Source: Promethearchaeota archaeon
GTDB taxonomy: Archaea > Asgardarchaeota > Lokiarchaeia > Sigyniarchaeales > SOKP01
Assembly: GCA_019058365.1 (NCBI GenBank)
Contig: JAHPZE010000010.1
Location: 32,001 to 96,000, forward strand
Length of the DNA: 64,000 nt
Direction: 5' to 3'
Part shown: positions 1 to 64,000 of the stretch, in pieces
Numbering within the stretch: position 1 is the stretch's first letter
How the letters are laid out: each line of letters begins with the position of its first letter
Made by a program: the position numbers and the translations under genes
The notes under the pieces: generated by a model
What the model saw: only the letters and a program-made list of their open reading frames with translations
What the model was told of the DNA's origin: nothing
The model's database searches: none

Positions 1-2
1 GA

Positions 3-377
3 GTGATCGGTATAATAGGCGGTTTAGGCTTTATTATTTTTACATTAAAACCATATGAAAAAAATTCTATTATTTATGGATATGCTTTTGGAATAATAAT
101 TATGCTACTAGCTTACTTTGACTCACAGGATCATCATCTACTCAATCTAACTCCAATATTAATAATAATTATTTTTAATTTTCCTAGGCATTCATCGAAT
201 ACAAATCCTGTAAAATTCAGTTTATATTTTCTTAATTTTTTTGATCTAATTTTTGTTGGTATTTGGCATATTACATATCTGTTATTTCCTTATAATTTCG
301 AATCTACTTTCTTCCTTATTTTGGCTTTCTATGGAATAAGTAAATATTGTATAATCTATCAACAAAATCAAATATAG
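3..377 (+). CDS. C-terminal part of a multi-pass membrane protein (5' end probably outside the window)
   Basis: Hydrophobic segments throughout; the ORF starts at the window edge. Confidence 0.6.
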   Translation: MIGIIGGLGFIIFTLKPYEKNSIIYGYAFGIIIMLLAYFDSQDHHLLNLTPILIIIIFNFPRHSSNTNPVKFSLYFLNFFDLIFVGIWHITYLLFPYNFESTFFLILAFYGISKYCIIYQQNQI

Positions 378-512
378 AAGTATCTAAATTTGAAAAAAAA
401 AGTACTTACTAGAATTTCTTTTTCTTTTTTTGTTAATAACAAATATTATATCAAGTGCAACTGCTAATAACTCTCAAGTTGGAGTTAATAGTAATCAAGA
501 AATAATCTAGAA

Positions 513-544
513 ATGTAATTTATATGTAATTTATATGTAATTTA
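513..544. repeat. 11-bp tandem repeat ATGTAATTTAT x3
   Basis: Seen directly at 513-523, 524-534 and 535-544. Confidence 0.85.
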
Positions 545-1868
545 AACTAAATTATTCGGAAAAGCTAAAATTAATTATTCTCTGGAACTAACTTATTATT
601 AAGCGAAACGATATATTAATACTTATTAAAATTTTACCTATTTTTTTACATTTTAAGGCGTTTAATCTTTTAATTATTTTGTATTGCTAAATTTTGGTAG
701 TTACAAAACCCTGTGATGGGTTTTAAATCTTTCACTACTTTTTTTTTTAAAGGAAATCTTCATCACTAGGTCCAACAATTCTTTTAATGCATTCAACCCG
801 TGAATAATGTCTGAATTTATACAAGTTTGAGAGCACATCATCAAAAAACTCAAACTCAATTACAGGAAACGTTTTAGATATATTTTTCAATGAATATAAT
901 TTAATCTTTATCAATTTCTCATATTTCTATCTTTGCATATCCTTCCCCTAAATTGGTACCCAAAGTAAAAAAAAAATCTTTTATCCTAAAAGGAATTGAA
1001 AATTAGTTCAAAAATTCATCTTGAGGGGATTTTAGCAGCTAAATTATAGTTATGGAACAAAAATTATTATTCCAGGATAAACTTCATTTCAAAAATAAAT
1101 ATATCTTTTTTGAAAATTTACCTTTTTGGAAAAATAAAGATTTAAATAAAATTTTTTTTATAAAAATGTCAAACTTTATTGCAATAAAATTCTTGATAAT
1201 GTATATAGACCGCAAGAAATCTTTAAAACATTCAGAACGTGATTTCAAAATGTATATTGATTTTGATCCAAGAATTAATGTGTTTTATCATAATTTCTTT
1301 TTGATGAATATAAAATCGTTTTAAAGATAGCTTTAACAACCCTATTAAACGATAATGACAATTTCTGGGACATTACCACCAATTACAGAGGTTACCTAGA
1401 TACTTAATATGAGAAATTTAACCTTGCAAAATATGTGTATTTATTACACTTTATATAAAGATTTAAGAACTACTTTTATTTTTAAACTGATAATAAAAAA
1501 AAAGAATATTATTATGTATTACAAAGTTCAGATTTAAAAGATTCCAGTCCAATATGTTCTTTGAGATACTTATTACTATTTATGGTAAAAGTCTTGAATG
1601 AACCGGGATTAAAATAATCTAACCATTGACTTGAATCATCTTTATAATAAGCTTCAAACTCTTTTAATTTGACACTAAGTATTCTAGGCATTCTTTATTT
1701 CACAATCAAATCATTATCCTTTTTCAAGCTACATGACTATTTAACATTCTTTCTAATAGAAAATAAAATTTTAAGATGGGTGATTGATTAATTTCTATTC
1801 TAATTGCATTTATTCAAGAATTTGTGGAGTGTTAAAACCATAGATATCTTTAAAAAGATCCTTACTAA

Positions 1869-2474
1869 TTAGGAAAAGAAATCATAAATCCCTTGTTGTA
1901 GTTTTGAAATTATAATCATTAATTTTAAAAGAGCCTCTAAGTATTTCTTATCTTGTGTTACTTGAGGATTCTTATAGTCTCCTTCAAGCGTGAGAATATT
2001 TGTTAATTGCTTTATGTTGAGAGAAATGTGAGTAAAACAGCTTGAAGTTCTATTGTATTTGTTTATAAATTCTTTTAATATATTTAAAGCGAGATCTGAC
2101 TTTAAGAACTCATCAGGATCCAGAAGTCCAGTTGGAGCAATAATATCAAAATACTTTCCAATTTTCTCTATTAATTTCTCACTTAAGATGTCTCATTGTT
2201 CGCTTAGTGCGTAATGTAATCTATTAATTCTCTCTGTAAATAATTTGGAAGTTTCTCGAGTTAAATCCATAGAGACTGACATCCCTATTCTAGCTCCGGT
2301 TTTTAGTTGTATTATATTCCAGAGTATTGTAAATAAAATATCTAAAGAATTTTCGAACTTTTCAGTAATTATCTCATTTTTTTCCCTATTGCTTACTTCT
2401 TTAGCATATTTTGACCCTTTTTTTGAAGATAATTCTAAAAACAAATGAAATAAATCCTTATTGTTAGATATTAT
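1869..2474 (-). pseudogene. Paralog of the 63225-63830 hypothetical gene, interrupted by an in-frame TGA at 2193-2195
   Basis: The frame continues past the TGA as DILSEKLIEKIGKYFDIIAP...GIYDFFS*. It is colinear with the paralog and the same length (606 nt). The TGA aligns with an Arg codon. Confidence 0.8.
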
Positions 2475-3100
2475 TTTTCCCCTTTAAGTCTATAATTATT
2501 ATTAAAACTTAGCTGCTATATTGAAAAGGAAAATAGCTAAGGTTCGATTTTTAAGGATGTCTTACTAAATGCTCTGACAATAATTTAAAAATTCCTCGTT
2601 ATTATATAATTATTTTTTTCAATTGATTTATGTACTCAAAGAACAGAAAATCAACTTGAGGTAGAGAATCTTTATCTAAATTGTTAAACTGTATGAAATT
2701 TTAAAAAATGGGATAAACTTTCTATATTTAAAAGAAATTAATTTATTCGTGAAAGAAAGCATTCATTATACCTTGAGAATGTTGTTCTGTCAAGGCTAAA
2801 CAAATCAACTCTACCTTTGAATATAGGAGAAAAACTTGGAAATACGAAAAGTGTTTGAGAAAGTTAAATGGTTTGTGGATTGGGAATATAAAGAAAAACG
2901 TCCCAAATCAGTCCAAGCTTTAAGGGTGAAAGGTCAGACATTATTTACTATAGGAGCACTTCCTGATTATCAAATGAAAAGCATTGGACCTGTAAATTTA
3001 TATTGTTATTTCTGATTATGGAGACACTCTTACTGTCTATTTTTTTAATAGGCTTGGAGATAAGTTAGGAAGTAAAAAATACGAGCCTACACCAAAATTT

Positions 3101-4093
3101 ATGAAAGAACTCAAAAAATCTACTACTCTAAAATATCACCTCCCTAAAGAAGAAAAAATAAGTTTTGAAGATTCTACATCGCTTTTTCAAAAAGAATTTA
3201 CTAAAATACATCGACAAATCAATTATAGACTCGGCATTTCTCATAGAGATCCTTCTACAATTTTAGCGGATAAAAGCTTGAAATTCACCCCAAATAGAAT
3301 GTGTGGATGTAAAAAAGTAAAGAAAGAGCTTCATGTTCCTTCTGACATAAAAGAAAAACAATACTTTGAAGTTATGACTATATTCGAATGGTTTTATTCA
3401 TATCTCTCTTCAATAATATCGATGACTGAAGTAGTAAAAAGCAAATTTATCATATCTGAATTAGCGGTATTATTAAGTACGGCCTATAATCCTGATAATT
3501 TTAATAAAATTTCCAAATTAATTCTCTCACCCTATATGATAGAGATACAAAAATATCAATGTAACTTGACAGAATTAATGATTACTACTTTAGATTCAAT
3601 TTCTCAATCGGATAGAGACCAAAAAAATGATTTAATTTTCTTACTAAAGCGATATCTTGTTATCCTACAACACCTAAGACAGTATAAAATAGAATTATCT
3701 CTGATAGAACTTGCACAATCGTTCCAACATTCGTGCGAAATATTCAACTCGAATAATGATACCTATATACTCTATACTAGTGAAAAAGAAGACATTACCG
3801 GCTACTTTTATTTCAAGATTTTTTCGAGATCGCATGAAATAGCAAAAGAACTCAATATGGAACAGTTAGAATATAAGACATTTTTCCTATCTACCATTTT
3901 TGGATTAACCATATTGGAATCAAATGAAGTTGAGACAGCTCATAAATCGCTAAAAGAAGTAATAGATAATACGCATTCTAAGATGAACAATCCATTAGTT
4001 TCCACACAAATAGGTGAGATTAATAATCTTGTCTCAGATTTAATTTCTAAATACATTATCTCTCAATTGTCTATAAATATGCGTACGGTATAA
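3101..4093 (+). CDS. Hypothetical protein (330 aa)
   Basis: Long ORF with no recognised motif. Confidence 0.7.
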   Translation: MKELKKSTTLKYHLPKEEKISFEDSTSLFQKEFTKIHRQINYRLGISHRDPSTILADKSLKFTPNRMCGCKKVKKELHVPSDIKEKQYFEVMTIFEWFYSYLSSIISMTEVVKSKFIISELAVLLSTAYNPDNFNKISKLILSPYMIEIQKYQCNLTELMITTLDSISQSDRDQKNDLIFLLKRYLVILQHLRQYKIELSLIELAQSFQHSCEIFNSNNDTYILYTSEKEDITGYFYFKIFSRSHEIAKELNMEQLEYKTFFLSTIFGLTILESNEVETAHKSLKEVIDNTHSKMNNPLVSTQIGEINNLVSDLISKYIISQLSINMRTV

Positions 4094-4104
4094 AAGGTAA
4101 TGTT

Positions 4105-4383
4105 ATGGATGTGGTATTAGAAATTCAAAATCCCACCAATTATCCACTACAAGATTTTAAGTATAAATTAATATGGAAACCAGAAAATAGAATAAAGCTT
4201 ACAACCTCAACTGATATAACAAAATCTCGAGATCTTCATGAGATATTAAAAAGAAATTATTTATTTGAGATAGTGGATAAAGGTGTAATTACTCTTACTT
4301 GTATAATCTCCTTTACTAGTCCAATATTTAATGAAGAAACAATAGAAAATTCTATATTATTAGAAAAAATAGTTATAAATTAA
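4105..4383 (+). CDS. Hypothetical protein (92 aa, beta-rich)
   Basis: Starts 11 bp after the previous ORF, with an AGGT SD-like site. Confidence 0.6.
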   Translation: MDVVLEIQNPTNYPLQDFKYKLIWKPENRIKLTTSTDITKSRDLHEILKRNYLFEIVDKGVITLTCIISFTSPIFNEETIENSILLEKIVIN

Positions 4384-4826
4384 GTTAAATCTGAATATAA
4401 GATTTTAACCCTAATCCAATTGAGAAAAGGGAACTTACTGAAAAGATTAAAGAGTGTCGCATCACTTTTTACCGAGTAATGAAGATATAACAAATGACAG
4501 CATTGAGAAAGTATCTAAAAAACTCAAGAGATAATCATTAAGTTATAGAAATCTTTGAAGAACATTCCTAACTTCCAAATTTTTTAATATTAACAAAAAA
4601 AAAAATAAATTCTTATATACAAATATTTTATTAAAATTTGTGAAAAATTAAAAAGTTCAATCAAGCAGCATTGGACATTATGAACTTTAATAAGTTTTGA
4701 AGTTTTGGACCTAATATTCATTATTGCTTTAAAGAAATTTATTCTAGTAATATCTGACGTAAATCAATTTTCATTTGTCATAATTCTTTTTGTATTACTT
4801 TATATACAATTTTCTAAAGAAAATTA

Positions 4827-5693
4827 TTATTTTAACAAATCTTTTTTTGACAAATAATTTCTATTATAATAATGAATAACACCCATTCCCGCAGTTCGGT
4901 TTACTCCAACATTAGTGTATTCACCAAATCGGCTTAAAATATCTAACCAGCAACAATTACTCTTATAATCTGCGTTTATGTATTCATAATCGTAAGAACG
5001 ATCTTCATCTTCTAAGAAATGCTTATAATAGAGTCTATTAATTTTTGATACTTTAAATGAAACGCTACCTATACCCCCTATAACAGGCTTCGGCTTTCCA
5101 ATATTTACTCGAACCGTTCTCATATTATAACTACTTACATACACATGTGCGTTAACCCAATTTAACAAGGTTTCACGTGCAACCTCAGAGGTCCCTTTCA
5201 TTATATCATTCCAAATATTCGCCAAATTACCGAAAAAAATTAGAGGGATCGGAAATCTAACAGGATAATCCCCCATACTGGTATTAAAAGAAACAGGACG
5301 GAAAAAGTGAATACGTAAATTGATTACGGGTTGAGCACTCTCCATAAAATCTATTGGATTTATACGCTCAAACTGTATTTTCGAAATAAAATATCGTTTT
5401 TGCCCTAAGGTTAAATATCCCTTTTCATTGGAAATAATATCATTTAGAATTGCATCGCTCAAATCATCATGATAAGTAGTAAGTATGAAGTCTAATTTAG
5501 GCATTTTGTTATGAATGATGTAATTGATCGCATACGGACGGATTTCTTCCCTCTCGTGGAATACATGAACCAGTTCGGGCTTAATCTCATGAAGCCATTT
5601 CATTATTACTGCTCTGAATACATACCCATAAGGATGCTCGTAGGGCTTGATGTGTCCGTCTTCGGGATATAGCTCGAAAGTTAATTTTAACAT
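4827..5693 (-). CDS. cas6: CRISPR precrRNA endoribonuclease Cas6
   Basis: C-terminal G-rich loop GEYTNVGVNRTAGMG; last gene of the type I operon. Confidence 0.93.
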   Translation of the reverse strand: MLKLTFELYPEDGHIKPYEHPYGYVFRAVIMKWLHEIKPELVHVFHEREEIRPYAINYIIHNKMPKLDFILTTYHDDLSDAILNDIISNEKGYLTLGQKRYFISKIQFERINPIDFMESAQPVINLRIHFFRPVSFNTSMGDYPVRFPIPLIFFGNLANIWNDIMKGTSEVARETLLNWVNAHVYVSSYNMRTVRVNIGKPKPVIGGIGSVSFKVSKINRLYYKHFLEDEDRSYDYEYINADYKSNCCWLDILSRFGEYTNVGVNRTAGMGVIHYYNRNYLSKKDLLK

Positions 5694-5707
5694 AGTATTA
5701 TCCCTTT

Positions 5708-7987
5708 TTATAAAATTAGTCCTAATTCTGAATTATAGTCTATATTAAGAAATTCGATATTTTCCGTCTTTTTGTATTTAATGATTTTTTCTTGTTTTTT
5801 TAATTCGATATATTTATAATCTGGAATAGGTAAATAGAATTTCATTAACTTATAAAAATGCCTATTCTCAATAAGGTTTACAGCCTTGTTGTAAAATTTT
5901 AGAGGAATAACCTCTTTAGAACAGAATAAATTGAAAAAAAAATCCTCTGCAGTTTTATTATATTCAAAAGGAATCATATCTTTAATGATTGAGCTAAAAG
6001 CAGATTGAATCTGCTGAGATAGTTTTTGTTCTTCCAGATTATATCCTTTCTGATATACATCATCAAGTAATTCTTGTAATTTATATTCCGATAACGTTTC
6101 TTCATTTGAAAGTGCTTTAAGTGTCTTTTTTGTTATTTCTTGAGAATATATCAAATGATCATACGGTGAGCCTTTCGAAAATACATTTAAAATTCCCAAT
6201 TTTGTTTTTTCAACATTTTTATGGCCAAGTCGATTTACTCTACCCGCTCTTTGAATAAGGGCATCTAAAGGAGCAGGTTCCGTAAATAAGACATCAAAAC
6301 TTATATCCAAAGAAACTTCAATTGCTTGGGTACCTACTAATAAATCGCAATTAATTAGCTCCTTTTCCTTCAAGTTCCTATCTCCTTGAGTGAATCTACT
6401 GTGAATTAAGATTGGATTTTTACTATGTGGTTTCAAATTTTTATATATCTCTTGGGCGGTTTTAACGGTATTACATACTACTAATACCTTTTTTCCATTT
6501 AATAATTCTTTAGTAATTAAAGCTAAATTGTCTGAAATCATTCCATCCTGAATTTTTATCTTATAACGGATCATCTGTTTAAGTAATTGATTATTCAGAT
6601 AAATAATATTTGTATTTTGTATATTTAGTCTGTCTATGATTAAAGTCTTTAGAAAAGAAGGGATTGTAGCAGACATTATAAATATTTTTGTATTAAAATA
6701 ATGAATCAAAATAGATAGCATTTCAATTATTAATGTTGTAGTTCTGACATCATAGGCATGAATCTCATCTATAATAATAAGAGAACCAGTTAATTCTGAA
6801 AATTGTTGCTCAAATCCTTTAATTTGAAAAAATACTTTAAGAATTTGAAAGGGGGTTAATATTTTTATTGGAAGATAAATCTTACGGCAAAGATCTAGTT
6901 TTTTTTTAACCTCAAATAAGATATTCTCATATGATTCATCTTCTTTAGTATCAGCTTTGTATAAATCATAGAGAAATGTATTGGTCTTACTATGCAAAAT
7001 TCCGATTAAATCCTTTTTATTAAATCCTAAAGTAAATCTTTTATACATCGCATTTATACTTGCTATATAAGGTAAAAGATAGAAAATTCGGTTAGAAAAA
7101 GTGGTGTCCATATTATTCCATGCCCATAAGAGGGCTGCTTCGGTTTTTCCGTATCCCGTAGGTGCGATAAGTATGCAATTATCATTGATGTGCTTAGTCA
7201 TATTCTGGATTTCATTTAAAATAAAGGTCTTTATCCATGGAATCTCGGATGGTAATGTTGAGATATGATAAACTCCAGCAGAAGCCAGATGATCAGATGC
7301 AGTTACGAATCCTTTCATAAAGATCCCATATCTATTATAAATTGGAGGACCATAAAAAAATCCTTCTTGTAATCTTAAATTTTTTAATTTTGTAATATCC
7401 TTTAAATACTTCTTAAGAAAGTAGAAGTATGCATCTTGATAACCTATACCAGAACGAGTGTCATCCAAATCACTTATTTTAGGTAAAGTGAAATTAGTTA
7501 GCTCTTTTCCTAAATATTCTTTAGAAAATTTTGGAATAAAATTTTTCATTATATCTGTTAAATGTTCTAAATTACCTTTTATTTCAGATAATTTTTCTTG
7601 AAATCTTTGATAACCAGGTATAATGGGAGGATCAGTTCCATATCTTAAGCGTAAATAACTTACATCTTTATGATGAGTAATGATTGCTAATGCTATTGCT
7701 TGTTTTATAGGTTCAGGATAATCTAAATATCCCACAAAGCCTGCGGATAAAACTTCATGCCTATAATTCCATTTAAATCCTTTTCCGCTCTTTGATAATA
7801 AGTTTTGAAAACCAGATGCCGCTTTTCCAAAATCATGTAAAAATATAGAATAAAAAAGATGTTCAAAAAAATCAGGAACATTACATAAATTAGGAATGGT
7901 CGGATAAATTTTTTTAATTTCTCTAAATATTTTTAAAGCGTTTTCTGTATGCTCAATAAGACTTTCATTATCTTTGGCAAGAATCAT
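5708..7987 (-). CDS. cas3: CRISPR helicase/HD nuclease Cas3
   Basis: HD domain (LHDFGK, RHE, HH, ASDH) plus SF2 motifs APTGYGKT, DEIH, MSAT and QRAGRVNR. Confidence 0.97.
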   Translation of the reverse strand: MILAKDNESLIEHTENALKIFREIKKIYPTIPNLCNVPDFFEHLFYSIFLHDFGKAASGFQNLLSKSGKGFKWNYRHEVLSAGFVGYLDYPEPIKQAIALAIITHHKDVSYLRLRYGTDPPIIPGYQRFQEKLSEIKGNLEHLTDIMKNFIPKFSKEYLGKELTNFTLPKISDLDDTRSGIGYQDAYFYFLKKYLKDITKLKNLRLQEGFFYGPPIYNRYGIFMKGFVTASDHLASAGVYHISTLPSEIPWIKTFILNEIQNMTKHINDNCILIAPTGYGKTEAALLWAWNNMDTTFSNRIFYLLPYIASINAMYKRFTLGFNKKDLIGILHSKTNTFLYDLYKADTKEDESYENILFEVKKKLDLCRKIYLPIKILTPFQILKVFFQIKGFEQQFSELTGSLIIIDEIHAYDVRTTTLIIEMLSILIHYFNTKIFIMSATIPSFLKTLIIDRLNIQNTNIIYLNNQLLKQMIRYKIKIQDGMISDNLALITKELLNGKKVLVVCNTVKTAQEIYKNLKPHSKNPILIHSRFTQGDRNLKEKELINCDLLVGTQAIEVSLDISFDVLFTEPAPLDALIQRAGRVNRLGHKNVEKTKLGILNVFSKGSPYDHLIYSQEITKKTLKALSNEETLSEYKLQELLDDVYQKGYNLEEQKLSQQIQSAFSSIIKDMIPFEYNKTAEDFFFNLFCSKEVIPLKFYNKAVNLIENRHFYKLMKFYLPIPDYKYIELKKQEKIIKYKKTENIEFLNIDYNSELGLIL

Positions 7988-7992
7988 ATCTA

Positions 7993-8652
7993 TTATTTAT
8001 TTTTTTGTAGGCCTAATGAATCAATATCATGAATCCAAATCCCAAAATCAAATTCAGAATCATACCAAATCTCTTCTGGGTATGGTTCCCAATTTTCAAG
8101 AATAACAAAAGGTTGCACTCCAATAGCCTCCCTTGGGATATCTTGAGTCATATACACAGGAAGAGACTGAATAATTCCTTTTATTAAAGACGAATTATAC
8201 GGAACAATTGTCTTTCCCAATTTCTTATTTTTTTCTTTAATTAAATCAATATTTTTCACTTCTAAAACTGTTGCAAGTTCTGTTGACCGTCCTAATAATA
8301 AAGGAAATTGAGGTTGTGTAAAATTTATAGTAAAGTCATGATTCTTTTGCAAATAAATGAATAAATGACATTCAAATAGATTTTCTCGTTTAATGATGTT
8401 TGATTTTGCTTCTTTTAGACTTTCTAATTCAAAAATACTTTCCAAATCGATAAATTTAGTATTATATAAGAAAATATATCCCATATTTATATCATACGGA
8501 GTTATTTGTTTCCCTGCCACACACGAGAGTAGCCCATATATTGTGGATAAGGGCGGAATCGGTATAGTTGGCTGAATGCCGATCATAAATCTCGGATATC
8601 GGAAAGAAGATGTCCAAGAATATATATGGATTCGATCTACCTTCATGTTCAC
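7993..8652 (-). CDS. cas5: Type I-B Cas5
   Basis: SSFRYP...PIPPLSTIYGLL and LLGRSTE motifs; sits between cas7 and cas3. Confidence 0.93.
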   Translation of the reverse strand: MNMKVDRIHIYSWTSSFRYPRFMIGIQPTIPIPPLSTIYGLLSCVAGKQITPYDINMGYIFLYNTKFIDLESIFELESLKEAKSNIIKRENLFECHLFIYLQKNHDFTINFTQPQFPLLLGRSTELATVLEVKNIDLIKEKNKKLGKTIVPYNSSLIKGIIQSLPVYMTQDIPREAIGVQPFVILENWEPYPEEIWYDSEFDFGIWIHDIDSLGLQKNK

Positions 8653-9650
8653 TTCATTAATTCAGGGATTATTTTGCTATATTCTGTTAGTATTTCTTTT
8701 ATATCAATCTTATAAATAATATTTATCTTATTTTTTTCCATTTCTTTACAAAATGATTGAATGTCTTGATCTATTGAATCCAAAAAACCTGCCCTTCTTC
8801 CTATATAGACATCTGTCAATAATTGTTCTTTATATTCAATTAAAACCTTTTTCAATGCATCTAAGTTTATTTTGAACTCATCATCTTTTTCCTCAAGAAT
8901 ATTCATAAGGATATGGTTTCCACTATTTAAAGTTGTTAATATTACGAATTTCGGGGCAACATCAGTCAAATTAGAAGCTTGTTTTGCTCCTCCATCGAAT
9001 AAATAGAGAGCTTTTAACACATCTTGAATTCTTTTTATTCTTGAGTCTTTATCTAATACAAAATTACCAGCAATTTCAGTGAGATTTTCTTTAGCATTCT
9101 CTAAATTTTCCTTACTTAAATTCTTAAAACCGGAGCGATTTTTATCGCTAAAGACACCTGCTCTGTCTAAATCAATAGAAAATATTCCCTTTAATATTGT
9201 AGAATAAAATTCATATTCAAAAGGAACTGGATCTCCCTCATGTCTCCCCATTACTGCAAAATCTGCAGTAGGTCTTTGACTGACAACTGAAATTAACGGT
9301 GACGTCTTTAAAACACTTGCTCTAGTTAATGTTTCCGAACCTTTCCCTTTAGGTGCACGCATATAACCAAAAATATCATCATCAGGATACTCTATTGGGT
9401 TCGCTTCAGTAAAAGCAATTTTCTTTTGCCGTTCGATTGGTGATAAATTCCATTTAAAATTTTGTTCCAATGTCATTCTCCACCAATATCTAAAAGCTTG
9501 TCCTGAAACATAAGGATATATCTTATTTCCTTTTCTAATGATTTTAGTTCTTGTAATATTTTCAGTACGCTCACTTGCATCTGTTCCAGCATTATTTAAT
9601 GCAGAATAAGGTGCATCAATCAAAACCAAACCATTAATATTTTTTACCAT
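8649..9650 (-). CDS. cas7: Type I-B Cas7 (Cst2/DevR family)
   Basis: SALNNAG, YVSGQAFRYWWR, NPIEYPDDDIFGYM and GGAKQ motifs. Confidence 0.95.
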   Translation of the reverse strand: MVKNINGLVLIDAPYSALNNAGTDASERTENITRTKIIRKGNKIYPYVSGQAFRYWWRMTLEQNFKWNLSPIERQKKIAFTEANPIEYPDDDIFGYMRAPKGKGSETLTRASVLKTSPLISVVSQRPTADFAVMGRHEGDPVPFEYEFYSTILKGIFSIDLDRAGVFSDKNRSGFKNLSKENLENAKENLTEIAGNFVLDKDSRIKRIQDVLKALYLFDGGAKQASNLTDVAPKFVILTTLNSGNHILMNILEEKDDEFKINLDALKKVLIEYKEQLLTDVYIGRRAGFLDSIDQDIQSFCKEMEKNKINIIYKIDIKEILTEYSKIIPELMK

Positions 9651-9674
9651 TTTTTAACCCTCTTACTTTTTAAT

Positions 9675-11033
9675 TTAAGATTCCTCTTCAATATCTTCGA
9701 TCTCCTCTTTTATACTTTCAAAATTTTTAACTAAATACTCATGGAGTTGTTCATATAACCTAAAAAGAAGTAAATCACGAGTTTCATTCCAAGATAGTGC
9801 ATCTTCAGGAAATAAGTCTTTTACAAAATCATCAAATTTTATCAATGGTTCTTCAGGATTCGTTGAAAGTCTCTCTTTGCTAATAAGGCGTAATAAATTT
9901 CGAAAAGTAAAATAATTTTTTGCCATTTCTAATTGATGTAATCTTTTTAGGTTATTCGTTTCTTGGATAAAATCAGAGATTTTATCTCCTAATATCTTTA
10001 TCGCAGTTATTCTTTCTTCTTTCATACTCCTCACATTTTTTAAATAATAACTAATTAATGCCCAATTTCCCTCAGCTTTATGATTTTTTATATCAATAAA
10101 ATATTTTATTATTGATTTATTCTTCAGTAGATTAGTATAAACAGAATTTCTATGTTTTTTAAATGCTGTTTTAATTTGCTCATCACTAGATTCATCCTTA
10201 ATCTTGAAAAATCCTTTTCTGACAATTCTATTCCAAGCGTCATTTGCACTACACTGTTTGATATATGCTAGAAACCTAAATACAGTTGAAGGTAAATGAA
10301 AAAGTTCTAAATCAGGGCCTTGATTATAATTTGTAAAATGATAAATCGTAATTGTAGGGTTTTCTTCAAACCATTGTATATCGTACTCCAATATTAAACT
10401 TTTGGCAAAATCAAATAAGGAATTTATCGGTTGTGTTATCCCAGAATCCCAGCACCCTCCAAATTCACCTAAACTGATTTGTTCATTAATAAACTTCCTA
10501 ACTTTTGTTACCCAATATTTCATTACTAAATCTGAGCTAGATTGAATTAAAACAAGTTGACTGGATTTATAGAGAATCAAGGGGCAAAATTGTATTAAAA
10601 GAGTGCATACATTACAAAAAGATGCACCTTCTACGCCTGATGGAAAAAAATTAATAAATTTATTTGATCCTACTAAAGGTATCTGATCCTTAGTTCTAAG
10701 TGACCCAACTCGTCGTTTTCCACATGCGACGCAATTACCTTTTTCCATAAGTGGTATTACATTATTACATAACTCCTTTAAAAGTTGATAATATGCTTCT
10801 TTCTTGTTTTTTACGCTGGGATTTATAAGTTTGCTATTAGGAAATACACTATATATTATTTTATTCCATTTCTCTTTAACATAAAGATCAGAGATAAAAT
10901 CTAACTGTGTTTCAAAATCTGCTTTATCTAAATTGTATGGATTGCTTTTTTCATTTAGTATTGCTAAAGCCCATGCTCCTCCATCGACAAATGGATCGCC
11001 AGTTTTAGTATAGTATATTTTGTCTTTGGTCAT
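9675..11033 (-). CDS. cas8b1: Type I-B large subunit Cas8b1/Cst1 (CXXC-CXXC)
   Basis: TGDPFVDGG N-terminus, CVACG and CNVC pairs, FTNYNQ motif; first gene of the interference operon. Confidence 0.88.
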   Translation of the reverse strand: MTKDKIYYTKTGDPFVDGGAWALAILNEKSNPYNLDKADFETQLDFISDLYVKEKWNKIIYSVFPNSKLINPSVKNKKEAYYQLLKELCNNVIPLMEKGNCVACGKRRVGSLRTKDQIPLVGSNKFINFFPSGVEGASFCNVCTLLIQFCPLILYKSSQLVLIQSSSDLVMKYWVTKVRKFINEQISLGEFGGCWDSGITQPINSLFDFAKSLILEYDIQWFEENPTITIYHFTNYNQGPDLELFHLPSTVFRFLAYIKQCSANDAWNRIVRKGFFKIKDESSDEQIKTAFKKHRNSVYTNLLKNKSIIKYFIDIKNHKAEGNWALISYYLKNVRSMKEERITAIKILGDKISDFIQETNNLKRLHQLEMAKNYFTFRNLLRLISKERLSTNPEEPLIKFDDFVKDLFPEDALSWNETRDLLLFRLYEQLHEYLVKNFESIKEEIEDIEEES

Positions 11034-11054
11034 TAATATATAATATTAACAGAT

Positions 11055-11075
11055 CTCTTTATATTTAAAATCTTA
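11055..11075 (-). promoter_or_regulatory. Putative TATA box (TTTAAATA) for a leaderless cas8-cas6 transcript
   Basis: TTTAAATA on the minus strand ~30 nt upstream of the cas8 ATG, in a 137-bp gap; no SD visible. Confidence 0.4.
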
Positions 11076-11170
11076 GGACTTAACAAATTTACGGGATTTT
11101 TTTAATAAATAATATATGGTTTATTAATGGGTAAATTAATGTTATTATATTATTATATTATCATGTCTTA

Positions 11171-12343
11171 TTATAACCAATTAATATTGTGTTTTTTTAA
11201 ATCATTATAAAGGAAGTATGAGAATATTTCAATATTTCCGTGTTCTAAATAAACAATTTTTACATTGAACTCCTTAACAAATTCTATAAGATCTCTAAAA
11301 TCACAGTGATCGCTTAATGGGAGATAATTATTTACGGGAAATTCTTTACGAAAAGAAGAATTAAATACATTTCCTGAACACATGACAACATTTACTTTTT
11401 CAGCAATTAAGCCTTTATATGGGGATTGGAACATTAAATGAGGGGGAATAAGGAGTATATAATCTCTATTTGTTAAAAAATGCTTAATATTATATTTTCC
11501 ATAAGGTTCCCATTCAGGAAAAGAAATACCATTCTCCTGTAATATTTTAGTGTTTCTTGCTATTGATTTCTCGAGAATTATTCTGTTAGTATCTTCGAGC
11601 ATATTTAAAAGAAGTTGACTCTTTCCAAATGAATACCCTAATAATATTGAAGGATTGTTCTTTTCGAGTTGTACTTCTATATTTTTTTGTAGTTCTTCTA
11701 ACAATTGATCAAAACAAGGAAATTGATATTGTGGAGATCCAAATGTGCATTCTGTAATTAAAATATCGCATGGAATAGGTTTTAATCCATGTATTATTCC
11801 CCGCTTATAGGGTAAAACCCGATCTTGAATGATATAGTCGCTAGTATAAAGGATCTTCTGAGAACCCTCAATTAATAAACTAAGAGATCCGTATGTATGT
11901 CCATTTTCTAGAATTGTCAATTCTATTCCATTATATTCTACTTTTTGGGGTAAGATTCTTTCCTTCCCTAGTAACCATAAGCATTCAGGAATAGTTAATT
12001 TATTATAAGTCCTTTGTTCCCCTATCTCTTTTGTTATTTTCGAGATGATAAATTTAGGTAGCAATTTTTCATTGAATCCTGATTTAAAGGTATTCGCAGG
12101 AATGTTTGGCAAGTGATCCATATGTGCATGGGATACGAAAATAATGTCAGCGCAAGGATTCCAACAATCAATTGCAATCAAGACGCCATCAATTTTAATA
12201 AATTTTCCATACTGTGGATCTCGTCCAATCTCTACTTTTAGTTCTTTCTCTCTCTTCAAAATACGAACTTTTTGATTCAGCTCTTTTAGAAAGATCTTAA
12301 AATCCGCCACTGGCCCTTGCATTGTCCACTTCAATTGAGACAT
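11171..12343 (-). CDS. MBL-fold / beta-CASP nuclease
   Basis: SHAHMDH (HxHxDH), GHTYGS, YTSD, ITECTFG, GKSQ and LSDHCD motifs; AGGAGG SD; 27 bp downstream of cas4. Confidence 0.9.
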   Translation of the reverse strand: MSQLKWTMQGPVADFKIFLKELNQKVRILKREKELKVEIGRDPQYGKFIKIDGVLIAIDCWNPCADIIFVSHAHMDHLPNIPANTFKSGFNEKLLPKFIISKITKEIGEQRTYNKLTIPECLWLLGKERILPQKVEYNGIELTILENGHTYGSLSLLIEGSQKILYTSDYIIQDRVLPYKRGIIHGLKPIPCDILITECTFGSPQYQFPCFDQLLEELQKNIEVQLEKNNPSILLGYSFGKSQLLLNMLEDTNRIILEKSIARNTKILQENGISFPEWEPYGKYNIKHFLTNRDYILLIPPHLMFQSPYKGLIAEKVNVVMCSGNVFNSSFRKEFPVNNYLPLSDHCDFRDLIEFVKEFNVKIVYLEHGNIEIFSYFLYNDLKKHNINWL

Positions 12344-12370
12344 TCGATAATTCCTCCTGTTAATATATAC

Positions 12371-13063
12371 TCATCCTCGAAAACAGTATTTTCGATATTC
12401 ACAATCTTTGCATTTTCCGATATCCTCCGTGGGCTCTGGAATAGATTCTGTAGTTAATAACTTCTGGATTTTTCTTATTATTTTGATTACTTTTAATTTA
12501 TCTTCGATTTCTAAGGGATAATCAATTACTTTTTGATGTTTTACATAATATATTCGCCCTTTTTTCACTAAAAATTTAAAATTTTTCTCAATTAAGATTG
12601 CTTGGGCGATAATCTGATATTTATGGGGGGTGACTAAACCTTCAGAAGGCGGGTTTCCAGATTTTATTTCTACGGGGAACGCTTCTTGACCGTCAAATTC
12701 AAAATAATCAATCAAACCTACTAATCCTAATTTTGCATCTGTGAGATAAAGGTTATAATATTTCTGAATCGATGTATCATCTGTTTCATTTTTCAGTTTC
12801 TGTAGCTTTTCGTGCTTTTCTTCCCCAAGTTCCATTTTATAAGTTTTTTGCATAGGTCCGCGTATAATGTAACGAAAAAAAAGGATTCTGGGGCAATAAA
12901 CAAATTGCCTAATATCTTCCGTCCCAATTATTGGTTGATCGTAGAGATGGATCTGAGGATATTGAAGTCGAAGCTCGAGTAGCTCAGACGGATCTAATCT
13001 ATATTTCTTTATTTCATTTTTTTCTACATTTTCTATAGTTTCCATATTTTCCTTATCTTTCAA
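12371..13063 (-). CDS. cas4: CRISPR-associated Cas4
   Basis: YCPR, GLID..VEIK PD-(D/E)xK core, and C-terminal CKDCEYRKYC Fe-S cysteines. Confidence 0.95.
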   Translation of the reverse strand: MKDKENMETIENVEKNEIKKYRLDPSELLELRLQYPQIHLYDQPIIGTEDIRQFVYCPRILFFRYIIRGPMQKTYKMELGEEKHEKLQKLKNETDDTSIQKYYNLYLTDAKLGLVGLIDYFEFDGQEAFPVEIKSGNPPSEGLVTPHKYQIIAQAILIEKNFKFLVKKGRIYYVKHQKVIDYPLEIEDKLKVIKIIRKIQKLLTTESIPEPTEDIGKCKDCEYRKYCFRG

Positions 13064-13100
13064 CTTAATTTTATTTAATTTAAGTAATTACACAAAAATA

Positions 13101-13394
13101 TTACATAGAAAGTAAATCTTCGATTATCTTGTACCCATCTCCAAATTTAGATTTGACCGTAATAACATTTTCATGGCAAGTTTTACAAATCGGGATTAAT
13201 CGTACATCACCAGGCACTTTCTTCAATAATTTATCCAACTTTAAGGCGATCTCTTCCGCAGTATTTCGGGTTAATTCTCCAAAAAAGACCGAAAAATTTA
13301 AGCGAATGAGATTATAAGATAGCAACATGTTAGAGATTTTAGTACGAAATAAGTCGAATTCTATAGGAATATCGTAAATAATTATATATTTCAT
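13101..13394 (-). CDS. cas2: CRISPR-associated Cas2
   Basis: YIIIYDI, SVF and DVRLIPICKTC motifs; 97 aa. Confidence 0.95.
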   Translation of the reverse strand: MKYIIIYDIPIEFDLFRTKISNMLLSYNLIRLNFSVFFGELTRNTAEEIALKLDKLLKKVPGDVRLIPICKTCHENVITVKSKFGDGYKIIEDLLSM

Positions 13395-13440
13395 AATCCT
13401 CTTACTTCTTTAATTATTAAATTAGAGTTCAATTTTCGCA

Positions 13441-14532
13441 TCACCAATTCATAATGAAAGGACTGTATTCATTGGAAGACCCAATTAAAAAATTTGCCAA
13501 AATTCTCGCTTGATGTACCATTTCCTTTTTATAATTTAGCCGTAGATGCCCTTTTGTAGTGTTAGAAGCAGCTTGCCTATCTGTAGTTGTTTCAAACAAT
13601 TCCTCAGATGTATCTCCTCCCATAATTTCTTTTCTTAGCTCTTTATAAAATAGAGCCCTAGGTTTATCTTTTAATCTATACCCATGAAGTGTATTTTCAA
13701 AATCATCAATTTTTAACCCGCTTTGCCGAATAAAACGAGCGACAAACCTATCAACTATAGGTTGCCGAAATTCTTCAAGCAGATCTAATGCCAAGGAAGG
13801 TTTGCCAGATCGATCGCTGTGTAGAAAGCCTCCATATAACTCCAGACCTGCTGCAGCAATCCCGACCGTAATATGACCTTGCAATACAGTATATCCTAAA
13901 GATAATAAAGAATTCACGGGATCTCTGGGAGGACGCCGAGTTCGTTCGAATATCTTAAATTCCTTCGGAAATACCATCCCATAATTTTGAAAATATAGTG
14001 CGGCTGCTTTCCCTTCAATTCCCATTAATTCCATTCGGACATCTTTGATTCGGCTACCTTTTGTCGAAGTTTTTTGGAATTTTAAAAGGGTTTCAACCAT
14101 TGCACCGATTTTTCTTGCAGCTGCTCGAAGTGTCATATATTTACCAGGTTTTGATTTCTTTCGATTCTTTGCAAAGTATAATAACAATCTACGCTTATTC
14201 TCAATAGTAGCATATACAAACCGAATTGCTAAATGTAAACCCCTCCAATCATTATATGCTGAAAGTTGCTGTCTTCTCGTAAATACAGTTCCTACATTCA
14301 CAAATGGAGTAAATATTCCAAAAGGTTTTCCCAATGATGTATATACTATATTTACAGCATTTGTGGCTAATGCTTGCAAAGCTTGAGATGTAATTTGAAT
14401 TCCAGTTCCCATAATTACACTCTCGATCTCACGAGATGGAACTTCTACTGAATTTGTATTCGGAGCATCTATCTTTATTAAATCTTGTTTTTTACTAATT
14501 CTTGTTCCTGGAGTTTCTAGAATTATATCCAC
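13441..14532 (-). CDS. cas1: CRISPR-associated Cas1 (probable GTG start at 14532)
   Basis: LMGIEG, RRPPRDPVNSLLSLGY, GFLH and LALDLLEEFR motifs. A GAGGT SD precedes the GTG, so the ORF-track start at 14658 is probably too long. Confidence 0.96.
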   Translation of the reverse strand: MDIILETPGTRISKKQDLIKIDAPNTNSVEVPSREIESVIMGTGIQITSQALQALATNAVNIVYTSLGKPFGIFTPFVNVGTVFTRRQQLSAYNDWRGLHLAIRFVYATIENKRRLLLYFAKNRKKSKPGKYMTLRAAARKIGAMVETLLKFQKTSTKGSRIKDVRMELMGIEGKAAALYFQNYGMVFPKEFKIFERTRRPPRDPVNSLLSLGYTVLQGHITVGIAAAGLELYGGFLHSDRSGKPSLALDLLEEFRQPIVDRFVARFIRQSGLKIDDFENTLHGYRLKDKPRALFYKELRKEIMGGDTSEELFETTTDRQAASNTTKGHLRLNYKKEMVHQARILANFLIGSSNEYSPFIMNW

Positions 14533-14561
14533 TATAATCCGACCTCTTCTTTTAATTATAC

Positions 14562-15860
14562 TTAATAAAATTTTCTTCCAATTATTTCTTTCATATTTAT
14601 TAATATTGGCTTTTCGTGAAAATTCGAACTTACAAGCATAAATTGTCCCATAATCCATAATATCTTTTTTAGCTCTAATTCATGGGTCACTTTCTTTAAT
14701 ATTTGAAAATAATCCTGAAAGAATTTCCTTGAAGAGCATAAATCAGTAGTTAACTCTTTAGCAACTCTAAAAAAGGATATATCTACTTGAGAATTGGATT
14801 GATGTTTTCGTAGGAATTGACTTTCCAAATAATCTCTTAAAGTAAAATCGATTGGAGGATACATATAAATCAATTCAAAATAATCTAAAATTTCTAATTC
14901 GCACTTGTAGACAACATCTTTTAAAATCAATTTTAAGCATTCAATTGGTCTTGAAAGATAATTTTTAAAAAAACATTTTAATTCAAAGTTGGGATAATAG
15001 CTTAAAAACGAGAATAAAAACCAAGTAATACAAATCTCACATTGAATTTGATCGGTAAGCTGAGAATAATCATCAATAATTGTTATTTTTGAGATATGAT
15101 GAATAATATTATAAGAATCAGTAGAGTTATAGAGTTTGGCATAAAATTCGGGTAAGACTTTTTCAAGAACAGCCAGATTCATAATATGATTCGAAAATCC
15201 TAAGATTATTCCTATTAACCCTCCCATCCAAATCATTCTATATTTCATCGTATCTCTTCTACCAATAATTATCATCAAATGATGAGCATCCACTAAAATC
15301 AATCCTATCGCATGATTTCTTAGACAAGGATTTAAATTTTCACTATTAGATGGATAACCACATCTAGAATCAAAAAAATTATTACAAATTGATGACCTAA
15401 ATTGAGTTTGAGCATTTTTAGTAGTCTTAATCTTAGAAGATTGATGTAAATTATCAAGACATTTCCAATAATCATAATAAATGTGAGTAAAACATTTTGG
15501 ACATATCGAAATTGGAATAGATTCCAAAATTCCAGAAGTACTTGGCATCTCTAGACCGCATAAAGCACAAAATCGTTCTTTAGAAAGACACATATTCAAC
15601 TCATCAAAAAAGAACGCTAATTGACTTTTATATCCTTGAGTTATTACATCAGTATGGGGAAACCATCTCCCTATCATCGGTCTATAGGCGATCCGTTTAA
15701 TAATGCTTGAAGGATATAAATTTAATAATGATTCGTTCGCAAAATCACTTAAAACTTCTTGAATTTCCCCATTAAAAATGCCCTCCGCAACTATATCTCG
15801 ATATTTACTTATTTCAAGCAATTTTTCATTTTCCACCTTCTCTTTCTGTCTAAACGACAA
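14562..15860 (-). CDS. Cys-rich protein, DUF2797-like (Zn-binding, degenerate GIY-YIG-like core), first gene of the adaptation operon
   Basis: Pattern CALCG..CPKCF..KC..C..RC..C-x3-H followed by hydrophobic strand, IG, R, GG, E. It ends 29 bp before the cas1 start. The family call is from recalled consensus only. Confidence 0.55.
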   Translation of the reverse strand: MSFRQKEKVENEKLLEISKYRDIVAEGIFNGEIQEVLSDFANESLLNLYPSSIIKRIAYRPMIGRWFPHTDVITQGYKSQLAFFFDELNMCLSKERFCALCGLEMPSTSGILESIPISICPKCFTHIYYDYWKCLDNLHQSSKIKTTKNAQTQFRSSICNNFFDSRCGYPSNSENLNPCLRNHAIGLILVDAHHLMIIIGRRDTMKYRMIWMGGLIGIILGFSNHIMNLAVLEKVLPEFYAKLYNSTDSYNIIHHISKITIIDDYSQLTDQIQCEICITWFLFSFLSYYPNFELKCFFKNYLSRPIECLKLILKDVVYKCELEILDYFELIYMYPPIDFTLRDYLESQFLRKHQSNSQVDISFFRVAKELTTDLCSSRKFFQDYFQILKKVTHELELKKILWIMGQFMLVSSNFHEKPILINMKEIIGRKFY

Positions 15861-16062
15861 AATCTGAATTTATAATTTGAGTAACAATTGGAACAATTTA
15901 ATGCCTTATCCAATTATAACCATAAATACTTTCACTTATAAAGACTTCTTACTTAACATTTTTCATGGTTTAACTCTCTCTAAAAATCATCAAAAAATTT
16001 ACTCACATCAAAAACAAAACGATCTCCTAAATTCTGGATTTTTTAAACATCAATAATATAAT

Positions 16063-16099
16063 AATATAAAATAAATAGCTTCAAAAAGAGGAATAAAAT
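16063..16099 (+). CRISPR. Orphan degenerate CRISPR repeat
   Basis: 28/37 ungapped identity to the array repeat, including TAAATAGCTTCA.AAAGA.GA.T.AAAT. Confidence 0.65.
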
Positions 16100-16278
16100 C
16101 CAGCTCCCATGCTATGATCCTTTTTGTATGGAAAATTTAATTAAGAAATTTTTTATGATAGCCTGAATTTCAATAATTTTAGAAACCATATGTCATTATT
16201 TTCAACCAAGAACATTAATATATGATCTCTTAGAGTTAATATCCTGTTTCTAAATTTCCCCTTCCTTCAAATTCCATT

Positions 16279-16485
16279 TTACTCGACCAATTCATCATTA
16301 AGTTTAACAAACTTTTTTACTATAAACTCAGAATTACCATCCACTACATAAAAAAAATGATAATATAAGTCTTTCTCACCCATATTATTCACATTCATTA
16401 ATTTCACGCAGTTATTACAATACCATCTTCCATCTTCAATACATATAAATGCTGCCTCATCTCCGCATTCTTTACACACCTTCAT
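16279..16485 (-). CDS. Small B-box-like zinc-finger protein
   Basis: CKEC-x7-CIED-x4-CNNC; GGTGA SD upstream of the ATG. Confidence 0.7.
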   Translation of the reverse strand: MKVCKECGDEAAFICIEDGRWYCNNCVKLMNVNNMGEKDLYYHFFYVVDGNSEFIVKKFVKLNDELVE

Positions 16486-17099
16486 GAACACTAATCACCC
16501 ATCCCATTATCCAATCTTAATCATAAATATTTTCACTTTTAAAACCTTCCCACTTAACATTTTTCATGTTTTAACTCGCTCCAAAAATTATTGAAAAATT
16601 TACTCGAATCAAAAATACAATAATCTCTCAAATTCTAGACTTTTAAGATATAAAATTTTAGACACAAAAAGATATTTAAACTTTAAAAAGGAGTTCGAGT
16701 ATGATTTTCATTTTTTTACCTAAAAACTTGAAAGAAAAAAAATGTGCTATTTAAAGGAAAATTTCACGCCTTTATTCAAAAAGAACTAAAGTTGATCATG
16801 CCATCTTATTTTTTATAGGAGAATTCGATATTCAGGATATTCTAATAAAAATTCATGAAATCTCAGATATAAATTATCGAAAATATATCTTAGATTCGAG
16901 ATATAGAATTTATCAATGTGTGTGCAATTCTCCAAGAACTCATTTTTGTCGAGCCTTTATTTAAATCTTTTTCAATCTTATAGTTCCCTCGAAACAATTT
17001 CTAAAAATTATTCTCTAATGATATCTCTTCATATAATATCCTCGCGTACATCTCTGCCCAAATATGCGAAAACTTGACTTTTGTAAAGGAAATAGTATG

Positions 17100-17205
17100 C
17101 CTGCATTTTGTTACTAAGATCCAAAAATGAAAAAAGCCAATTTAATATTAAGTTAGAAAGAATTAAATAAATGATTATTCACTCTTATATTATATATATA
17201 TAAGA
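17100..17205 (+). promoter_or_regulatory. Putative CRISPR leader
   Basis: AT-rich sequence abutting the first repeat. The repeat's 3' end ATTGAAAT and the clustering of variant repeats at the distal end indicate + orientation. Confidence 0.55.
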
Positions 17206-20200
17206 GTTGAAAAGTAAATAGCTTCAGAAAGAAGATTGAAATAATAAAATAATCTAATGCTTTTTGATCTTCTTTAGTGTTGAAAAGTAAATAGCTTCAG
17301 AAAGAAGATTGAAATTAAGTCCTTTTTTGAACTTCTCCTTATTTTCAAACCCAGTTGAAAAGTAAATAGCTTCAGAAAGAAGATTGAAATCTAATCCTGG
17401 AGCCGAGGGAATTGATAATCCACCAACTGTTGAAAAGTAAATAGCTTCAGAAAGAAGATTGAAATGGTGTGGATAGATACTGATACTACAGAAATTATTT
17501 ATCAACGTTGAAAAGTAAATAGCTTCAGAAAGAAGATTGAAATTGGCTACATCTAAAGTCTGCTCTCCATACACCCGTGAGAGGTTGAAAAGTAAATAGC
17601 TTCAGAAAGAAGATTGAAATCTAATTCTATAAGAACAATAAACCCGCCCAGAAGTATACTGTTGAAAAGTAAATAGCTTCAGAAAGAAGATTGAAATTTA
17701 TCAGATTCATTCCCGCCGAATTTTTATTTGCCCCGTTGAAAAGTAAATAGCTTCAGAAAGAAGATTGAAATATAAAAACTGACAAAAAACAAATCTTTAA
17801 ATATGTGTGTTGTTGAAAAGTAAATAGCTTCAGAAAGAAGATTGAAATGAGATTTTACGTCGATTTGCAAAAACCGTGAAAAGAAGTGTTGAAAAGTAAA
17901 TAGCTTCAGAAAGAAGATTGAAATATATCAAATCGGAGTATTTCGATTCCTTTTGCCCTTATTAGTTGAAAAGTAAATAGCTTCAGAAAGAAGATTGAAA
18001 TTATGATTTATTATCTGCCGAACTATCACTTGATTGGAATGTTGAAAAGTAAATAGCTTCAGAAAGAAGATTGAAATTTAGTAAGATTTCATTTCTTACC
18101 TTTCTCTGAATTTGATGTTGAAAAGTAAATAGCTTCAGAAAGAAGATTGAAATTATCCACCCACACTTAGAACATATATACTCTTTTTTTGGGAAATGTT
18201 GAAAAGTAAATAGCTTCAGAAAGAAGATTGAAATTATGAAATATCTATAAAAACAGTATTAAGATCACTTTCATAGAGTTGAAAAGTAAATAGCTTCAGA
18301 AAGAAGATTGAAATATATTTTATTTAGAGTTCAGTTTGGTAGTAGTAATATGTTGAAAAGTAAATAGCTTCAGAAAGAAGATTGAAATTTTTTAAATGTA
18401 ATATGAAATCCTTTTCCTCCTGTAATGTTGAAAAGTAAATAGCTTCAGAAAGAAGATTGAAATTAGAAGGAGCATTATCTCCGCTTACAAACACAATAGA
18501 TGTTGAAAAGTAAATAGCTTCAGAAAGAAGATTGAAATATAAACTTTATGAATATGATAACTCATTAATAGTACAGTTGAAAAGTAAATAGCTTCAGAAA
18601 GAAGATTGAAATTAGAAGAACTCCATCCACCACCAGCACCGAAGGAGAGGTTGAAAAGTAAATAGCTTCAGAAAGAAGATTGAAATATAAATCATAAAAA
18701 TATGCTCCCCATTTTCCATATCTTAGTTGAAAAGTAAATAGCTTCAGAAAGAAGATTGAAATTCAGATCATATGACCTACGAGCAGACCGTAGATCGAAC
18801 TGTTGAAAAGTAAATAGCTTCAGAAAGAAGATTGAAATGGGATTTTGGTAATATCAATAAAGAATGGGCTCGATTAACGTTGAAAAGTAAATAGCTTCAG
18901 AAAGAAGATTGAAATTTTCCTTGATAGTATCTAGATTTATTAATTCTATATCAGTTGAAAAGTAAATAGCTTCAGAAAGAAGATTGAAATGTAATACCTT
19001 TCCTAATACGTTCGAGCATTCGTATAGGGTTGAAAAGTAAATAGCTTCAGAAAGAAGATTGAAATACACTTAAAATTATAAATTCATCTTCAGTAATATT
19101 AAATGTTGAAAAGTAAATAGCTTCAGAAAGAAGATTGAAATCTATTATGTGTTCGGCTAACATCTACATAATACCCAGTTGAAAAGTAAATAGCTTCAGA
19201 AAGAAGATTGAAATAATAAAAGGATATATCCTCCCCCAATATGTTGAAAATGTTGAAAAGTAAATAGCTTCAGAAAGAAGATTGAAATAAATTTAATTAC
19301 GATTTATTAACATTAGAGATTAATTCTACGTTGAAAAGTAAATAGCTTCAGAAAGAAGATTGAAATTATTCATAATTATTTATATAAATTCGATAAGTAT
19401 CAGCATTGTTGAAAAGTAAATAGCTTCAGAAAGAAGATTGAAATTTTGCGTAAAAAACCATTTCTGAAGTGGTATTATCTTTAGTTGAAAAGTAAATAGC
19501 TTCAGAAAGAAGATTGAAATTAACCCTCATATACTGAAGGATAAACAAATAAATCACGTTGAAAAGTAAATAGCTTCAGAAAGAAGATTGAAATCAAGGA
19601 ACCGGTAAAACTTGGACAGCAAATGCTTGGGCGTTGAAAAGTAAATAGCTTCAGAAAGAAGATTGAAATCTTCTACTGTTTTATTTTCCCATTTAGATTT
19701 TAATGTTGTTGAAAAGTAAATAGCTTCAGAAAGAAGATTGAAATATACTTTCTATCAGCGTTCTCCATTTTCACATGTAAGAGTTGAAAAGTAAATAGCT
19801 TCAGAAAGAAGATTGAAATTATATAATCACATTTAGAACATCTATATTTCTTTTTAGGGTTGAAAAGTAAATAGCTTCAGAAAGAAGATTGAAATTAACT
19901 TCTTCAATAGCTTCATTAATTTCATCGTTTTGTCTAAGGTTGAAAAGTAAATAGCTTCAGAAAGAAGATTGAAATCATTGTTCCCCACTCATATAAATAT
20001 CATCAATAAAAGTTGAAAAGTAAATAGCTTCAGAAAGAAGATTGAAATGGAATAAGATTCTTTTCTTTTGTAGCACAGGTACTAAAAGTTGAAAAGTAAA
20101 TAGCTTCAGAAAGAAGATTGAAATGATAAAAATGCAGTTGTAGCACTAACAATAAGTTTTTAAGTTGAAAAGTAAATAGCTTCAGAAAGAAGATTGAAAT

Positions 20201-23200
20201 AATTTGTTTAACTGAATAAATTGTCTCAGGATCTTCCGTGTTGAAAAGTAAATAGCTTCAGAAAGAAGATTGAAATAAAATATAAACTTGCAAAATAGGA
20301 AGGGGAGTATTTGGTTGAAAAGTAAATAGCTTCAGAAAGAAGATTGAAATATTACTTGACGCTCAATGTATTCCTTGTCATCAATTTCGTTGAAAAGTAA
20401 ATAGCTTCAGAAAGAAGATTGAAATATGTGGTATACATATTTATCTTACTGATCATTGCCACTGTTGAAAAGTAAATAGCTTCAGAAAGAAGATTGAAAT
20501 GGGCGTTATTTCAATGATGTTGCTCCAACCTTTACATCGTTGAAAAGTAAATAGCTTCAGAAAGAAGATTGAAATTCATAAAAAGAGATAAGATAAAAAA
20601 TAAGAATTTTTACGTTGAAAAGTAAATAGCTTCAGAAAGAAGATTGAAATATTCATAGGGGTATTTTGCTAGCAAACATTCTTAACGTTGAAAAGTAAAT
20701 AGCTTCAGAAAGAAGATTGAAATTTTATCAGAGATCTTCTTGTCTTTTATAGCCTCTTTATCGTTGAAAAGTAAATAGCTTCAGAAAGAAGATTGAAATG
20801 ACCATAAATTCTTCATTTATAGCATTAAGTCGAATCCCGTTGAAAAGTAAATAGCTTCAGAAAGAAGATTGAAATCACAGGGATCACGCGAGCCTCTAAC
20901 TTCGCAGCATAATTATGTTGAAAAGTAAATAGCTTCAGAAAGAAGATTGAAATACATGCGAACCAGCCATTTGCACTTCCACTAACCCATCTGTTGAAAA
21001 GTAAATAGCTTCAGAAAGAAGATTGAAATTTGGATTGCGGTCATGATGGCGACCAATTCATTATTATTTAAAGTTGAAAAGTAAATAGCTTCAGAAAGAA
21101 GATTGAAATATTATAGAATACCTTCCTAACTATGATGAATATCGTAATATGTTGAAAAGTAAATAGCTTCAGAAAGAAGATTGAAATCATTCAGATATGC
21201 GAATGGTATAGTAATCTCTTGAGTTGCGTTGAAAAGTAAATAGCTTCAGAAAGAAGATTGAAATATTATCTGAGGAAGCATCATTAGCGGCATTATCACT
21301 ACAGTTGAAAAGTAAATAGCTTCAGAAAGAAGATTGAAATTTCTCAAATCCTTCATTTCTGAGTTCGGCTTCATTTTCGCGTTGAAAAGTAAATAGCTTC
21401 AGAAAGAAGATTGAAATTTACCATAAACAACTTGGAAATTATTTGTATCAGAATGTTGAAAAGTAAATAGCTTCAGAAAGAAGATTGAAATTCTTATACT
21501 TAAAAGTCCTACTCCATTATCGATATATTGTTGAAAAGTAAATAGCTTCAGAAAGAAGATTGAAATATATTGACCAATTCTGTTAATCCAATTGGCAAAA
21601 GAATACCGTTGAAAAGTAAATAGCTTCAGAAAGAAGATTGAAATTGTAATATATTATGTCCAAACTCAAAAATTTATTACTGTTGAAAAGTAAATAGCTT
21701 CAGAAAGAAGATTGAAATTATAAAAGACAACGTGTTAAAGAAGTCATAACTGCTTTAAGTTGAAAAGTAAATAGCTTCAGAAAGAAGATTGAAATATGAG
21801 TTGGTCCATGGTATTTGTAATTGGAGATAATGGTTGAAAAGTAAATAGCTTCAGAAAGAAGATTGAAATTGCCATAAACTTCAGAATAGTATCTGAGAGT
21901 TTATTTAGTTGAAAAGTAAATAGCTTCAGAAAGAAGATTGAAATTCAAAAGAACACCTAATCTCATATAAGTCTAAAATATCGTTGAAAAGTAAATAGCT
22001 TCAGAAAGAAGATTGAAATCAAAGATGATCCACTCTGGAATTTCAACATTATCTTTGTTGAAAAGTAAATAGCTTCAGAAAGAAGATTGAAATGCTACGA
22101 TTATAATAGATAAGAACTCACTCATTTTAATCGTTGAAAAGTAAATAGCTTCAGAAAGAAGATTGAAATAAAAAGATTATACTACTATCCCAGAAGATGC
22201 ATTATATACAGAGTTGAAAAGTAAATAGCTTCAGAAAGAAGATTGAAATCACCATACAGAAAATCCTGTAAATATAGTAGAATAAGAGTTGAAAAGTAAA
22301 TAGCTTCAGAAAGAAGATTGAAATGCAACGTATCCTAAACCTAAAGGCAAAACAATTCCTATAGTTGAAAAGTAAATAGCTTCAGAAAGAAGATTGAAAT
22401 TACTGGTATCAGTGCTATAATAATTTCCGCCAAAAAGTTGAAAAGTAAATAGCTTCAGAAAGAAGATTGAAATATTAAATAATGACCAGTAAGATTAGAA
22501 AATAATACTAGTTGAAAAGTAAATAGCTTCAGAAAGAAGATTGAAATATTACAATTAAGGAATATATGCCTAAAATCAGACAAATAGTGTTGAAAAGTAA
22601 ATAGCTTCAGAAAGAAGATTGAAATTATATCTGCACCAAATATAAATTACCCGCGTCTTTTACTGTTGAAAAGTAAATAGCTTCAGAAAGAAGATTGAAA
22701 TAATATAACATAAGGTAAAGGGAAAGTATAAGATATTATCGTTGAAAAGTAAATAGCTTCAGAAAGAAGATTGAAATTAAAATCTGATATTATATTACTT
22801 CTGGCTACACTAAGGGTTGAAAAGTAAATAGCTTCAGAAAGAAGATTGAAATCTTTCTTTTTCCAAATTTATTGGAAATTTTTGGTAATGTTGAAAAGTA
22901 AATAGCTTCAGAAAGAAGATTGAAATGAAACGATTTTAAATTGTTAAAGTCTCAAGTTAAAAAGTTGAAAAGTAAATAGCTTCAGAAAGAAGATTGAAAT
23001 TTAATTGATACAATTTTGTCCCATATTAAGTCTCGAACTGTTGAAAAGTAAATAGCTTCAGAAAGAAGATTGAAATATATAAGAAAGAATAGTTCCTATT
23101 GAACCTATTATCAATGTTGAAAAGTAAATAGCTTCAGAAAGAAGATTGAAATTACACTATAAGTATAATGAATGGTTCTTATATCCTCTTGGTTGAAAAG

Positions 23201-25193
23201 TAAATAGCTTCAGAAAGAAGATTGAAATTTTTAACGATTTCTCTATTCATTTTACGTTCTTTTTTCAGTTGAAAAGTAAATAGCTTCAGAAAGAAGATTG
23301 AAATTGATTTTCTCCCCCGCAGGAACATTGGCATTTTTCAGGTTCGTTGAAAAGTAAATAGCTTCAGAAAGAAGATTGAAATATCCAAAACTCTCTCGTC
23401 CCCGCTGTCGCTTGCGTTTCATGTTGAAAAGTAAATAGCTTCAGAAAGAAGATTGAAATATCGAAATTTTTCATCACCTTTTTATTTCCACTGCAGTTGA
23501 AAAGTAAATAGCTTCAGAAAGAAGATTGAAATTGAAAATAATGAATATTATTACTGAATTAAACCCTTCTGAGTTGAAAAGTAAATAGCTTCAGAAAGAA
23601 GATTGAAATTATTTTATCCCTTTTTTTGCTTTAATTTTATCTTTTCCGTTGAAAAGTAAATAGCTTCAGAAAGAAGATTGAAATGAATGAAGCATTTTAA
23701 TATATTTTTTTACATCTCTTTCGTTGAAAAGTAAATAGCTTCAGAAAGAAGATTGAAATGATAGAATTGCCATCGAGAGAAGAATCAATGTAATTAAGTT
23801 GAAAAGTAAATAGCTTCAGAAAGAAGATTGAAATAAGGGCACTATAACCTCAATCGGTTCCTCGATTATTGGGTTGAAAAGTAAATAGCTTCAGAAAGAA
23901 GATTGAAATTAGTATAAAAGTATGATCATGAGGGACTAATAAATTAGTGTTGAAAAGTAAATAGCTTCAGAAAGAAGATTGAAATTAGCCCATATCTTAA
24001 GTTGGTCAGCTCCATCCCCAAGTTGAAAAGTAAATAGCTTCAGAAAGAAGATTGAAATATCGATAAATGCTTCCCATCCAAACAAAACCCCACCAAATGT
24101 CGAAAAGTAAATAGCTTCAGAAAGAAGATTGAAATTACATAAGCCAATAAAACCCGCTTGATTTTGCGCTATTGTCGAAAAGTAAATAGCTTCAGAAAGA
24201 AGATTGAAATTTGATTGCTTGTAATAATGTATAAATATCTAATTCATGTGTCGAAAAGTAAATAGCTTCAGAAAGAAGATTGAAATGGAAATCAGTAATA
24301 TCCAGATGAGCCTGACCGATGACATGCGTCGAAAAGTAAATAGCTTCAGAAAGAAGATTGAAATAATTACTTGTTCCATTCCAAATATGAGCCCACTCAT
24401 TAGTGTCGAAAAGTAAATAGCTTCAGAAAGAAGATTGAAATGAATGAAGCATTTTAATATATTTTTTTACATCTCTTTCGTTGAAAAGTAAATAGCTTCA
24501 GAAAGAAGATTGAAATGATAGAATTGCCATCGAGAGAAGAATCAATGTAATTAAGTTGAAAAGTAAATAGCTTCAGAAAGAAGATTGAAATAAGGGCACT
24601 ATAACCTCAATCGGTTCCTCGATTATTGGGTTGAAAAGTAAATAGCTTCAGAAAGAAGATTGAAATTAGTATAAAAGTATGATCATGAGGGACTAATAAA
24701 TTAGTGTTGAAAAGTAAATAGCTTCAGAAAGAAGATTGAAATATTTAAATAATATGTTATTCAACTATACCTTTTTCTATAATGTCGAAAAGTAAATAGC
24801 TTCAGAAAGAAGATTGAAATTATGTTTTTTCATGACTTCATAAGCATGTGGAGTAATAGTTGAAAAGTAAATAGCTTCAGAAAGAAGATTGAAATTTAGT
24901 TTTTTTATCCGGGATGATTTCTTTTTTTGAATCGTTGAAAAGTAAATAGCTTCAGAAAGAAGATTGAAATAAAATACCACGCCCTTTCTGTCTCAAACTC
25001 TAAAAGTGTTGAAAAGTAAATAGCTTCAGAAAGAAGATTGAAATGTTCCCTGTCCTGTGTCTCCCATGCGACCACGACCTTTAGTCGAAAAGTAAATAGC
25101 TTCAGAAAGAAGATTGAAATTCAGGATATTTTTCTAACAAAGGAAGTCCTAAATGTGTTGAAAAGTAAATAGCTTCAGAAAGAAGATTGAAAT
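17206..25193 (+). CRISPR. CRISPR array: ~106 repeats GTTGAAAAGTAAATAGCTTCAGAAAGAAGATTGAAAT (37 nt), ~105 spacers of ~35-44 nt
   Basis: Counted by hand. Seven distal repeats are GTCG variants and one 4-spacer block is duplicated. Confidence 0.99.
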
Positions 25194-25385
25194 TTAATCT
25201 CGTTCTTTTTAACATCTATAGAATTATATACCGAAAAGATGGATTCATATGATTTAAATTGTTGTTAACGAATAAATATTTAAATATAACCGTGAACAAT
25301 TAAAATTATCTCTAAAAAATCCATCAAAATTTATATTCTTAGTTTCAATGAACTTAAGCAATTTATATAAAAAGGGTTTAAAAAA

Positions 25386-27047
25386 ATGGCTATAGAAAGA
25401 ATTCTAGCGATTTATGACATTTTAGGTATTCAAGATTTTATATTTTCAGCAAATAAGCTTAAAGAGAATTTAGGTGGGTCTATCATTGTTCAAGAAACAT
25501 TTGAAAACGATTTATGTGAAATAATTATAGACAATTGTAATAATCCTTTAATAAATATTCAAAACAGTGATATTGATTGGGAAAAAAATAGTCATGATGC
25601 AGTTGTTGTATATTATAGAGGTGGAAATGCATTAGTCATTTTTAATGATATTGAAACAGCAAAACTGATTACTGAAAAATTAGCTCTTAAAGTGTTAAAT
25701 AATTCAGGTGGTTTGCTTAACTTTATGGTGGCCTATTATCCCTCAAAATTAAAGAATTTTCAAGATGATTTTCGCAAACTTATGTTAGACCTTAAGAATA
25801 AAAAAAATTCTCATATACTTACCACACCTCTTTTAGGAATAGGAATTACGAAAACCGATCTGTCAAGTGGTTTACCTGCATTTAAGATATATGAGAGGGA
25901 TTTTATTTCGAAGCCCTCTTTATTAAAAAGGAAAAAAGCAGAAAAACAGTTGAAAACAGATGGGAAGAAAAGGTATTATGACTTTTTGCTAAAGAATATT
26001 AAAGCTGAATATGACTTTCCTTTAGATTTAGATGATCTAGGGCAAAAGATAGGAGAAAAATATGTAGCTATTGTACATATCGATGGAGATAATATGGGGC
26101 AAAAAATTCAAACTTTTTTAGATAAAACTCATGATAATTACAACGAAACCATATATAGAATGAGCATGCTTTCTAGAAAAATTGATGATTTATACCGAAC
26201 AGTGATGAGAAAAGTTGTTGAGGATGTTGCTAAAATCTTAAAAGATGATAAATTTCGGAAAATGTTTGAAATTAAAAAAATAAAAGATACTGATAAAGAA
26301 TTCTTACCAATTAGGCCTATTATTTTAAATGGAGATGATATTACTTTTGTTTGTAATGGTAAAATAGGTATCAATTTAGCAGAGATATTCCTCAAAAAAC
26401 TTGCAAAATCAGAATTAAGAATATCTGGAGAGATCATAGAACATTCTGCGAGTGCGGGAGTTGTAATCGTTAAATCACATTTTCCTTTTGATAAAGCTTA
26501 TACAATAGTAGAAGAGCTCTGTAAATCTGCTAAAATTAAAGGAAAAATATTGCAAGAACAACATGAAGAAGAAAGAAAACGAGGGTTCTGGTTAGATTTT
26601 CATGTTATTCAATCGGGGCTTACATCAGATTTGAGCGAAACAAGAAAGAATCAATATAATCTTTCAGATATACCTCATCCAGACAAATTAGTATCTCCAA
26701 CCAGCCAAATACATTATCAACAGTATAATCTATTGTGGAGACCTTGGTTAATTATAGGTGAAAATCATTTAAATCGTTATAATTGGTCCCATTTAAAATC
26801 TCTCTTATATGAATTTAATAGTTCTAAAGAAGATTGGCCAAAATCTAAACTAAAAAAATTACATCAATTATTAACAATTTCTAAGGATAAAGTGGATGGA
26901 TTTTTATTAAGAATGGAAAGCAGAGACATAAAACTTCCAAATTTTTTAAATGATAATATAATTTTTTATAATGGGCAAACTCCTTATTGCGATGCCTTAG
27001 AGATAATGGATTATTATTATATAGAAATGAAGGAGCTCTTAAAATGA
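25386..27047 (+). CDS. cas10: Type III-D Cas10, HD-less, Palm motif NGDD
   Basis: GIQDFIF..LKENLGGS, HIDGDNMG, PIILNGDD and AEELC-like VEELCKSAK motifs; no N-terminal HD domain. Confidence 0.93.
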   Translation: MAIERILAIYDILGIQDFIFSANKLKENLGGSIIVQETFENDLCEIIIDNCNNPLINIQNSDIDWEKNSHDAVVVYYRGGNALVIFNDIETAKLITEKLALKVLNNSGGLLNFMVAYYPSKLKNFQDDFRKLMLDLKNKKNSHILTTPLLGIGITKTDLSSGLPAFKIYERDFISKPSLLKRKKAEKQLKTDGKKRYYDFLLKNIKAEYDFPLDLDDLGQKIGEKYVAIVHIDGDNMGQKIQTFLDKTHDNYNETIYRMSMLSRKIDDLYRTVMRKVVEDVAKILKDDKFRKMFEIKKIKDTDKEFLPIRPIILNGDDITFVCNGKIGINLAEIFLKKLAKSELRISGEIIEHSASAGVVIVKSHFPFDKAYTIVEELCKSAKIKGKILQEQHEEERKRGFWLDFHVIQSGLTSDLSETRKNQYNLSDIPHPDKLVSPTSQIHYQQYNLLWRPWLIIGENHLNRYNWSHLKSLLYEFNSSKEDWPKSKLKKLHQLLTISKDKVDGFLLRMESRDIKLPNFLNDNIIFYNGQTPYCDALEIMDYYYIEMKELLK

Positions 27048-29365
27048 AAGTAAAATTAGAACTGGAATTATTAGCAGATGCTTTACCTGGTTCTGGAGAA
27101 TCCATTGTGAGTTATATTGATCAAGATGTAGTTTTTGATAAATATGGATTACCATATCTTCCTTCAAAGAGGATAAAGGGTGTCTTGAGAGTGTCTGCGA
27201 GAGATATCTCAGATTTAGGAGAACTTCAAAATCCTGTGGAAAATATTTTTGGAACAGATGGGAGTTCAAGAACCGCTTTTAGAATATCAAATGGATATAT
27301 TAAAAATTATAGAAATTATCGAGATTTTTTAAAATTCACAGAATTTATAGACAATTTAAAATTTAAAAGTAATGTATCCTCTGATATTTTCTCACAATCT
27401 TCAATAAAATCGTACTTTTCATACATTAGGACTCAAATAGCAGTTGACCGTAAAAGTGGGACCTCCCAAGAGGGTTCTCTTCGGATATTTCGAATACTTA
27501 GAAAAGGATTGATCTTTAATTTTGTTGTTGAGATAAATGACGATTATTTTGTTGATTTTAAAAAGATCTGTGCGATTACACGACATTTTGGAACCGCAAG
27601 AACAAGAGGGTTCGGTGAAATATCCCTCAAAATTGAAAAAAAGTTTAATGGCAATCAAAAAGCTCCTAAAAGTGAACTAATCTCTTCCAATGCTAATGTA
27701 AAAAAAGAAAATGAAAATGATTCTAATAAAGCCCAAAGCGAATTATTATACACCATCGAACTCAAATTAACTAATAAAGAGCAGTTATTAGTGTCAAATC
27801 TTATTAGTGGTCTACAAACAAGTGAATTATTTATAAGAGGCAGTTACATCCGTGGGGCATTAGCAAATTTTTATATTAATAAAAACTCTATTAAAGATCC
27901 ACTTCAAGATAATAACTTTTACCAAATTTTTCTTTCTGATAAAGTGATTTTTTCTAATCTTTATCCGTTCAGAAATAATAAAATATTCTTTCCAACACCT
28001 TTCTCGATTGTGAAAGAAAAAAGTACGGAAAAATATTATGATTTAGCATATGAAGAGGATAAAGCTAAAATTGTGGAAAGTGAAATTCAAACAGTACCAG
28101 TTGGGGGTTATACAGTAATTGAATCAGCTAAATTGATGTCTTATTCTTTAGCGAGCAAGATTGAAAGCCACCATCTTAGACCTAAAAATCGTAAGATTGG
28201 TCATGCTAAAAAAGGGGATGCGGAATCAAAAGTAAAAACAGGAACATTCTTTCATTATGACGTTTTAGAGCCGAATACTCAATTTAAAGGCAAGATTATT
28301 GGGAGATCTGGAGATTTGAAGCCTATCGTCGATATATTACCAAAACGGATGGTAATATATTTAGGAAAGTCAAGAACTGCTCAATATGGGAAATGTAAAC
28401 TAATAATAGAATCATATAAAAAATCGAAAAAGCCAATTCAATTAGATATTAATCAGAAAATAGTAATTACATTATTATCTGATATGATTTTGGTTAATAA
28501 ATATGGAAATATAACACCCGATCCGAGGATTTTTTTAAAAGAATTTGCTGATTTTTTTAAGATCAAAGAAACTAACATTAAGATTAAACATTCTTTTTTG
28601 AAATTTAAAAAAGTAGGTGGTTTTAATTCTAAATGGAAATTTCCTAAAATGCAGAGCCAAGCTTTAGCTGCAGGTTCGGTAATAATAATAAAATTACAAG
28701 ATATCGAACATCTTGAAGTAAATAATAACGAGCCTTTAGTTTTTGGTCTGAGGAAATCAGAAGGATATGGACTAATAGATATTAATAAACATGGGTTTTC
28801 AAAGATTGAAAAAGATATAGCTGATCTTGATAAAATTTACCAAATTATCCCTCAAAATGATGAAATGCCGAAAGATTTGATAGATTATTGCATAAGTCGA
28901 GCTTTAAAATCTACACTGGAAAGCGAAGCAATTAAAAAAGCAAAATCAATTTCTAAATCTAAGATATCTAAGATTTCTAGATCCTTTTTACAAAGATTAT
29001 TAATATTTGCGAATTCATCTAAAACTATCCAAGTGTTAAACAATAAATTAAAAGACTTAAAAGATAATGCTAATCAAAAACTAAAAATGATTGAGAAAGA
29101 AGTATTTATTGAGAACGAGAATGTTCAATTTGAACTTTTTAAAAATGAACTTTTTTTGAAGATTTTGGATGAAAAATTCTTTAATTATGAAAATATTGAA
29201 AAATTTCAAACTAATAATGAAATCAAGGATTATTTAAAGAAGTTAATAGGTGAAAAGACAACTTACTTAGAAAATAATAATAAAGTTATAAAGTTTTATC
29301 GGATCTATTTAAAATTTTATTTAACAAATCTAATTCTTAAATCTAAGGTGGAAATCAGAAAATGA
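27044..29365 (+). CDS. csx10: Csx10-like Cas7-Cas5 fusion with helical Cas11-like C-terminus (ATG at 27044)
   Basis: GLPYLPSKRIKG, FGTARTRGFG, LGKSRTAQYG and GLRKSEGYG RAMP loops, then ~150 aa of helical tail; ATGA overlap with cas10. Confidence 0.88.
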   Translation: MKVKLELELLADALPGSGESIVSYIDQDVVFDKYGLPYLPSKRIKGVLRVSARDISDLGELQNPVENIFGTDGSSRTAFRISNGYIKNYRNYRDFLKFTEFIDNLKFKSNVSSDIFSQSSIKSYFSYIRTQIAVDRKSGTSQEGSLRIFRILRKGLIFNFVVEINDDYFVDFKKICAITRHFGTARTRGFGEISLKIEKKFNGNQKAPKSELISSNANVKKENENDSNKAQSELLYTIELKLTNKEQLLVSNLISGLQTSELFIRGSYIRGALANFYINKNSIKDPLQDNNFYQIFLSDKVIFSNLYPFRNNKIFFPTPFSIVKEKSTEKYYDLAYEEDKAKIVESEIQTVPVGGYTVIESAKLMSYSLASKIESHHLRPKNRKIGHAKKGDAESKVKTGTFFHYDVLEPNTQFKGKIIGRSGDLKPIVDILPKRMVIYLGKSRTAQYGKCKLIIESYKKSKKPIQLDINQKIVITLLSDMILVNKYGNITPDPRIFLKEFADFFKIKETNIKIKHSFLKFKKVGGFNSKWKFPKMQSQALAAGSVIIIKLQDIEHLEVNNNEPLVFGLRKSEGYGLIDINKHGFSKIEKDIADLDKIYQIIPQNDEMPKDLIDYCISRALKSTLESEAIKKAKSISKSKISKISRSFLQRLLIFANSSKTIQVLNNKLKDLKDNANQKLKMIEKEVFIENENVQFELFKNELFLKILDEKFFNYENIEKFQTNNEIKDYLKKLIGEKTTYLENNNKVIKFYRIYLKFYLTNLILKSKVEIRK

Positions 29366-30735
29366 ATGAAGATGATATAATTGTGGGGAAATATTATGTT
29401 ATGGGAGATTTATTTTTGAGCTCTCCATTAATTGTTGGTTCTGGGGAAGATATAATTTCAGATAAAGATTTTATAAGGAATTGGGATGATGAATTATTTA
29501 TTCCTGCGACCTCTGTTGCGGGTGCATGTAGACATTACCTTGATAAACATTTTTTTCATGATGAGAATGAAGCAGAAAATAAATTAATTAGAGAAGTTTT
29601 TGGGGAGATAGAAAAGAATTCTACTCAAAGCTTAATTATTTTTTATGATTGTGATAATTTTAAAGATATTAAGATAAATTTACGGGACGGAGTTGACATC
29701 GATTATTACCTTCGGGTTGCTAAAAAAAAGGCAAAGTTTAATTATGAAATAATTGAACCTGGAGCATCATGTCGATTTAGAATTGAATTAACTATTCGCG
29801 CTAAAAAGAATGAAAAAGCGATCTTATCAAAAATAGAAAATCTGCTATATTTATTACTTGAAGGATTTATAAACAAGAAGATACAATTAGGAGCAAAAAC
29901 AACTAGAGGATTCGGGAATGTTTTGTTAAAAAATTGTAAAATATTAAAATTAGATTTACAGAATGAACCAGATCGTAATATTTGGATTAATTTTAGATGG
30001 AATGATTGGGAAAATTGGGAAATGTTAAGAAATTTTGAGGGTCTCATTGATTTAAATCAATTAACTCAGAAAGATCTGGTTGATAGCATACAAGAATCAA
30101 AAATGTTCAAAATAGAGCTTGATTTTTTGATTCCTTATTCTTTATTAATTAGAACCCCAAACCCAAATCCTGGAGGAGAAGATGTGGCTCATTTATTATC
30201 TAATGGAGAACCCGCCATACCTGGAACATCTTGGGCTGGTGTGCTGCAGAATGCCATATTTCAAATTGCTTGGTCACTTAATAGAATTAATGATTTTGAG
30301 CTGATATTAAAAGAACTTTTTGGATACGTAGAAACTAAAACAAAAGATTTAATGTATAAATTGCGGGCTCAAAAATCTCTTATATATATTAAAGAGAGTA
30401 TTATTAAAAATTCTAAATTATTCAGCTATACTAGAAATAAGATTGATAGATTCACAGGGGGTACAATAGAAGGAGCTCTATTCTCAGAGAAAGTATCTTA
30501 CCAGGGAAATGTTAAATTAGAAATAGTGGTAAAAGATTACGAAGATTATCATATTGGAGCCATATTATTGGGAATAAAAGAATTATGGTATGGATTGCAA
30601 CCCGTAGGAGGGAGTGCTAATATTGGACGAGGTATCTTGGAGGGAAAGAACTTGATAATTAATGGAAAAGAATCTAACTTAGAATCAATTGATTTAAACA
30701 CTTATTATTCAGCATTATATGAAAAAATTTCTTAA
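29362..30735 (+). CDS. csm3: Tandem Cas7-Cas7 (Csm3/group 7 RAMP)
   Basis: Two RAMP units: IPATSVAG..LGAKTTRGFG and IPGTSWAG..IDRFTGG..VGGSANIGRG. Confidence 0.9.
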   Translation: MNEDDIIVGKYYVMGDLFLSSPLIVGSGEDIISDKDFIRNWDDELFIPATSVAGACRHYLDKHFFHDENEAENKLIREVFGEIEKNSTQSLIIFYDCDNFKDIKINLRDGVDIDYYLRVAKKKAKFNYEIIEPGASCRFRIELTIRAKKNEKAILSKIENLLYLLLEGFINKKIQLGAKTTRGFGNVLLKNCKILKLDLQNEPDRNIWINFRWNDWENWEMLRNFEGLIDLNQLTQKDLVDSIQESKMFKIELDFLIPYSLLIRTPNPNPGGEDVAHLLSNGEPAIPGTSWAGVLQNAIFQIAWSLNRINDFELILKELFGYVETKTKDLMYKLRAQKSLIYIKESIIKNSKLFSYTRNKIDRFTGGTIEGALFSEKVSYQGNVKLEIVVKDYEDYHIGAILLGIKELWYGLQPVGGSANIGRGILEGKNLIINGKESNLESIDLNTYYSALYEKIS

Positions 30736-30762
30736 AAAAAAATTAGGCGTGAAAATAATATT

Positions 30763-31332
30763 ATGATCAATAAAATTAAAACTAAAGCTGAAGTAGGCAA
30801 ATTGGATATTGACTTATTACAATTTCTAATCAATTCTGCCAAAAATGAGCTTGGGGGTAAATGCTTTCTAATTGTATATAAATACAACGAGATTTATTTA
30901 GGGCTAATAAATAATAATACGATTATGAAAGGTTACTTAGAACTGAATAGAGTAAATGTTAAAAATGAACTAAATATCAATCATATTTTAGATCTAAGAA
31001 TGTTTTGCGAGAAAGGAGAACTTCATTTATGGAAATATAATGATACTCTCCAATGGAGATTAAGAAAAGATGGGGAGGGGGAAGATTGTGATATATATGA
31101 AGAGGATCATTATATTTGGGGGACTAAAATCTCAGATGAAGATGAATTTTCAATTATTGAAGAATGTCGAGGTATGCAATTAACATTTCCCTTTTCTTTA
31201 AAAGAGCAACCTTTACCTTTAAAATATAAAGTCCGAAATTATATAAAATATGATGGTGACGGATTAATAAATTTTATTGATTCTCGCATTGTTCATTTTA
31301 TCAATAATAATGGAGGTGTCTTAAATTCCTAG
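30763..31332 (+). CDS. csx19: Type III-D Csx19
   Basis: LDLRMFCEKGELHLWK, YIWGT and VRNYI..DSR motifs; position in the operon. Confidence 0.88.
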   Translation: MINKIKTKAEVGKLDIDLLQFLINSAKNELGGKCFLIVYKYNEIYLGLINNNTIMKGYLELNRVNVKNELNINHILDLRMFCEKGELHLWKYNDTLQWRLRKDGEGEDCDIYEEDHYIWGTKISDEDEFSIIEECRGMQLTFPFSLKEQPLPLKYKVRNYIKYDGDGLINFIDSRIVHFINNNGGVLNS

Positions 31333-33214
31333 ATATACAAAATCTAATGAAACATTTGTAAATCCTTACTTTTTCATACCATTGGAGAATAAATGTATAA
31401 AAACTTATAATTTAGAAGATATAATGAAAGATAAAGGATTATTAACAGGATGGATAGAATGTGAATTAGAAACCAAAACACCAATATTTATCCCAAATAC
31501 GACTAATAATGATATATTCCATTTTAGAACTAAAAATAATGAACAAGTACAGAGTTACGAATTCTACTCCTACGAGGATCTAAGTGAGGAGAACAATCCC
31601 GATCGAACACCCTCAAAAAAACCTATTATCCCTGGCAGTGAAATAAGAGGGATGATTCGCACTTCTTTTGAAGCTGTAACTAATTCTTGTTTATCAACGA
31701 TAAATGAGGGGCAAATTCTTTATAGAAGAGTTAGTATTCCAGCCGAGCCAGGGCGTATTGAAAGAAAAGATGATAATGCTTGGCAAATACAACCTTGTAA
31801 TAAATATAAACTTAATATAAGGCGATTTCAACAAGAGATAAATGGATTTGTTGAAGGAGAGCCGATATCTTTTACTGCCAATCAAAAATTATATATTACA
31901 AAAATAAATAATCAAGGAACTGGTATAAAAGGTTACTTCCATCAAGGAGAGAAAATGGATAGAAAAAATAATGAATCTGTATTTGTGCCTAATCTCGAAA
32001 AGACAGCCTTTCCAATTAGTTCAGATGCTTTAAAAAATTATTTAGAAAACTTAAAATTATATAGTGATAAAAACGTGAACCTTCATTATAAAGATAAAGA
32101 GCATACTGGATATAACAAAATAACCGCTAAAAAAGAGAATGATTTAGATGGAGCATTGATATATTATAAAGAATACAAAATACAATCAAATAATAAGACT
32201 TTCAGAAAATTATATTTATGTCCTGCGCAGATTGGACGCGAAATTTTTTATATGACTCTGAGTAAAGTCATTGGTACATATACACCTTGTAATTTGATGA
32301 AGGAATTATGTCAAGCTTGTTTATTATTTGGTTTTACCAGTTCAGAAGATCAATTAGCATCAAGGATTCGTTTTTGTGATGCATTTCCAATTAAAGATAT
32401 AACAAAGGAGGATTATTTTACTCAAGGAATCATAGATGAATTAGCTTCACCTAAATTAACAGCGGCAGAATTCTACCTTAAGAAGTCTAGCGCAAAAGAT
32501 AATTCCGAAGTTCATCTTTGGAATTATGATTACGCAGGGGGTTGGAAAAAAGAAAACAAGAAATATACAAATGAATTTATTACAATGCCTAATTATAAAG
32601 CAATGATTAAAGGGAGAAAATTTTATTGGCATCAAAAAAACAAAAAAATCAATCTGAAAGGTAAAGAAAGTGAAACTATTACAATAAGAAACATTGGTAT
32701 TCGTCCTTTAAAACAAAATATTAAATTCTCATTTAAAGTATATTTCAATCATATACGAGAAGAAGAACTTAAAAAATTAATTTGGGTTTTAGAAATAGGA
32801 AATTATCAAAATAATGCCCACAAAATTGGAATGGGGAAATCCCTCGGGCTTGGGAGTGTTAGGATTAATGTTAAAGAGATAAAAACTCGTCGTATTAAAA
32901 TAAAAAATAAAACGATTAATTATAAAATAAAAAATGATCTCAATGTTCTAAATGAAGTAAGGACATCAGAACATCCAAATGAATTTTTAGGATGTGAGAG
33001 CAATGTTTTGAATGCTTTTATAAGAATGACTAATTTCGAAGACTCCCCTCAAAATGTAAGTTATCCCATAAATATAGGGGAAGAATTTCATTATAAATGG
33101 TTTGTAGTTAATAAGAACTTTTTACCAGGTAGTACTGGGATGAGACCTATAATTAACCAAAGTTTACCTGAGAATGTAAATAATCCAAATTTATATAAAT
33201 ACCTAAGAAGATAA
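31325..33214 (+). CDS. cas7: Cas7 with large insertion (type III-D RAMP); probable ATT start at 31325
   Basis: FVNPYFFIPL lies upstream of the ORF-track TTG; also IPGSEIRGMIR, CQACLLFG, GRKFYWH and KIGMGKSLGLG motifs. A GGAGGTG SD sits 6 nt before the ATT. Confidence 0.9.
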   Translation: MPRYTKSNETFVNPYFFIPLENKCIKTYNLEDIMKDKGLLTGWIECELETKTPIFIPNTTNNDIFHFRTKNNEQVQSYEFYSYEDLSEENNPDRTPSKKPIIPGSEIRGMIRTSFEAVTNSCLSTINEGQILYRRVSIPAEPGRIERKDDNAWQIQPCNKYKLNIRRFQQEINGFVEGEPISFTANQKLYITKINNQGTGIKGYFHQGEKMDRKNNESVFVPNLEKTAFPISSDALKNYLENLKLYSDKNVNLHYKDKEHTGYNKITAKKENDLDGALIYYKEYKIQSNNKTFRKLYLCPAQIGREIFYMTLSKVIGTYTPCNLMKELCQACLLFGFTSSEDQLASRIRFCDAFPIKDITKEDYFTQGIIDELASPKLTAAEFYLKKSSAKDNSEVHLWNYDYAGGWKKENKKYTNEFITMPNYKAMIKGRKFYWHQKNKKINLKGKESETITIRNIGIRPLKQNIKFSFKVYFNHIREEELKKLIWVLEIGNYQNNAHKIGMGKSLGLGSVRINVKEIKTRRIKIKNKTINYKIKNDLNVLNEVRTSEHPNEFLGCESNVLNAFIRMTNFEDSPQNVSYPINIGEEFHYKWFVVNKNFLPGSTGMRPIINQSLPENVNNPNLYKYLRR

Positions 33215-33277
33215 TATTATTTTCAAATTTTTTAAATTCTTGTAATCGTAGAACTAATTAATAATTGAAGAATCATT

Positions 33278-34294
33278 ATGGTACAGAAAGATAACGTTTT
33301 GTTAATATCCTTAGGTCATTCTCCAGCGGTTATCCCAGAGACGCTCGATGCGTTATTAAAAAAAGATATTTATATCAAAAGAACATATATAGTCACGACT
33401 TCAGATGAGATGATACTAAATGATTGTATTCCTCTTATTGAGAAAGATTTTGCGAAGCATTATAAATATAAGAAGAATATGGAATTATTTGCTTATAATT
33501 GTATTTTAACTAAGAATGATATTTATACGGAAGAGGACAATCTTGAAATAATGATTAATGTCGCAAAGATTTTCAAAAAGGAAAAGCAAAATAATATCTA
33601 TATAAGTATAGCAGGTGGTCGGAAAACAATGTCAGCAGCAATGTCGCTTTTAGCGCAGATATATAGTGCAAGAGCTATTACACACGTGCTTGTATCACCT
33701 GAAATTGAAAGCGAGGGTTCAATATTTAAATTAAAGGAACATTCTCCAAAAGAAATCGAAGAGATTTTCCACCCGGATCCTGAAAATATGCGGTTAATCT
33801 TTTTTCCGGTTATAGGTATATCTTGGATGCTTTCAGATATGATAAATGCATTGCTTGAGAGTAAGGATAAAGTAATTCGAACTGATGTGACAGATATACT
33901 TAGATTAAATGGGTTGTTGGATGAAAATAATAAGCCAACTTTTTTGGGGCTGCAACTTCTTAAATTGTTAGACGATATAGAGAAATTTCCAGATATTTCT
34001 TTTAAGGAACCTAATCTGAAATTTAAGAAGGATGAGGGATCACATGCCCCTAGAGATTATAATAAATTTGTAGCACGCTTAGCAAATATCCCTTTTATTG
34101 AATCAATTATCGGTGTAAAATTCATTAATTCACCAAAAACACAGATAAATAATTGTTTATCCAATGGAACTATTAACTGTCAATATTCTGATGGGGATAA
34201 AGCATATGTTTTAAAAATTCTTACAACTGCAACAACCAGCGGCGAAGTAGAATTAGTAAAGAATTATCTTAAAAAATTTTTTGTAAAGATCTAG
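33278..34294 (+). CDS. CARF (NE0113/Crn1-like) + wHTH + DUF2103-like C-terminal domain; candidate cOA-activated effector
   Basis: LGHSPAVIPETL, IVTT and ISIAGGRKTMS motifs; PTFLG wing; C-terminal H..LA..PFI..GTI...SDG...LTTA. Confidence 0.8.
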   Translation: MVQKDNVLLISLGHSPAVIPETLDALLKKDIYIKRTYIVTTSDEMILNDCIPLIEKDFAKHYKYKKNMELFAYNCILTKNDIYTEEDNLEIMINVAKIFKKEKQNNIYISIAGGRKTMSAAMSLLAQIYSARAITHVLVSPEIESEGSIFKLKEHSPKEIEEIFHPDPENMRLIFFPVIGISWMLSDMINALLESKDKVIRTDVTDILRLNGLLDENNKPTFLGLQLLKLLDDIEKFPDISFKEPNLKFKKDEGSHAPRDYNKFVARLANIPFIESIIGVKFINSPKTQINNCLSNGTINCQYSDGDKAYVLKILTTATTSGEVELVKNYLKKFFVKI

Positions 34295-34312
34295 ATTAGA
34301 GCATTACATTTT

Positions 34313-35887
34313 CAGTATTTAGTTGCTAAAAATTATTAAAGAATAAATATATAAAGTATAAAAGGAAATAAAAATATAAAAAACCATTGAACTGTATTCT
34401 TTTCTATGCAGAAATGATTCTAGATTTTGGTTTTAAAATAATAGTTTGTGCTATATTGCTTATTCGATATTTCACCATAAAGTTTATTAGAAAGAAGTGA
34501 TAATATTTATTTATACCACTAAATAAACTATTTCCTATCTCAGTTAAGAGATTGGGAATTAAATCACTTCTCTCTAATGAATATATGCTGTCCTTTTTTA
34601 AAAGGTTTTGTGATGCAATCACATCTCGCATGCGGATATTCAAAAGGGCTAGAAATGCGAGATATGAGGTTATTGACTTTCTTGAAGTGTTTTTTCTCTC
34701 GAAAATTATTGGCAGATCCATTTATGACACCAGTAAGATGCTCAACAAGTACCTTTTAAGTAAGAAGAAAGGAAAACCAAAAATTTTTACGGACAGACGA
34801 AAAAAACGATCTATTCCACACCAAACTGGGGGCAATAAATATTTACGTAAGATTGGATTGAATAAAGCTCGCAATATTTTGCGAGAATGCCTGGATACCC
34901 AATTAAAGGAAGCTTTGGATCAAGGGTTGATGTCTAATAGAGTAAACGTTTTAATCAATTTTATAGAGCATCCTTACTATGGAATGAGAGAGGATAAAAT
35001 GATTAAAGGCACAAATCGGCAGAAGAGGACAATAAGATGCGCCATTACCTAGAATTTTCGATTTTATCGCGAGAAATCCATCTTTACGCAGGATTGGAGC
35101 AGGTCGAAACAGGTAGATCTAAGATTCCAATCATAATTAAGTTTTTTGATTATTTGCTTGATTTAAGATTCGAGTTGAATTATGTGTTGATGGATCGAGA
35201 ATTCTATCGGACCGAACTCTTGGATGAAATAAAGGGAATGGGCGGCAATGTTTTGATATCTGCTAAGGTATATAAGAAAGTTAAGAAAATCATTGAGGAA
35301 TATTTGAATGGAGAAGGTAATCGGGTAAGAATTTACACGATTTCAAGCAATTCTGCTGCAAAACACCGATTTTTCCAGAATGTTTACTTGATAATAAAGG
35401 CAAAACGAGGGTTTTCCCTTCAGGGTATCAAGAAAGACTACCAGAGCGGAAGAATACCGCTAAAGGTTGGTCGGACTAGATTATTCACAATAATGATTAC
35501 TTAGAAGCCAAAAGGAAAGACATGTTCTTGGGTGTCTCGAACATCATTCTTTTACAAACGAAGATGGCTAATTGAAACTGGTTTTTCCGACTTAAATCGA
35601 ATTAATCGTCGATGGAAGTCAAATCATGATAATTTGAGATATTTAGATATATTAGCTCGAACGCTTATTCATAATTCGTGGAAAATGAACAGAAAGCTAA
35701 TCAGAATGAGATCAAGAAAAGGAGGAAAAATAAACAAATGGATGCTAGCTAAAAACCAAGATTACCTAAGGCAAACTTTTCTTTCAATAGAGAAAAAATC
35801 ATGGGGGGGTAATCTGATATCTTCAGAATAATGTCGACACGCCGATCATGAGAAAATAAATAAAAAAAAATAAATACTTAAATACTA
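34313..35887 (+). mobile_element. Decayed ISH3-like insertion sequence (transposase split into 34552-35052, 35037-35504 and 35532-35831)
   Basis: HPYYG, LMDREFY and YKRRWLIETGF motifs, broken by a frameshift and a stop. The ends are tentative: CAGTATTTAG at 34313 with a degenerate match near 35878-35887. Confidence 0.75.
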
Positions 35888-35928
35888 TATATAAAAAGAC
35901 TTGAAAATAAGACAGAAGATGAGGTTTC

Positions 35929-36702
35929 ATGAAAAATATATTTCTAATTTCTTCATTAGGGCTTTCTCCTGGGGTGATAACGGGCACGATTGATGCCCTT
36001 CAATATGGAGAATTAGGGGAATCGTATAATCCAAAGTTTATAGCTATCATAACGACGGATAATGAGTTAACGAGTTTATCTTTAGAGGTGGTGGAATATA
36101 ATATTCAAAAGCATAACCCGCACATCCAAATTTGCCCTTATATTATAAAAGGACTTTCTGACATAAATATCATTGAGGATAACAATAAAGTTATGCGAGA
36201 GTTCGTTGCAGCCATAAAAGGGGGTGAGTTAATGAAAAAAAGAGACGCTGTAGAAGAAATTCATGTGAATATAGCTGGAGGGCGGAAGATTATATCGGGA
36301 CTTTTTGCTACCTTATCGAATATATTTCCCGTGGATATGGTTTATCATTTAATAACGACTCCTGAAATTGAGCAGCAGGGATTTATTAAGAATTTTTTAA
36401 GTTCGGATAATTCTATAAATATAGAGAAGTTAGATTCGGAAGCCAGTAAAGGGATTTTTCATCCGAAAACGAAAAATCTGCCCACATTCTCGGTGGAAAT
36501 TCCTATATTACATTCGATAAATTTTGATGATCTATTGGAGCTTTCATCCCAAATACTGAGTAATAAGGCAATATCTGACCATTATCTCATAAATTTAATG
36601 TTGTGACAAGGAATTTTAATAAGACAGGCGCATAATAAATATAAGGTCACACAGAAGGGGAGGGTATTATTTGATCTTTTCATTAACTATAAGAAGGTGT
36701 AA
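35929..36702 (+). pseudogene. CARF (NE0113/Csx14/Crn1-like) + wHTH protein with an in-frame TGA at 36604-36606
   Basis: SLGLSPGVITG, IITT and VNIAGGRK motifs. The frame continues after the TGA as QGILIRQAHNKYKVTQKGRVLFDLFINYKKV*. Confidence 0.75.
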
Positions 36703-36785
36703 GATTTTCGTAAGCTGAGAGCAAATTTTATTGAAGATTGTTACGCTATTTTTTATTGAATTCTAAATTCTAAATGAATAATCGA

Positions 36786-37757
36786 TTAAGTTACTTTTTG
36801 TACATTGAAGGATGTAATTAGATCGCCTTGATATAAAATGTGCTTATTTTTAGCCCAATTTTTCCATTCAGAAAAGCTATCAACATCAATAGTGAGTTCA
36901 AGTTCTTTAATGATTTGGAAGCCATTTCCTTTGTAGACTTTTTCTTTATCCCTTAAATCAAAATTGATTAAATTAGCGGATTGCAGTTTTTTCAGATACT
37001 GATGATTAATTTTATAATGGTCTAAAATTTTTAGGATTTCCTTTTTGTTAATAATTAGGCGATTCAAAAAGAGATGTTCGATCTCTCGTAATATCTCGTG
37101 TTCTAACCCGATCCAGAAAAAGGGCAGTTCCTGCCAGTTTTTAGGGGGAATGGGAATTAGAGGATTCTCAAAATCTGGTTTTGCAATATCAGGATGAATT
37201 CTAGAGATCATTTCTTGAAAAATATAAATGAACTTCGTTCCTATTCCCGTTAGGCATGAAGATAAAAATAATGATAAATTAATCTGGTTTGCTCCACCAA
37301 CCAAGTTTATCCATACTTCTTTTCTATTTAAAGCTTTTATTGTAGTATAAACTTTTTCATAGCAGTCCTTAAAATCGTTATGATTTACAGCAACAAAAAA
37401 GATATCCTCAATTTTATTAAAAAGATCAGTAAGATCACATTTATTTATTAAAAAATTTAAAGATTTCAAAATTATATGAGGTACTTTTTTTTGTTTATTT
37501 ATTCTAAGATTGAACCAATCATCTTGTAAGTCATCGAAAGGAGGTATAATCCCTTCAATTACTTCTTTTGATGTAAAAAAGATGATACATTGAGGAGAAC
37601 CTTTATCACTTTCATCAACTTCTCCTGAATGTTTAAAAAAATCAAGAGCCTCAGGATTTGCCTTTCTTGCCATTTTAAGCATGAGATAAATGTAATGAAG
37701 AGGGACAGTTGCAGAACCGGGGCTCCTTCCTACTCCTGATAGATAGTAAATACCCAT
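36786..37757 (-). CDS. Divergent CARF-domain protein with C-terminal wHTH-like region
   Basis: LSGVGRSPG, IFFTSKE and VWINLVGGANQ CARF-like motifs; AGGTGA SD. Confidence 0.7.
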   Translation of the reverse strand: MGIYYLSGVGRSPGSATVPLHYIYLMLKMARKANPEALDFFKHSGEVDESDKGSPQCIIFFTSKEVIEGIIPPFDDLQDDWFNLRINKQKKVPHIILKSLNFLINKCDLTDLFNKIEDIFFVAVNHNDFKDCYEKVYTTIKALNRKEVWINLVGGANQINLSLFLSSCLTGIGTKFIYIFQEMISRIHPDIAKPDFENPLIPIPPKNWQELPFFWIGLEHEILREIEHLFLNRLIINKKEILKILDHYKINHQYLKKLQSANLINFDLRDKEKVYKGNGFQIIKELELTIDVDSFSEWKNWAKNKHILYQGDLITSFNVQKVT

Positions 37758-37982
37758 TCAATATTCACCTTTATCTTAAATTTATAAATTTAAATGGGAT
37801 CAAATGGATTTAAATGTTTTTGTCTGTTAATTATGTTCTTATCTTTGCAGTCAGGTCATTCAGAATTATAGAAAAATTTTCAAAGTATAATAAGGTCTTG
37901 GGAGTTTTTAAATCTGAAATTCTTAAAGGAATAACCAAGTATCAATAATCATAATAGTAAAAAATAAACTTGATCTTAAACA

Positions 37983-39563
37983 TTGATATTTATGAATAAT
38001 ATAAATCCAAAAGATGAAATTTTACGATTGGATTCAGAAATTCGCAATAGGGTAAATCAGATAAAAGAGTTGAAAGTGAATGACCCGCACGGAGACGATT
38101 CTCAATTACGGCATAAGTTATGGGAGCTCAGTAAAAAGAAATTTATTTTGGAATCAAAAAGCGATCCCGAGTTTAAGAAGTATCGAGCAATCATTTTTAC
38201 GGTGGGTTTTTCACCGGAGCCGATTATCCTTAACATTTTAGCGAATGAGCTGGAATATATTTATTTCATCTATACTAAGGAATCAGAGAAATATATCGAT
38301 GTGGTGCTTGCAGAGACGGGGATTAAAGCATCGCAATATCAAAAAGCTCAAATCCCGCGGGAATCGGCAGCGGATTCTTATCGTCTTGTAAAAAAAGGAG
38401 TGAAATTTTTAATCGAGGAGAGAGGCTTAAAGAAGGACGAGATTGGATTGGATCCGACGGGAGGTACGAAAATTATGAGCGTGGGGTGTGGAATTGCGGC
38501 ATCTATTTTTGATCTTAACATTTTATATATAAATAACGAGAAGTATAATCCCGAATCTCGCCGTCCTGAGCCTGGTTCAGAAATCTTGGTAAGCGTATCA
38601 AATCCGTTTGATATTTATCAAGATGATAAGATCTACGATGGTTTAAAATACTTGAATAGATTAAATTTTAGTTTTGCAAGGGAGATTTTTTATTCTATAA
38701 AGGACTCGTCTAGTAATCCATTGTTTCCAGATCTAATTGCAACAATCGCGGAGATCTTGTATAATTGGGATGCGATAAATTATTCTGGGGCTTTAAGTAG
38801 CATCGACAGAGCGCGGAAAATTATGAAGAAATTAAGCGTTAAAATTTCTAAAATATATGATGCTCTTATAAATATTTTAGATTCGTGGAAGAAATATTTG
38901 AATATTATAGACGCTCAGATTAAGAGGGGTAGATCCGAAGTAGAAAAAATATCCTCTTTATTAATATTTGACATAAAAGAAAATGCAGATCGAGAATTTT
39001 TCAAATCTAGTTATAATAATGCGGCGTTAAAGTATTATCGTGTGATGGAGATGATTAACCAATATATTTTGTTGAAACAATATAATCTGGATACCCAAGA
39101 ACCGAAATTAGAGAATCTTCCTGAATCTGTTATTCAAAAATTATTAGGGGGAGCAGTTTCAAGAGGAATTGATCAAAAAAATCCTGAAAAGATAATATTA
39201 AAAAAATATAATGAAATATGGGCATATTTATATGAAAAAACTGATCAGAAAGAACCTTATAAGGAAGGAACACTTCTTCCGCGGAAAATTGGGCTTCTTG
39301 CGGGAATAATACTAAGGTATATTTTTGGAGATGGACTGATCGGGCGAGATCTCATATTTGAGATATTAACTGCTATAGAAAAGCGTAATTTATCCATCTT
39401 TGCACATGGAATTGTCTCTGTCAGTAAAAAAGATTGCGAACGTTTAAAAAATATTGCAGAGACGATGATTCAAGGAATTGAAATCAATCAAGAGGTAAAA
39501 GCAATGGTGTTCAATATCTCCAGTATGAAGCAATTGACAGAGTTATTTAAAAAGATCATATAA
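37983..39563 (+). CDS. csm6: Csm6-like CARF-helical-HEPN ribonuclease (TIGR02710-like)
   Basis: FTVGFSPEPI, DPTGGTKIMS, RRPEPGSE and YYRVME motifs; HEPN motif RNLSIFAHG. Confidence 0.88.
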   Translation: MIFMNNINPKDEILRLDSEIRNRVNQIKELKVNDPHGDDSQLRHKLWELSKKKFILESKSDPEFKKYRAIIFTVGFSPEPIILNILANELEYIYFIYTKESEKYIDVVLAETGIKASQYQKAQIPRESAADSYRLVKKGVKFLIEERGLKKDEIGLDPTGGTKIMSVGCGIAASIFDLNILYINNEKYNPESRRPEPGSEILVSVSNPFDIYQDDKIYDGLKYLNRLNFSFAREIFYSIKDSSSNPLFPDLIATIAEILYNWDAINYSGALSSIDRARKIMKKLSVKISKIYDALINILDSWKKYLNIIDAQIKRGRSEVEKISSLLIFDIKENADREFFKSSYNNAALKYYRVMEMINQYILLKQYNLDTQEPKLENLPESVIQKLLGGAVSRGIDQKNPEKIILKKYNEIWAYLYEKTDQKEPYKEGTLLPRKIGLLAGIILRYIFGDGLIGRDLIFEILTAIEKRNLSIFAHGIVSVSKKDCERLKNIAETMIQGIEINQEVKAMVFNISSMKQLTELFKKII

Positions 39564-39942
39564 TAAAAGGTCCACGGCCAACTCTTCTCCCAAGAGAGGT
39601 GGTAGTAAGGACCATAAGTTTTAGATGAGACCATGAAGAAAAAGATTTATTTAGATTTTAAATACCACCGTCTTTTTAGTTTTTTCTTCTGCTTCTTACT
39701 TTTCATTTTCTGCTTTTGAAGGAAGAATCTTTCAGAAAGAATTGAGATTTGACATCAATAATTTTTGACGGTTTTGGCAATAAGATAAATATGATGGAGA
39801 GAAACCTTTATTTCAGGAATATCACAGCCAAAAATATGAATACTACTTAAATAATTTAAATTGGTCGTATTACAAAATCAAAACGTAAATAGTTTTATAT
39901 AAGCTCTTTACTTATGTATTAATATAGAGAGGTAGAATTGGA

Positions 39943-40680
39943 ATGAAATGGTTACCTAAATGGATTGGTAAAGTGTATTGCAAAATATGGGCAGAGTTTG
40001 GTGAAACCTTGTTTTATTTCGAGGATATTCAAAAATTATGCGGGAAATATACACCCAATTATCTGAGTGAACTTAAAAAAGCTCAAGTCCTTAGTATCTT
40101 TGGAAAAAGAGCAAGAAAGAAAGTCTATAGATTGGTGCCACCTGATTGTTATGTCTTTTCATTGGCCAATGATATTGACTTAAAATGGTTAAAGCAAGGA
40201 ATTTATACAAATCTTATTCTAAAACTTTTTATGGTGCTAAAAGAAAAATTTACATTAAATATACATTCTTTTGGTATTTTTGGCTCAGTCGCCAGAAATT
40301 GCGCTAAAAGAGAGAGCGATTTAGATATCATCATAATATTCAAAGATATTGAAGGAACTATAAGTCAACGGTTAGATCTATTGAGTACAGTTGAGGATTC
40401 TGGAACTATTAGACAGGAGATTGAATTTTTAAGAGCACAGTCGCAATTTCCTAGAATTAGTTATTATCCGCGTAATGAGGCAGAATTAAGGTTAAATTTT
40501 TTTACCATTGATATAGCATTTGATTTGAAAATTTTATTTGACATAGGTATTCTTTCGAAATTTTTATTAGCAATACAGAAAAAAATTGAGGAAAGAGGAA
40601 TACAAAGAAAATATTTGGATAATGAGAAATATTATTTGGATTTAAATTTAAAATCAGGAGAGGTATTTGAATTTGAATAA
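39943..40680 (+). CDS. Minimal nucleotidyltransferase (MNT antitoxin) with N-terminal wHTH
   Basis: IFGSVAR..ESDLD motif; overlaps the HEPN gene. Confidence 0.85.
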   Translation: MKWLPKWIGKVYCKIWAEFGETLFYFEDIQKLCGKYTPNYLSELKKAQVLSIFGKRARKKVYRLVPPDCYVFSLANDIDLKWLKQGIYTNLILKLFMVLKEKFTLNIHSFGIFGSVARNCAKRESDLDIIIIFKDIEGTISQRLDLLSTVEDSGTIRQEIEFLRAQSQFPRISYYPRNEAELRLNFFTIDIAFDLKILFDIGILSKFLLAIQKKIEERGIQRKYLDNEKYYLDLNLKSGEVFEFE

Positions 40681-41122
40681 TAGAGAGTTTGCTAAAGATT
40701 ATTTAAACGAATCAAAATTGAGATTGGAGACTGCGGAGTTAGCAATGAACAAAAAAGCGTACGCTTTTTGCGTACGGCAATCTCAAGAAGTGGTGGAACT
40801 TTCCTTAAAAGCTGCTTTGAGAATGATTGGTATCGATTTTCCTAAATGGCATGATGTGAGTCCTGTATTAATAAATGAACAAGAAAAATTTCCTGATTTT
40901 TTTCAAGAAGGCATTTTAGAATTAAAAGATATTTCTATCGCTTTAGCAAAAAAAAGAGAGCTTTCCATGTATGGTGATGAAATAAGTGCTCGCTCTCCCT
41001 CAAAAGTCTTTAGTAATAAAGATGCTGAAGTGGCGTTAAGAGATGCAAAATTTTGTTATCAGAGAGTAGAAGAGTTGTTTGAGAAATTGCAAGATGTAAA
41101 TAATAATGAAGATATAGAATAA
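40667..41122 (+). CDS. HEPN-domain protein (MNT-HEPN TA partner)
   Basis: QEVVELSLKAAL, PKWHDV and RELSMYG motifs. Confidence 0.88.
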   Translation: MNLNNREFAKDYLNESKLRLETAELAMNKKAYAFCVRQSQEVVELSLKAALRMIGIDFPKWHDVSPVLINEQEKFPDFFQEGILELKDISIALAKKRELSMYGDEISARSPSKVFSNKDAEVALRDAKFCYQRVEELFEKLQDVNNNEDIE

Positions 41123-41243
41123 GCAAGAATTAAGAATACACGAGAGAATTAATCAATAACGAAATTAATAGGACTCTAAAAATCTATTAAATATTTTTTT
41201 AAACATGGTAGAAAGTGATATAGATATGGCAATCTTAGATAGA

Positions 41244-41602
41244 TATAATGAAATATAGACGTTTATATATGATAAAAAAGGTTTGAGAGACGATTCTACG
41301 AAAGGAACGCTTTCTACCACGAAAAATTGGTTTAATTGCCAGATTGGTTATAAGACATATTTTTAGAGAAGAACTATTAGATCAAGATTTTATTTTAAAT
41401 GCTTACACGACAATATACAAATGAAATAAATCTATTTTTGCGCACGGGATTGTTTCTGTTAACAAGAGAGTGTGTGAACACCTTAAAAATATTACAGAAA
41501 TTTTGCTTAAGGGGTTTAAGATTGAGCAAGACACTCAAAAAAAAATTGTGTAGCCAATCAAGCCTGAAGAAATTGACCGAGTTGTTTACAATGATTATAT
41601 AA
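41244..41602 (+). pseudogene. Degraded duplicate of the C-terminal HEPN part of the csm6-like gene
   Basis: Colinear with 39207-39563 (TATAATGAAATA.., AAGGAAC..GAAAATTGG, NLSIFAHG-like stretch), with frameshifts and stops. Confidence 0.8.
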
Positions 41603-41699
41603 AGAGAAGATTTAGCTGAAAATTGCTGTTTTTACAGGAGATTTCTAAGGTACAAAAAATAGAATTAAAAGCGGGATGTTATTTTTAATAGAGCTAATA

Positions 41700-42039
41700 A
41701 TTCAAAAGTAAATAGCTTCAGAAAGAAGATTGAAATGTTGCAGAGGTAAAATTAGCAGCAGCTTCCACGGTTATCGTTGAAAAGTAAATAGCTTCAGAAA
41801 GAAGATTGAAATTTTTAAAGATAAAATAAGGAATGATGAAAGATTAAAATGTTGAAAAGTAAATAGCTTCAGAAAGAAGATTGAAATTAAAATTAAAATA
41901 ATGTTCAACAAATTTATATAAAAGCGTTGAAAAGTAAATAGCTTCAGAAAGAAGCTTAAAATTCCTTCCTTCATTTCCTTAATAGTAAAGCAATATTGAT
42001 TCATGGTAAAGAATATAGCTTCAGAAATTAATCAATAGA
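41700..42039 (+). CRISPR. Mini CRISPR array: 5 repeats (2 perfect, 3 degenerate) and 4 spacers, same repeat as the main array
   Basis: Repeats start at 41700, 41776, 41851, 41926 and ~42003. Confidence 0.93.
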
Positions 42040-42106
42040 TTTAAAAATTAAAATATTATAAATAATTTTAAAAAAACTTAAATAAGGTAAACACCTTATT
42101 TCCCTT

Positions 42107-42391
42107 ATGACAAATGTTACTTTTAGTGTTGATGATGATATTCATAAAAAGATGAAAGAACATCCAGAAATCAAGTGGACGGAAATTCTTAGGAATTCAA
42201 TCATCGAATATCTTAAAAAAGTGGAAGAAATAGATGTGTTAGCAATTGAAGAATTCAGAAAAAACTTAGATCAAGATATTCTCAATATGATTGAAGAATT
42301 GGATGAAGGGGAAGAACTTAAATTCTATCAAAAAACAAAACAAAAGGAAAAGGAAAGAATGGAGATACAACAAAAACTGGAACGGGGTTAG
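42107..42391 (+). CDS. vapB: RHH antitoxin (VapB-like)
   Basis: NVTFSVDDDIHKKMKEHPEIKWTEILR; directly upstream of the PIN gene. Confidence 0.8.
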   Translation: MTNVTFSVDDDIHKKMKEHPEIKWTEILRNSIIEYLKKVEEIDVLAIEEFRKNLDQDILNMIEELDEGEELKFYQKTKQKEKERMEIQQKLERG

Positions 42392-42397
42392 GATCTA

Positions 42398-42772
42398 ATG
42401 TGGCTTCTTGATACTAATATTTTAATTAAATGCAATAAGCTAAGACCTAGGCCTTTCAAAAAAGATCTTACATTTACAACTATTTTATCTATAATAGAAT
42501 ATCCATTTGCTTCTAAATTTGAAGAAATGTCTATTATATATCCTACTCTCTTACATTACGGACAAGCTTTAAAGTATGCACTTCTCTTGAGAAAGAATGG
42601 TACTCCAATTCCAGTAATTGATATTTTAATTGGTGTAATTACGGTGGAAAAGAATATGATTTTAGTTTCTGAAGATTCTCATTTTGATGATCTTCAAGCT
42701 GTAGAACCGCGGTTAAAGCTGATAGGTTTAGAAATCTATATTGAAAGTCTTCAAAAATTTGATAAGATTTAA
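42398..42772 (+). CDS. vapC: PIN-domain toxin VapC
   Basis: LLDTNILI, IIE, IDILIG and SEDSHF motifs. Confidence 0.9.
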   Translation: MWLLDTNILIKCNKLRPRPFKKDLTFTTILSIIEYPFASKFEEMSIIYPTLLHYGQALKYALLLRKNGTPIPVIDILIGVITVEKNMILVSEDSHFDDLQAVEPRLKLIGLEIYIESLQKFDKI

Positions 42773-43094
42773 AAAAATAAAAAAGAATGAAATGTCTGAT
42801 ACTTAGAGTTATGGAGGAGAGATTATATATTATATTTCCTCTCTTTTAGTTAGAACTTCCTTTGTTGTAAAATTTGGGTGATAATATTTCATGAAAATTT
42901 CGAAAAACTCTAAGGCATCTGATATTAAATTTCAAATAAATTAGTTGTTCTTCATTTTTTTTTAATGGGAGGATAATAACAATACTCTTAATACGGACAC
43001 TGAAAAGATAGTATCAAACAAGAAATAATTACCATTATTCAATAAAAAGTATTTAATAGAGAAACTTATAACTAAAAATTAGTTCTTAGATGGT

Positions 43095-43922
43095 TTAGAT
43101 TAAATATCGGAAGATTTTAAGAATAGTTTTACCTTTTTCTGTGATAGTGATTTTCTTATTCTTTTTATCTTTAGAGATTTCTATATATCCAAGTTGATTT
43201 GCTAAGGGTTCAATGAATCTTTTGTTTACTTTCATATAGTAGCTTGACTGACGAGATCTCAAGTCATCGTGTTTTTTTTGGAGTTTTAGGAATCCCCTTT
43301 TAATAAGAATTTCAATAAATTTCTTTTTATAGATGAATTTTACTGGGAATCTGGTTACTTTTTCTGAATATTTATTTTGTATGGTTTTATAAAGGATTTT
43401 TAATACTTTAATAAGAATTTCTGGAGGCTTTATTATTGGAAAAATTGGGGGGAAAATTATTATCATTTCACCCTGATGTCTTGGTCCTTCCACAGAAGGA
43501 TTATATTTGGTAGAATATACATAATACACTTCACAATCCCATAATCTAGCCGCTTCTGTTGAGGCTAATGCTGTAATATTCGAACCTGTACCAATATTAA
43601 TCATGATTTTGGATTTTTGTTCAATTTTTCTTTCAGCTCTAATAATTTTTGAAATTTCTTGAATTATTTCTATATAATTAGTATAGTCAATTTCATTTTG
43701 AATAATTATGATATTAGGCATTTTGAGCTTCAAGAATTCAATATTTTGGTGAAAATATTCCATATTTTCGTCTTTTTGATTAGTACTTTTGATATATGCA
43801 GTAAAGTAATATAATTTATACGGTACATAGTTAAGAATAGGTGTTGTGATTCTATAATCTTCTTTACAATTAAAAACAATATGAACCCGAGTATTATCAA
43901 TTTTACCTTTGTTCTTAAACAT
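43095..43922 (-). CDS. DUF6293/HFX_2341-like (Csa3-like CARF + wHTH) transcriptional regulator
   Basis: RVHI..RI..P, INIGTGS.ITAL and YYV motifs; C-terminal ITITEKG wing. Confidence 0.75.
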   Translation of the reverse strand: MFKNKGKIDNTRVHIVFNCKEDYRITTPILNYVPYKLYYFTAYIKSTNQKDENMEYFHQNIEFLKLKMPNIIIIQNEIDYTNYIEIIQEISKIIRAERKIEQKSKIMINIGTGSNITALASTEAARLWDCEVYYVYSTKYNPSVEGPRHQGEMIIIFPPIFPIIKPPEILIKVLKILYKTIQNKYSEKVTRFPVKFIYKKKFIEILIKRGFLKLQKKHDDLRSRQSSYYMKVNKRFIEPLANQLGYIEISKDKKNKKITITEKGKTILKIFRYLI

Positions 43923-44315
43923 TTACTAGTATCATTTTATTTACTTATTTGTCTATTGTGATTTTTAATTCAATTTCATATTTGATTTTTTACAATTTTG
44001 AGTTGAATATTATTGGAAAAAAATTTTTAACTGGATGCAAGATTAAGGATTTGTAAAGTTATCGATTGAAACAACGCCTTTTTGATGTGCAACTGTTACA
44101 AGTGCTCCATAGATTTTTAGATATTTTTCATCCTTTATAAATGCCTTTAACTTTTCTTACGATTCAAACTTAAAAATTATTGTAAGACTATTTTCAGGAA
44201 TGTGTTTTCTCCTGTATGTTTTTTTTCCTTCTTTTTTAGCCACTTCAATTCCTCCATTTTATCCTTATTTATTTAATAAGCATATTTATATCCATAATAA
44301 TAAGAACAATAGTAA

Positions 44316-44660
44316 GTGGCAAATATTTCAGATTACAAGAGGTTGAGTTTTATATCAGATTTTGATTTAATCGATTCAGAAATAGAATGTATTTCAAAAA
44401 TTTGGGAATATTATTATAAGGAAATTATTACTCATGAAAATCAAGAGCTTCCAATAAGCCTTTTGATAATTAAATTAATGAATTTATTAAAGGAGACTAA
44501 TAATAAGGCACTCATAACAAAAGCACTTCTGTTAACAATTTCCTTTTTTTTCACATATTCCTTCTGATTTTCATGATAATCGTTGTATTGAGATGGATTT
44601 ATTATCATCAAAGTATAGAAAGAGAGCAATTTCGCTCTTAAGACAAGAATTTTTATTAAA
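44316..44660 (+). pseudogene. Probable frameshifted hypothetical gene
   Basis: An 83-aa ORF ends just after a poly-T run and coding-like sequence continues. Confidence 0.35.
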
Positions 44661-45058
44661 TTAAATTAGAATTGGTGTAAATATGATTATACGAGTCAAC
44701 ATAGATAGGGATACACTGGATAAGCTTGATGAATCAGGAAAGCAGTTAAAAATTTCCTTATGAAATTATAATATACATCATATTTTTTATTCTCTTAGGG
44801 ATTCTAATTATTTTCTATACAAAATTTAAAAAATAGGAAAAAAATTTTGGTCATAAAAAAATAATTCAAGGTATTAAGAAAAGATGGAAATCATTGAAAA
44901 TTACACTTTCAATAAAATTTTAAAATTAAATCTTTATGGACATGTTTCAATAAATTGCTATTTTATTCTTCTTAGTATATTTACTAAGATTATGGAAAAA
45001 TCAATAATTCTTCGGAAACAACGAGAGTAATCTAAATTAACATACATTTAAGGAATTA

Positions 45059-45157
45059 CTATTCCGCTTTTACTTCTTCTTTTTCTTCTCCTTTTACTTC
45101 TTTCTTCTCTTCCTCTTTCTTCACTTTCTTTTTCTTTTCTTTCTTTTTCTTAACCAT
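45059..45157 (-). CDS. 32-aa Lys/Glu-rich microprotein MVKKKKEKKKKVKKEEEKKEVKGEEKEEVKAE
   Basis: GAGGTGA SD before the ATG; upstream AAGTAAAGATTTA promoter motif. Confidence 0.55.
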   Translation of the reverse strand: MVKKKKEKKKKVKKEEEKKEVKGEEKEEVKAE

Positions 45158-45426
45158 ATTTTTAATCACCTCTATTTTTGATTGGTTTTTATACACTTTT
45201 TAGAAATAATCTTTATTTTTGATCATTTAATATTTAGAGAAAACAAAATTTAAATCTTTACTTTGATGTCCAAATGTCTATTATATCTATTAAGAATATA
45301 ACCTAAATTAAAACCTAGAAAAGGTTGGACTATAATCTCTATTGTTCCATGAACGTTATCTAAATGATCATAGATATATTTACTCATATATTATATTTCT
45401 CTTTTAGTTGGGAATGGTATTTTATA

Positions 45427-45675
45427 TTACTCCTCTTTATTCAAGTTTGATACACATATATAACCAAAGTCTGTTGAGGATTTTGGTTTTAATTCATCAA
45501 GGTTTACTATTTGAGTTCTATGTCCGCGATGTGTTTTCTCAAATTGCTGTAATAATTGTATCGCTTCAAAATTATTAACATTAATAATGCAATATATATG
45601 GCAATCAAAATAAGCTCTCACTCTTACTTCTTTTAATTTATTATTAATCGAATTATTCAGAACCAATTTTATCAT
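45427..45675 (-). CDS. Small Zn-finger-like protein ((C/Y)xxC..HxGH), paralog of 54534-54716
   Basis: YFDCH..FEKTHRGHRTQIVN aligns with CFKCH..FDSSHSGHPVQIVN. Confidence 0.65.
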   Translation of the reverse strand: MIKLVLNNSINNKLKEVRVRAYFDCHIYCIINVNNFEAIQLLQQFEKTHRGHRTQIVNLDELKPKSSTDFGYICVSNLNKEE

Positions 45676-45770
45676 ATCCCTTTTTCAAAATCATTACGAT
45701 TTTCATAGACCCCCTCACTATGAGCAATCTTTTTATGACATGCGTTTTTGAAAAAAAAGATTAAAGAATT

Positions 45771-46427
45771 TTATTTAGAATCTAACTCAGAAAATAATTC
45801 TATGTGATTTTTTATAAAATTCCTAGTTCGGTGAGAGAACTTTTTTTCAAGCTTAGATTCATCGTTAATATATTTTTTATAAACTAACCATTGTCCATAA
45901 AGCCATAAATATGAGTCTATCTCTTGATAAGAAGGTTTCCAACTTAAACTTACTATTAAATCATCCAAATCTTTTTTAAATTGAGTATAATTGCTTTCAT
46001 AACAGCTCTTCATGTTCCCTAAAAGATAACTCAGTGCATACCGTGAATATCTATCGTAAATGGGAAATTTATTAGGGTAATGAAAATGACAATATTTACT
46101 TGAAAACACAAATCCAACCCGTCTTTTATAAGGTGAAGGCTGAATCTTTGCTATTTCTTCAACTAACTGTTCAAGGTTATTTTTATCGAATTTAGAATCA
46201 ATTTCTAATTGCTGAATTTCATGGGCTATTAATCTCTTATCCATATTAAGATTACAATTATATAATTTATTCACTAACTCTATTTTGTAGCCTATGTCAT
46301 GAAAATCTTTATTTTCTTTCTTATTATTAAATTCACGCCTTAATAACTTGTTCACTTCATTCCAACTAAGCATTTTATTCCTAATTTCTACTGCGGCCTC
46401 AATATTTTTTTGGTTAATCGTTTTCAT
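45771..46427 (-). CDS. Hypothetical protein, possible HhH/DNA-glycosylase-like fold
   Basis: SKYCHFHYPNKFPIYD and IDSYLW motifs; the fold call is inference. Confidence 0.55.
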   Translation of the reverse strand: MKTINQKNIEAAVEIRNKMLSWNEVNKLLRREFNNKKENKDFHDIGYKIELVNKLYNCNLNMDKRLIAHEIQQLEIDSKFDKNNLEQLVEEIAKIQPSPYKRRVGFVFSSKYCHFHYPNKFPIYDRYSRYALSYLLGNMKSCYESNYTQFKKDLDDLIVSLSWKPSYQEIDSYLWLYGQWLVYKKYINDESKLEKKFSHRTRNFIKNHIELFSELDSK

Positions 46428-46494
46428 TTTTCATCATTCTCTTTTTTATGTTTTTCTAATGTATCAATATCCGCAGTATAAATATTTACAATAA

Positions 46495-47055
46495 CTAAGA
46501 ATAATTTTCAATTTTCAGTATGGATCTCGTTAAAAATTCAAAAATCTGTTCAATATTTTCTCCAGTTTTAGAGGAACATTCGAAGTTTTTAACGATTTTA
46601 TATTTTTTTGAGATTTTCTTAGCGTATTTTCTGGATATTACTCTTTCTTTATGGAGATCTAATTTGCCACCAACCATTAAGAGAGGAATTTTCTTTTTAT
46701 CATTAGATAAATTATCTTTGAATAATGTTAACCATTTTTCTACGTTTTTTATACTGGAATAATTAGTGATATCATACATAAAAATACCTCCTGATATACC
46801 CTTTATAAAAATTGGGAAAATAAATTGAAATTGAGGATCACTTCTAAGATTCCAAATTTGAAGTATAATTTTAGAAGAATTTATTGTTAAATTTTTAAGC
46901 GCAATATCTATGCATACTGGTGGCTTTACTTCCTTTTTTTGAATACCTGCTTGGGTTAATGAAGTTTTTCCAACATTTCTTTCGCCAAAAATACATATTT
47001 TGAAGATTGAATCCTTGTTTATTTCTTGCACCTCCAATTTTTTAAAAGTTTCCAA
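46495..47055 (-). CDS. Rab-like small GTPase with degenerate G3
   Basis: G1 GERNVGKTS, G4 GKLD and G5 ECSSKTG; G3 reads WNLRS instead of WDxxG. Confidence 0.88.
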   Translation of the reverse strand: METFKKLEVQEINKDSIFKICIFGERNVGKTSLTQAGIQKKEVKPPVCIDIALKNLTINSSKIILQIWNLRSDPQFQFIFPIFIKGISGGIFMYDITNYSSIKNVEKWLTLFKDNLSNDKKKIPLLMVGGKLDLHKERVISRKYAKKISKKYKIVKNFECSSKTGENIEQIFEFLTRSILKIENYS

Positions 47056-47404
47056 GTTTTCTTTTAACTATAGAATCTATTAATCACTTCTATTGGCATT
47101 TTTTTACTTAACTTAAAATTAAAGATAAATCCTTATACCTTATTTTATTATATCAGGGATATTTATAGGTGATTCTATAGAAGATCCTATATAACAATAA
47201 AATAGTCAAACATTTTGTATTTAAATCTTTACTTCTTTATTTTTTCTTTAAATTATTTTAATATTATTGGTGATTTGCTTCATTTTCTATAATAGAAATA
47301 CTAAAGTGATTAATTTAATAAAAGATAAATATCATAATATTATCTTATTTATAGTAAGATTAAAAGCATAAAAATAGAATTTTAATTTAAGGAGTGTGAA
47401 ATAA

Positions 47405-47947
47405 ATGTCAGAAGCAACAATTAATGAGGAATTTACTACTAAACTGAAAAATGAGCAATTTCTCTATTTTGCAGATAATTCTTATTTAGGAATTGCGTTA
47501 ATCCAGAGAGGACATCTCATATATTCTAATACAAAATTTGGAGAAATCTTTGGCTATTCTCAAGAAGAGATCTCAAAATGGAAAAAGAGAGAATTCTATA
47601 ACATTGTGCATCCTGAAGATTTAAAACATTTAGTAGAGACATTTAAGATTGAAAATGATAAAAGAACTATAACAATACGATTTAGAGGTATAAGGAAAGA
47701 TAAAAGCATAATTAATATAGAAAATTATAATTGTCAAATTAAATATAATAATAAGTTTGCAGTTTTATCCAGTTATATTCCATTAGAAGAAACCTTTGAA
47801 GAAGAACCCTATACTCCTAAAATGATAAAGATAAAGAGAGAAAAAATAATTATATTGAAATATCATTCAGATATAGAGAAACTCCTAAAAGATAGTAATC
47901 TGAAATTTGAAATTTATACCCATTCTTCATATCGAGAAGAAAATTAA
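47405..47947 (+). CDS. Stand-alone PAS-domain protein (copy 1)
   Basis: N..F.EIFGYS.EE..VHPEDL PAS motif; conserved SYREE C-terminus. Confidence 0.88.
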   Translation: MSEATINEEFTTKLKNEQFLYFADNSYLGIALIQRGHLIYSNTKFGEIFGYSQEEISKWKKREFYNIVHPEDLKHLVETFKIENDKRTITIRFRGIRKDKSIINIENYNCQIKYNNKFAVLSSYIPLEETFEEEPYTPKMIKIKREKIIILKYHSDIEKLLKDSNLKFEIYTHSSYREEN

Positions 47948-48141
47948 TGTTCATTTTCTTGGATTTCTTCATTTTCTTTCGAGATTTCTTCAAAATGAAC
48001 ATTATATCTCTTTTCAGGATCAAGAACCTTATGCTTAATTAACGTTCTTGGGATATATACGATTGTATCTGGTCCCATTGAGGCTAATTTTATATTCTCT
48101 AAGGTGAAGATTCTCTTCTCTCTATTCATACTTAATCGCAT
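47944..48141 (-). CDS. Small AbrB/SpoVT-like DNA-binding protein (copy 1)
   Basis: KLASMGPDTIVYIPR.LI..LDP...YNVHFEEI; three paralogs in the window. Confidence 0.7.
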   Translation of the reverse strand: MRLSMNREKRIFTLENIKLASMGPDTIVYIPRTLIKHKVLDPEKRYNVHFEEISKENEEIQENEH

Positions 48142-49423
48142 TAAATTTCACTTTAAACATTTTTTATTATATTTTATTGAGCTTTAAATATTTCCCTATA
48201 GAGGTTAATATTTTTACAAAACGACTTTAGTCATAAATTCGCATAGTATCATTCTTAATGTATTGATTATAATTATTCCTTTATATCTTTATCAAAATCT
48301 TTTATTTTTTTCTTAATTAAATTAGTAAATTAAAAATAATGTTATTATCTCCATTAAAAAACGATGCTTTAGTTCCTATGATGGTTATGTTTATATATTT
48401 TCGAAAGAATGGAATGATAATAAATTGTAATCAGCAATATCGAGTCTTTGAAAATCTTCTCTTACCCCTAACGAACAATCTATTCAATTTCCTAATAAAT
48501 TATGTCTTTTTCCCATATATTATAGTTATAATCTTGTTCTTGGTGTTCCTCCCAACTTAATAGACACTCACTCTAATTTCCTTCAAATATATGAATCCAT
48601 ATAAGAATGTTATGATAGAGGGTTATCGTAACAAAAAATTTATATCATTTTATCAAGAAAAGAAGAAGAATAAAGAGTGAAGTTGTAATGGTGATTTTCA
48701 TATTAAGGAACAGTGTAATAAACTTCTTTCATTATATCAGAAAATAATGGTTATTTTACAAGCCAAATCTTAATAATTCTATAATTTCATTACTATTTAA
48801 AGAAAAATTCTACTAAATATTGATAAAATCAGTCCTTTAAGATGGTAACATGCAAAGAGTTGCATAAGGATTTGCTTGACGGGACAATAATGACTATTAG
48901 TCGCATTCATAAGTATTTTGTGATTGTTGAAAATATCTATAAAAAGAAGAGGAATTATGAACCGAGAAATAGTTATCGCTGGTGAATCAAAGAAAGAGAA
49001 AAAGACAGAGAAAAAAATGAATAACTGGAGAAGAATTAAGGAAGGAAACGATTATAGTTATAACATTAAATGAGAAAGAAATATTACAATTTTTATCAGA
49101 AATATTTGACAATCCTAAGTAAGCATTGTAATTATCGATTTTTATAGAGTTCTTTTGACATATTGCTTTAAAAAGATAACAAATTGCCGGTTAGGTAATA
49201 TTTTCTCTATCTTAAACCAATACATAATTTTTAAATTATAAGAATTCTCCAGATTTTATTCTTATAAATCACTAATTTTTTCTGAAGTGAAGTAAAATAA
49301 ATTTGCAGATTCAATTAATAGAATTAAAATTATGAAGAATTATAAGTTAAAATCGGTTTTAAGTAAATTTGAATTAATATATGGAGGAATTTACAGGTTA
49401 AAATGAGAATAATAAGAAAGGGA

Positions 49424-49543
49424 GACTCCTGCCAACAAGACGCAAAAACGCGTCGGAAAAACAATATAGGGTAAGGAGGGCGAAATCAGAGTGTAAGAAT
49501 TTACACTACCAAAAGACAAAAATCCAGGGTGTAGGCAGGAGTC
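49424..49543. ncRNA. Candidate 120-nt structured RNA
   Basis: 10-bp closing stem GACTCCTGCC/GGCAGGAGTC plus internal hairpins GACGC/GCGTC and AGTGTAA/TTACACT; GC-rich island in AT-rich intergenic DNA. Confidence 0.55.
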
Positions 49544-49694
49544 ATTGTTTTCTATATAGATTTAATATCTAGTTTACATGTTGCTATTATTGAAATTTAT
49601 GAAAGATATGTGATTTAGAGTTTATATACTAATTCATAATCGTATTAATGTTTGATTTAAAGCACCTTTAATAATAGATTTTTGTAATTTCGTT

Positions 49695-50084
49695 TTAAAT
49701 ACATTTAAAGTAACTATTTACTTCTCCTTTGACTGCCTTTTCTATATTTTTTACCAGTTTTTTATTATCAAAGGGTTTTTTTATAAAACTTATTGCCCCA
49801 ATCTCCTTGGTTATGTGTTCAATAGCCCAATCCGCACTTATAATTATAATTTTTGCTTTATTATTAATTTGTAATATTTCTTTAGTTGCTTCAAGTCCAT
49901 TTTTTAGCGGCATTTTATAATCCATGATGATGACATCTGGTTTTTTTGAAAATGATAGATATTTAATAACTGCTTCTTCTCCGTTCATTGCTTCATCTAA
50001 AATTTCAAACCCATTTGATTTTAATAATGAGTTGTAAAGTGTTAAAGTAGATAATTCATCCTCAACAAGAAATATGGTTGCCAT
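49695..50084 (-). CDS. Single-domain response regulator (REC)
   Basis: LVEDE, IMDYKMP.KNG, ISA and KKPF motifs; probable ATG at 50084. Confidence 0.92.
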   Translation of the reverse strand: MATIFLVEDELSTLTLYNSLLKSNGFEILDEAMNGEEAVIKYLSFSKKPDVIIMDYKMPLKNGLEATKEILQINNKAKIIIISADWAIEHITKEIGAISFIKKPFDNKKLVKNIEKAVKGEVNSYFKCI

Positions 50085-50734
50085 TTTTCTCCCCTTATGA
50101 ATGAAGCTGAAAAAGTCTAGACCGTTGGAATAGTAGTTTTTCATCTTTTTATATTATATTTCACATTTTTTACGTGTGTTATATCCCAAATCCTAGACTC
50201 TAAAAATAATCACATGAAATTATATATTCTTTCCTCAACCAAAAGAAATCAATTTTTTTTATTAGACTATTGATTTTTTTGTCAAATAAAAAATAAGGCA
50301 CATTTATTTTAAAATATTTTCATGAGGAAATGGTTTTCACGAATGTCCTGTGAAAAAATCGAAATTTATTTCAATAACTTTCTTAATTCTTTTATTAATA
50401 GAGTCTATTCTTTCAAGGGCTATTTCGAAACCATATTTGGATAAATATTGATTTTAAACTTTCAAAGAAATTATAGTTAAATATTCCCATATATTTTTTT
50501 TCGTTAGAAAATTGTTTATGTTAGCAAACCAATCTCTATTGTGATATATTTGAATTGGCGTGTTAGGTTTTTTATAAAAAATCTCTCCATAATTCGAATC
50601 TTTACTAAATAAAAATATACTTATAATAATCTCTTGGATATAATTTTTGTATTCCTAACGATATTTTTTTACGATTAATCAATTTTACCCTCTTTTTTAT
50701 CTAATTTATGATAAAGCGTAGTTGTATGTGTTTT

Positions 50735-50960
50735 TCTCTCTCTTCTTTTGTATCTTCCCAATGCGTCTTAAGTTCTTTTTCTAAGGATACCATAAATTCA
50801 CTTTTCTTTTTTGTCAATTTCCTTCTCCTTTTTTTTATTTTACTTTATTTTTATTGAATCTGAATTCTTACCCATAATATCAAGAATTAAAGTAGAAATA
50901 GGGATTTGTGAAATCTGTTTTATGATAAAACGAAGTACCTCAGAATTAGATTCTATCCCT
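50735..50960. repeat. Near-identical ~225-bp copy of 56932-57157
   Basis: Direct comparison; contains the 3' half of the RHH-like gene and the start of the MVSLEKELKTHW ORF. Confidence 0.9.
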
Positions 50961-51463
50961 TCTATTTACAAAATCCCAAATGGGGTAATTTTGATCTCGT
51001 TATCCCTGTTGATGTTGAGGGAAGATAATAAAATTACCGTATCCAAAGCAAATATTAAATATTATATCCTTCCTGGAGGGATCCAAACATTTGATCCTAT
51101 TACTTTTTTTGAAGATCAGGACCTAATAATTTCTTCTATCAACTAATTTTTCGCAGTTTTTTCTCTGTTTTTTTCATGAAGAAGCATAACATTCTAAGTA
51201 TTAAATAATAAAGAGTATCGGCCTCCTATTATTATGTTCCTACACATATTCTATTATTAATAGGAGTCTAAATAACAGTATCTAGAAAAAAACTTAATAG
51301 AAATTTTCAAAAGAACTTACAACCCTAACTCTCTCAATTTTCATCATTTTTCAAATGATTAAAATTGATCATTAGGTGACCAAAACTAATAAAAATACCC
51401 TTTCATTAAAAAATTACTTTATAAAATCTAGGTAATATAGAATTCTAATTTACAATAAAAATA

Positions 51464-51778
51464 TTAACCAAACTTTCTCCGTACATCCCATAGATCAAGA
51501 GCTTCTTTTAAATCCTCATATTGTTTCGGTTCAAGATGACCTTGTAATTCAAATAATAAACTTTGTATTAAAACTACTAATGATAACATTAGCCGACTGT
51601 CTATATTATGCATTTCAGCCTCCATAGAATCATAAATATTTGGGAAAAGTGTCTTATAGTTTTGCTTTATTTTTGATAATAATAGACTCTTAATTGTTGA
51701 ATTCATCATTTCTGAATGTACGTGTTTAAGATATTGTTTTAATAATGCTAAAAAATCAAATTTGTCCATAATTTCCAC
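51464..51778 (-). CDS. Hypothetical helical protein
   Basis: 104-aa ORF in a run of minus-strand genes. Confidence 0.6.
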   Translation of the reverse strand: MEIMDKFDFLALLKQYLKHVHSEMMNSTIKSLLLSKIKQNYKTLFPNIYDSMEAEMHNIDSRLMLSLVVLIQSLLFELQGHLEPKQYEDLKEALDLWDVRRKFG

Positions 51779-51850
51779 CTCATTTTATTATTATATTTAT
51801 ATTTATAAACTAACTTAGTATAATGCGTTTTTTTTAAAAAAATAAAAAAA

Positions 51851-52798
51851 TTATTTTATTGGTGCCCCATATTTGGGGCAAAAAGCACTAATTTTGTCTA
51901 AAATCTCAACTCCACATGAGGAGCAATAAGTAATTTTTACCAATTCTTTTTCTTGTAATTTAACAGATTTGTCTTTAACAGGTGTATCTTTTTCAATCGA
52001 TATAATTTCATTTGGAGTTCGTTTTCGGTATCTATAAATGAGAGCTATTGCAACAACTGAAGCAACACCTATAGAAGAAAAAATTAATAACCACCAAAAT
52101 AATTGTACTCCAGAATTATCTGAATTACTAAGTGGTTCAATTTCGATAGTGAAGTAATCGCTAAATGTATAAATTGAATCATCGTAATAATCAGAGAGTT
52201 TAATTCGATAATTACTTCCATCATATGTATCACTTGAACTGAGATACCAAGAATAAGAGCCATCGTTATATTCCATAGTATCTATTACTTCTGAGAAAAT
52301 AGCTCCTTTATATAATTCTATTCGCACATAATTTATATTCCCTGTTGTAGACCACGAGATTTCATTATACCCATTATCAAAAGTATCTGTACTCTTTGGA
52401 CTATATATTATAATACTCTTCGCATAAGTTATATCAAAGCTTATTTCAACAGTTTTTGAAGTAATAAGTGAGAATGTATTAGAAAAGTAAACTTTAAAAT
52501 CATCATCATAAGGAGCATTAAAATGTATCGTTCCAGATATAACTCTACCATAATTTTCAATTGTGTCTCCATTAGAATTTTTAATATAAAGATCAATATC
52601 TTTATTTCCTCCCGCAATTACTTCAAATTCAATTGTTAAAATGTCCCCTGCATTTAGATTGAACATGAAATAGAGATAACTTCCTGGGGGAATTGTCTCA
52701 GTATAATCAGGATCATCTATACCAATAGCTGAAATAATAAATGATGAACTAAATCCTAAAACCATTGCCAATGTTAAGATTATATTTTTCTTTTTCAT
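51851..52798 (-). CDS. Type I membrane protein: signal peptide, p24/GOLD-like domain, Ig-like domain, TM helix, C-terminal zinc ribbon
   Basis: FEVIAGGNKDIDLYI..FNA..YFSNTFS..SKTV resembles the emp24/gp25L GOLD domain; tail CSSCG..FCPKYG. Confidence 0.75.
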   Translation of the reverse strand: MKKKNIILTLAMVLGFSSSFIISAIGIDDPDYTETIPPGSYLYFMFNLNAGDILTIEFEVIAGGNKDIDLYIKNSNGDTIENYGRVISGTIHFNAPYDDDFKVYFSNTFSLITSKTVEISFDITYAKSIIIYSPKSTDTFDNGYNEISWSTTGNINYVRIELYKGAIFSEVIDTMEYNDGSYSWYLSSSDTYDGSNYRIKLSDYYDDSIYTFSDYFTIEIEPLSNSDNSGVQLFWWLLIFSSIGVASVVAIALIYRYRKRTPNEIISIEKDTPVKDKSVKLQEKELVKITYCSSCGVEILDKISAFCPKYGAPIK

Positions 52799-52813
52799 AT
52801 CTTGATTTTTAAA

Positions 52814-54334
52814 TTAAAAATAAATATATTTTTTAATTTTAGTAATTAGACTAATTATTGAGAGAAACGATACAAGACCAAGCAATAATAATGGATATCC
52901 TATAATAACAGGTACCCTATTACCTCCAGGAGGAGGATAAGCAATATGTAAAATATTACTCCATTCTCCAATATTAGCATCTTCATTAGGATCTATTCCT
53001 ATAGTATCTCTTGCTCTTATTTTATAATAATAATTTCCATATTCCATTTCAGTAAATTCCAATGACGTATAAGAAGATGTATTTGATTCTAACACCCAAT
53101 ATGTATCATAAATAGTGAAATTTTCTGATTCTGAAACTATCAACTCATAATCTTGAATCCCATTTAAATCTTCAGAATTCCACCATGTTACATACCAATT
53201 ATCGACTGTATATATTGTTTCATTAATTAAACCCATCCATTCAATTTTCTCGGGAGGGTCACAATCTCTTCCATTTATTATGAATAATCCATTAGTATCT
53301 CCCCAATAAACACCTAACTTATCATCTCTAAATTGCATATTTTGGGATTCTATTTTATCAGACCACATATTACCATTGGCTTCTGAAACTTTTGAATAGT
53401 AATGTATATCTGGGGAGCTATAATAATAGCTATAACGATAGATCATTGATGAACTACTCCAATAACCCCTTTCTAAAAAATAAATGTAATTTGCTGTACA
53501 CCATACATCTTTAGGATAATCAAGATTTAAATAAATATAATCCACTAAAGTATTAGTATAGTCATACTGTACGATTTTTCCATCAGCATCATAATCATAA
53601 TCATCATCCTGAGCATAAATAATATATTCTCGGCTAGTATCTAAAAAAGCACTTGTAATTCCAACATCGAAAATCATCGTTTTTATACTATCTGTTAAAG
53701 TATCATATAGATGAATTTCCGTAGAATTATAATATAAAACATATCTTTCACTATATTGAACATCAATTACACCAAAAAAATCGGGACCAATATTTTCAAT
53801 TATTTTATCATTTGAATTCCAGTAAAAAACATTGCTTGCTGTCCTCCATGCTAAATCAATTCTTTCCCAACCAGGAATTTTAAAATATTCGACAGATAAT
53901 TTTTGTGGTATCCAAGTAGAGGATACAACTTTTTGATATGTTAAAATAGATGTATTAAATTTCATAATAGCATTATTATATTCTACTGTTGCTAAAAATA
54001 TCAAATCTCCCTTGGGATCATAAACAGCATCAATATCGCAAACAACTCCAAGATTTCCCCTTACCAATAAAGGAGTAAATGGTTGACTATTTAGATTAAC
54101 TCTATATATCGAACCATTATTAGTTGCGTTATAAAAATATAAATTATCATAACAAAGCTTGAAAATCCCATCTTTAGTTCCAGGTATATTCACTCCATAA
54201 CTAATTCCATTAAAACTATTTGAATAAAGATCATTTTCATTGATCGTTTGAATCTCTTTTGGTTTATTAATATTAAAGCATATAGATAATGATAAAACTA
54301 ATATTAACATTAAAATAATCTTTTTAAACCTCAT
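52814..54334 (-). CDS. Secreted surface protein (beta-propeller-like + FN3-like) with Loki-CTERM-like anchor
   Basis: Signal peptide; YYYKIRARD..GEWS FN3 motif; C-terminal IIGYPLLLLG-TM-KK. Confidence 0.75.
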   Translation of the reverse strand: MRFKKIILMLILVLSLSICFNINKPKEIQTINENDLYSNSFNGISYGVNIPGTKDGIFKLCYDNLYFYNATNNGSIYRVNLNSQPFTPLLVRGNLGVVCDIDAVYDPKGDLIFLATVEYNNAIMKFNTSILTYQKVVSSTWIPQKLSVEYFKIPGWERIDLAWRTASNVFYWNSNDKIIENIGPDFFGVIDVQYSERYVLYYNSTEIHLYDTLTDSIKTMIFDVGITSAFLDTSREYIIYAQDDDYDYDADGKIVQYDYTNTLVDYIYLNLDYPKDVWCTANYIYFLERGYWSSSSMIYRYSYYYSSPDIHYYSKVSEANGNMWSDKIESQNMQFRDDKLGVYWGDTNGLFIINGRDCDPPEKIEWMGLINETIYTVDNWYVTWWNSEDLNGIQDYELIVSESENFTIYDTYWVLESNTSSYTSLEFTEMEYGNYYYKIRARDTIGIDPNEDANIGEWSNILHIAYPPPGGNRVPVIIGYPLLLLGLVSFLSIISLITKIKKYIYF

Positions 54335-54533
54335 TTTTTACCTTTTTTGTCTAGAATTTTCAAATTTAAATATTTTTATAATATTTTTTATAAGGGATTC
54401 TATAAAAAACTCTATATAACTATCTAGTCCTCCAACAAAATATAAATCTTTACTTTTGTTCTCATCTTTTATAGAACTTTAAAAAATTGAAAAAGTAGGT
54501 CCTATCTCTTAAACTTGTCATTAAATTTAAATT

Positions 54534-54716
54534 CTAATTTATATTTATAAAAGAATTTCTCCATTTTTCTCTATCCACCACTTCTTCTTCATTTACAATT
54601 TGTACAGGATGACCGGAATGTGATGAATCAAATATTTTCAACTGATTTTGATTGATATAATCATTTTCAATGATAGGTACATATTCATGACACTTGAAAC
54701 ATACTTTTAGTTTTAT
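54534..54716 (-). CDS. Small CxxC..HxxH zinc-finger protein (not in ORF track; probable ATA start)
   Basis: IKLKVCFKCHEYVP..FDSSHSGHPVQIVNEEEV; paralog of 45427-45675; AGGACGTG SD-like site 6 nt upstream. Confidence 0.65.
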   Translation of the reverse strand: MKLKVCFKCHEYVPIIENDYINQNQLKIFDSSHSGHPVQIVNEEEVVDREKWRNSFININ

Positions 54717-54800
54717 TTAATACACGTCCTTTAGATTTAATTACTAATTTGATTTTGTACTAATTTTTAATTGGCCAGTATTAACAATTAAATTATAGTT

Positions 54801-55337
54801 CTAAATATAACCTCCAGAGTCCATCATTATTCTCGATAAAAATTTAAAAATTGTTTCAACATTTTCTCCAGTTTTAGAAGAACATTCAAAATGTTTAATG
54901 AATTTCAATTTTCTTGCTATTATCTTTGCTTTTCTTTGAGAAATTATTCTCTGTTCTTGGAGATCCATCTTTCCTCCAACTAGCAATAATGGAATTTTCT
55001 TTTCATCCTTGAATAAACTTTGTTTAAATATGGTAATCCAATTCTTTATATTCATTATACTTGAATAATTAGTGATATCATACATCAAAATACCACCAGA
55101 TGCGCCTCCAGTAAAAGAAGGGAAAAGAAACTTAAATTGAGGGTCACTCCTAAAAATCCAAATTTGAAGAGTAATTTTAACTGAATTTATGGTTAACTCT
55201 TTAATTGCAATATCTATACAGGTAGGTGGTTTTGTGTCTTTATTGAATATCTTATGAATCGCTTTTTGAATGAATGAGGTTTTTCCAACATTATTATCTC
55301 CAAAAAGACATATTTTGAAAATTAGATCTCTGCTAAT
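54801..55337 (-). CDS. Rab-like small GTPase with degenerate G3 (copy 2; probable ATT start at 55337)
   Basis: The frame stays open upstream of the ORF-track start: FKICLFGDNNVGKTS..QIWIFRSDPQF..GGKMDL..ECSSKTG. AGGTG SD. Confidence 0.82.
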   Translation of the reverse strand: MSRDLIFKICLFGDNNVGKTSFIQKAIHKIFNKDTKPPTCIDIAIKELTINSVKITLQIWIFRSDPQFKFLFPSFTGGASGGILMYDITNYSSIMNIKNWITIFKQSLFKDEKKIPLLLVGGKMDLQEQRIISQRKAKIIARKLKFIKHFECSSKTGENVETIFKFLSRIMMDSGGYI

Positions 55338-55636
55338 TTATAACACCTTATTAAGTTAAATTCTTTCTATATCTTAATCAAAAAGAACAGGAGAATTTAA
55401 TTTTAAACTATTACCCTTGCTTTCCCTTTATTATCACTTCAAAGTGATATTATAGAATATTCTATAAGGAACCCTATATAAAAATATAAAAAGAGATAGA
55501 TTTAAATTTTTGTTTTTGTTCGTAAAGTGAGAACAACTTATAATTCTACAAAAATATATAAAACCACTTAAAAAATTATATTATTAGAGAAAATTTTAGA
55601 CAAAATATCGCGTAAGAATATTTCAGAGTATAAACC

Positions 55637-56176
55637 ATGTCAGAAATCAAAGAAAATGAAGATTTTAGTACGAAATTAAAGGATGAGCAGTTTCTATATT
55701 TTGCAGATAATTCTAATCTGGGAATTCTGATAATTCAACAAGGCTATATAAAATATTATAATCACAAATTTCCAGAAAGTTTTGGCTATTCTCCAGAAGA
55801 GATCTCGCAATGGAAAAAGAGAGAATTTTTCAAAATAATCCATCCTGACGATCTAAATCAATTATTACAAAATCTTAATATTGAGGATGATAAGATGGTA
55901 TCTTTTCGATTTAGAGCAATAACTAAATCACAGAGAATTGTTAACATAGAAGTTTATCTCTGTATAATACGATACAATAATGCAAGAGCCTATTTAATAA
56001 GCACTTCATCATTAGATGAAATCTCTACAGAAGAAGCATATCTTCCAAAAAAAATAACGATAAATAAAAAGACAAAAATTATATTAGATTATCATTCAAA
56101 TGTAGTTAAACTGTTAGATGACAATAATATAGCTTTTGAAATCATTAGAAATTGCTCATATCGAGAAGAACAATAA
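55637..56176 (+). CDS. Stand-alone PAS-domain protein (copy 2)
   Basis: Paralog of 47405-47947. Confidence 0.88.
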   Translation: MSEIKENEDFSTKLKDEQFLYFADNSNLGILIIQQGYIKYYNHKFPESFGYSPEEISQWKKREFFKIIHPDDLNQLLQNLNIEDDKMVSFRFRAITKSQRIVNIEVYLCIIRYNNARAYLISTSSLDEISTEEAYLPKKITINKKTKIILDYHSNVVKLLDDNNIAFEIIRNCSYREEQ

Positions 56177-56177
56177 G

Positions 56178-56360
56178 TTAATTTTCTGACCTCTTATTTG
56201 AGACTTCTTCGAAATGTACATTGTATATTTTAGTAAGATCAAGAACTTTATGCTTAATTAATGCTCTAGGGATATATACGATTGTATCTGGTCCCATTGA
56301 AGATAATTTTACATTTTCTAATGTAAAGATTTTCTTCTCTTTTCTCATAAGGTATCGCAT
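56178..56360 (-). CDS. Small AbrB/SpoVT-like protein (copy 2)
   Basis: Paralog of 47944-48141. Confidence 0.7.
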   Translation of the reverse strand: MRYLMRKEKKIFTLENVKLSSMGPDTIVYIPRALIKHKVLDLTKIYNVHFEEVSNKRSEN

Positions 56361-56730
56361 TAAATTTGACTTTAAATATTTTACATTATATTTTATTGAA
56401 CTTTAAATATTTGTATTAAAATAAAAATTTATAGAGTTCCCTATAGAATGAACTTTTATTTCCAATAGTATTTATTCCTATCTCAGATCCATCACACCAT
56501 AGTATATGTTTTCTGATTTAGTGAAGTATTAAATAGTATTTTTCAATTTTTAATTATGGAACTAATAATTTGACAAAAGCATCAATATAGGTGTAGAATT
56601 ATATTAATAGAAATTGAATTTCCTAAAAAAATTTTCTATGGCAACAATCGAAAAAATAGAGAAAGAAAACAAGACGGATATTATTATTATATAAAAAAAA
56701 TAGTTTTATTTTTCATTTATTCTACCTCTT

Positions 56731-56990
56731 TTAACTAACTAGTTCTAATTTATCTATAATTTCTATTTTATTTCCTTTCCCATCAATTTTATATCTTCTT
56801 AATCCTTTTGGACTTTTCCCTTTTGAATAATCTATTAGCATTTTAATAAAACGTTTAAATTCCTTTTCTTCTTTCATTTCAATTTACTCTTTTCATTTGA
56901 TTTTTGAAGAAGTTTAGCTGTATGGGTTTTTTCTCTTTCTTCTTTTGTTTCTTCCCAATGCGTCTTAAGTTCTTTTTCTAAGGATACCAT
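56731..56990 (-). CDS. Two overlapping microproteins (38 aa at 56874-56990; 48 aa at 56731-56877)
   Basis: MVSLEKELKTHW..* and MKEEKEFKRF..*, coupled by an ATGA overlap. Confidence 0.4.
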
Positions 56991-57036
56991 AAATTCACTT
57001 TTCTTTTTTGTCAATTTCCTTCTCCTTTTTTTTATT

Positions 57037-57246
57037 TTACTTTATTTTTATTGAATCTGAATTCTTACCCATAATATCAAGAATTAAAGTAGAAATAGGG
57101 ATTTGTGAAATCTGTTTTATGATAAACCGAAGTACCTCAGAATTAGATTTTATCCCTGAAGATTTTTTGATTTCTGAAAAGGGATGATATAGCGGGTCTT
57201 CTTGAGTAAGGGTAAGTCTTAGTTCAATATTTTCGTTAATAGTCAT
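57037..57246 (-). CDS. RHH-like small regulator
   Basis: Strand-helix-helix pattern IELRLTL..PLY..F..IKK..GIKSNSEVLR; GAGGT SD. Confidence 0.7.
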   Translation of the reverse strand: MTINENIELRLTLTQEDPLYHPFSEIKKSSGIKSNSEVLRFIIKQISQIPISTLILDIMGKNSDSIKIK

Positions 57247-57397
57247 ATTTTTACCTCTTTTATGCTAATTAATTTTTTTTTATCCAATTTTGTCATAAAA
57301 AAGATATTTTTTTATATATATAAATATTCGTGATAATTTAGGATAAATCTGGAGTAATTTACAAAAAGTTATATTTTTCTCAAAATATAATATCTTT

Positions 57398-57595
57398 ATG
57401 GATAAACACAATGAAACTGAAGAAGAAATAGGTATTAGACTAAATCTTTCAAAAGAAGTAGATCAACCATTATATGATTATTTCCAACAAATAAAGAAAA
57501 ATCTAGGCCTAAAAACCAATACAGAAGTAGCGAGGATATGTATAAAAAAAGCGTATGAATACTGGTTTAGTAAAGGGGATACAGAAATAATTTAA
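57398..57595 (+). CDS. RHH-like small regulator, divergent paralog of 57037-57246
   Basis: IGIRLNL..PLY..F..IKK..GLKTNTEVAR. Confidence 0.7.
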   Translation: MDKHNETEEEIGIRLNLSKEVDQPLYDYFQQIKKNLGLKTNTEVARICIKKAYEYWFSKGDTEII

Positions 57596-57812
57596 TTTTA
57601 TTTAATTTTTTCCAATTTTTTTTAATTCCTCTTGGATTTCATTATCAGCCATAATAACAGTATTAATTTGTGATTTCAAATATCTAATACCTATTACTAT
57701 TTAAATAATTTTTCTATAATACCGACATTTTTAAAATCTCTTTTTTTACTCTCAATCACCTCACCCTTTCTCTAGAGCTCAGAATTGTTTTATTTTAAAA
57801 AGTCTTATCTTC

Positions 57813-58433
57813 TTATTTTACAAGCTCTTTTAACTCAAAATAGATTTCATTGATTTTTTCTATATCCTCTGTGAGTTCCTCGTTATTGACGATATTTCTA
57901 ATTCCTGATAAACCAATTTGATACTTACTCAATATGGTTATCAGATAGTTCATAGGATCATCAAATCGGCATTCAATTTTTGCTAATTCAGATAGATTAA
58001 AGCTTCTCAAATTAGATATATGAAGCCTAATTATATCTACCAAATATCTTTCTTCTGTCCTTAGATCCCACTTTCCAAGAATACCAAATAATCGCTTATA
58101 TTTACCACGTTCATTAAATTCCTTTAATACTCCTCTCAGCTCATAAATTTCTGATATTAAGGACATAATTCTCTCAATTATAATTCTTAAGTGTTCATTT
58201 CTTGCTTTCTTCTCTTTAATGTATTGAATATACAATATAATAAAAGGACTTAAAATTATAATAAATTGGATTGTTTCAGTTAAATTAACAATGTTATGAC
58301 CCCAATTCAAAATAATGAATATCCCAATGATCATTCCGATAAAAATAAATAATCCTAATGAATAAAAAACAAACCATCTTTTTAATTTTTTAAATATTAC
58401 ACGATAATTCTTTCTTTCGTTATTTATAACCAT
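57813..58433 (-). CDS. Hypothetical membrane protein (2 N-terminal TM helices)
   Basis: Hydrophobicity pattern. Confidence 0.65.
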   Translation of the reverse strand: MVINNERKNYRVIFKKLKRWFVFYSLGLFIFIGMIIGIFIILNWGHNIVNLTETIQFIIILSPFIILYIQYIKEKKARNEHLRIIIERIMSLISEIYELRGVLKEFNERGKYKRLFGILGKWDLRTEERYLVDIIRLHISNLRSFNLSELAKIECRFDDPMNYLITILSKYQIGLSGIRNIVNNEELTEDIEKINEIYFELKELVK

Positions 58434-58541
58434 AGTTTAATCATCATTCTTATATTGATTTTAGCTCTCTATTATTTAACCAATTATTAGTATTATCTCT
58501 AAATTTAAATGACTTTTTTACTTCTACTTGAAAAAAAAAAA

Positions 58542-58787
58542 TTATAGTTTTTGCGTTTCATAATAAAATGAAACTAAGAAATATCCTCGTTTTTCTGTGT
58601 AAGTTGCCTTCTCCATTCCACATTCTTTTTTGATCGGATCATTCTCAGGAAGGGGAATTATTAGAGGGGGAATATAGGTATGTTGAATAAATCTAATCTT
58701 TTTTTCCTTGTTTTCTAAAAGCCAATTATTAATTTTTAATTGAATATCATCCTCTAATCTTAACGTTAAGATTGTGTAACTCAACAT
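58542..58787 (-). CDS. Hypothetical protein
   Basis: The ATG lies 1 bp after the upstream stop codon. Confidence 0.55.
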   Translation of the reverse strand: MLSYTILTLRLEDDIQLKINNWLLENKEKKIRFIQHTYIPPLIIPLPENDPIKKECGMEKATYTEKRGYFLVSFYYETQKL

Positions 58788-58788
58788 T

Positions 58789-59271
58789 TTAATCAACTTT
58801 AATAAAGTAGACTTCTTGGATGAATTCTTCTATTTTTCTGATATCATCTCTTCTATTGAAGTGAAATTTCCAATCATCCCCATTAATCATGATATATCCG
58901 TATTGTTTTAGACCTTTTACAAGTAAGACAATCCCTATAATAATTAGAATAGGGCCTATCAGATATACCAGAGTAGATAAATTAACACTCAATGCAATCC
59001 CTACTGTTAAGAAGATTGCACCCAAAATTAAGAATAATTTATTTCTAGCGTGCCACGCATTTTCGATATATGAGATTTTAGTAAGAGGTATATCTCGATA
59101 GATTCGGTCATACCCTTTCAACTTTTTAAAATGAAATATTCTTTTATTTGTAATCCCTAAAATATTCTGTTTAACTTTTTTCTGAGTAACAGAGCTAATT
59201 TCCCCCTTCGGTCCGATTTCCCATTTGAATAGAATCGATTCTTGATTATTTAAATAATTCTCTATTGACAT
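58789..59271 (-). CDS. Prokaryotic PH-like domain protein with TM hairpin
   Basis: LGITNKRIF..RDIPLTKISYIE motif and two TM helices; GAGGT SD before ATG 59271. Confidence 0.7.
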   Translation of the reverse strand: MSIENYLNNQESILFKWEIGPKGEISSVTQKKVKQNILGITNKRIFHFKKLKGYDRIYRDIPLTKISYIENAWHARNKLFLILGAIFLTVGIALSVNLSTLVYLIGPILIIIGIVLLVKGLKQYGYIMINGDDWKFHFNRRDDIRKIEEFIQEVYFIKVD

Positions 59272-59484
59272 ATTTATACCTCTTTTTATTTTTTGGTTAC
59301 CAAATTTAAGTTTGATTTTCAATCTCTTTATAGAGTTCTCTATAGAAGGTAGTATAAATAAGAAGAATATTCCGTCAAAATATAAATCTTTACTTTTATA
59401 AAAAGATTAAAATTAGATAGCAAATTATTATGTTCGGGAATAATGTAGACAAAAAATACTACAAATCAGAAATGAGTGTAAGAA

Positions 59485-60024
59485 ATGTCAAAAGCAATAA
59501 TAAATGAAGAATTTTCGACTAAACTAAGGAATGAAACATTACTTCATTTTGCCGAGAATTCAACTATAGGGGTTTTAATAATTCAGAGAGGATATTTACA
59601 ATATTTTAACCAAAAATTTACAGAGATTTTTGGGTATACTAAAAAAGATATTCTACAATGGAAAAAAAGAGAATTCTATAAAATTGTTCATCCTGAAGAT
59701 TTACCATACTTAATAGAATTCTTTAAGATTGAAACAGATAAAAAAACAGTATCAGTACGATTTAGAGGGGTAAAAAAAGATAACCATATAATCGATATAG
59801 AGAATTATATGTGTTATATTAAATATAACAATAAAACAGCATGCTTATCAAGCTATATTTCTTTAGAAGAGTCCTTTGATGAAATCTATGTTCCTAAATT
59901 GAGCAAAAGAAAAATAGAAAAGAAAATCATATTAGATTATCATCCAGACATAGTTAAATTTTTAGGAGATAATACTATAAAATTCGAAATTATCAAATGT
60001 AGCTCATTTCGAGAAGAATATTAA
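59485..60024 (+). CDS. Stand-alone PAS-domain protein (copy 3)
   Basis: Paralog of copies 1 and 2. Confidence 0.88.
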   Translation: MSKAIINEEFSTKLRNETLLHFAENSTIGVLIIQRGYLQYFNQKFTEIFGYTKKDILQWKKREFYKIVHPEDLPYLIEFFKIETDKKTVSVRFRGVKKDNHIIDIENYMCYIKYNNKTACLSSYISLEESFDEIYVPKLSKRKIEKKIILDYHPDIVKFLGDNTIKFEIIKCSSFREEY

Positions 60025-60209
60025 CCCTCTTTTTCATGATCCTCTCCAGATATCTCTTCAAAATGAACATTATATTTTTTTTCAGGATCAAGAATCTTAT
60101 GCTTAATTAATGCACGGGGAATATAGACAATAGTATCTGGACCCATAGAAGCTAATTTTACATTTTCTAACGTAAAAATATTCCTCTCTTTATTCATATT
60201 CTGTTCCAT
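60021..60209 (-). CDS. Small AbrB/SpoVT-like protein (copy 3)
   Basis: Paralog of copies 1 and 2. Confidence 0.7.
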   Translation of the reverse strand: MEQNMNKERNIFTLENVKLASMGPDTIVYIPRALIKHKILDPEKKYNVHFEEISGEDHEKEG

Positions 60210-60329
60210 ATTGGATCACTTTAAATAATTTTTATTATATTTTATAGAACTTTAAATATATTTTTTCAGATAGAGTTCTATAGGAGGCTCTATAGGGGAC
60301 TTTAAACAATAATGTTAATGGTGTAAAGA

Positions 60330-60488
60330 ATTAAGATTGAAATTGAAATACCTGATAAAGTATATAAATTCTTCAATGTTCGAGCTATCTTTAATAACAG
60401 AAAAATAAATGAAGAAATATCACAGTTTTTAGAAAAAGAATATGAAATCTTAAAAGATTTGTCATTTGATGAAGCTATAGCTTCTTAA
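60330..60488 (+). CDS. Arc/RHH-like small protein (not in ORF track; probable ATT start)
   Basis: IKIEIEIPDKVYKFFNVRAIFNNRKINEEISQFL; GGTG 6 nt upstream. Confidence 0.55.
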   Translation: MKIEIEIPDKVYKFFNVRAIFNNRKINEEISQFLEKEYEILKDLSFDEAIAS

Positions 60489-60909
60489 TTTTGTTTTTTA
60501 TCTCTTTAGAATACTAAAAATCATAAGCTTTTTCAATAATAAATTTAATCACTTCTGCTGATTTAATTGGAGAAAGAAAATCTTGTATCTCCTTAAGTTT
60601 TTTATAAATGGGGTTCCAAGATATCTGGTCATGATGCTGTTTATGGATAACTACAATCTGAAAATTAAGTTAATAGATTGCAGGCTAAATTTACTCTATC
60701 TAATTTTAAATTTGAAATGTAAAGCTCACTATTGCTCTTCTCCATATTTCAACTAAAAGTATGATATATCCTTTTAAAATTCTTAGGTTGTGATTTAAGA
60801 ATAATTTTTCAAAATAATGAAAGTTTAAAAACTAGGATATTATTTTCTTTATTAGACAAAAATGTAATAATGATTTTTATATTTTAATTTGAAAAAGTAG
60901 TTATTAAGG

Positions 60910-62381
60910 GTGAAAACAGAGCTGAAATCTGAGAATTTAATCTCAAAATGGAAGAAAGTATTACTTATTAAACCAAATTACAAAAATAGTGATGCCTACA
61001 TGTATTATATTAAGATGAACTTTCCTCCACTAAATTTAGCATACATCGCTAGTTATTTACTAGATCTAAACATTGATGTTGAAATTCTTGATGCGAAAGT
61101 AAACAATTTTAATTGTTGGGAATTAAAGAGAAAAATTATGAAATTTAAACCAGACTTGATTGGAATATCTGTATATCTCTCTGCAGTGATTAATGAAAGC
61201 TTTAAAATAGCTAAGATTATAAAACAAATTGATCCGAAAATAACGGTTGTATTTGGTGGTAGGCATCCTACATTTGAGTCTGAGCAAATTCTTAAAAGAA
61301 ACGAAGTTGATATCATTGTAAGAGGGGAGGGAGAAATTACATTCAGAGAATTAATCACTAAAGGAAATCCTCAATGTATTGAAGGGATTTCTTATAGAGC
61401 AAATGGCATAATTGTACATAATCCAGATAGACAATTAATGAATTATTCAGACGTTAGGCTTCCTGCAAGATATCTTTTAAACGGTAATAAATATTGGATA
61501 TATACAGTGAGACTAGAAACTGTTGAATCTTCAAGAGGATGCCCTACTCATGTAAATTTTGTATTACACCGAATTTTTATAAGCGTAGTTGGAGACCACG
61601 ACCAGTTGAAAAAATTATTACGGAATTAAAAATGATCTCAAGAAATCGAAAAATTTCAGATATCTTTTTTGTTGATGATAATATGACTGCTAATACAAGA
61701 AGAGTTGAACATCTATGTGAAAAAATAATCGAATGTAAAAAGAAAAATGAAATAAGAGATTTTAAATTTTTTGCTCAAATTAGAGTAGATTCTGTGGTAA
61801 AATCTCCTCAAATGGTTAAAAAAATGGCTGAAGCCGGATTCTGGGTTGTATTGATTGGAATTGAGAGTATATTTGAAGAAACCTTAAAAGAAGTAAGAAA
61901 AAATATGAACTTTCAGGCTGTTTTAGATGCAATTAAAATTCTACATAGAAATGACATCATTGTTGTTGGAAATATGATCATTGGGGTAAATCTACATGAA
62001 AAAGAAGAAGATGTCAAAAAAGAAATAAAATATATGTCAAAGACAGATATCGATATATTAACTTTTAGTATATTAACTCCTTTTCCAGGAACTATCACAA
62101 TTCGGGAATTAGAAGAAAAAAAACTCATTATAAGTAAAAATTGGTCTAAATATACAATAATTAAACCTGTAATTAAAACATACAAGTTGAGCCCTAAAAA
62201 GTTGAGTGAACTTCTTTTATATTCTTTTCAGAAAATAAAATATATCAATAATCAAAAAGGATTGTTGTTAAGAATAATAAAGAAGCGTGGAATTCTATTT
62301 ATATTAAATCCCGTTCGAATCGTATTATTACTGAAAGCTTTCATTAAGATGAGAATTTTTTTCAAAGCTCACAGAAAATAA
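60910..62381 (+). pseudogene. B12-binding radical SAM protein with a 1-nt frameshift at ~61542
   Basis: PPLNLAYIAS, GGRHPT and GEGE motifs, then SRGCP|YSCKFC split between frames, followed by FVDDN, IGIES and TPFPGT. Confidence 0.88.
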
Positions 62382-62600
62382 TGAAGGAAATACTATAAAG
62401 AAAATCGCTTTTATATTTAAAATTAGGATAAAACTCTTCATTTCTAAATTTAGTAAATACTAAAAATAAATATACACAAGAGTCTCCATTATCTAAAAGG
62501 TGAATTCAATTTTTAAAAAAAGAGAGGAGAAAAGAAATTTGAGTTTTTAAGTTAAGATTAGGGAGAGATTAAATTCAATAGAGTCTAATAGAGAGCGAAA

Positions 62601-62996
62601 GTGTCAAAAATAGGATTAAGTTTAAGTATGATTGGTGGCATTCTGTTCTTTATTTTAACTTATTTTTTTGCTAGAGATTATTATTTCATGTGGCCGTTGG
62701 GTGGGGTTTTTGTACTAGGGTTTCTTTTTTATCTATTTATTAATGTGGGTGCTATAGTTGGAGCAATTTTAGGATTTATAGGGAAAAGAATTGGTTATTA
62801 TTTATGTTTACTGATTGGAATCAGTTTTCCTCTGTTTGGGTTGTATTTATCTGGTCCATATTTTTTTATTTATTTTTTTGAAGGTTTTATTGATACATTT
62901 TACATTTATATCCCATGGTCGATATTATTTATTGGTGGTATTACTGGTTTTATAGAATTGCGATTGGAACTTAGAAAAAATAACTTAATTCTTTGA
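62601..62996 (+). CDS. Small 4-TM membrane protein
   Basis: Gly-rich hydrophobic helices. Confidence 0.65.
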   Translation: MSKIGLSLSMIGGILFFILTYFFARDYYFMWPLGGVFVLGFLFYLFINVGAIVGAILGFIGKRIGYYLCLLIGISFPLFGLYLSGPYFFIYFFEGFIDTFYIYIPWSILFIGGITGFIELRLELRKNNLIL

Positions 62997-63224
62997 AAAA
63001 AAATAATTTTGAGTTCTACTTGCTGGTCCTAGTGTTTGAATATATTTTTCCAAACAAAATGGAAAATAATTTCTCTACAAGCAAAAAATTAGATAATTTC
63101 AATTCCATAAAAGATTCTTTAGACTCTAAAGTAATCTTACAATTCTTTTATAATAGTTTAAACCTTCTTAGATTTTTAAGAAAAATTAATGGATTAAATT
63201 AGATTTCTTTATTAAGAAAAAATA

Positions 63225-63830
63225 TTAAGAAAGAACATCATAAATTCCTTTTCGGGGTCTCGAAATTATTATCATCAATTGTAAAAGTGCTTCTAAGTAT
63301 CTCTTGTCTCTTATTATCTGTGGGTCTTTATAATCTCCTTCAAGGTTTAAAATATCATTTAATTGTTTTAATGCGATGGTAATATGAGTAAAACTATATA
63401 AGTTTCTATTATATTTATGGATAAATTCTTTCAATATATTTAAAGCAAATTCTACCTTTAAAGATTCTTTTGGAGTCAAAAGCTCCATTGGGGCAATAAT
63501 CTCAAAATATTTCCCCATTTTATTAATAATTTTATCATTTAGAACTTCTCTATGTTTATCTATAATATGGTGTAATTTATCGAGTCTATCAGTAAATAAT
63601 CTGGAAGTTTCTCGAGTTAAATCCATAGAAATTGACATCCCTATTCTAGCTCCAGTTTTTAATTGACTTATATTCCATAACATAGTAAATAAAATATCTA
63701 AAGAATTTTCAAATTTTTCTACAATTATCTCATTTTTATGCCCATTTCTCACTTCTTTAGCGTATTTTGACCCTTTTCTTGAAGATAATTTCAAAAACAA
63801 TTGAAATAATTCCTCATCGTCAGTTATAAT
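63225..63830 (-). CDS. Hypothetical helical protein (probable ATT start at 63830); intact paralog of 1869-2474
   Basis: QLKTGARIGMS.SMDLTRETS is shared with the other copy; AGGGG SD-like site. Confidence 0.7.
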   Translation of the reverse strand: MITDDEELFQLFLKLSSRKGSKYAKEVRNGHKNEIIVEKFENSLDILFTMLWNISQLKTGARIGMSISMDLTRETSRLFTDRLDKLHHIIDKHREVLNDKIINKMGKYFEIIAPMELLTPKESLKVEFALNILKEFIHKYNRNLYSFTHITIALKQLNDILNLEGDYKDPQIIRDKRYLEALLQLMIIISRPRKGIYDVLS

Positions 63831-64000
63831 TTTTCCCCTTCGAGTCTTTAATTATTGAAACTTAACAGCAATAATGGAAAAGATAATAGGTGAGATTGGG
63901 TTTTTAAGGATGGCTCACCAAATGTTTTGACAATAATTTAAGAATTTCTCATTATTATATAATTATCTATTTTCCATTGAGTTATGTACTCAAAGAACAA

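Follow-up and report, generated by a model that had tools for sequence, protein, structure and literature searches.

Probable initiation of a minority of Lokiarchaeia genes at near-cognate codons behind strong Shine-Dalgarno sites

NCBI translation table 11 formally allows ATT, ATC, ATA and CTG as start codons, and animal mitochondria use ATT, ATA or ATC (ATH) starts on leaderless mRNAs with a different tRNA system. Of the annotated starts in model bacteria, about 99.95% are ATG, GTG or TTG. Escherichia coli has two confirmed AUU-start genes, pcnB and infC, which codes for the autoregulating factor IF3, and AUA, AUC, AUU and CUG yield 1 to 2% of AUG output (PMC4705826; bioRxiv 10.1101/063800). 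Weak start codons can be offset by a strong Shine-Dalgarno (SD) sequence, as shown for GUG and UUG, and AUG-to-AUU switches were counted at 1 in 61,358 in an annotation-based survey (Belinky et al. 2017, PMC5622118). The accessible parts of three reviews (PMC7531240, PMC6237735, PMC4705826) list only AUG, GUG and UUG for archaea and do not describe ATH, CTG or ACG at the frequency reported here. According to one of them, 30S subunits of S. solfataricus accept AUU without aIF1 and reject it with aIF1 (PMC4705826); another attributes to Ivanov et al. 2010 the autoregulation of eIF1 through an AUG in poor context (PMC6237735). A literature search for ATH starts in Asgard archaea found no description, most subscription papers lying outside its coverage.

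We analyzed a 64,000-nucleotide stretch (the window) of a Lokiarchaeia (Promethearchaeota) MAG with 6.6% contamination. The original prediction was that six of its genes start at ATT or ATA and that this lineage may routinely initiate at AUU and AUA. All six codons are present at the predicted positions and strands. The case is good for every gene but one, the 52-amino-acid (aa) gene (Table 1).

Table 1. Features of the window discussed in the text
Feature	Coordinates	Strand	Basis
Shine-Dalgarno GGAGGTG of the cas7-insertion gene	31312..31318	+	7-nt match to the genome's own 16S rRNA anti-SD
cas7-insertion (RAMP) gene of 629 codons with ATT start	31325..33214	+	Pfam RAMPs
Small GTPase 1, paralogous to GTPase 2, with probable ATA start 47022	46495..47022	−	Aligned column shared with GTPase 2
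60-aa CxxC (Zn-finger) protein, ATA start directly past TAA	54534..54716	−	Aligned homologues
Small Ras-like GTPase 2, ATT start	54801..55337	−	Pfam Ras from residue 8
52-aa ORF, candidate ATT start, weakest case	60330..60488	+	In-frame TAA two codons upstream
Candidate CTG-started gene	60922..61629	+	SD scan alone
Paralogue A, uncharacterised 200-aa gene, start ATA 63827 not ATT 63830	63225..63827	−	Orthologue alignment
Paralogue B, start ATA 2471, internal TGA	1869..2471	−	Alignment with paralogue family

The ATT of the cas7-insertion gene is the first codon past an in-frame TAA and lies 6 nt behind an SD with a duplex energy of −13.3 kcal/mol; the first canonical codon is 19 codons downstream. 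The closest relatives of this gene are bacterial, and no homologue was found among 300 other Asgard genomes at E ≤ 1e-30. Two of three bacterial homologues carry ATG in exactly the aligned column and the third two codons upstream, which, with the preceding TAA and the SD, supports the predicted start. The start of GTPase 2 is similarly well supported: its ATT directly follows an in-frame TAA and lies 6 nt past the SD AAGGTG (55349-55344, − strand), with the first canonical codon 83 codons downstream. Because the Ras match begins near the N-terminus, the P-loop requires this ATT, as predicted. The aligned column in 14 family members holds ATT (6), ATG (5), ATA (2) and ACG (1). GTPase 1 represents a seventh case, absent from the original prediction, behind the SD GGAGGTG (47035-47029, − strand; −13.0), although its ATA is less forced because the frame also contains a TTG 11 codons upstream.

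The Zn-finger ATA likewise stood up to comparison. It lies 6 nt behind an SD, the first canonical codon follows 25 codons downstream, and the aligned column of 21 close homologues holds ATA in 13, ATT in 1, ATG in 5, TTG in 1 and GTG in 1. For the paralogue pair, a shared aligned ATH column was found, one codon later than proposed: the predicted column (ATT 63830 and ATA 2474) varies among ATT, CAT, TTT, AAT, AAA, AGT and ATA, whereas the next one is invariably ATA or ATC in the 14 copies compared, which come from 12 genomes. A TTG ten codons downstream in paralogue A is not conserved. Paralogue B is probably a pseudogene, interrupted by an in-frame TGA at 2193-2195. The ATT of the 52-aa ORF is the second codon past its TAA and the SD match is only 4 nt; its codon and bounding stop are as predicted, but a Pfam search gave no RHH match to sustain the proposed label. 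Its three homologues have longer N-termini, one of them being fused to a longer protein. In the candidate CTG gene, the called GTG at 60910 falls within the predicted SD. The window also holds duplicated modules.

A genome-wide count, covering SD-led genes only, placed ATH in the SD window 104 times, where chance would give 36.6 (P = 5.5e-24). In-frame ATT, ATA and ATC peak 6 to 7 nt past SDs complementary to the 16S 3′ end. ATC and CTG are likewise enriched and ACG occurs; AAA, AAT, TTT and GAA show no enrichment. The ATT/ATA/ATC/CTG peak has the spacing of ATG genes and is absent out of frame. Raw SD-led counts were 105 ATH against 646 canonical, compared with 2 against 93 for Clostridium pSOL1 (31% GC), 1 against 42 for Methanocaldococcus plasmids (29% GC) and 0 against 26 for a Thermococcus plasmid; the ATH share of SD-led genes is estimated at about 10% here and about 2% in the low-GC controls, which are small plasmids rather than whole archaeal chromosomes. 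Non-Asgard ribosomal operons were also sought in metagenomes, where a single useful locus, of 54% GC, turned up. When EM was run without constraints over all 61 codons, it moved within 14 rounds to typical second codons (GAA, GAT, TCA) and was discarded as uninformative. An SD-independent orthologue test with ATG-started relatives as queries placed near-cognate codons at about 5 of 220 genes; as genes with ATH in both genomes are left out, this serves as a rough lower bound.

We estimate that about 80 to 120 genes of this genome start at ATH, ribosomal-protein genes included and without a common functional theme; the exact codon is ambiguous wherever several Ile codons cluster. "Routinely" amounts to about 10% of SD-led and 2 to 3% of all genes; ATG remains the main start, and the codon set extends beyond AUU and AUA to ATC, CTG and ACG.

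Outside the window, single-copy genes with ATH starts include those for uS12, eL21, L7Ae, uL15, DnaG, aIF1 and a GPN GTPase, and the uS14 gene, likewise single-copy, has no ATG, GTG or TTG anywhere in its frame. The conserved proteins of uS14, aIF1, GTPase 2, the Zn finger and cas7 are unreachable from any canonical codon. Exchange between ATG and ATH within one aligned column was observed for uS14, uS8, uL15, the Zn finger, the GTPases and cas7, and homologues of the window genes have ATG, TTG, GTG, ATT, ATA or ACG in the same column. uS14, which contributes 20 of the 33 ribosomal-protein ATH cases, has ATH in every examined member of the genus; on a 35-genome tree, ATH in uS14 requires 5 changes, at least 3 of them forced by well-supported branches. 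SD energies were stronger with ATH than with ATG for both uS14 (−8.3 versus −2.9) and uS8 (−9.3 versus −5.5); P values across orthologues are overstated because the genomes are related. Thus, sister orthologues do not all have ATG and core genes do carry ATH: the codons are conserved, or swapped with ATG, among orthologues in sister genomes, which supports lineage-wide use.

The same genes weigh against the alternative attached to the original prediction, in which genes undergoing decay, singly or as an island, lost their starts by independent mutation. The TGA in paralogue B, the duplicated modules and the bacterial affinity of a cas7 gene unmatched in other Asgard genomes would agree with decay. 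However, single-copy essential genes outside the window need ATH starts, their frames are intact, the codons are conserved across genera, and the SDs are stronger rather than eroded. Start loss is refuted as a general account, its probability being very low, and may apply to paralogue B or the 52-aa ORF individually. Errors of sequencing or assembly, or AUG restored by RNA editing, are equally improbable. The contamination of the MAG would allow for them, as would the RNA reads, none of which covers a start, the one RNA run not extending to that of aIF1; but dozens of genomes assembled independently show identical codons, and A-to-I editing could make AUA AUG-like but presumably not AUU, AUC, CUG or ACG.

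The codon positions, their enrichment and conservation and their covariation with SD strength argue, with a probability of about 0.85, that Lokiarchaeia start a minority of genes at near-cognate codons through relaxed checking offset by SD strength. SD pairing, mostly of the GGTGA part, would fix the 30S subunit on the mRNA and place the codon 6 to 7 nt downstream in the P site, where the ordinary initiator tRNA (CAU) would pair with one mismatch. The aIF1 check would pass this mismatch often enough to supply even ribosomal proteins, in the order ATT, then ATA, then ATC and CTG, with ACG rarely. Starts would then drift among ATG, GTG, TTG and ATH, weaker codons being accompanied by stronger SDs. 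Readthrough or frameshifting from an upstream gene, or initiation with an isoleucine tRNA, is an unlikely route. The 8-nt overlap of cas7 with its upstream neighbour and the dominance of the Ile codons ATT, ATA and ATC point that way, but in most cases a gap separates the gene from its upstream neighbour and the start has an SD of its own, and CTG and ACG in the same column define a set one mismatch from ATG rather than an Ile set.

Such starts share with archaeal GUG and UUG initiation the machinery, the SD-guided choice and the tolerance of non-AUG codons, and are SD-led, unlike those of animal mitochondria. As in the compensation described by Belinky et al. (2017), weaker codons go with stronger SDs; in contrast to the rarity of switches in that survey, several AUG-ATH switches are seen here within single genes. 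Inspection of the initiator tRNA, aIF1, aIF1A, aIF2-beta and KsgA identified no causal change. An altered initiator tRNA or a missing factor was rejected, as the tRNA looks standard (CAU) and all four genes are present, ksgA and those for aIF1A and aIF2-beta with ATG starts. Non-AUG initiation is raised elsewhere when KsgA is lost (PMC7897474), an explanation excluded here by the presence of the gene.

The aIF1 gene, whose inspection had been proposed, itself appears to start at ATH. Of 48 Lokiarchaeia genomes, not one shows a clear ATG at its start (two are ambiguous), the codon switching among ATT, ATC, ATA and TTG; it is CTG or GTG in 14 Thorarchaeia and ATG in several other Asgard families. 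The weak start is kept more strictly than in other genes, 85% of the ribosomal-protein genes of the family starting at ATG. This near-universal non-ATG start fits a putative IF3-like feedback. As in E. coli infC, AUU behind an SD is used and a fidelity factor's own gene starts at a weak codon, but far more genes are concerned than infC and pcnB, and aIF1 has a fold unrelated to that of IF3. Like eIF1, its orthologue, aIF1 has a conserved weak initiation site; that of eIF1 is an AUG in poor context reached by scanning, that of Lokiarchaeia aIF1 a near-cognate codon behind an SD.

The chances are about even that aIF1, through its weak start, restrains its own production and thereby determines how far ATH starts are tolerated in every such gene. 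Somewhat less probable is the combined proposal that AUU, AUA and AUC are efficient enough even for ribosomal proteins under a relaxed checkpoint whose tolerance is set by this feedback, as an archaeal counterpart of IF3 and eIF1 autoregulation. ATH codons might instead be deliberately weak regulatory starts, the output of a regulon rising when aIF1, and with it fidelity, falls, rather than products of near-neutral drift. The non-ATG aIF1 start in essentially all Lokiarchaeia and in Thorarchaeia, the constancy of uS14 and the retention of ATA in the Zn-finger and paralogue families speak for this reading. We consider it doubtful, since in sister lineages ATG and ATH replace each other freely in most genes, the ATH set lacks a functional theme, and stronger SDs suggest compensation towards normal output; for aIF1 alone it is compatible with relaxed checking.

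The predicted truncation by gene callers can be seen in database entries: of 120 calls for aIF1 homologues, 52 have no first CxxC close to the N-terminus, some perhaps as contig-end fragments or divergent proteins, and several NCBI aIF1 records already start at ATT. If relaxed checking holds, 2 to 3% of Lokiarchaeia genes, including those for ribosomal proteins, an actin, small GTPases and aIF1, would be truncated or missed by ATG/GTG/TTG callers, with effects on surveys of gene content and eukaryotic signatures. The accepted set of archaeal start codons would widen, and there would be a natural system in which to study the evolution of e/aIF1-based stringency ahead of the strict-AUG scanning of eukaryotes. 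Archaeal aIF1 autoregulation would become testable, with candidates present in the enrichment-culture lineage Ca. Harpocratesius repetitus. With the feedback as well, a counterpart of IF3- and eIF1-type autoregulation would sit in the phylum closest to eukaryotes.

The original prediction named six genes in the window that begin at ATT or ATA behind a Shine-Dalgarno (SD) motif, and all six codons were found where predicted (see the table). The ATH codon (ATT, ATA or ATC) of the RAMP gene (cas7 with an insertion), of GTPase 2 and of the Zn-finger gene directly follows an in-frame TAA, 6 nt downstream of the SD. These codons interchange with ATG in alignments. The cas7 column is exactly ATG in two of three bacterial homologues (40 to 44% identical), and that of the GTPase family, which added GTPase 1 as a seventh case, holds six ATT, five ATG, two ATA and one ACG behind similar SDs. 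The column of the 21 close Zn-finger homologues, whose start codon mostly follows directly on a stop, holds 13 ATA, 1 ATT, 5 ATG, 1 TTG and 1 GTG. For the paralogue pair, the ATH start was upheld but the predicted column was not, as the invariant column lies one codon later (ATA or ATC in 14 of 14 copies). Paralogue B carries an in-frame TGA at 2193-2195 (minus strand) where paralogue A has AGA, and its half downstream is still 60 to 70% like paralogue A; it is either a recent pseudogene or subject to readthrough. The ATT of the 52-aa ORF is a weak case, with a 4-nt SD and longer homologues, and the RHH label found no RHH match.

The window holds three copies of a module (46495-48147, 54534-56402 and 59485-60488) in which a 180-aa gene is accompanied by a small ORF of opposite orientation; two of the copies lie next to a small GTPase. 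One relative (stretch L354) carries a fusion of the 180-aa protein with a 52-aa ORF homologue. Two cas gene clusters lie around an apparent CRISPR array, seen as a repeated translated motif (4827-15860 on the minus strand, about 17000-25000, and 25386-37757). The nearest relatives of the RAMP gene are bacterial, and a search at E<=1e-30 found none in 300 other Asgard genomes.

The genome carrying the window (4.74 Mb, about 29% GC; window on contig C24) has an archaeal 16S rRNA with the usual 3′ anti-SD, GAUCACCUCCU. Calling by coding score gave about 4,040 non-redundant ORFs, and SD matches were sought around the 5′ end of each coding stretch. Where the match was at least 5 nt long, 646 genes had a canonical codon at a spacer of 3 to 12 nt (490 ATG, 120 TTG, 36 GTG). 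Among the 189 genes without a canonical codon at SD spacing, upstream or within ten codons, near-cognate codons were enriched in frame at spacers of 5 to 9 nt (ATT, 57 versus 17.8 expected; ATA, 37 versus 13.9; ATC, 13 versus 4.2; CTG, 9 versus at most 2.3), and AAA, AAT, TTT, TAT and GAA were at or below expectation. The near-cognate peak lay 6 to 7 nt behind the SD, as for ATG but narrower, and with 6-nt SDs such a codon was present in 46 of 57 genes lacking a canonical one. The excess represents 9.5 to 12% of SD-led genes which, counting these only, is roughly 80 to 120 genes or 2 to 3% of all. Applied to 800 kb of Ca. Harpocratesius repetitus, which belongs to the sister family, the same test gave an excess of 6 to 10%; it gave about 7% for another genus and 2 to 3% for pooled loci of other Asgard archaea, among which core genes are over-represented. 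Low-GC controls, small and consisting of plasmids only, yielded 2 ATH versus 93 canonical codons for Clostridium pSOL1 (Fisher P = 2.5e-4 for the difference from this genome) and 1 versus 42 for Methanocaldococcus plasmids, both of similar GC, and 0 versus 26 for a Thermococcus plasmid (38% GC). Three control genes (L257 and L262 of pSOL1; L380 of an M. jannaschii plasmid) have ATT or ATA behind a good SD without a near canonical codon and are possibly overlooked starts.

Core genes also fit the ATH pattern, and uS14, uS12, eL21, L7Ae, uL15, DnaG, the GPN GTPase and aIF1 are single-copy; the ATT-started actin is one of six actin-family genes and 84% identical to another copy. In the spc/S10 operon, near-cognate starts were found in 33 of 413 gene copies of the family, whereas other Asgard classes had none among 222 copies, with 9 unclear; family and class are groups of the genome collection taken as Lokiarchaeia. 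Twenty of the 33 are uS14. Every genus member examined has ATA or ATT as its uS14 start, a sister genus has ATG, GTG or TTG, and two sister pairs are mixed; on a 35-genome tree the ATH starts of uS14 need five changes, at least three of them forced. Because ATH starts occur in single-copy core genes and across related genomes, we rejected the alternative of independent start losses in a decaying island, and assembly error likewise.

Genes with predicted ATH starts (W, window position; G000, this genome, with contig number; L, retrieved stretch)
Gene	Location	Strand	Start	First canonical codon
RAMP (cas7 with insertion)	W 31325		ATT	19 codons downstream
GTPase 1	W 47022		ATA	
GTPase 2	W 55337		ATT	83 codons downstream
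Zn finger	W 54716		ATA	25 codons downstream
52-aa ORF	W 60330		ATT	
Paralogue A	W 63225-63827	-	ATA/ATC column	
Paralogue B	W 1869-2471	-	ATA/ATC column	
uS14	L287 = G000:C34:9211-9357	+	ATA	none in 49-codon frame
uS12			ATA	codon 72
eL21			ATA	codon 52
L7Ae			ATT	codon 34
uL15			ATT	codon 11
DnaG			ATT	
GPN GTPase			ATT	
Class I tRNA synthetase resembling IleRS	L291 = G000:C37:46120	-	ATT (itself an Ile codon)	
Proteasome alpha subunit			ATC	
Actin	L290 = G000:C34:313023	-	ATT	48 codons in
aIF1/SUI1	L005:1474-1791 = G000:C35	-	ATT	86 codons on

SD strength covaried with the start codon when starts were picked by alignment, not by SD, and pairing energies were computed afterwards. Pairing was -8.3 kcal/mol with ATH (n = 20) versus -2.9 with ATG (n = 12) for uS14, -9.3 versus -5.5 kcal/mol for uS8, and mostly -9 to -10 versus about -6 for the Zn finger. 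The direction was the same in four gene families, with P values that overstate the difference because the genomes are related. This compensation extends to ATH the weak-codon/strong-SD trend known for GUG and UUG (PMC5622118).

The initiator tRNA (G000:C35:107637, plus strand) has a CAU anticodon followed by an intron and adjoins the aIF2-beta gene (L306); ARAGORN wrongly labels it as Ser. SD pairing positions the start codon and e/aIF1 proofreads it, and this standard tRNA would pair with ATH-type codons despite a single mismatch. In E. coli, near-cognate codons yield 1 to 2% of AUG output (bioRxiv 10.1101/063800). Ribosomal proteins must be supplied in stoichiometric amounts, so ATH starts probably work far more efficiently in Loki, which would imply a relaxed checkpoint. 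A cause sought in the machinery was not found: ksgA, aIF1A (two paralogues, L304 and L305, on C39 and C34) and aIF2-beta are all present in the genome.

The aIF1 of this genome is 85 to 90% identical to proteins named Promethearchaeota or Lokiarchaeota, and one of these homologues falls in a cluster that contains Ca. Lokiarchaeum sp. GC14_75. A few positions distinguish aIF1 of this order from other Asgard aIF1, and the basic loop and C-terminal motif are kept. No clear ATG start of aIF1 was found among 48 genomes of the class. In the 38 genomes of the family the start is ATT, ATC or ATA; five of these genes have a GTG inside the SD as an alternative start, and an additional copy has a distant upstream ATG. 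The remaining families of the class start at TTG or ATA, with one case ambiguous between ATG and TTG; the start is CTG or GTG in fourteen Thorarchaeia, CTG in two Wukong, and ATG in Odin, Atabey and several other families. A second aIF1 copy is present in some relatives, where both seem to be ATH-started (L280-L282). Because S. solfataricus 30S subunits bind AUU mRNA without aIF1 and only AUG mRNA with it (PMC4705826), a feedback loop resembling that of E. coli infC is plausible, making aIF1 a candidate for autoregulation. Where ATH is common genome-wide, the argument for this feedback comes down to the invariance of the start.

Near-cognate starts are allowed in translation table 11. Archaeal reviews list only AUG, GUG and UUG (PMC7531240, PMC6237735, PMC4705826), and our literature search found no report of ATH starts in Asgard archaea. 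The expected truncation by gene callers appears to hold for many database aIF1 entries, but some NCBI records already start at ATT. Callers restricted to ATG, GTG and TTG would miss uS14 altogether, and annotations probably shorten the ATT-started actin, a eukaryotic-signature protein, given its distant canonical codon. Individual bacterial genes are known to initiate at near-cognate codons; here, judging from the sequences, ATH initiation is a real, lineage-wide feature.

Follow-up and report, generated by a model that had tools for sequence, protein, structure and literature searches.

Tail-to-tail PAS and AbrB/MazE-like genes with phased promoter boxes: a candidate portable regulator of interchangeable cargo in one family of Asgard archaea

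Three times within the 64-kb window analyzed here, the whole stretch of DNA taken from a Promethearchaeota archaeon, a PAS gene converges tail to tail on a small AbrB-like gene while other genes are transcribed away from the PAS gene on its far side. The initial annotation read this arrangement as an Asgard sensory module that links PAS and AbrB components to small GTPases and was amplified as a unit, and the question is what, if anything, joins these genes. The three convergent pairs and their homologous non-coding flanks on both sides are confirmed. The PAS genes occupy 47405..47947, 55637..56176 and 59485..60024 on the forward strand, and the small genes lie on the reverse strand at 47944..48129, 56178..56348 and 60021..60197 (outer bounds 48141, 56360 and 60209), the first starting at ATG 48129 and probably leaderless. 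At copies 1 and 3 the small gene overlaps the PAS gene by 4 nt at the stops.

The small protein is 55 to 61 aa long, with 73 to 78% pairwise identity among the three copies. Its 28 close members have no direct match to the AbrB family in Pfam or the PDB, and the one weak PDB sequence match is to an addiction-module antidote (E 0.11). Among 100 distant homologues, 5 match MazE_antitoxin and 8 match TIGR02609 (best 1.2e-5), and distant homologues also match PemI/MazE; membership of the AbrB superfamily is therefore transitive, as the homology runs through these distant relatives. The monomer model (strand 7-14, helix 28-32, strand 41-47) has its first and last strands paired and is of the beta-beta-alpha-beta cradle-loop type. 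Its top shape match in the Atlas is a cluster containing 16% MazE (TM 0.55/0.64, rmsd 2.2 A over 47 residues), while fold searches of the monomer against the PDB gave no significant match, the top nonsignificant one being a dimeric DZBB barrel. Remote homology and modeled fold together point to a predicted DNA-binding protein of the AbrB/MazE superfamily.

The partner is a kinase-less PAS protein, as had been proposed. PAS_3 is above the Pfam cutoff in all three copies (E ~1e-10; 54 to 63% pairwise identity), the model matches PAS/LOV structures (Foldseek, E ~1e-6), and the Pfam search found no kinase or receiver domain (HisKA, HATPase or REC). A LOV photoreceptor was rejected, an alignment of 18 PAS sequences having neither an invariant Cys nor a LOV motif. 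In copy 1 the PAS fold spans residues ~16-127 and is followed by a 45-aa family-specific tail. This tail is conserved (dN/dS ~0.30) and modeled with high local confidence yet unpaired in the monomer, like obligate-dimer domains. It has no match to known families or folds, including in the Atlas search, and within the length range searched it was seen on PAS-family proteins only. The idea that it is a degenerate AbrB half was dropped after profile comparison showed no similarity and the Atlas no match.

Evidence that the two genes form a conserved unit is apparent from related loci in Promethearchaeota metagenome-assembled genomes, relatives that also support the Asgard assignment. The small gene is directly tail to tail with 28 of the 32 PAS-family genes of the genus, the remaining four being split over contigs, tandem, interrupted and without a small gene, respectively; the 4-nt stop overlap recurs in 15 of 29 measured pairs. 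Median dN/dS is 0.25 for PAS and 0.14 for the AbrB-like gene, compared with 0.38 for the GTPase discussed below, so that the pair is both linked and under purifying selection, contrary to the absent linkage and neutral evolution that the initial annotation named as refuting the module. Local amplification as a unit did not hold up: monophyly of the window's three PAS copies is rejected (AU test, p-AU 6e-43), each having a closer relative in another genome than in the window. Nor is the module Asgard-wide, as had been suggested; it is restricted to one family, which contains all of the PAS-positive genomes (25 of 161 in the Promethearchaeota class). The AbrB-like family is present in 37 of 154 genomes. 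Because the AbrB-like gene and its boxes stay where PAS has repeatedly been lost or disrupted, we regard PAS as the accessory member. A divergent gene is missing altogether from some cassettes. A co-fold of two AbrB-like and two PAS chains passed weakly (score 0.35 versus 0.05 for the best control), with at least 57% of contacts in common between runs and partner pLDDT of at least 66; the mark it reached is attained by 58 of 80 solved and 2 of 110 mismatched pairs, and at scores of 0.60 or below by only 7 of the 80 solved pairs but both passing mismatches. Literature searches returned no description of a PAS-AbrB pairing.

The best-conserved flank element, absent from the initial annotation, is a TATA followed by an array of boxes at a 12-bp period. 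In the cargo promoters a BRE/TATA precedes, by 25 to 34 nt, three YTATAR palindromes. All lie on the reverse strand: cargo promoter 1 at 47163..47236 (first T of BRE/TATA at 47225, three half-sites at 47163-47192), promoter 2 at 55450..55517 (TATA, three half-sites at 55450-55479), promoter 3 at 59328..59397 (BRE/TATA, three half-sites at 59328-59357), and a PAS-less copy at 54376..54457 (BRE/TATA, four half-sites at 54376-54417). Besides standing before the divergent cargo, the array is found again in front of the AbrB-like gene, in copies without PAS as well. Here double boxes, given without strand, stand at 56429..56446, 98 nt before the start of AbrB-2 and 27 nt after an outward-facing TATA-like hexamer, and at 60278..60295, 98 nt before that of AbrB-3; upstream of AbrB-1 a single half-site is left (48196-48201). 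A matrix trained solely on other genomes and scanned over 4.74 Mb found eight sites scoring 19 or more, six at this locus and one on C29 at an AbrB-like gene that stands alone. Of 38 AbrB-like genes, 18 have a box in the 135 nt before them, 15 of these boxes being at -99 to -97, against 0.009 expected; 7 PAS-less copies are included. Promoter and array occur in 21 of 154 genomes, 18 of which have the AbrB-like family, a co-occurrence that is not independent evidence, since it is mostly physical linkage. The boxes were also considered as an RNA hairpin or cruciform, a reading rejected because variable positions show no complementary covariation.

The commonest cargo behind this promoter is a pseudo-Rab together with a Zn-finger microprotein; PH/TM, surface, TIR and further genes also occur. 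The proposed divergent cargo stood in part, with copies 1 and 2 each carrying a Ras-family gene and copy 3 a weak bPH_3/TM gene, although the copy-1 Zn finger has Tyr at the first Cys of CxxC. Pseudo-Rab copy 1 (46495..47022, reverse) likely starts at ATA 47022 behind GGAGGTG; an in-frame TTG lies upstream at 47055. Copy 2 (54801..55337, reverse) starts at ATT behind AGGTG, with an in-frame TAA immediately upstream. Pseudo-Rab copies mostly begin at ATT or ATA, and the copy-2 GTPase and Zn finger offer no ATG, GTG or TTG, their frames opening at ATT or ATA directly after TAA. In relatives this position, behind the same ribosome-binding motif, is occupied by ATT/ATA or ATG, so these are most likely true near-cognate starts. 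A pseudogene reading was rejected given the conservation of these starts and purifying selection on the GTPase.

The best PDB match of the pseudo-Rab is Thor-Rab 7EZB (E 8.5e-29), an Asgard protein that hydrolyzes GTP (PMC10933270). Both lack a C-terminal Cys, and the GxxxxGK[TS] P-loop (G1) and SSK (G5) are kept in nearly all clade members. Unlike Thor-Rab, the pseudo-Rab has an invariant Pro-Pro in place of the switch-I Thr, no DxxGQ at G3, and mostly Gly for the G4 Asn. The switch-I Thr (G2) and G3 DxxG are missing in all 19 aligned members, whereas almost every other Ras-like protein encoded by this genome keeps the G3 Asp. As these residues are missing, the protein is unlikely to cycle, and judged by sequence the clade probably does not switch.

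The remaining cargo is mixed. The copy-1 Zn finger (45427..45675, reverse; long subfamily, HxxH intact) and the copy-2 Zn finger (54534..54716, reverse; short subfamily, CxxC...HxxH intact, ATA start) belong to different subfamilies and are 28% identical. Between GTPase and Zn finger at copy 1 lies a 218-aa orphan (45771..46427, reverse), read as an insertion from its junctions versus L045, L102 and L070; it fills the ribosome-binding and start region where relatives run straight into the Zn-finger gene, and it matches nothing in the PDB or PADLOC. Copy-3 cargo (58542..59271, reverse) comprises a PH-like/TM protein (58789-59271, ATG behind GAGGT) and an 84-aa gene (58542-58796). Directly downstream of the PAS-less box promoter, also on the reverse strand, is a 506-aa secreted or membrane-anchored protein (52814..54334), followed by a p24/GOLD protein with Kre9-like, TM and Zn-ribbon parts (51851..52798; EMP24_GP25L, E 1e-12), probably the second gene of a box-controlled operon. 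A response regulator, previously noted nearby, is a generic stand-alone REC gene with only one weak (39%) relative in ~75 related loci and falls outside the module. No cargo has a defense-system match except a TIR cargo in another genome; a CARF gene is such a match outside the module. The 64-kb window contains no tRNA.

We favor, with a little better than even confidence, an AbrB/MazE-type repressor tuned by PAS, together with its operator, as a portable two-gene regulator of interchangeable cargo. Dimers of the small protein would sit on the tandem, twofold symmetric YTATAR sites, one per 12 bp. Those 25 to 60 nt past the cargo TATA cover the expected start point, so binding would repress the cargo operon, and the sites upstream of the AbrB-like gene would provide autoregulation. 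The PAS protein may sense a cytoplasmic ligand and, by a contact probably made through its 45-aa tail, alter DNA binding, acting like a split SpoVT or an anti-repressor, for which the co-fold gives weak support. Cargo is exchanged behind the promoter by short-homology recombination in a variable island, as the junctions show. The pseudo-Rab would then be a regulated output rather than a signaling partner of PAS, probably a nonswitching scaffold or decoy among the genome's ~60 Ras-like GTPases, and its link to the pair looks transcriptional, through a common promoter/operator.

Could something else bind the array? We think it unlikely that a real operator is here served by the PAS tail as a one-component factor, a distant AbrB-like paralogue or an unlinked factor. 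The conserved, confidently predicted and unpaired tail would suit this, as would boxes in G061 (95% complete), G067 (94%) and G020 (92%), where no close AbrB-like gene was found; in G061 a distant one adjoins two Zn fingers. However, the tail resembles nothing known, and boxes flank AbrB-like genes in G001, G005, G016, G031 and G071, where no PAS-family gene was found. A nearby RHH-like pair (57037-57595), rejected as binder, is found in only 5 of 54 genomes, and 114 of the 117 genomes that lack the AbrB-like family also lack the composite motif, a distribution that speaks against a factor common to the whole lineage. It is rather improbable, too, that the pair is a functional autoregulated unit whose cargo are merely hot-spot neighbors, with a recombination-spread promoter and no consistent regulatory logic. 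The island is GC poor (26.0% versus 29.5%), adjoins CRISPR-Cas, CARF, HEPN-like and transposase remnants, and its loci are patchily distributed, often hit by deletions and frameshifts, and highly varied in cargo; yet the exact 12-bp phasing and place behind the TATA persist across dS near 1, 17 of 26 pseudo-Rab copies are in a PAS-facing operon, and the box is kept in 5 of the 7 without an adjoining PAS.

A protein signaling chain of PAS, the AbrB-like protein, GTPase and Zn finger, linking prokaryotic sensing to a small-GTPase switch, is the initial reading in its literal form and is very unlikely. The pseudo-Rab is the commonest divergent neighbor, head to head at 16 of 38 PAS copies, and Zn fingers recur adjoining both GTPase and AbrB-like genes. 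Against such a chain stand the loss of G2 and G3, the absence of an adjoining PAS at 7 of 26 pseudo-Rab copies and the ability of unrelated genes to replace the cargo; PAS and GTPase trees are also incongruent, the GTPase having been shuffled independently, with copy 1 nearest to copies in G061 (dS 0.13-0.17), which has no PAS-family gene. Least probable of all are a toxin-antitoxin pair, a small transposable element with repeat ends, or neutral local triplication. Distant homologues do match antitoxin and transposase-associated (DUF2080) families, and boxes lie on both sides of the pair, but the genes converge instead of sharing an operon, and in ~40 loci none of the toxin families turns up repeatedly next to the small gene. 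The flank homology ends vary, no integrase or transposase family is common to the loci, and viral contigs encode neither PAS nor AbrB-like relatives, leaving a provirus or viral origin unsupported. Purifying selection and the rejected monophyly exclude neutral local copying, and these readings are largely refuted.

The favored regulator has partial precedents. In Bacillus, SpoVT fuses an AbrB domain to a GAF sensor, and AbbA is an AbrB anti-repressor; both, as proposed for this system, tie AbrB-type DNA binding to a small-molecule sensor fold or a separate partner. Unlike in SpoVT, the candidate sensor here is PAS, bears a tail peculiar to its family and is encoded by its own gene, tail to tail with the small one; neither SpoVT nor AbbA gave a sequence match. 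The fold of SpoVT is named in the source on the AbrB/MazE/MraZ swapped-hairpin superfamily (PMC4333400). The operator of Escherichia coli MazE has three tandem AT-rich dimer sites, and the likeness extends to a small protein, here of putative swapped-hairpin type, to palindromic sites at a promoter ("cab") and, conditionally here, to autoregulation with binding modulated by a partner (PMC4333400). The system here differs in lacking both a toxin and a long tail for binding one, its candidate partner is a PAS protein encoded convergently, and its main sites follow an archaeal BRE/TATA in the promoter of divergent cargo. Among archaeal proteins, Sso7c4 and the PhS018/RIFT-type cradle-loop barrels are likewise short and of beta-alpha-beta type, and they dimerize (PMC4333400); ours may form either a swapped-hairpin or a RIFT-like dimer and had no significant match to them. 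Although the stand-alone REC gene is of a kind common in archaeal two-component systems (PMC5847659, PMC10343646) and several related loci have PAS-rich kinases a few kb away at most, such a system was rejected: the PAS protein lacks HisKA, HATPase and REC, and conservation of the pair does not extend to the REC gene. A mobile-like integrated region of Atabeyarchaeia also holds eukaryotic-signature GTPases in a strain-variable setting, but these are Arf-like, with no regulator or operator described (PMC11529989).

A broader reading, possible but doubtful, is that a PAS-sensed AbrB-type cassette with outward-facing operator-promoters captures eukaryotic-signature genes, placing them under environmental control, with a pseudo-Rab decoy that retunes the Rab-like network; the cargo named for it are pseudo-Rab, p24/GOLD, PH/TM and roadblock-Rab genes. 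Literature searches returned no transcription factor whose operator at eukaryotic-signature genes of Asgard archaea is defined, and no sensor-factor-operator regulon for Asgard trafficking genes; the capture reading, if true, would be such a regulon for eukaryote-like trafficking genes. The reach of the finding is one family, in patchy distribution, and the locus is a complete and cheap test set: a 6- to 7-kDa protein, a 20-kDa sensor and a 30-bp site. The locus also delimits a Rab clade that is under selection and catalytically degenerate, shows its genes shuffled among promoters in variable islands, and suggests that pseudo-GTPases have evolved in Asgard archaea too, and not in eukaryotes alone.

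The convergent pairing of a kinase-less PAS gene with a small AbrB-like gene is conserved among the relatives of the source organism, Promethearchaeota (Lokiarchaeia) known from metagenome-assembled genomes (MAGs). In the window, the three PAS genes (plus strand; copy 1, 47405-47947; copy 2, 55637-56176; copy 3, 59485-60024) and their three small tail-to-tail partners lie where the initial annotation had placed them, and the 4.74-Mb source genome has a fourth small gene, without PAS, on contig C29. Members of the PAS family are present in 20/54 genus genomes and 25/161 class genomes, every one of which belongs to a single taxonomic family. The proposed linkage is borne out, with 28/32 PAS hits in the genus directly tail-to-tail with the small gene, a count from non-independent kin that describes the family and is not a statistical test. 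The remaining four are a pair split over two contigs, a tandem PAS gene, a pair with a 1.3-kb insertion, and a PAS gene with an RHH-like gene in the small gene's place. The two genes overlap at their stop codons, by 4 nt, in 15/29 pairs measured, leaving no space for terminators, so that the two transcripts probably overlap.

The copies do not drift neutrally, as median dN/dS values of 0.25 for PAS and 0.14 for the small gene (0.38 for the GTPase) reflect purifying selection. The suggestion that the module was amplified locally as a unit, however, fails: the nearest relative of each window PAS copy is in a different genome, and grouping the three window copies as one clade is rejected (p-AU, 6e-43). 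By this phylogeny, the island brings together window copies that are either old paralogues or were acquired separately. The 42- to 64-kb region is a low-GC stretch (26.0% versus 29.5%), preceded by CRISPR-Cas and CARF genes and containing transposase remnants. Bordering the island, positions 4830-43922 carry CRISPR-Cas genes of types I and III, HEPN-like genes, transposase remnants, and genes for several CARF proteins, one of which (43095-43922) matches PADLOC CARF3 (E 4e-97). Positions 48200-51460 hold few genes and look decayed; a short element there (49406-49551), with further copies on contigs C9, C37, C46, and C54 and in other genomes, is possibly a MITE or small RNA. Two related RHH-like microproteins form a divergent pair (57037-57246, minus strand, and 57398-57595, plus strand), and the 3' part of one RHH-like gene recurs at 50694-50960 with 94 to 98% identity; in two related genomes, G063 and G067, the pair adjoins a ParB-like gene and encloses a box between its two members. 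A Radical-SAM/B12 gene at 60910-62381 is split into two overlapping frames (239 and 280 aa) by a frameshift or assembly error, versus a single 503-aa ORF in the related genome G015.

Cargo, transcribed divergently from PAS, is exchangeable as initially proposed, with operons across loci being permutations of a common pool: pseudo-Rab GTPase, two Zn-finger types, a 230-aa unknown, roadblock-Rab, TIR, and PH/TM genes. Insertions fall at start regions or carry a short duplicated gene end, which points to exchange by short-homology recombination. A frequent cargo gene (222 to 243 aa, no Pfam match, in 9 related loci) lies just past the window, 6 kb beyond copy 3 (contig C24, 97903-98568; L096:2904-3569). 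Roadblock-like/Rab fusions with intact motifs adjoin pseudo-Rab in box-controlled operons (L099:3958-5124 and L102:906-2024), and L102 also holds an internally deleted, 64-aa pseudo-Rab. The nearby response regulator is a generic gene unlinked to the pair. Both the GTPase and Zn finger described for copy 1 are present, although the first Cys of the Zn finger is gone and a 218-aa orphan is inserted between the two. Their copy 2 counterparts lack ATG, GTG, and TTG starts. Most copies of the GTPase have ATT or ATA 6 to 7 nt past an AGGTG motif, and three have ATG at this position; in the short Zn-finger family, seven loci have ATA as the start, directly behind an in-frame TAA, and one has ATG; and genome-wide, ATA and ATT peak 7 to 8 nt after AGGTG, as ATG does. 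On these grounds, copy 2 is read as intact. A canonical start is absent from the first 35 codons in 87/3361 long ORFs of the genome, and an actin-like gene on contig C34 (minus strand, about 311881-313041), lacking ATG, GTG, and TTG in its first 54 codons, appears to use ATT behind GAGGTG.

The closest solved structure to the GTPase is Thor-Rab, an active GTPase (PMC10933270). G1 and G5 are kept, while all 19 aligned members have Pro-Pro in place of the switch I Thr and have lost the G3 Asp and Gly and the G4 Asn; the G3 Asp is retained by almost every other Ras-like protein in the source genome. Across 17 genomes, the clade has 26 copies. Of these, 16 face a PAS gene head-to-head and one belongs to a PAS-facing operon; 7 have no PAS neighbor, 5 of them still behind boxes; and 2 lie at the ends of contigs. 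PAS and GTPase trees conflict, with the copy 1 GTPase nearest to copies from G061 and the copy 1 PAS gene nearest to those of G015 and G025. Small GTPases in strain-variable Asgard regions were already known (PMC11529989); the pseudo-Rab may serve as a regulated scaffold or decoy.

Assignment of the small protein as AbrB-like is supported transitively, by distant-relative profiles, predicted fold, and a structural match. Close members have no Pfam or PDB match. Among 211 distant relatives from a profile search, some with tandem repeats, 100 were aligned, of which 8 match TIGR02609 (best, 1.2e-5), 5 match MazE_antitoxin, and a few match PemI/MazE or DUF2080. In structure prediction, the monomer has a strand-hairpin-helix-strand order, for which a cluster containing MazE is the top Atlas match (TM 0.55/0.64). 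Some distant relatives (P0131-P0133, P0144, P0160, and L069:3879-4217) have two tandem AbrB-like repeats per chain, a layout like that of MraZ.

A phased palindromic array occupies a fixed promoter position on the cargo strand, 25 to 34 nt past a conserved BRE/TATA (AAGATTTAAAT-like), so it covers the expected transcription start point. Its unit, three pyrimidines-TATA-three purines, repeats with a 12-bp period. Of 25 TATAG-N6-CTATA occurrences genome-wide, 6 fall in this locus, as do 4 of the 5 occurrences of the three-box form. A matrix trained on other genomes finds 8 sites scoring at least 19 in the source genome: six in the locus, one at the solo small gene of C29, and one elsewhere. The reversed genome, as control, yields 5 sites at 19, 1 at 21 (real, 6), and 0 at 24 (real, 4). 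In the window, promoter and array precede both GTPases and the PH-like gene, and a PAS-less copy precedes the gene for a 506-aa surface protein, behind which a p24/GOLD protein is encoded. The protein at 51851-52798 has a eukaryote-like architecture of p24/GOLD, Kre9-like Ig, TM, and Zn-ribbon, its last CxxC reading CPKY. Pseudo-Rab is the commonest identified target (14/43 listed TATA-plus-array sites).

The region preceding the small gene was compared in 38 cases. A double box lies at -98 in 15 of these and anywhere within 135 nt in 18, against an expectation of 0.009; 24 have a half-site at -50, and 33 have a TATA-like hexamer at -28. This arrangement is suggestive of autoregulation and of a transcript without a leader. 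Among PAS-less copies, seven retain the upstream box, and in several of these a deleted PAS gene has left remnants. Promoter plus array is found in 21/154 genomes versus 4 in the reversed control, two of the matches resembling AT-rich chance; the small-gene family occurs in 37/154 and in 18 of these 21, an overlap that is mostly physical linkage. Three genomes hold boxes though no close small gene was found, the main gap in the operator argument. A hairpin was considered and rejected, as variable box positions show no base-pair covariation, so that the element is read as a double-stranded DNA site. The closest precedent is the E. coli MazE operator, where three dimers occupy three tandem AT-rich sites (PMC4333400).

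Each PAS protein combines a PAS fold, at about residues 16-127, with a 45-residue tail restricted to the family in the searches made; the family alignment shows no conserved LOV Cys and no other motif diagnostic of a ligand. Cofolding two copies each of PAS and small protein gave a weak pass (0.35 versus 0.05 for the best control). The mark was attained by 58 of 80 solved pairs and 2 of 110 mismatched pairs; scores of 0.60 or less, among pairs attaining it, were seen for just 7 of the 80 solved pairs and for both mismatches. Runs shared at least 57% of contacts, with partner pLDDT of at least 66, and the result specified no interface. We give this modest weight, since gene linkage had already made binding plausible. 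A real PAS-GTPase fusion, a 1150-aa Arf-like GTPase with several PAS domains, lies a few kilobases from the cassette in L044 (733-4191), and L047 and L049 have similar long genes.

On the tests made, the module is not a two-component system, a toxin-antitoxin pair, or a transposon, and literature searches found no published description of the PAS/AbrB-like pair. The small protein would bind the array and repress, and the PAS protein would modulate it. The pair would resemble a MazE/SpoVT-type regulator, with the difference that the PAS sensor is a separate protein.
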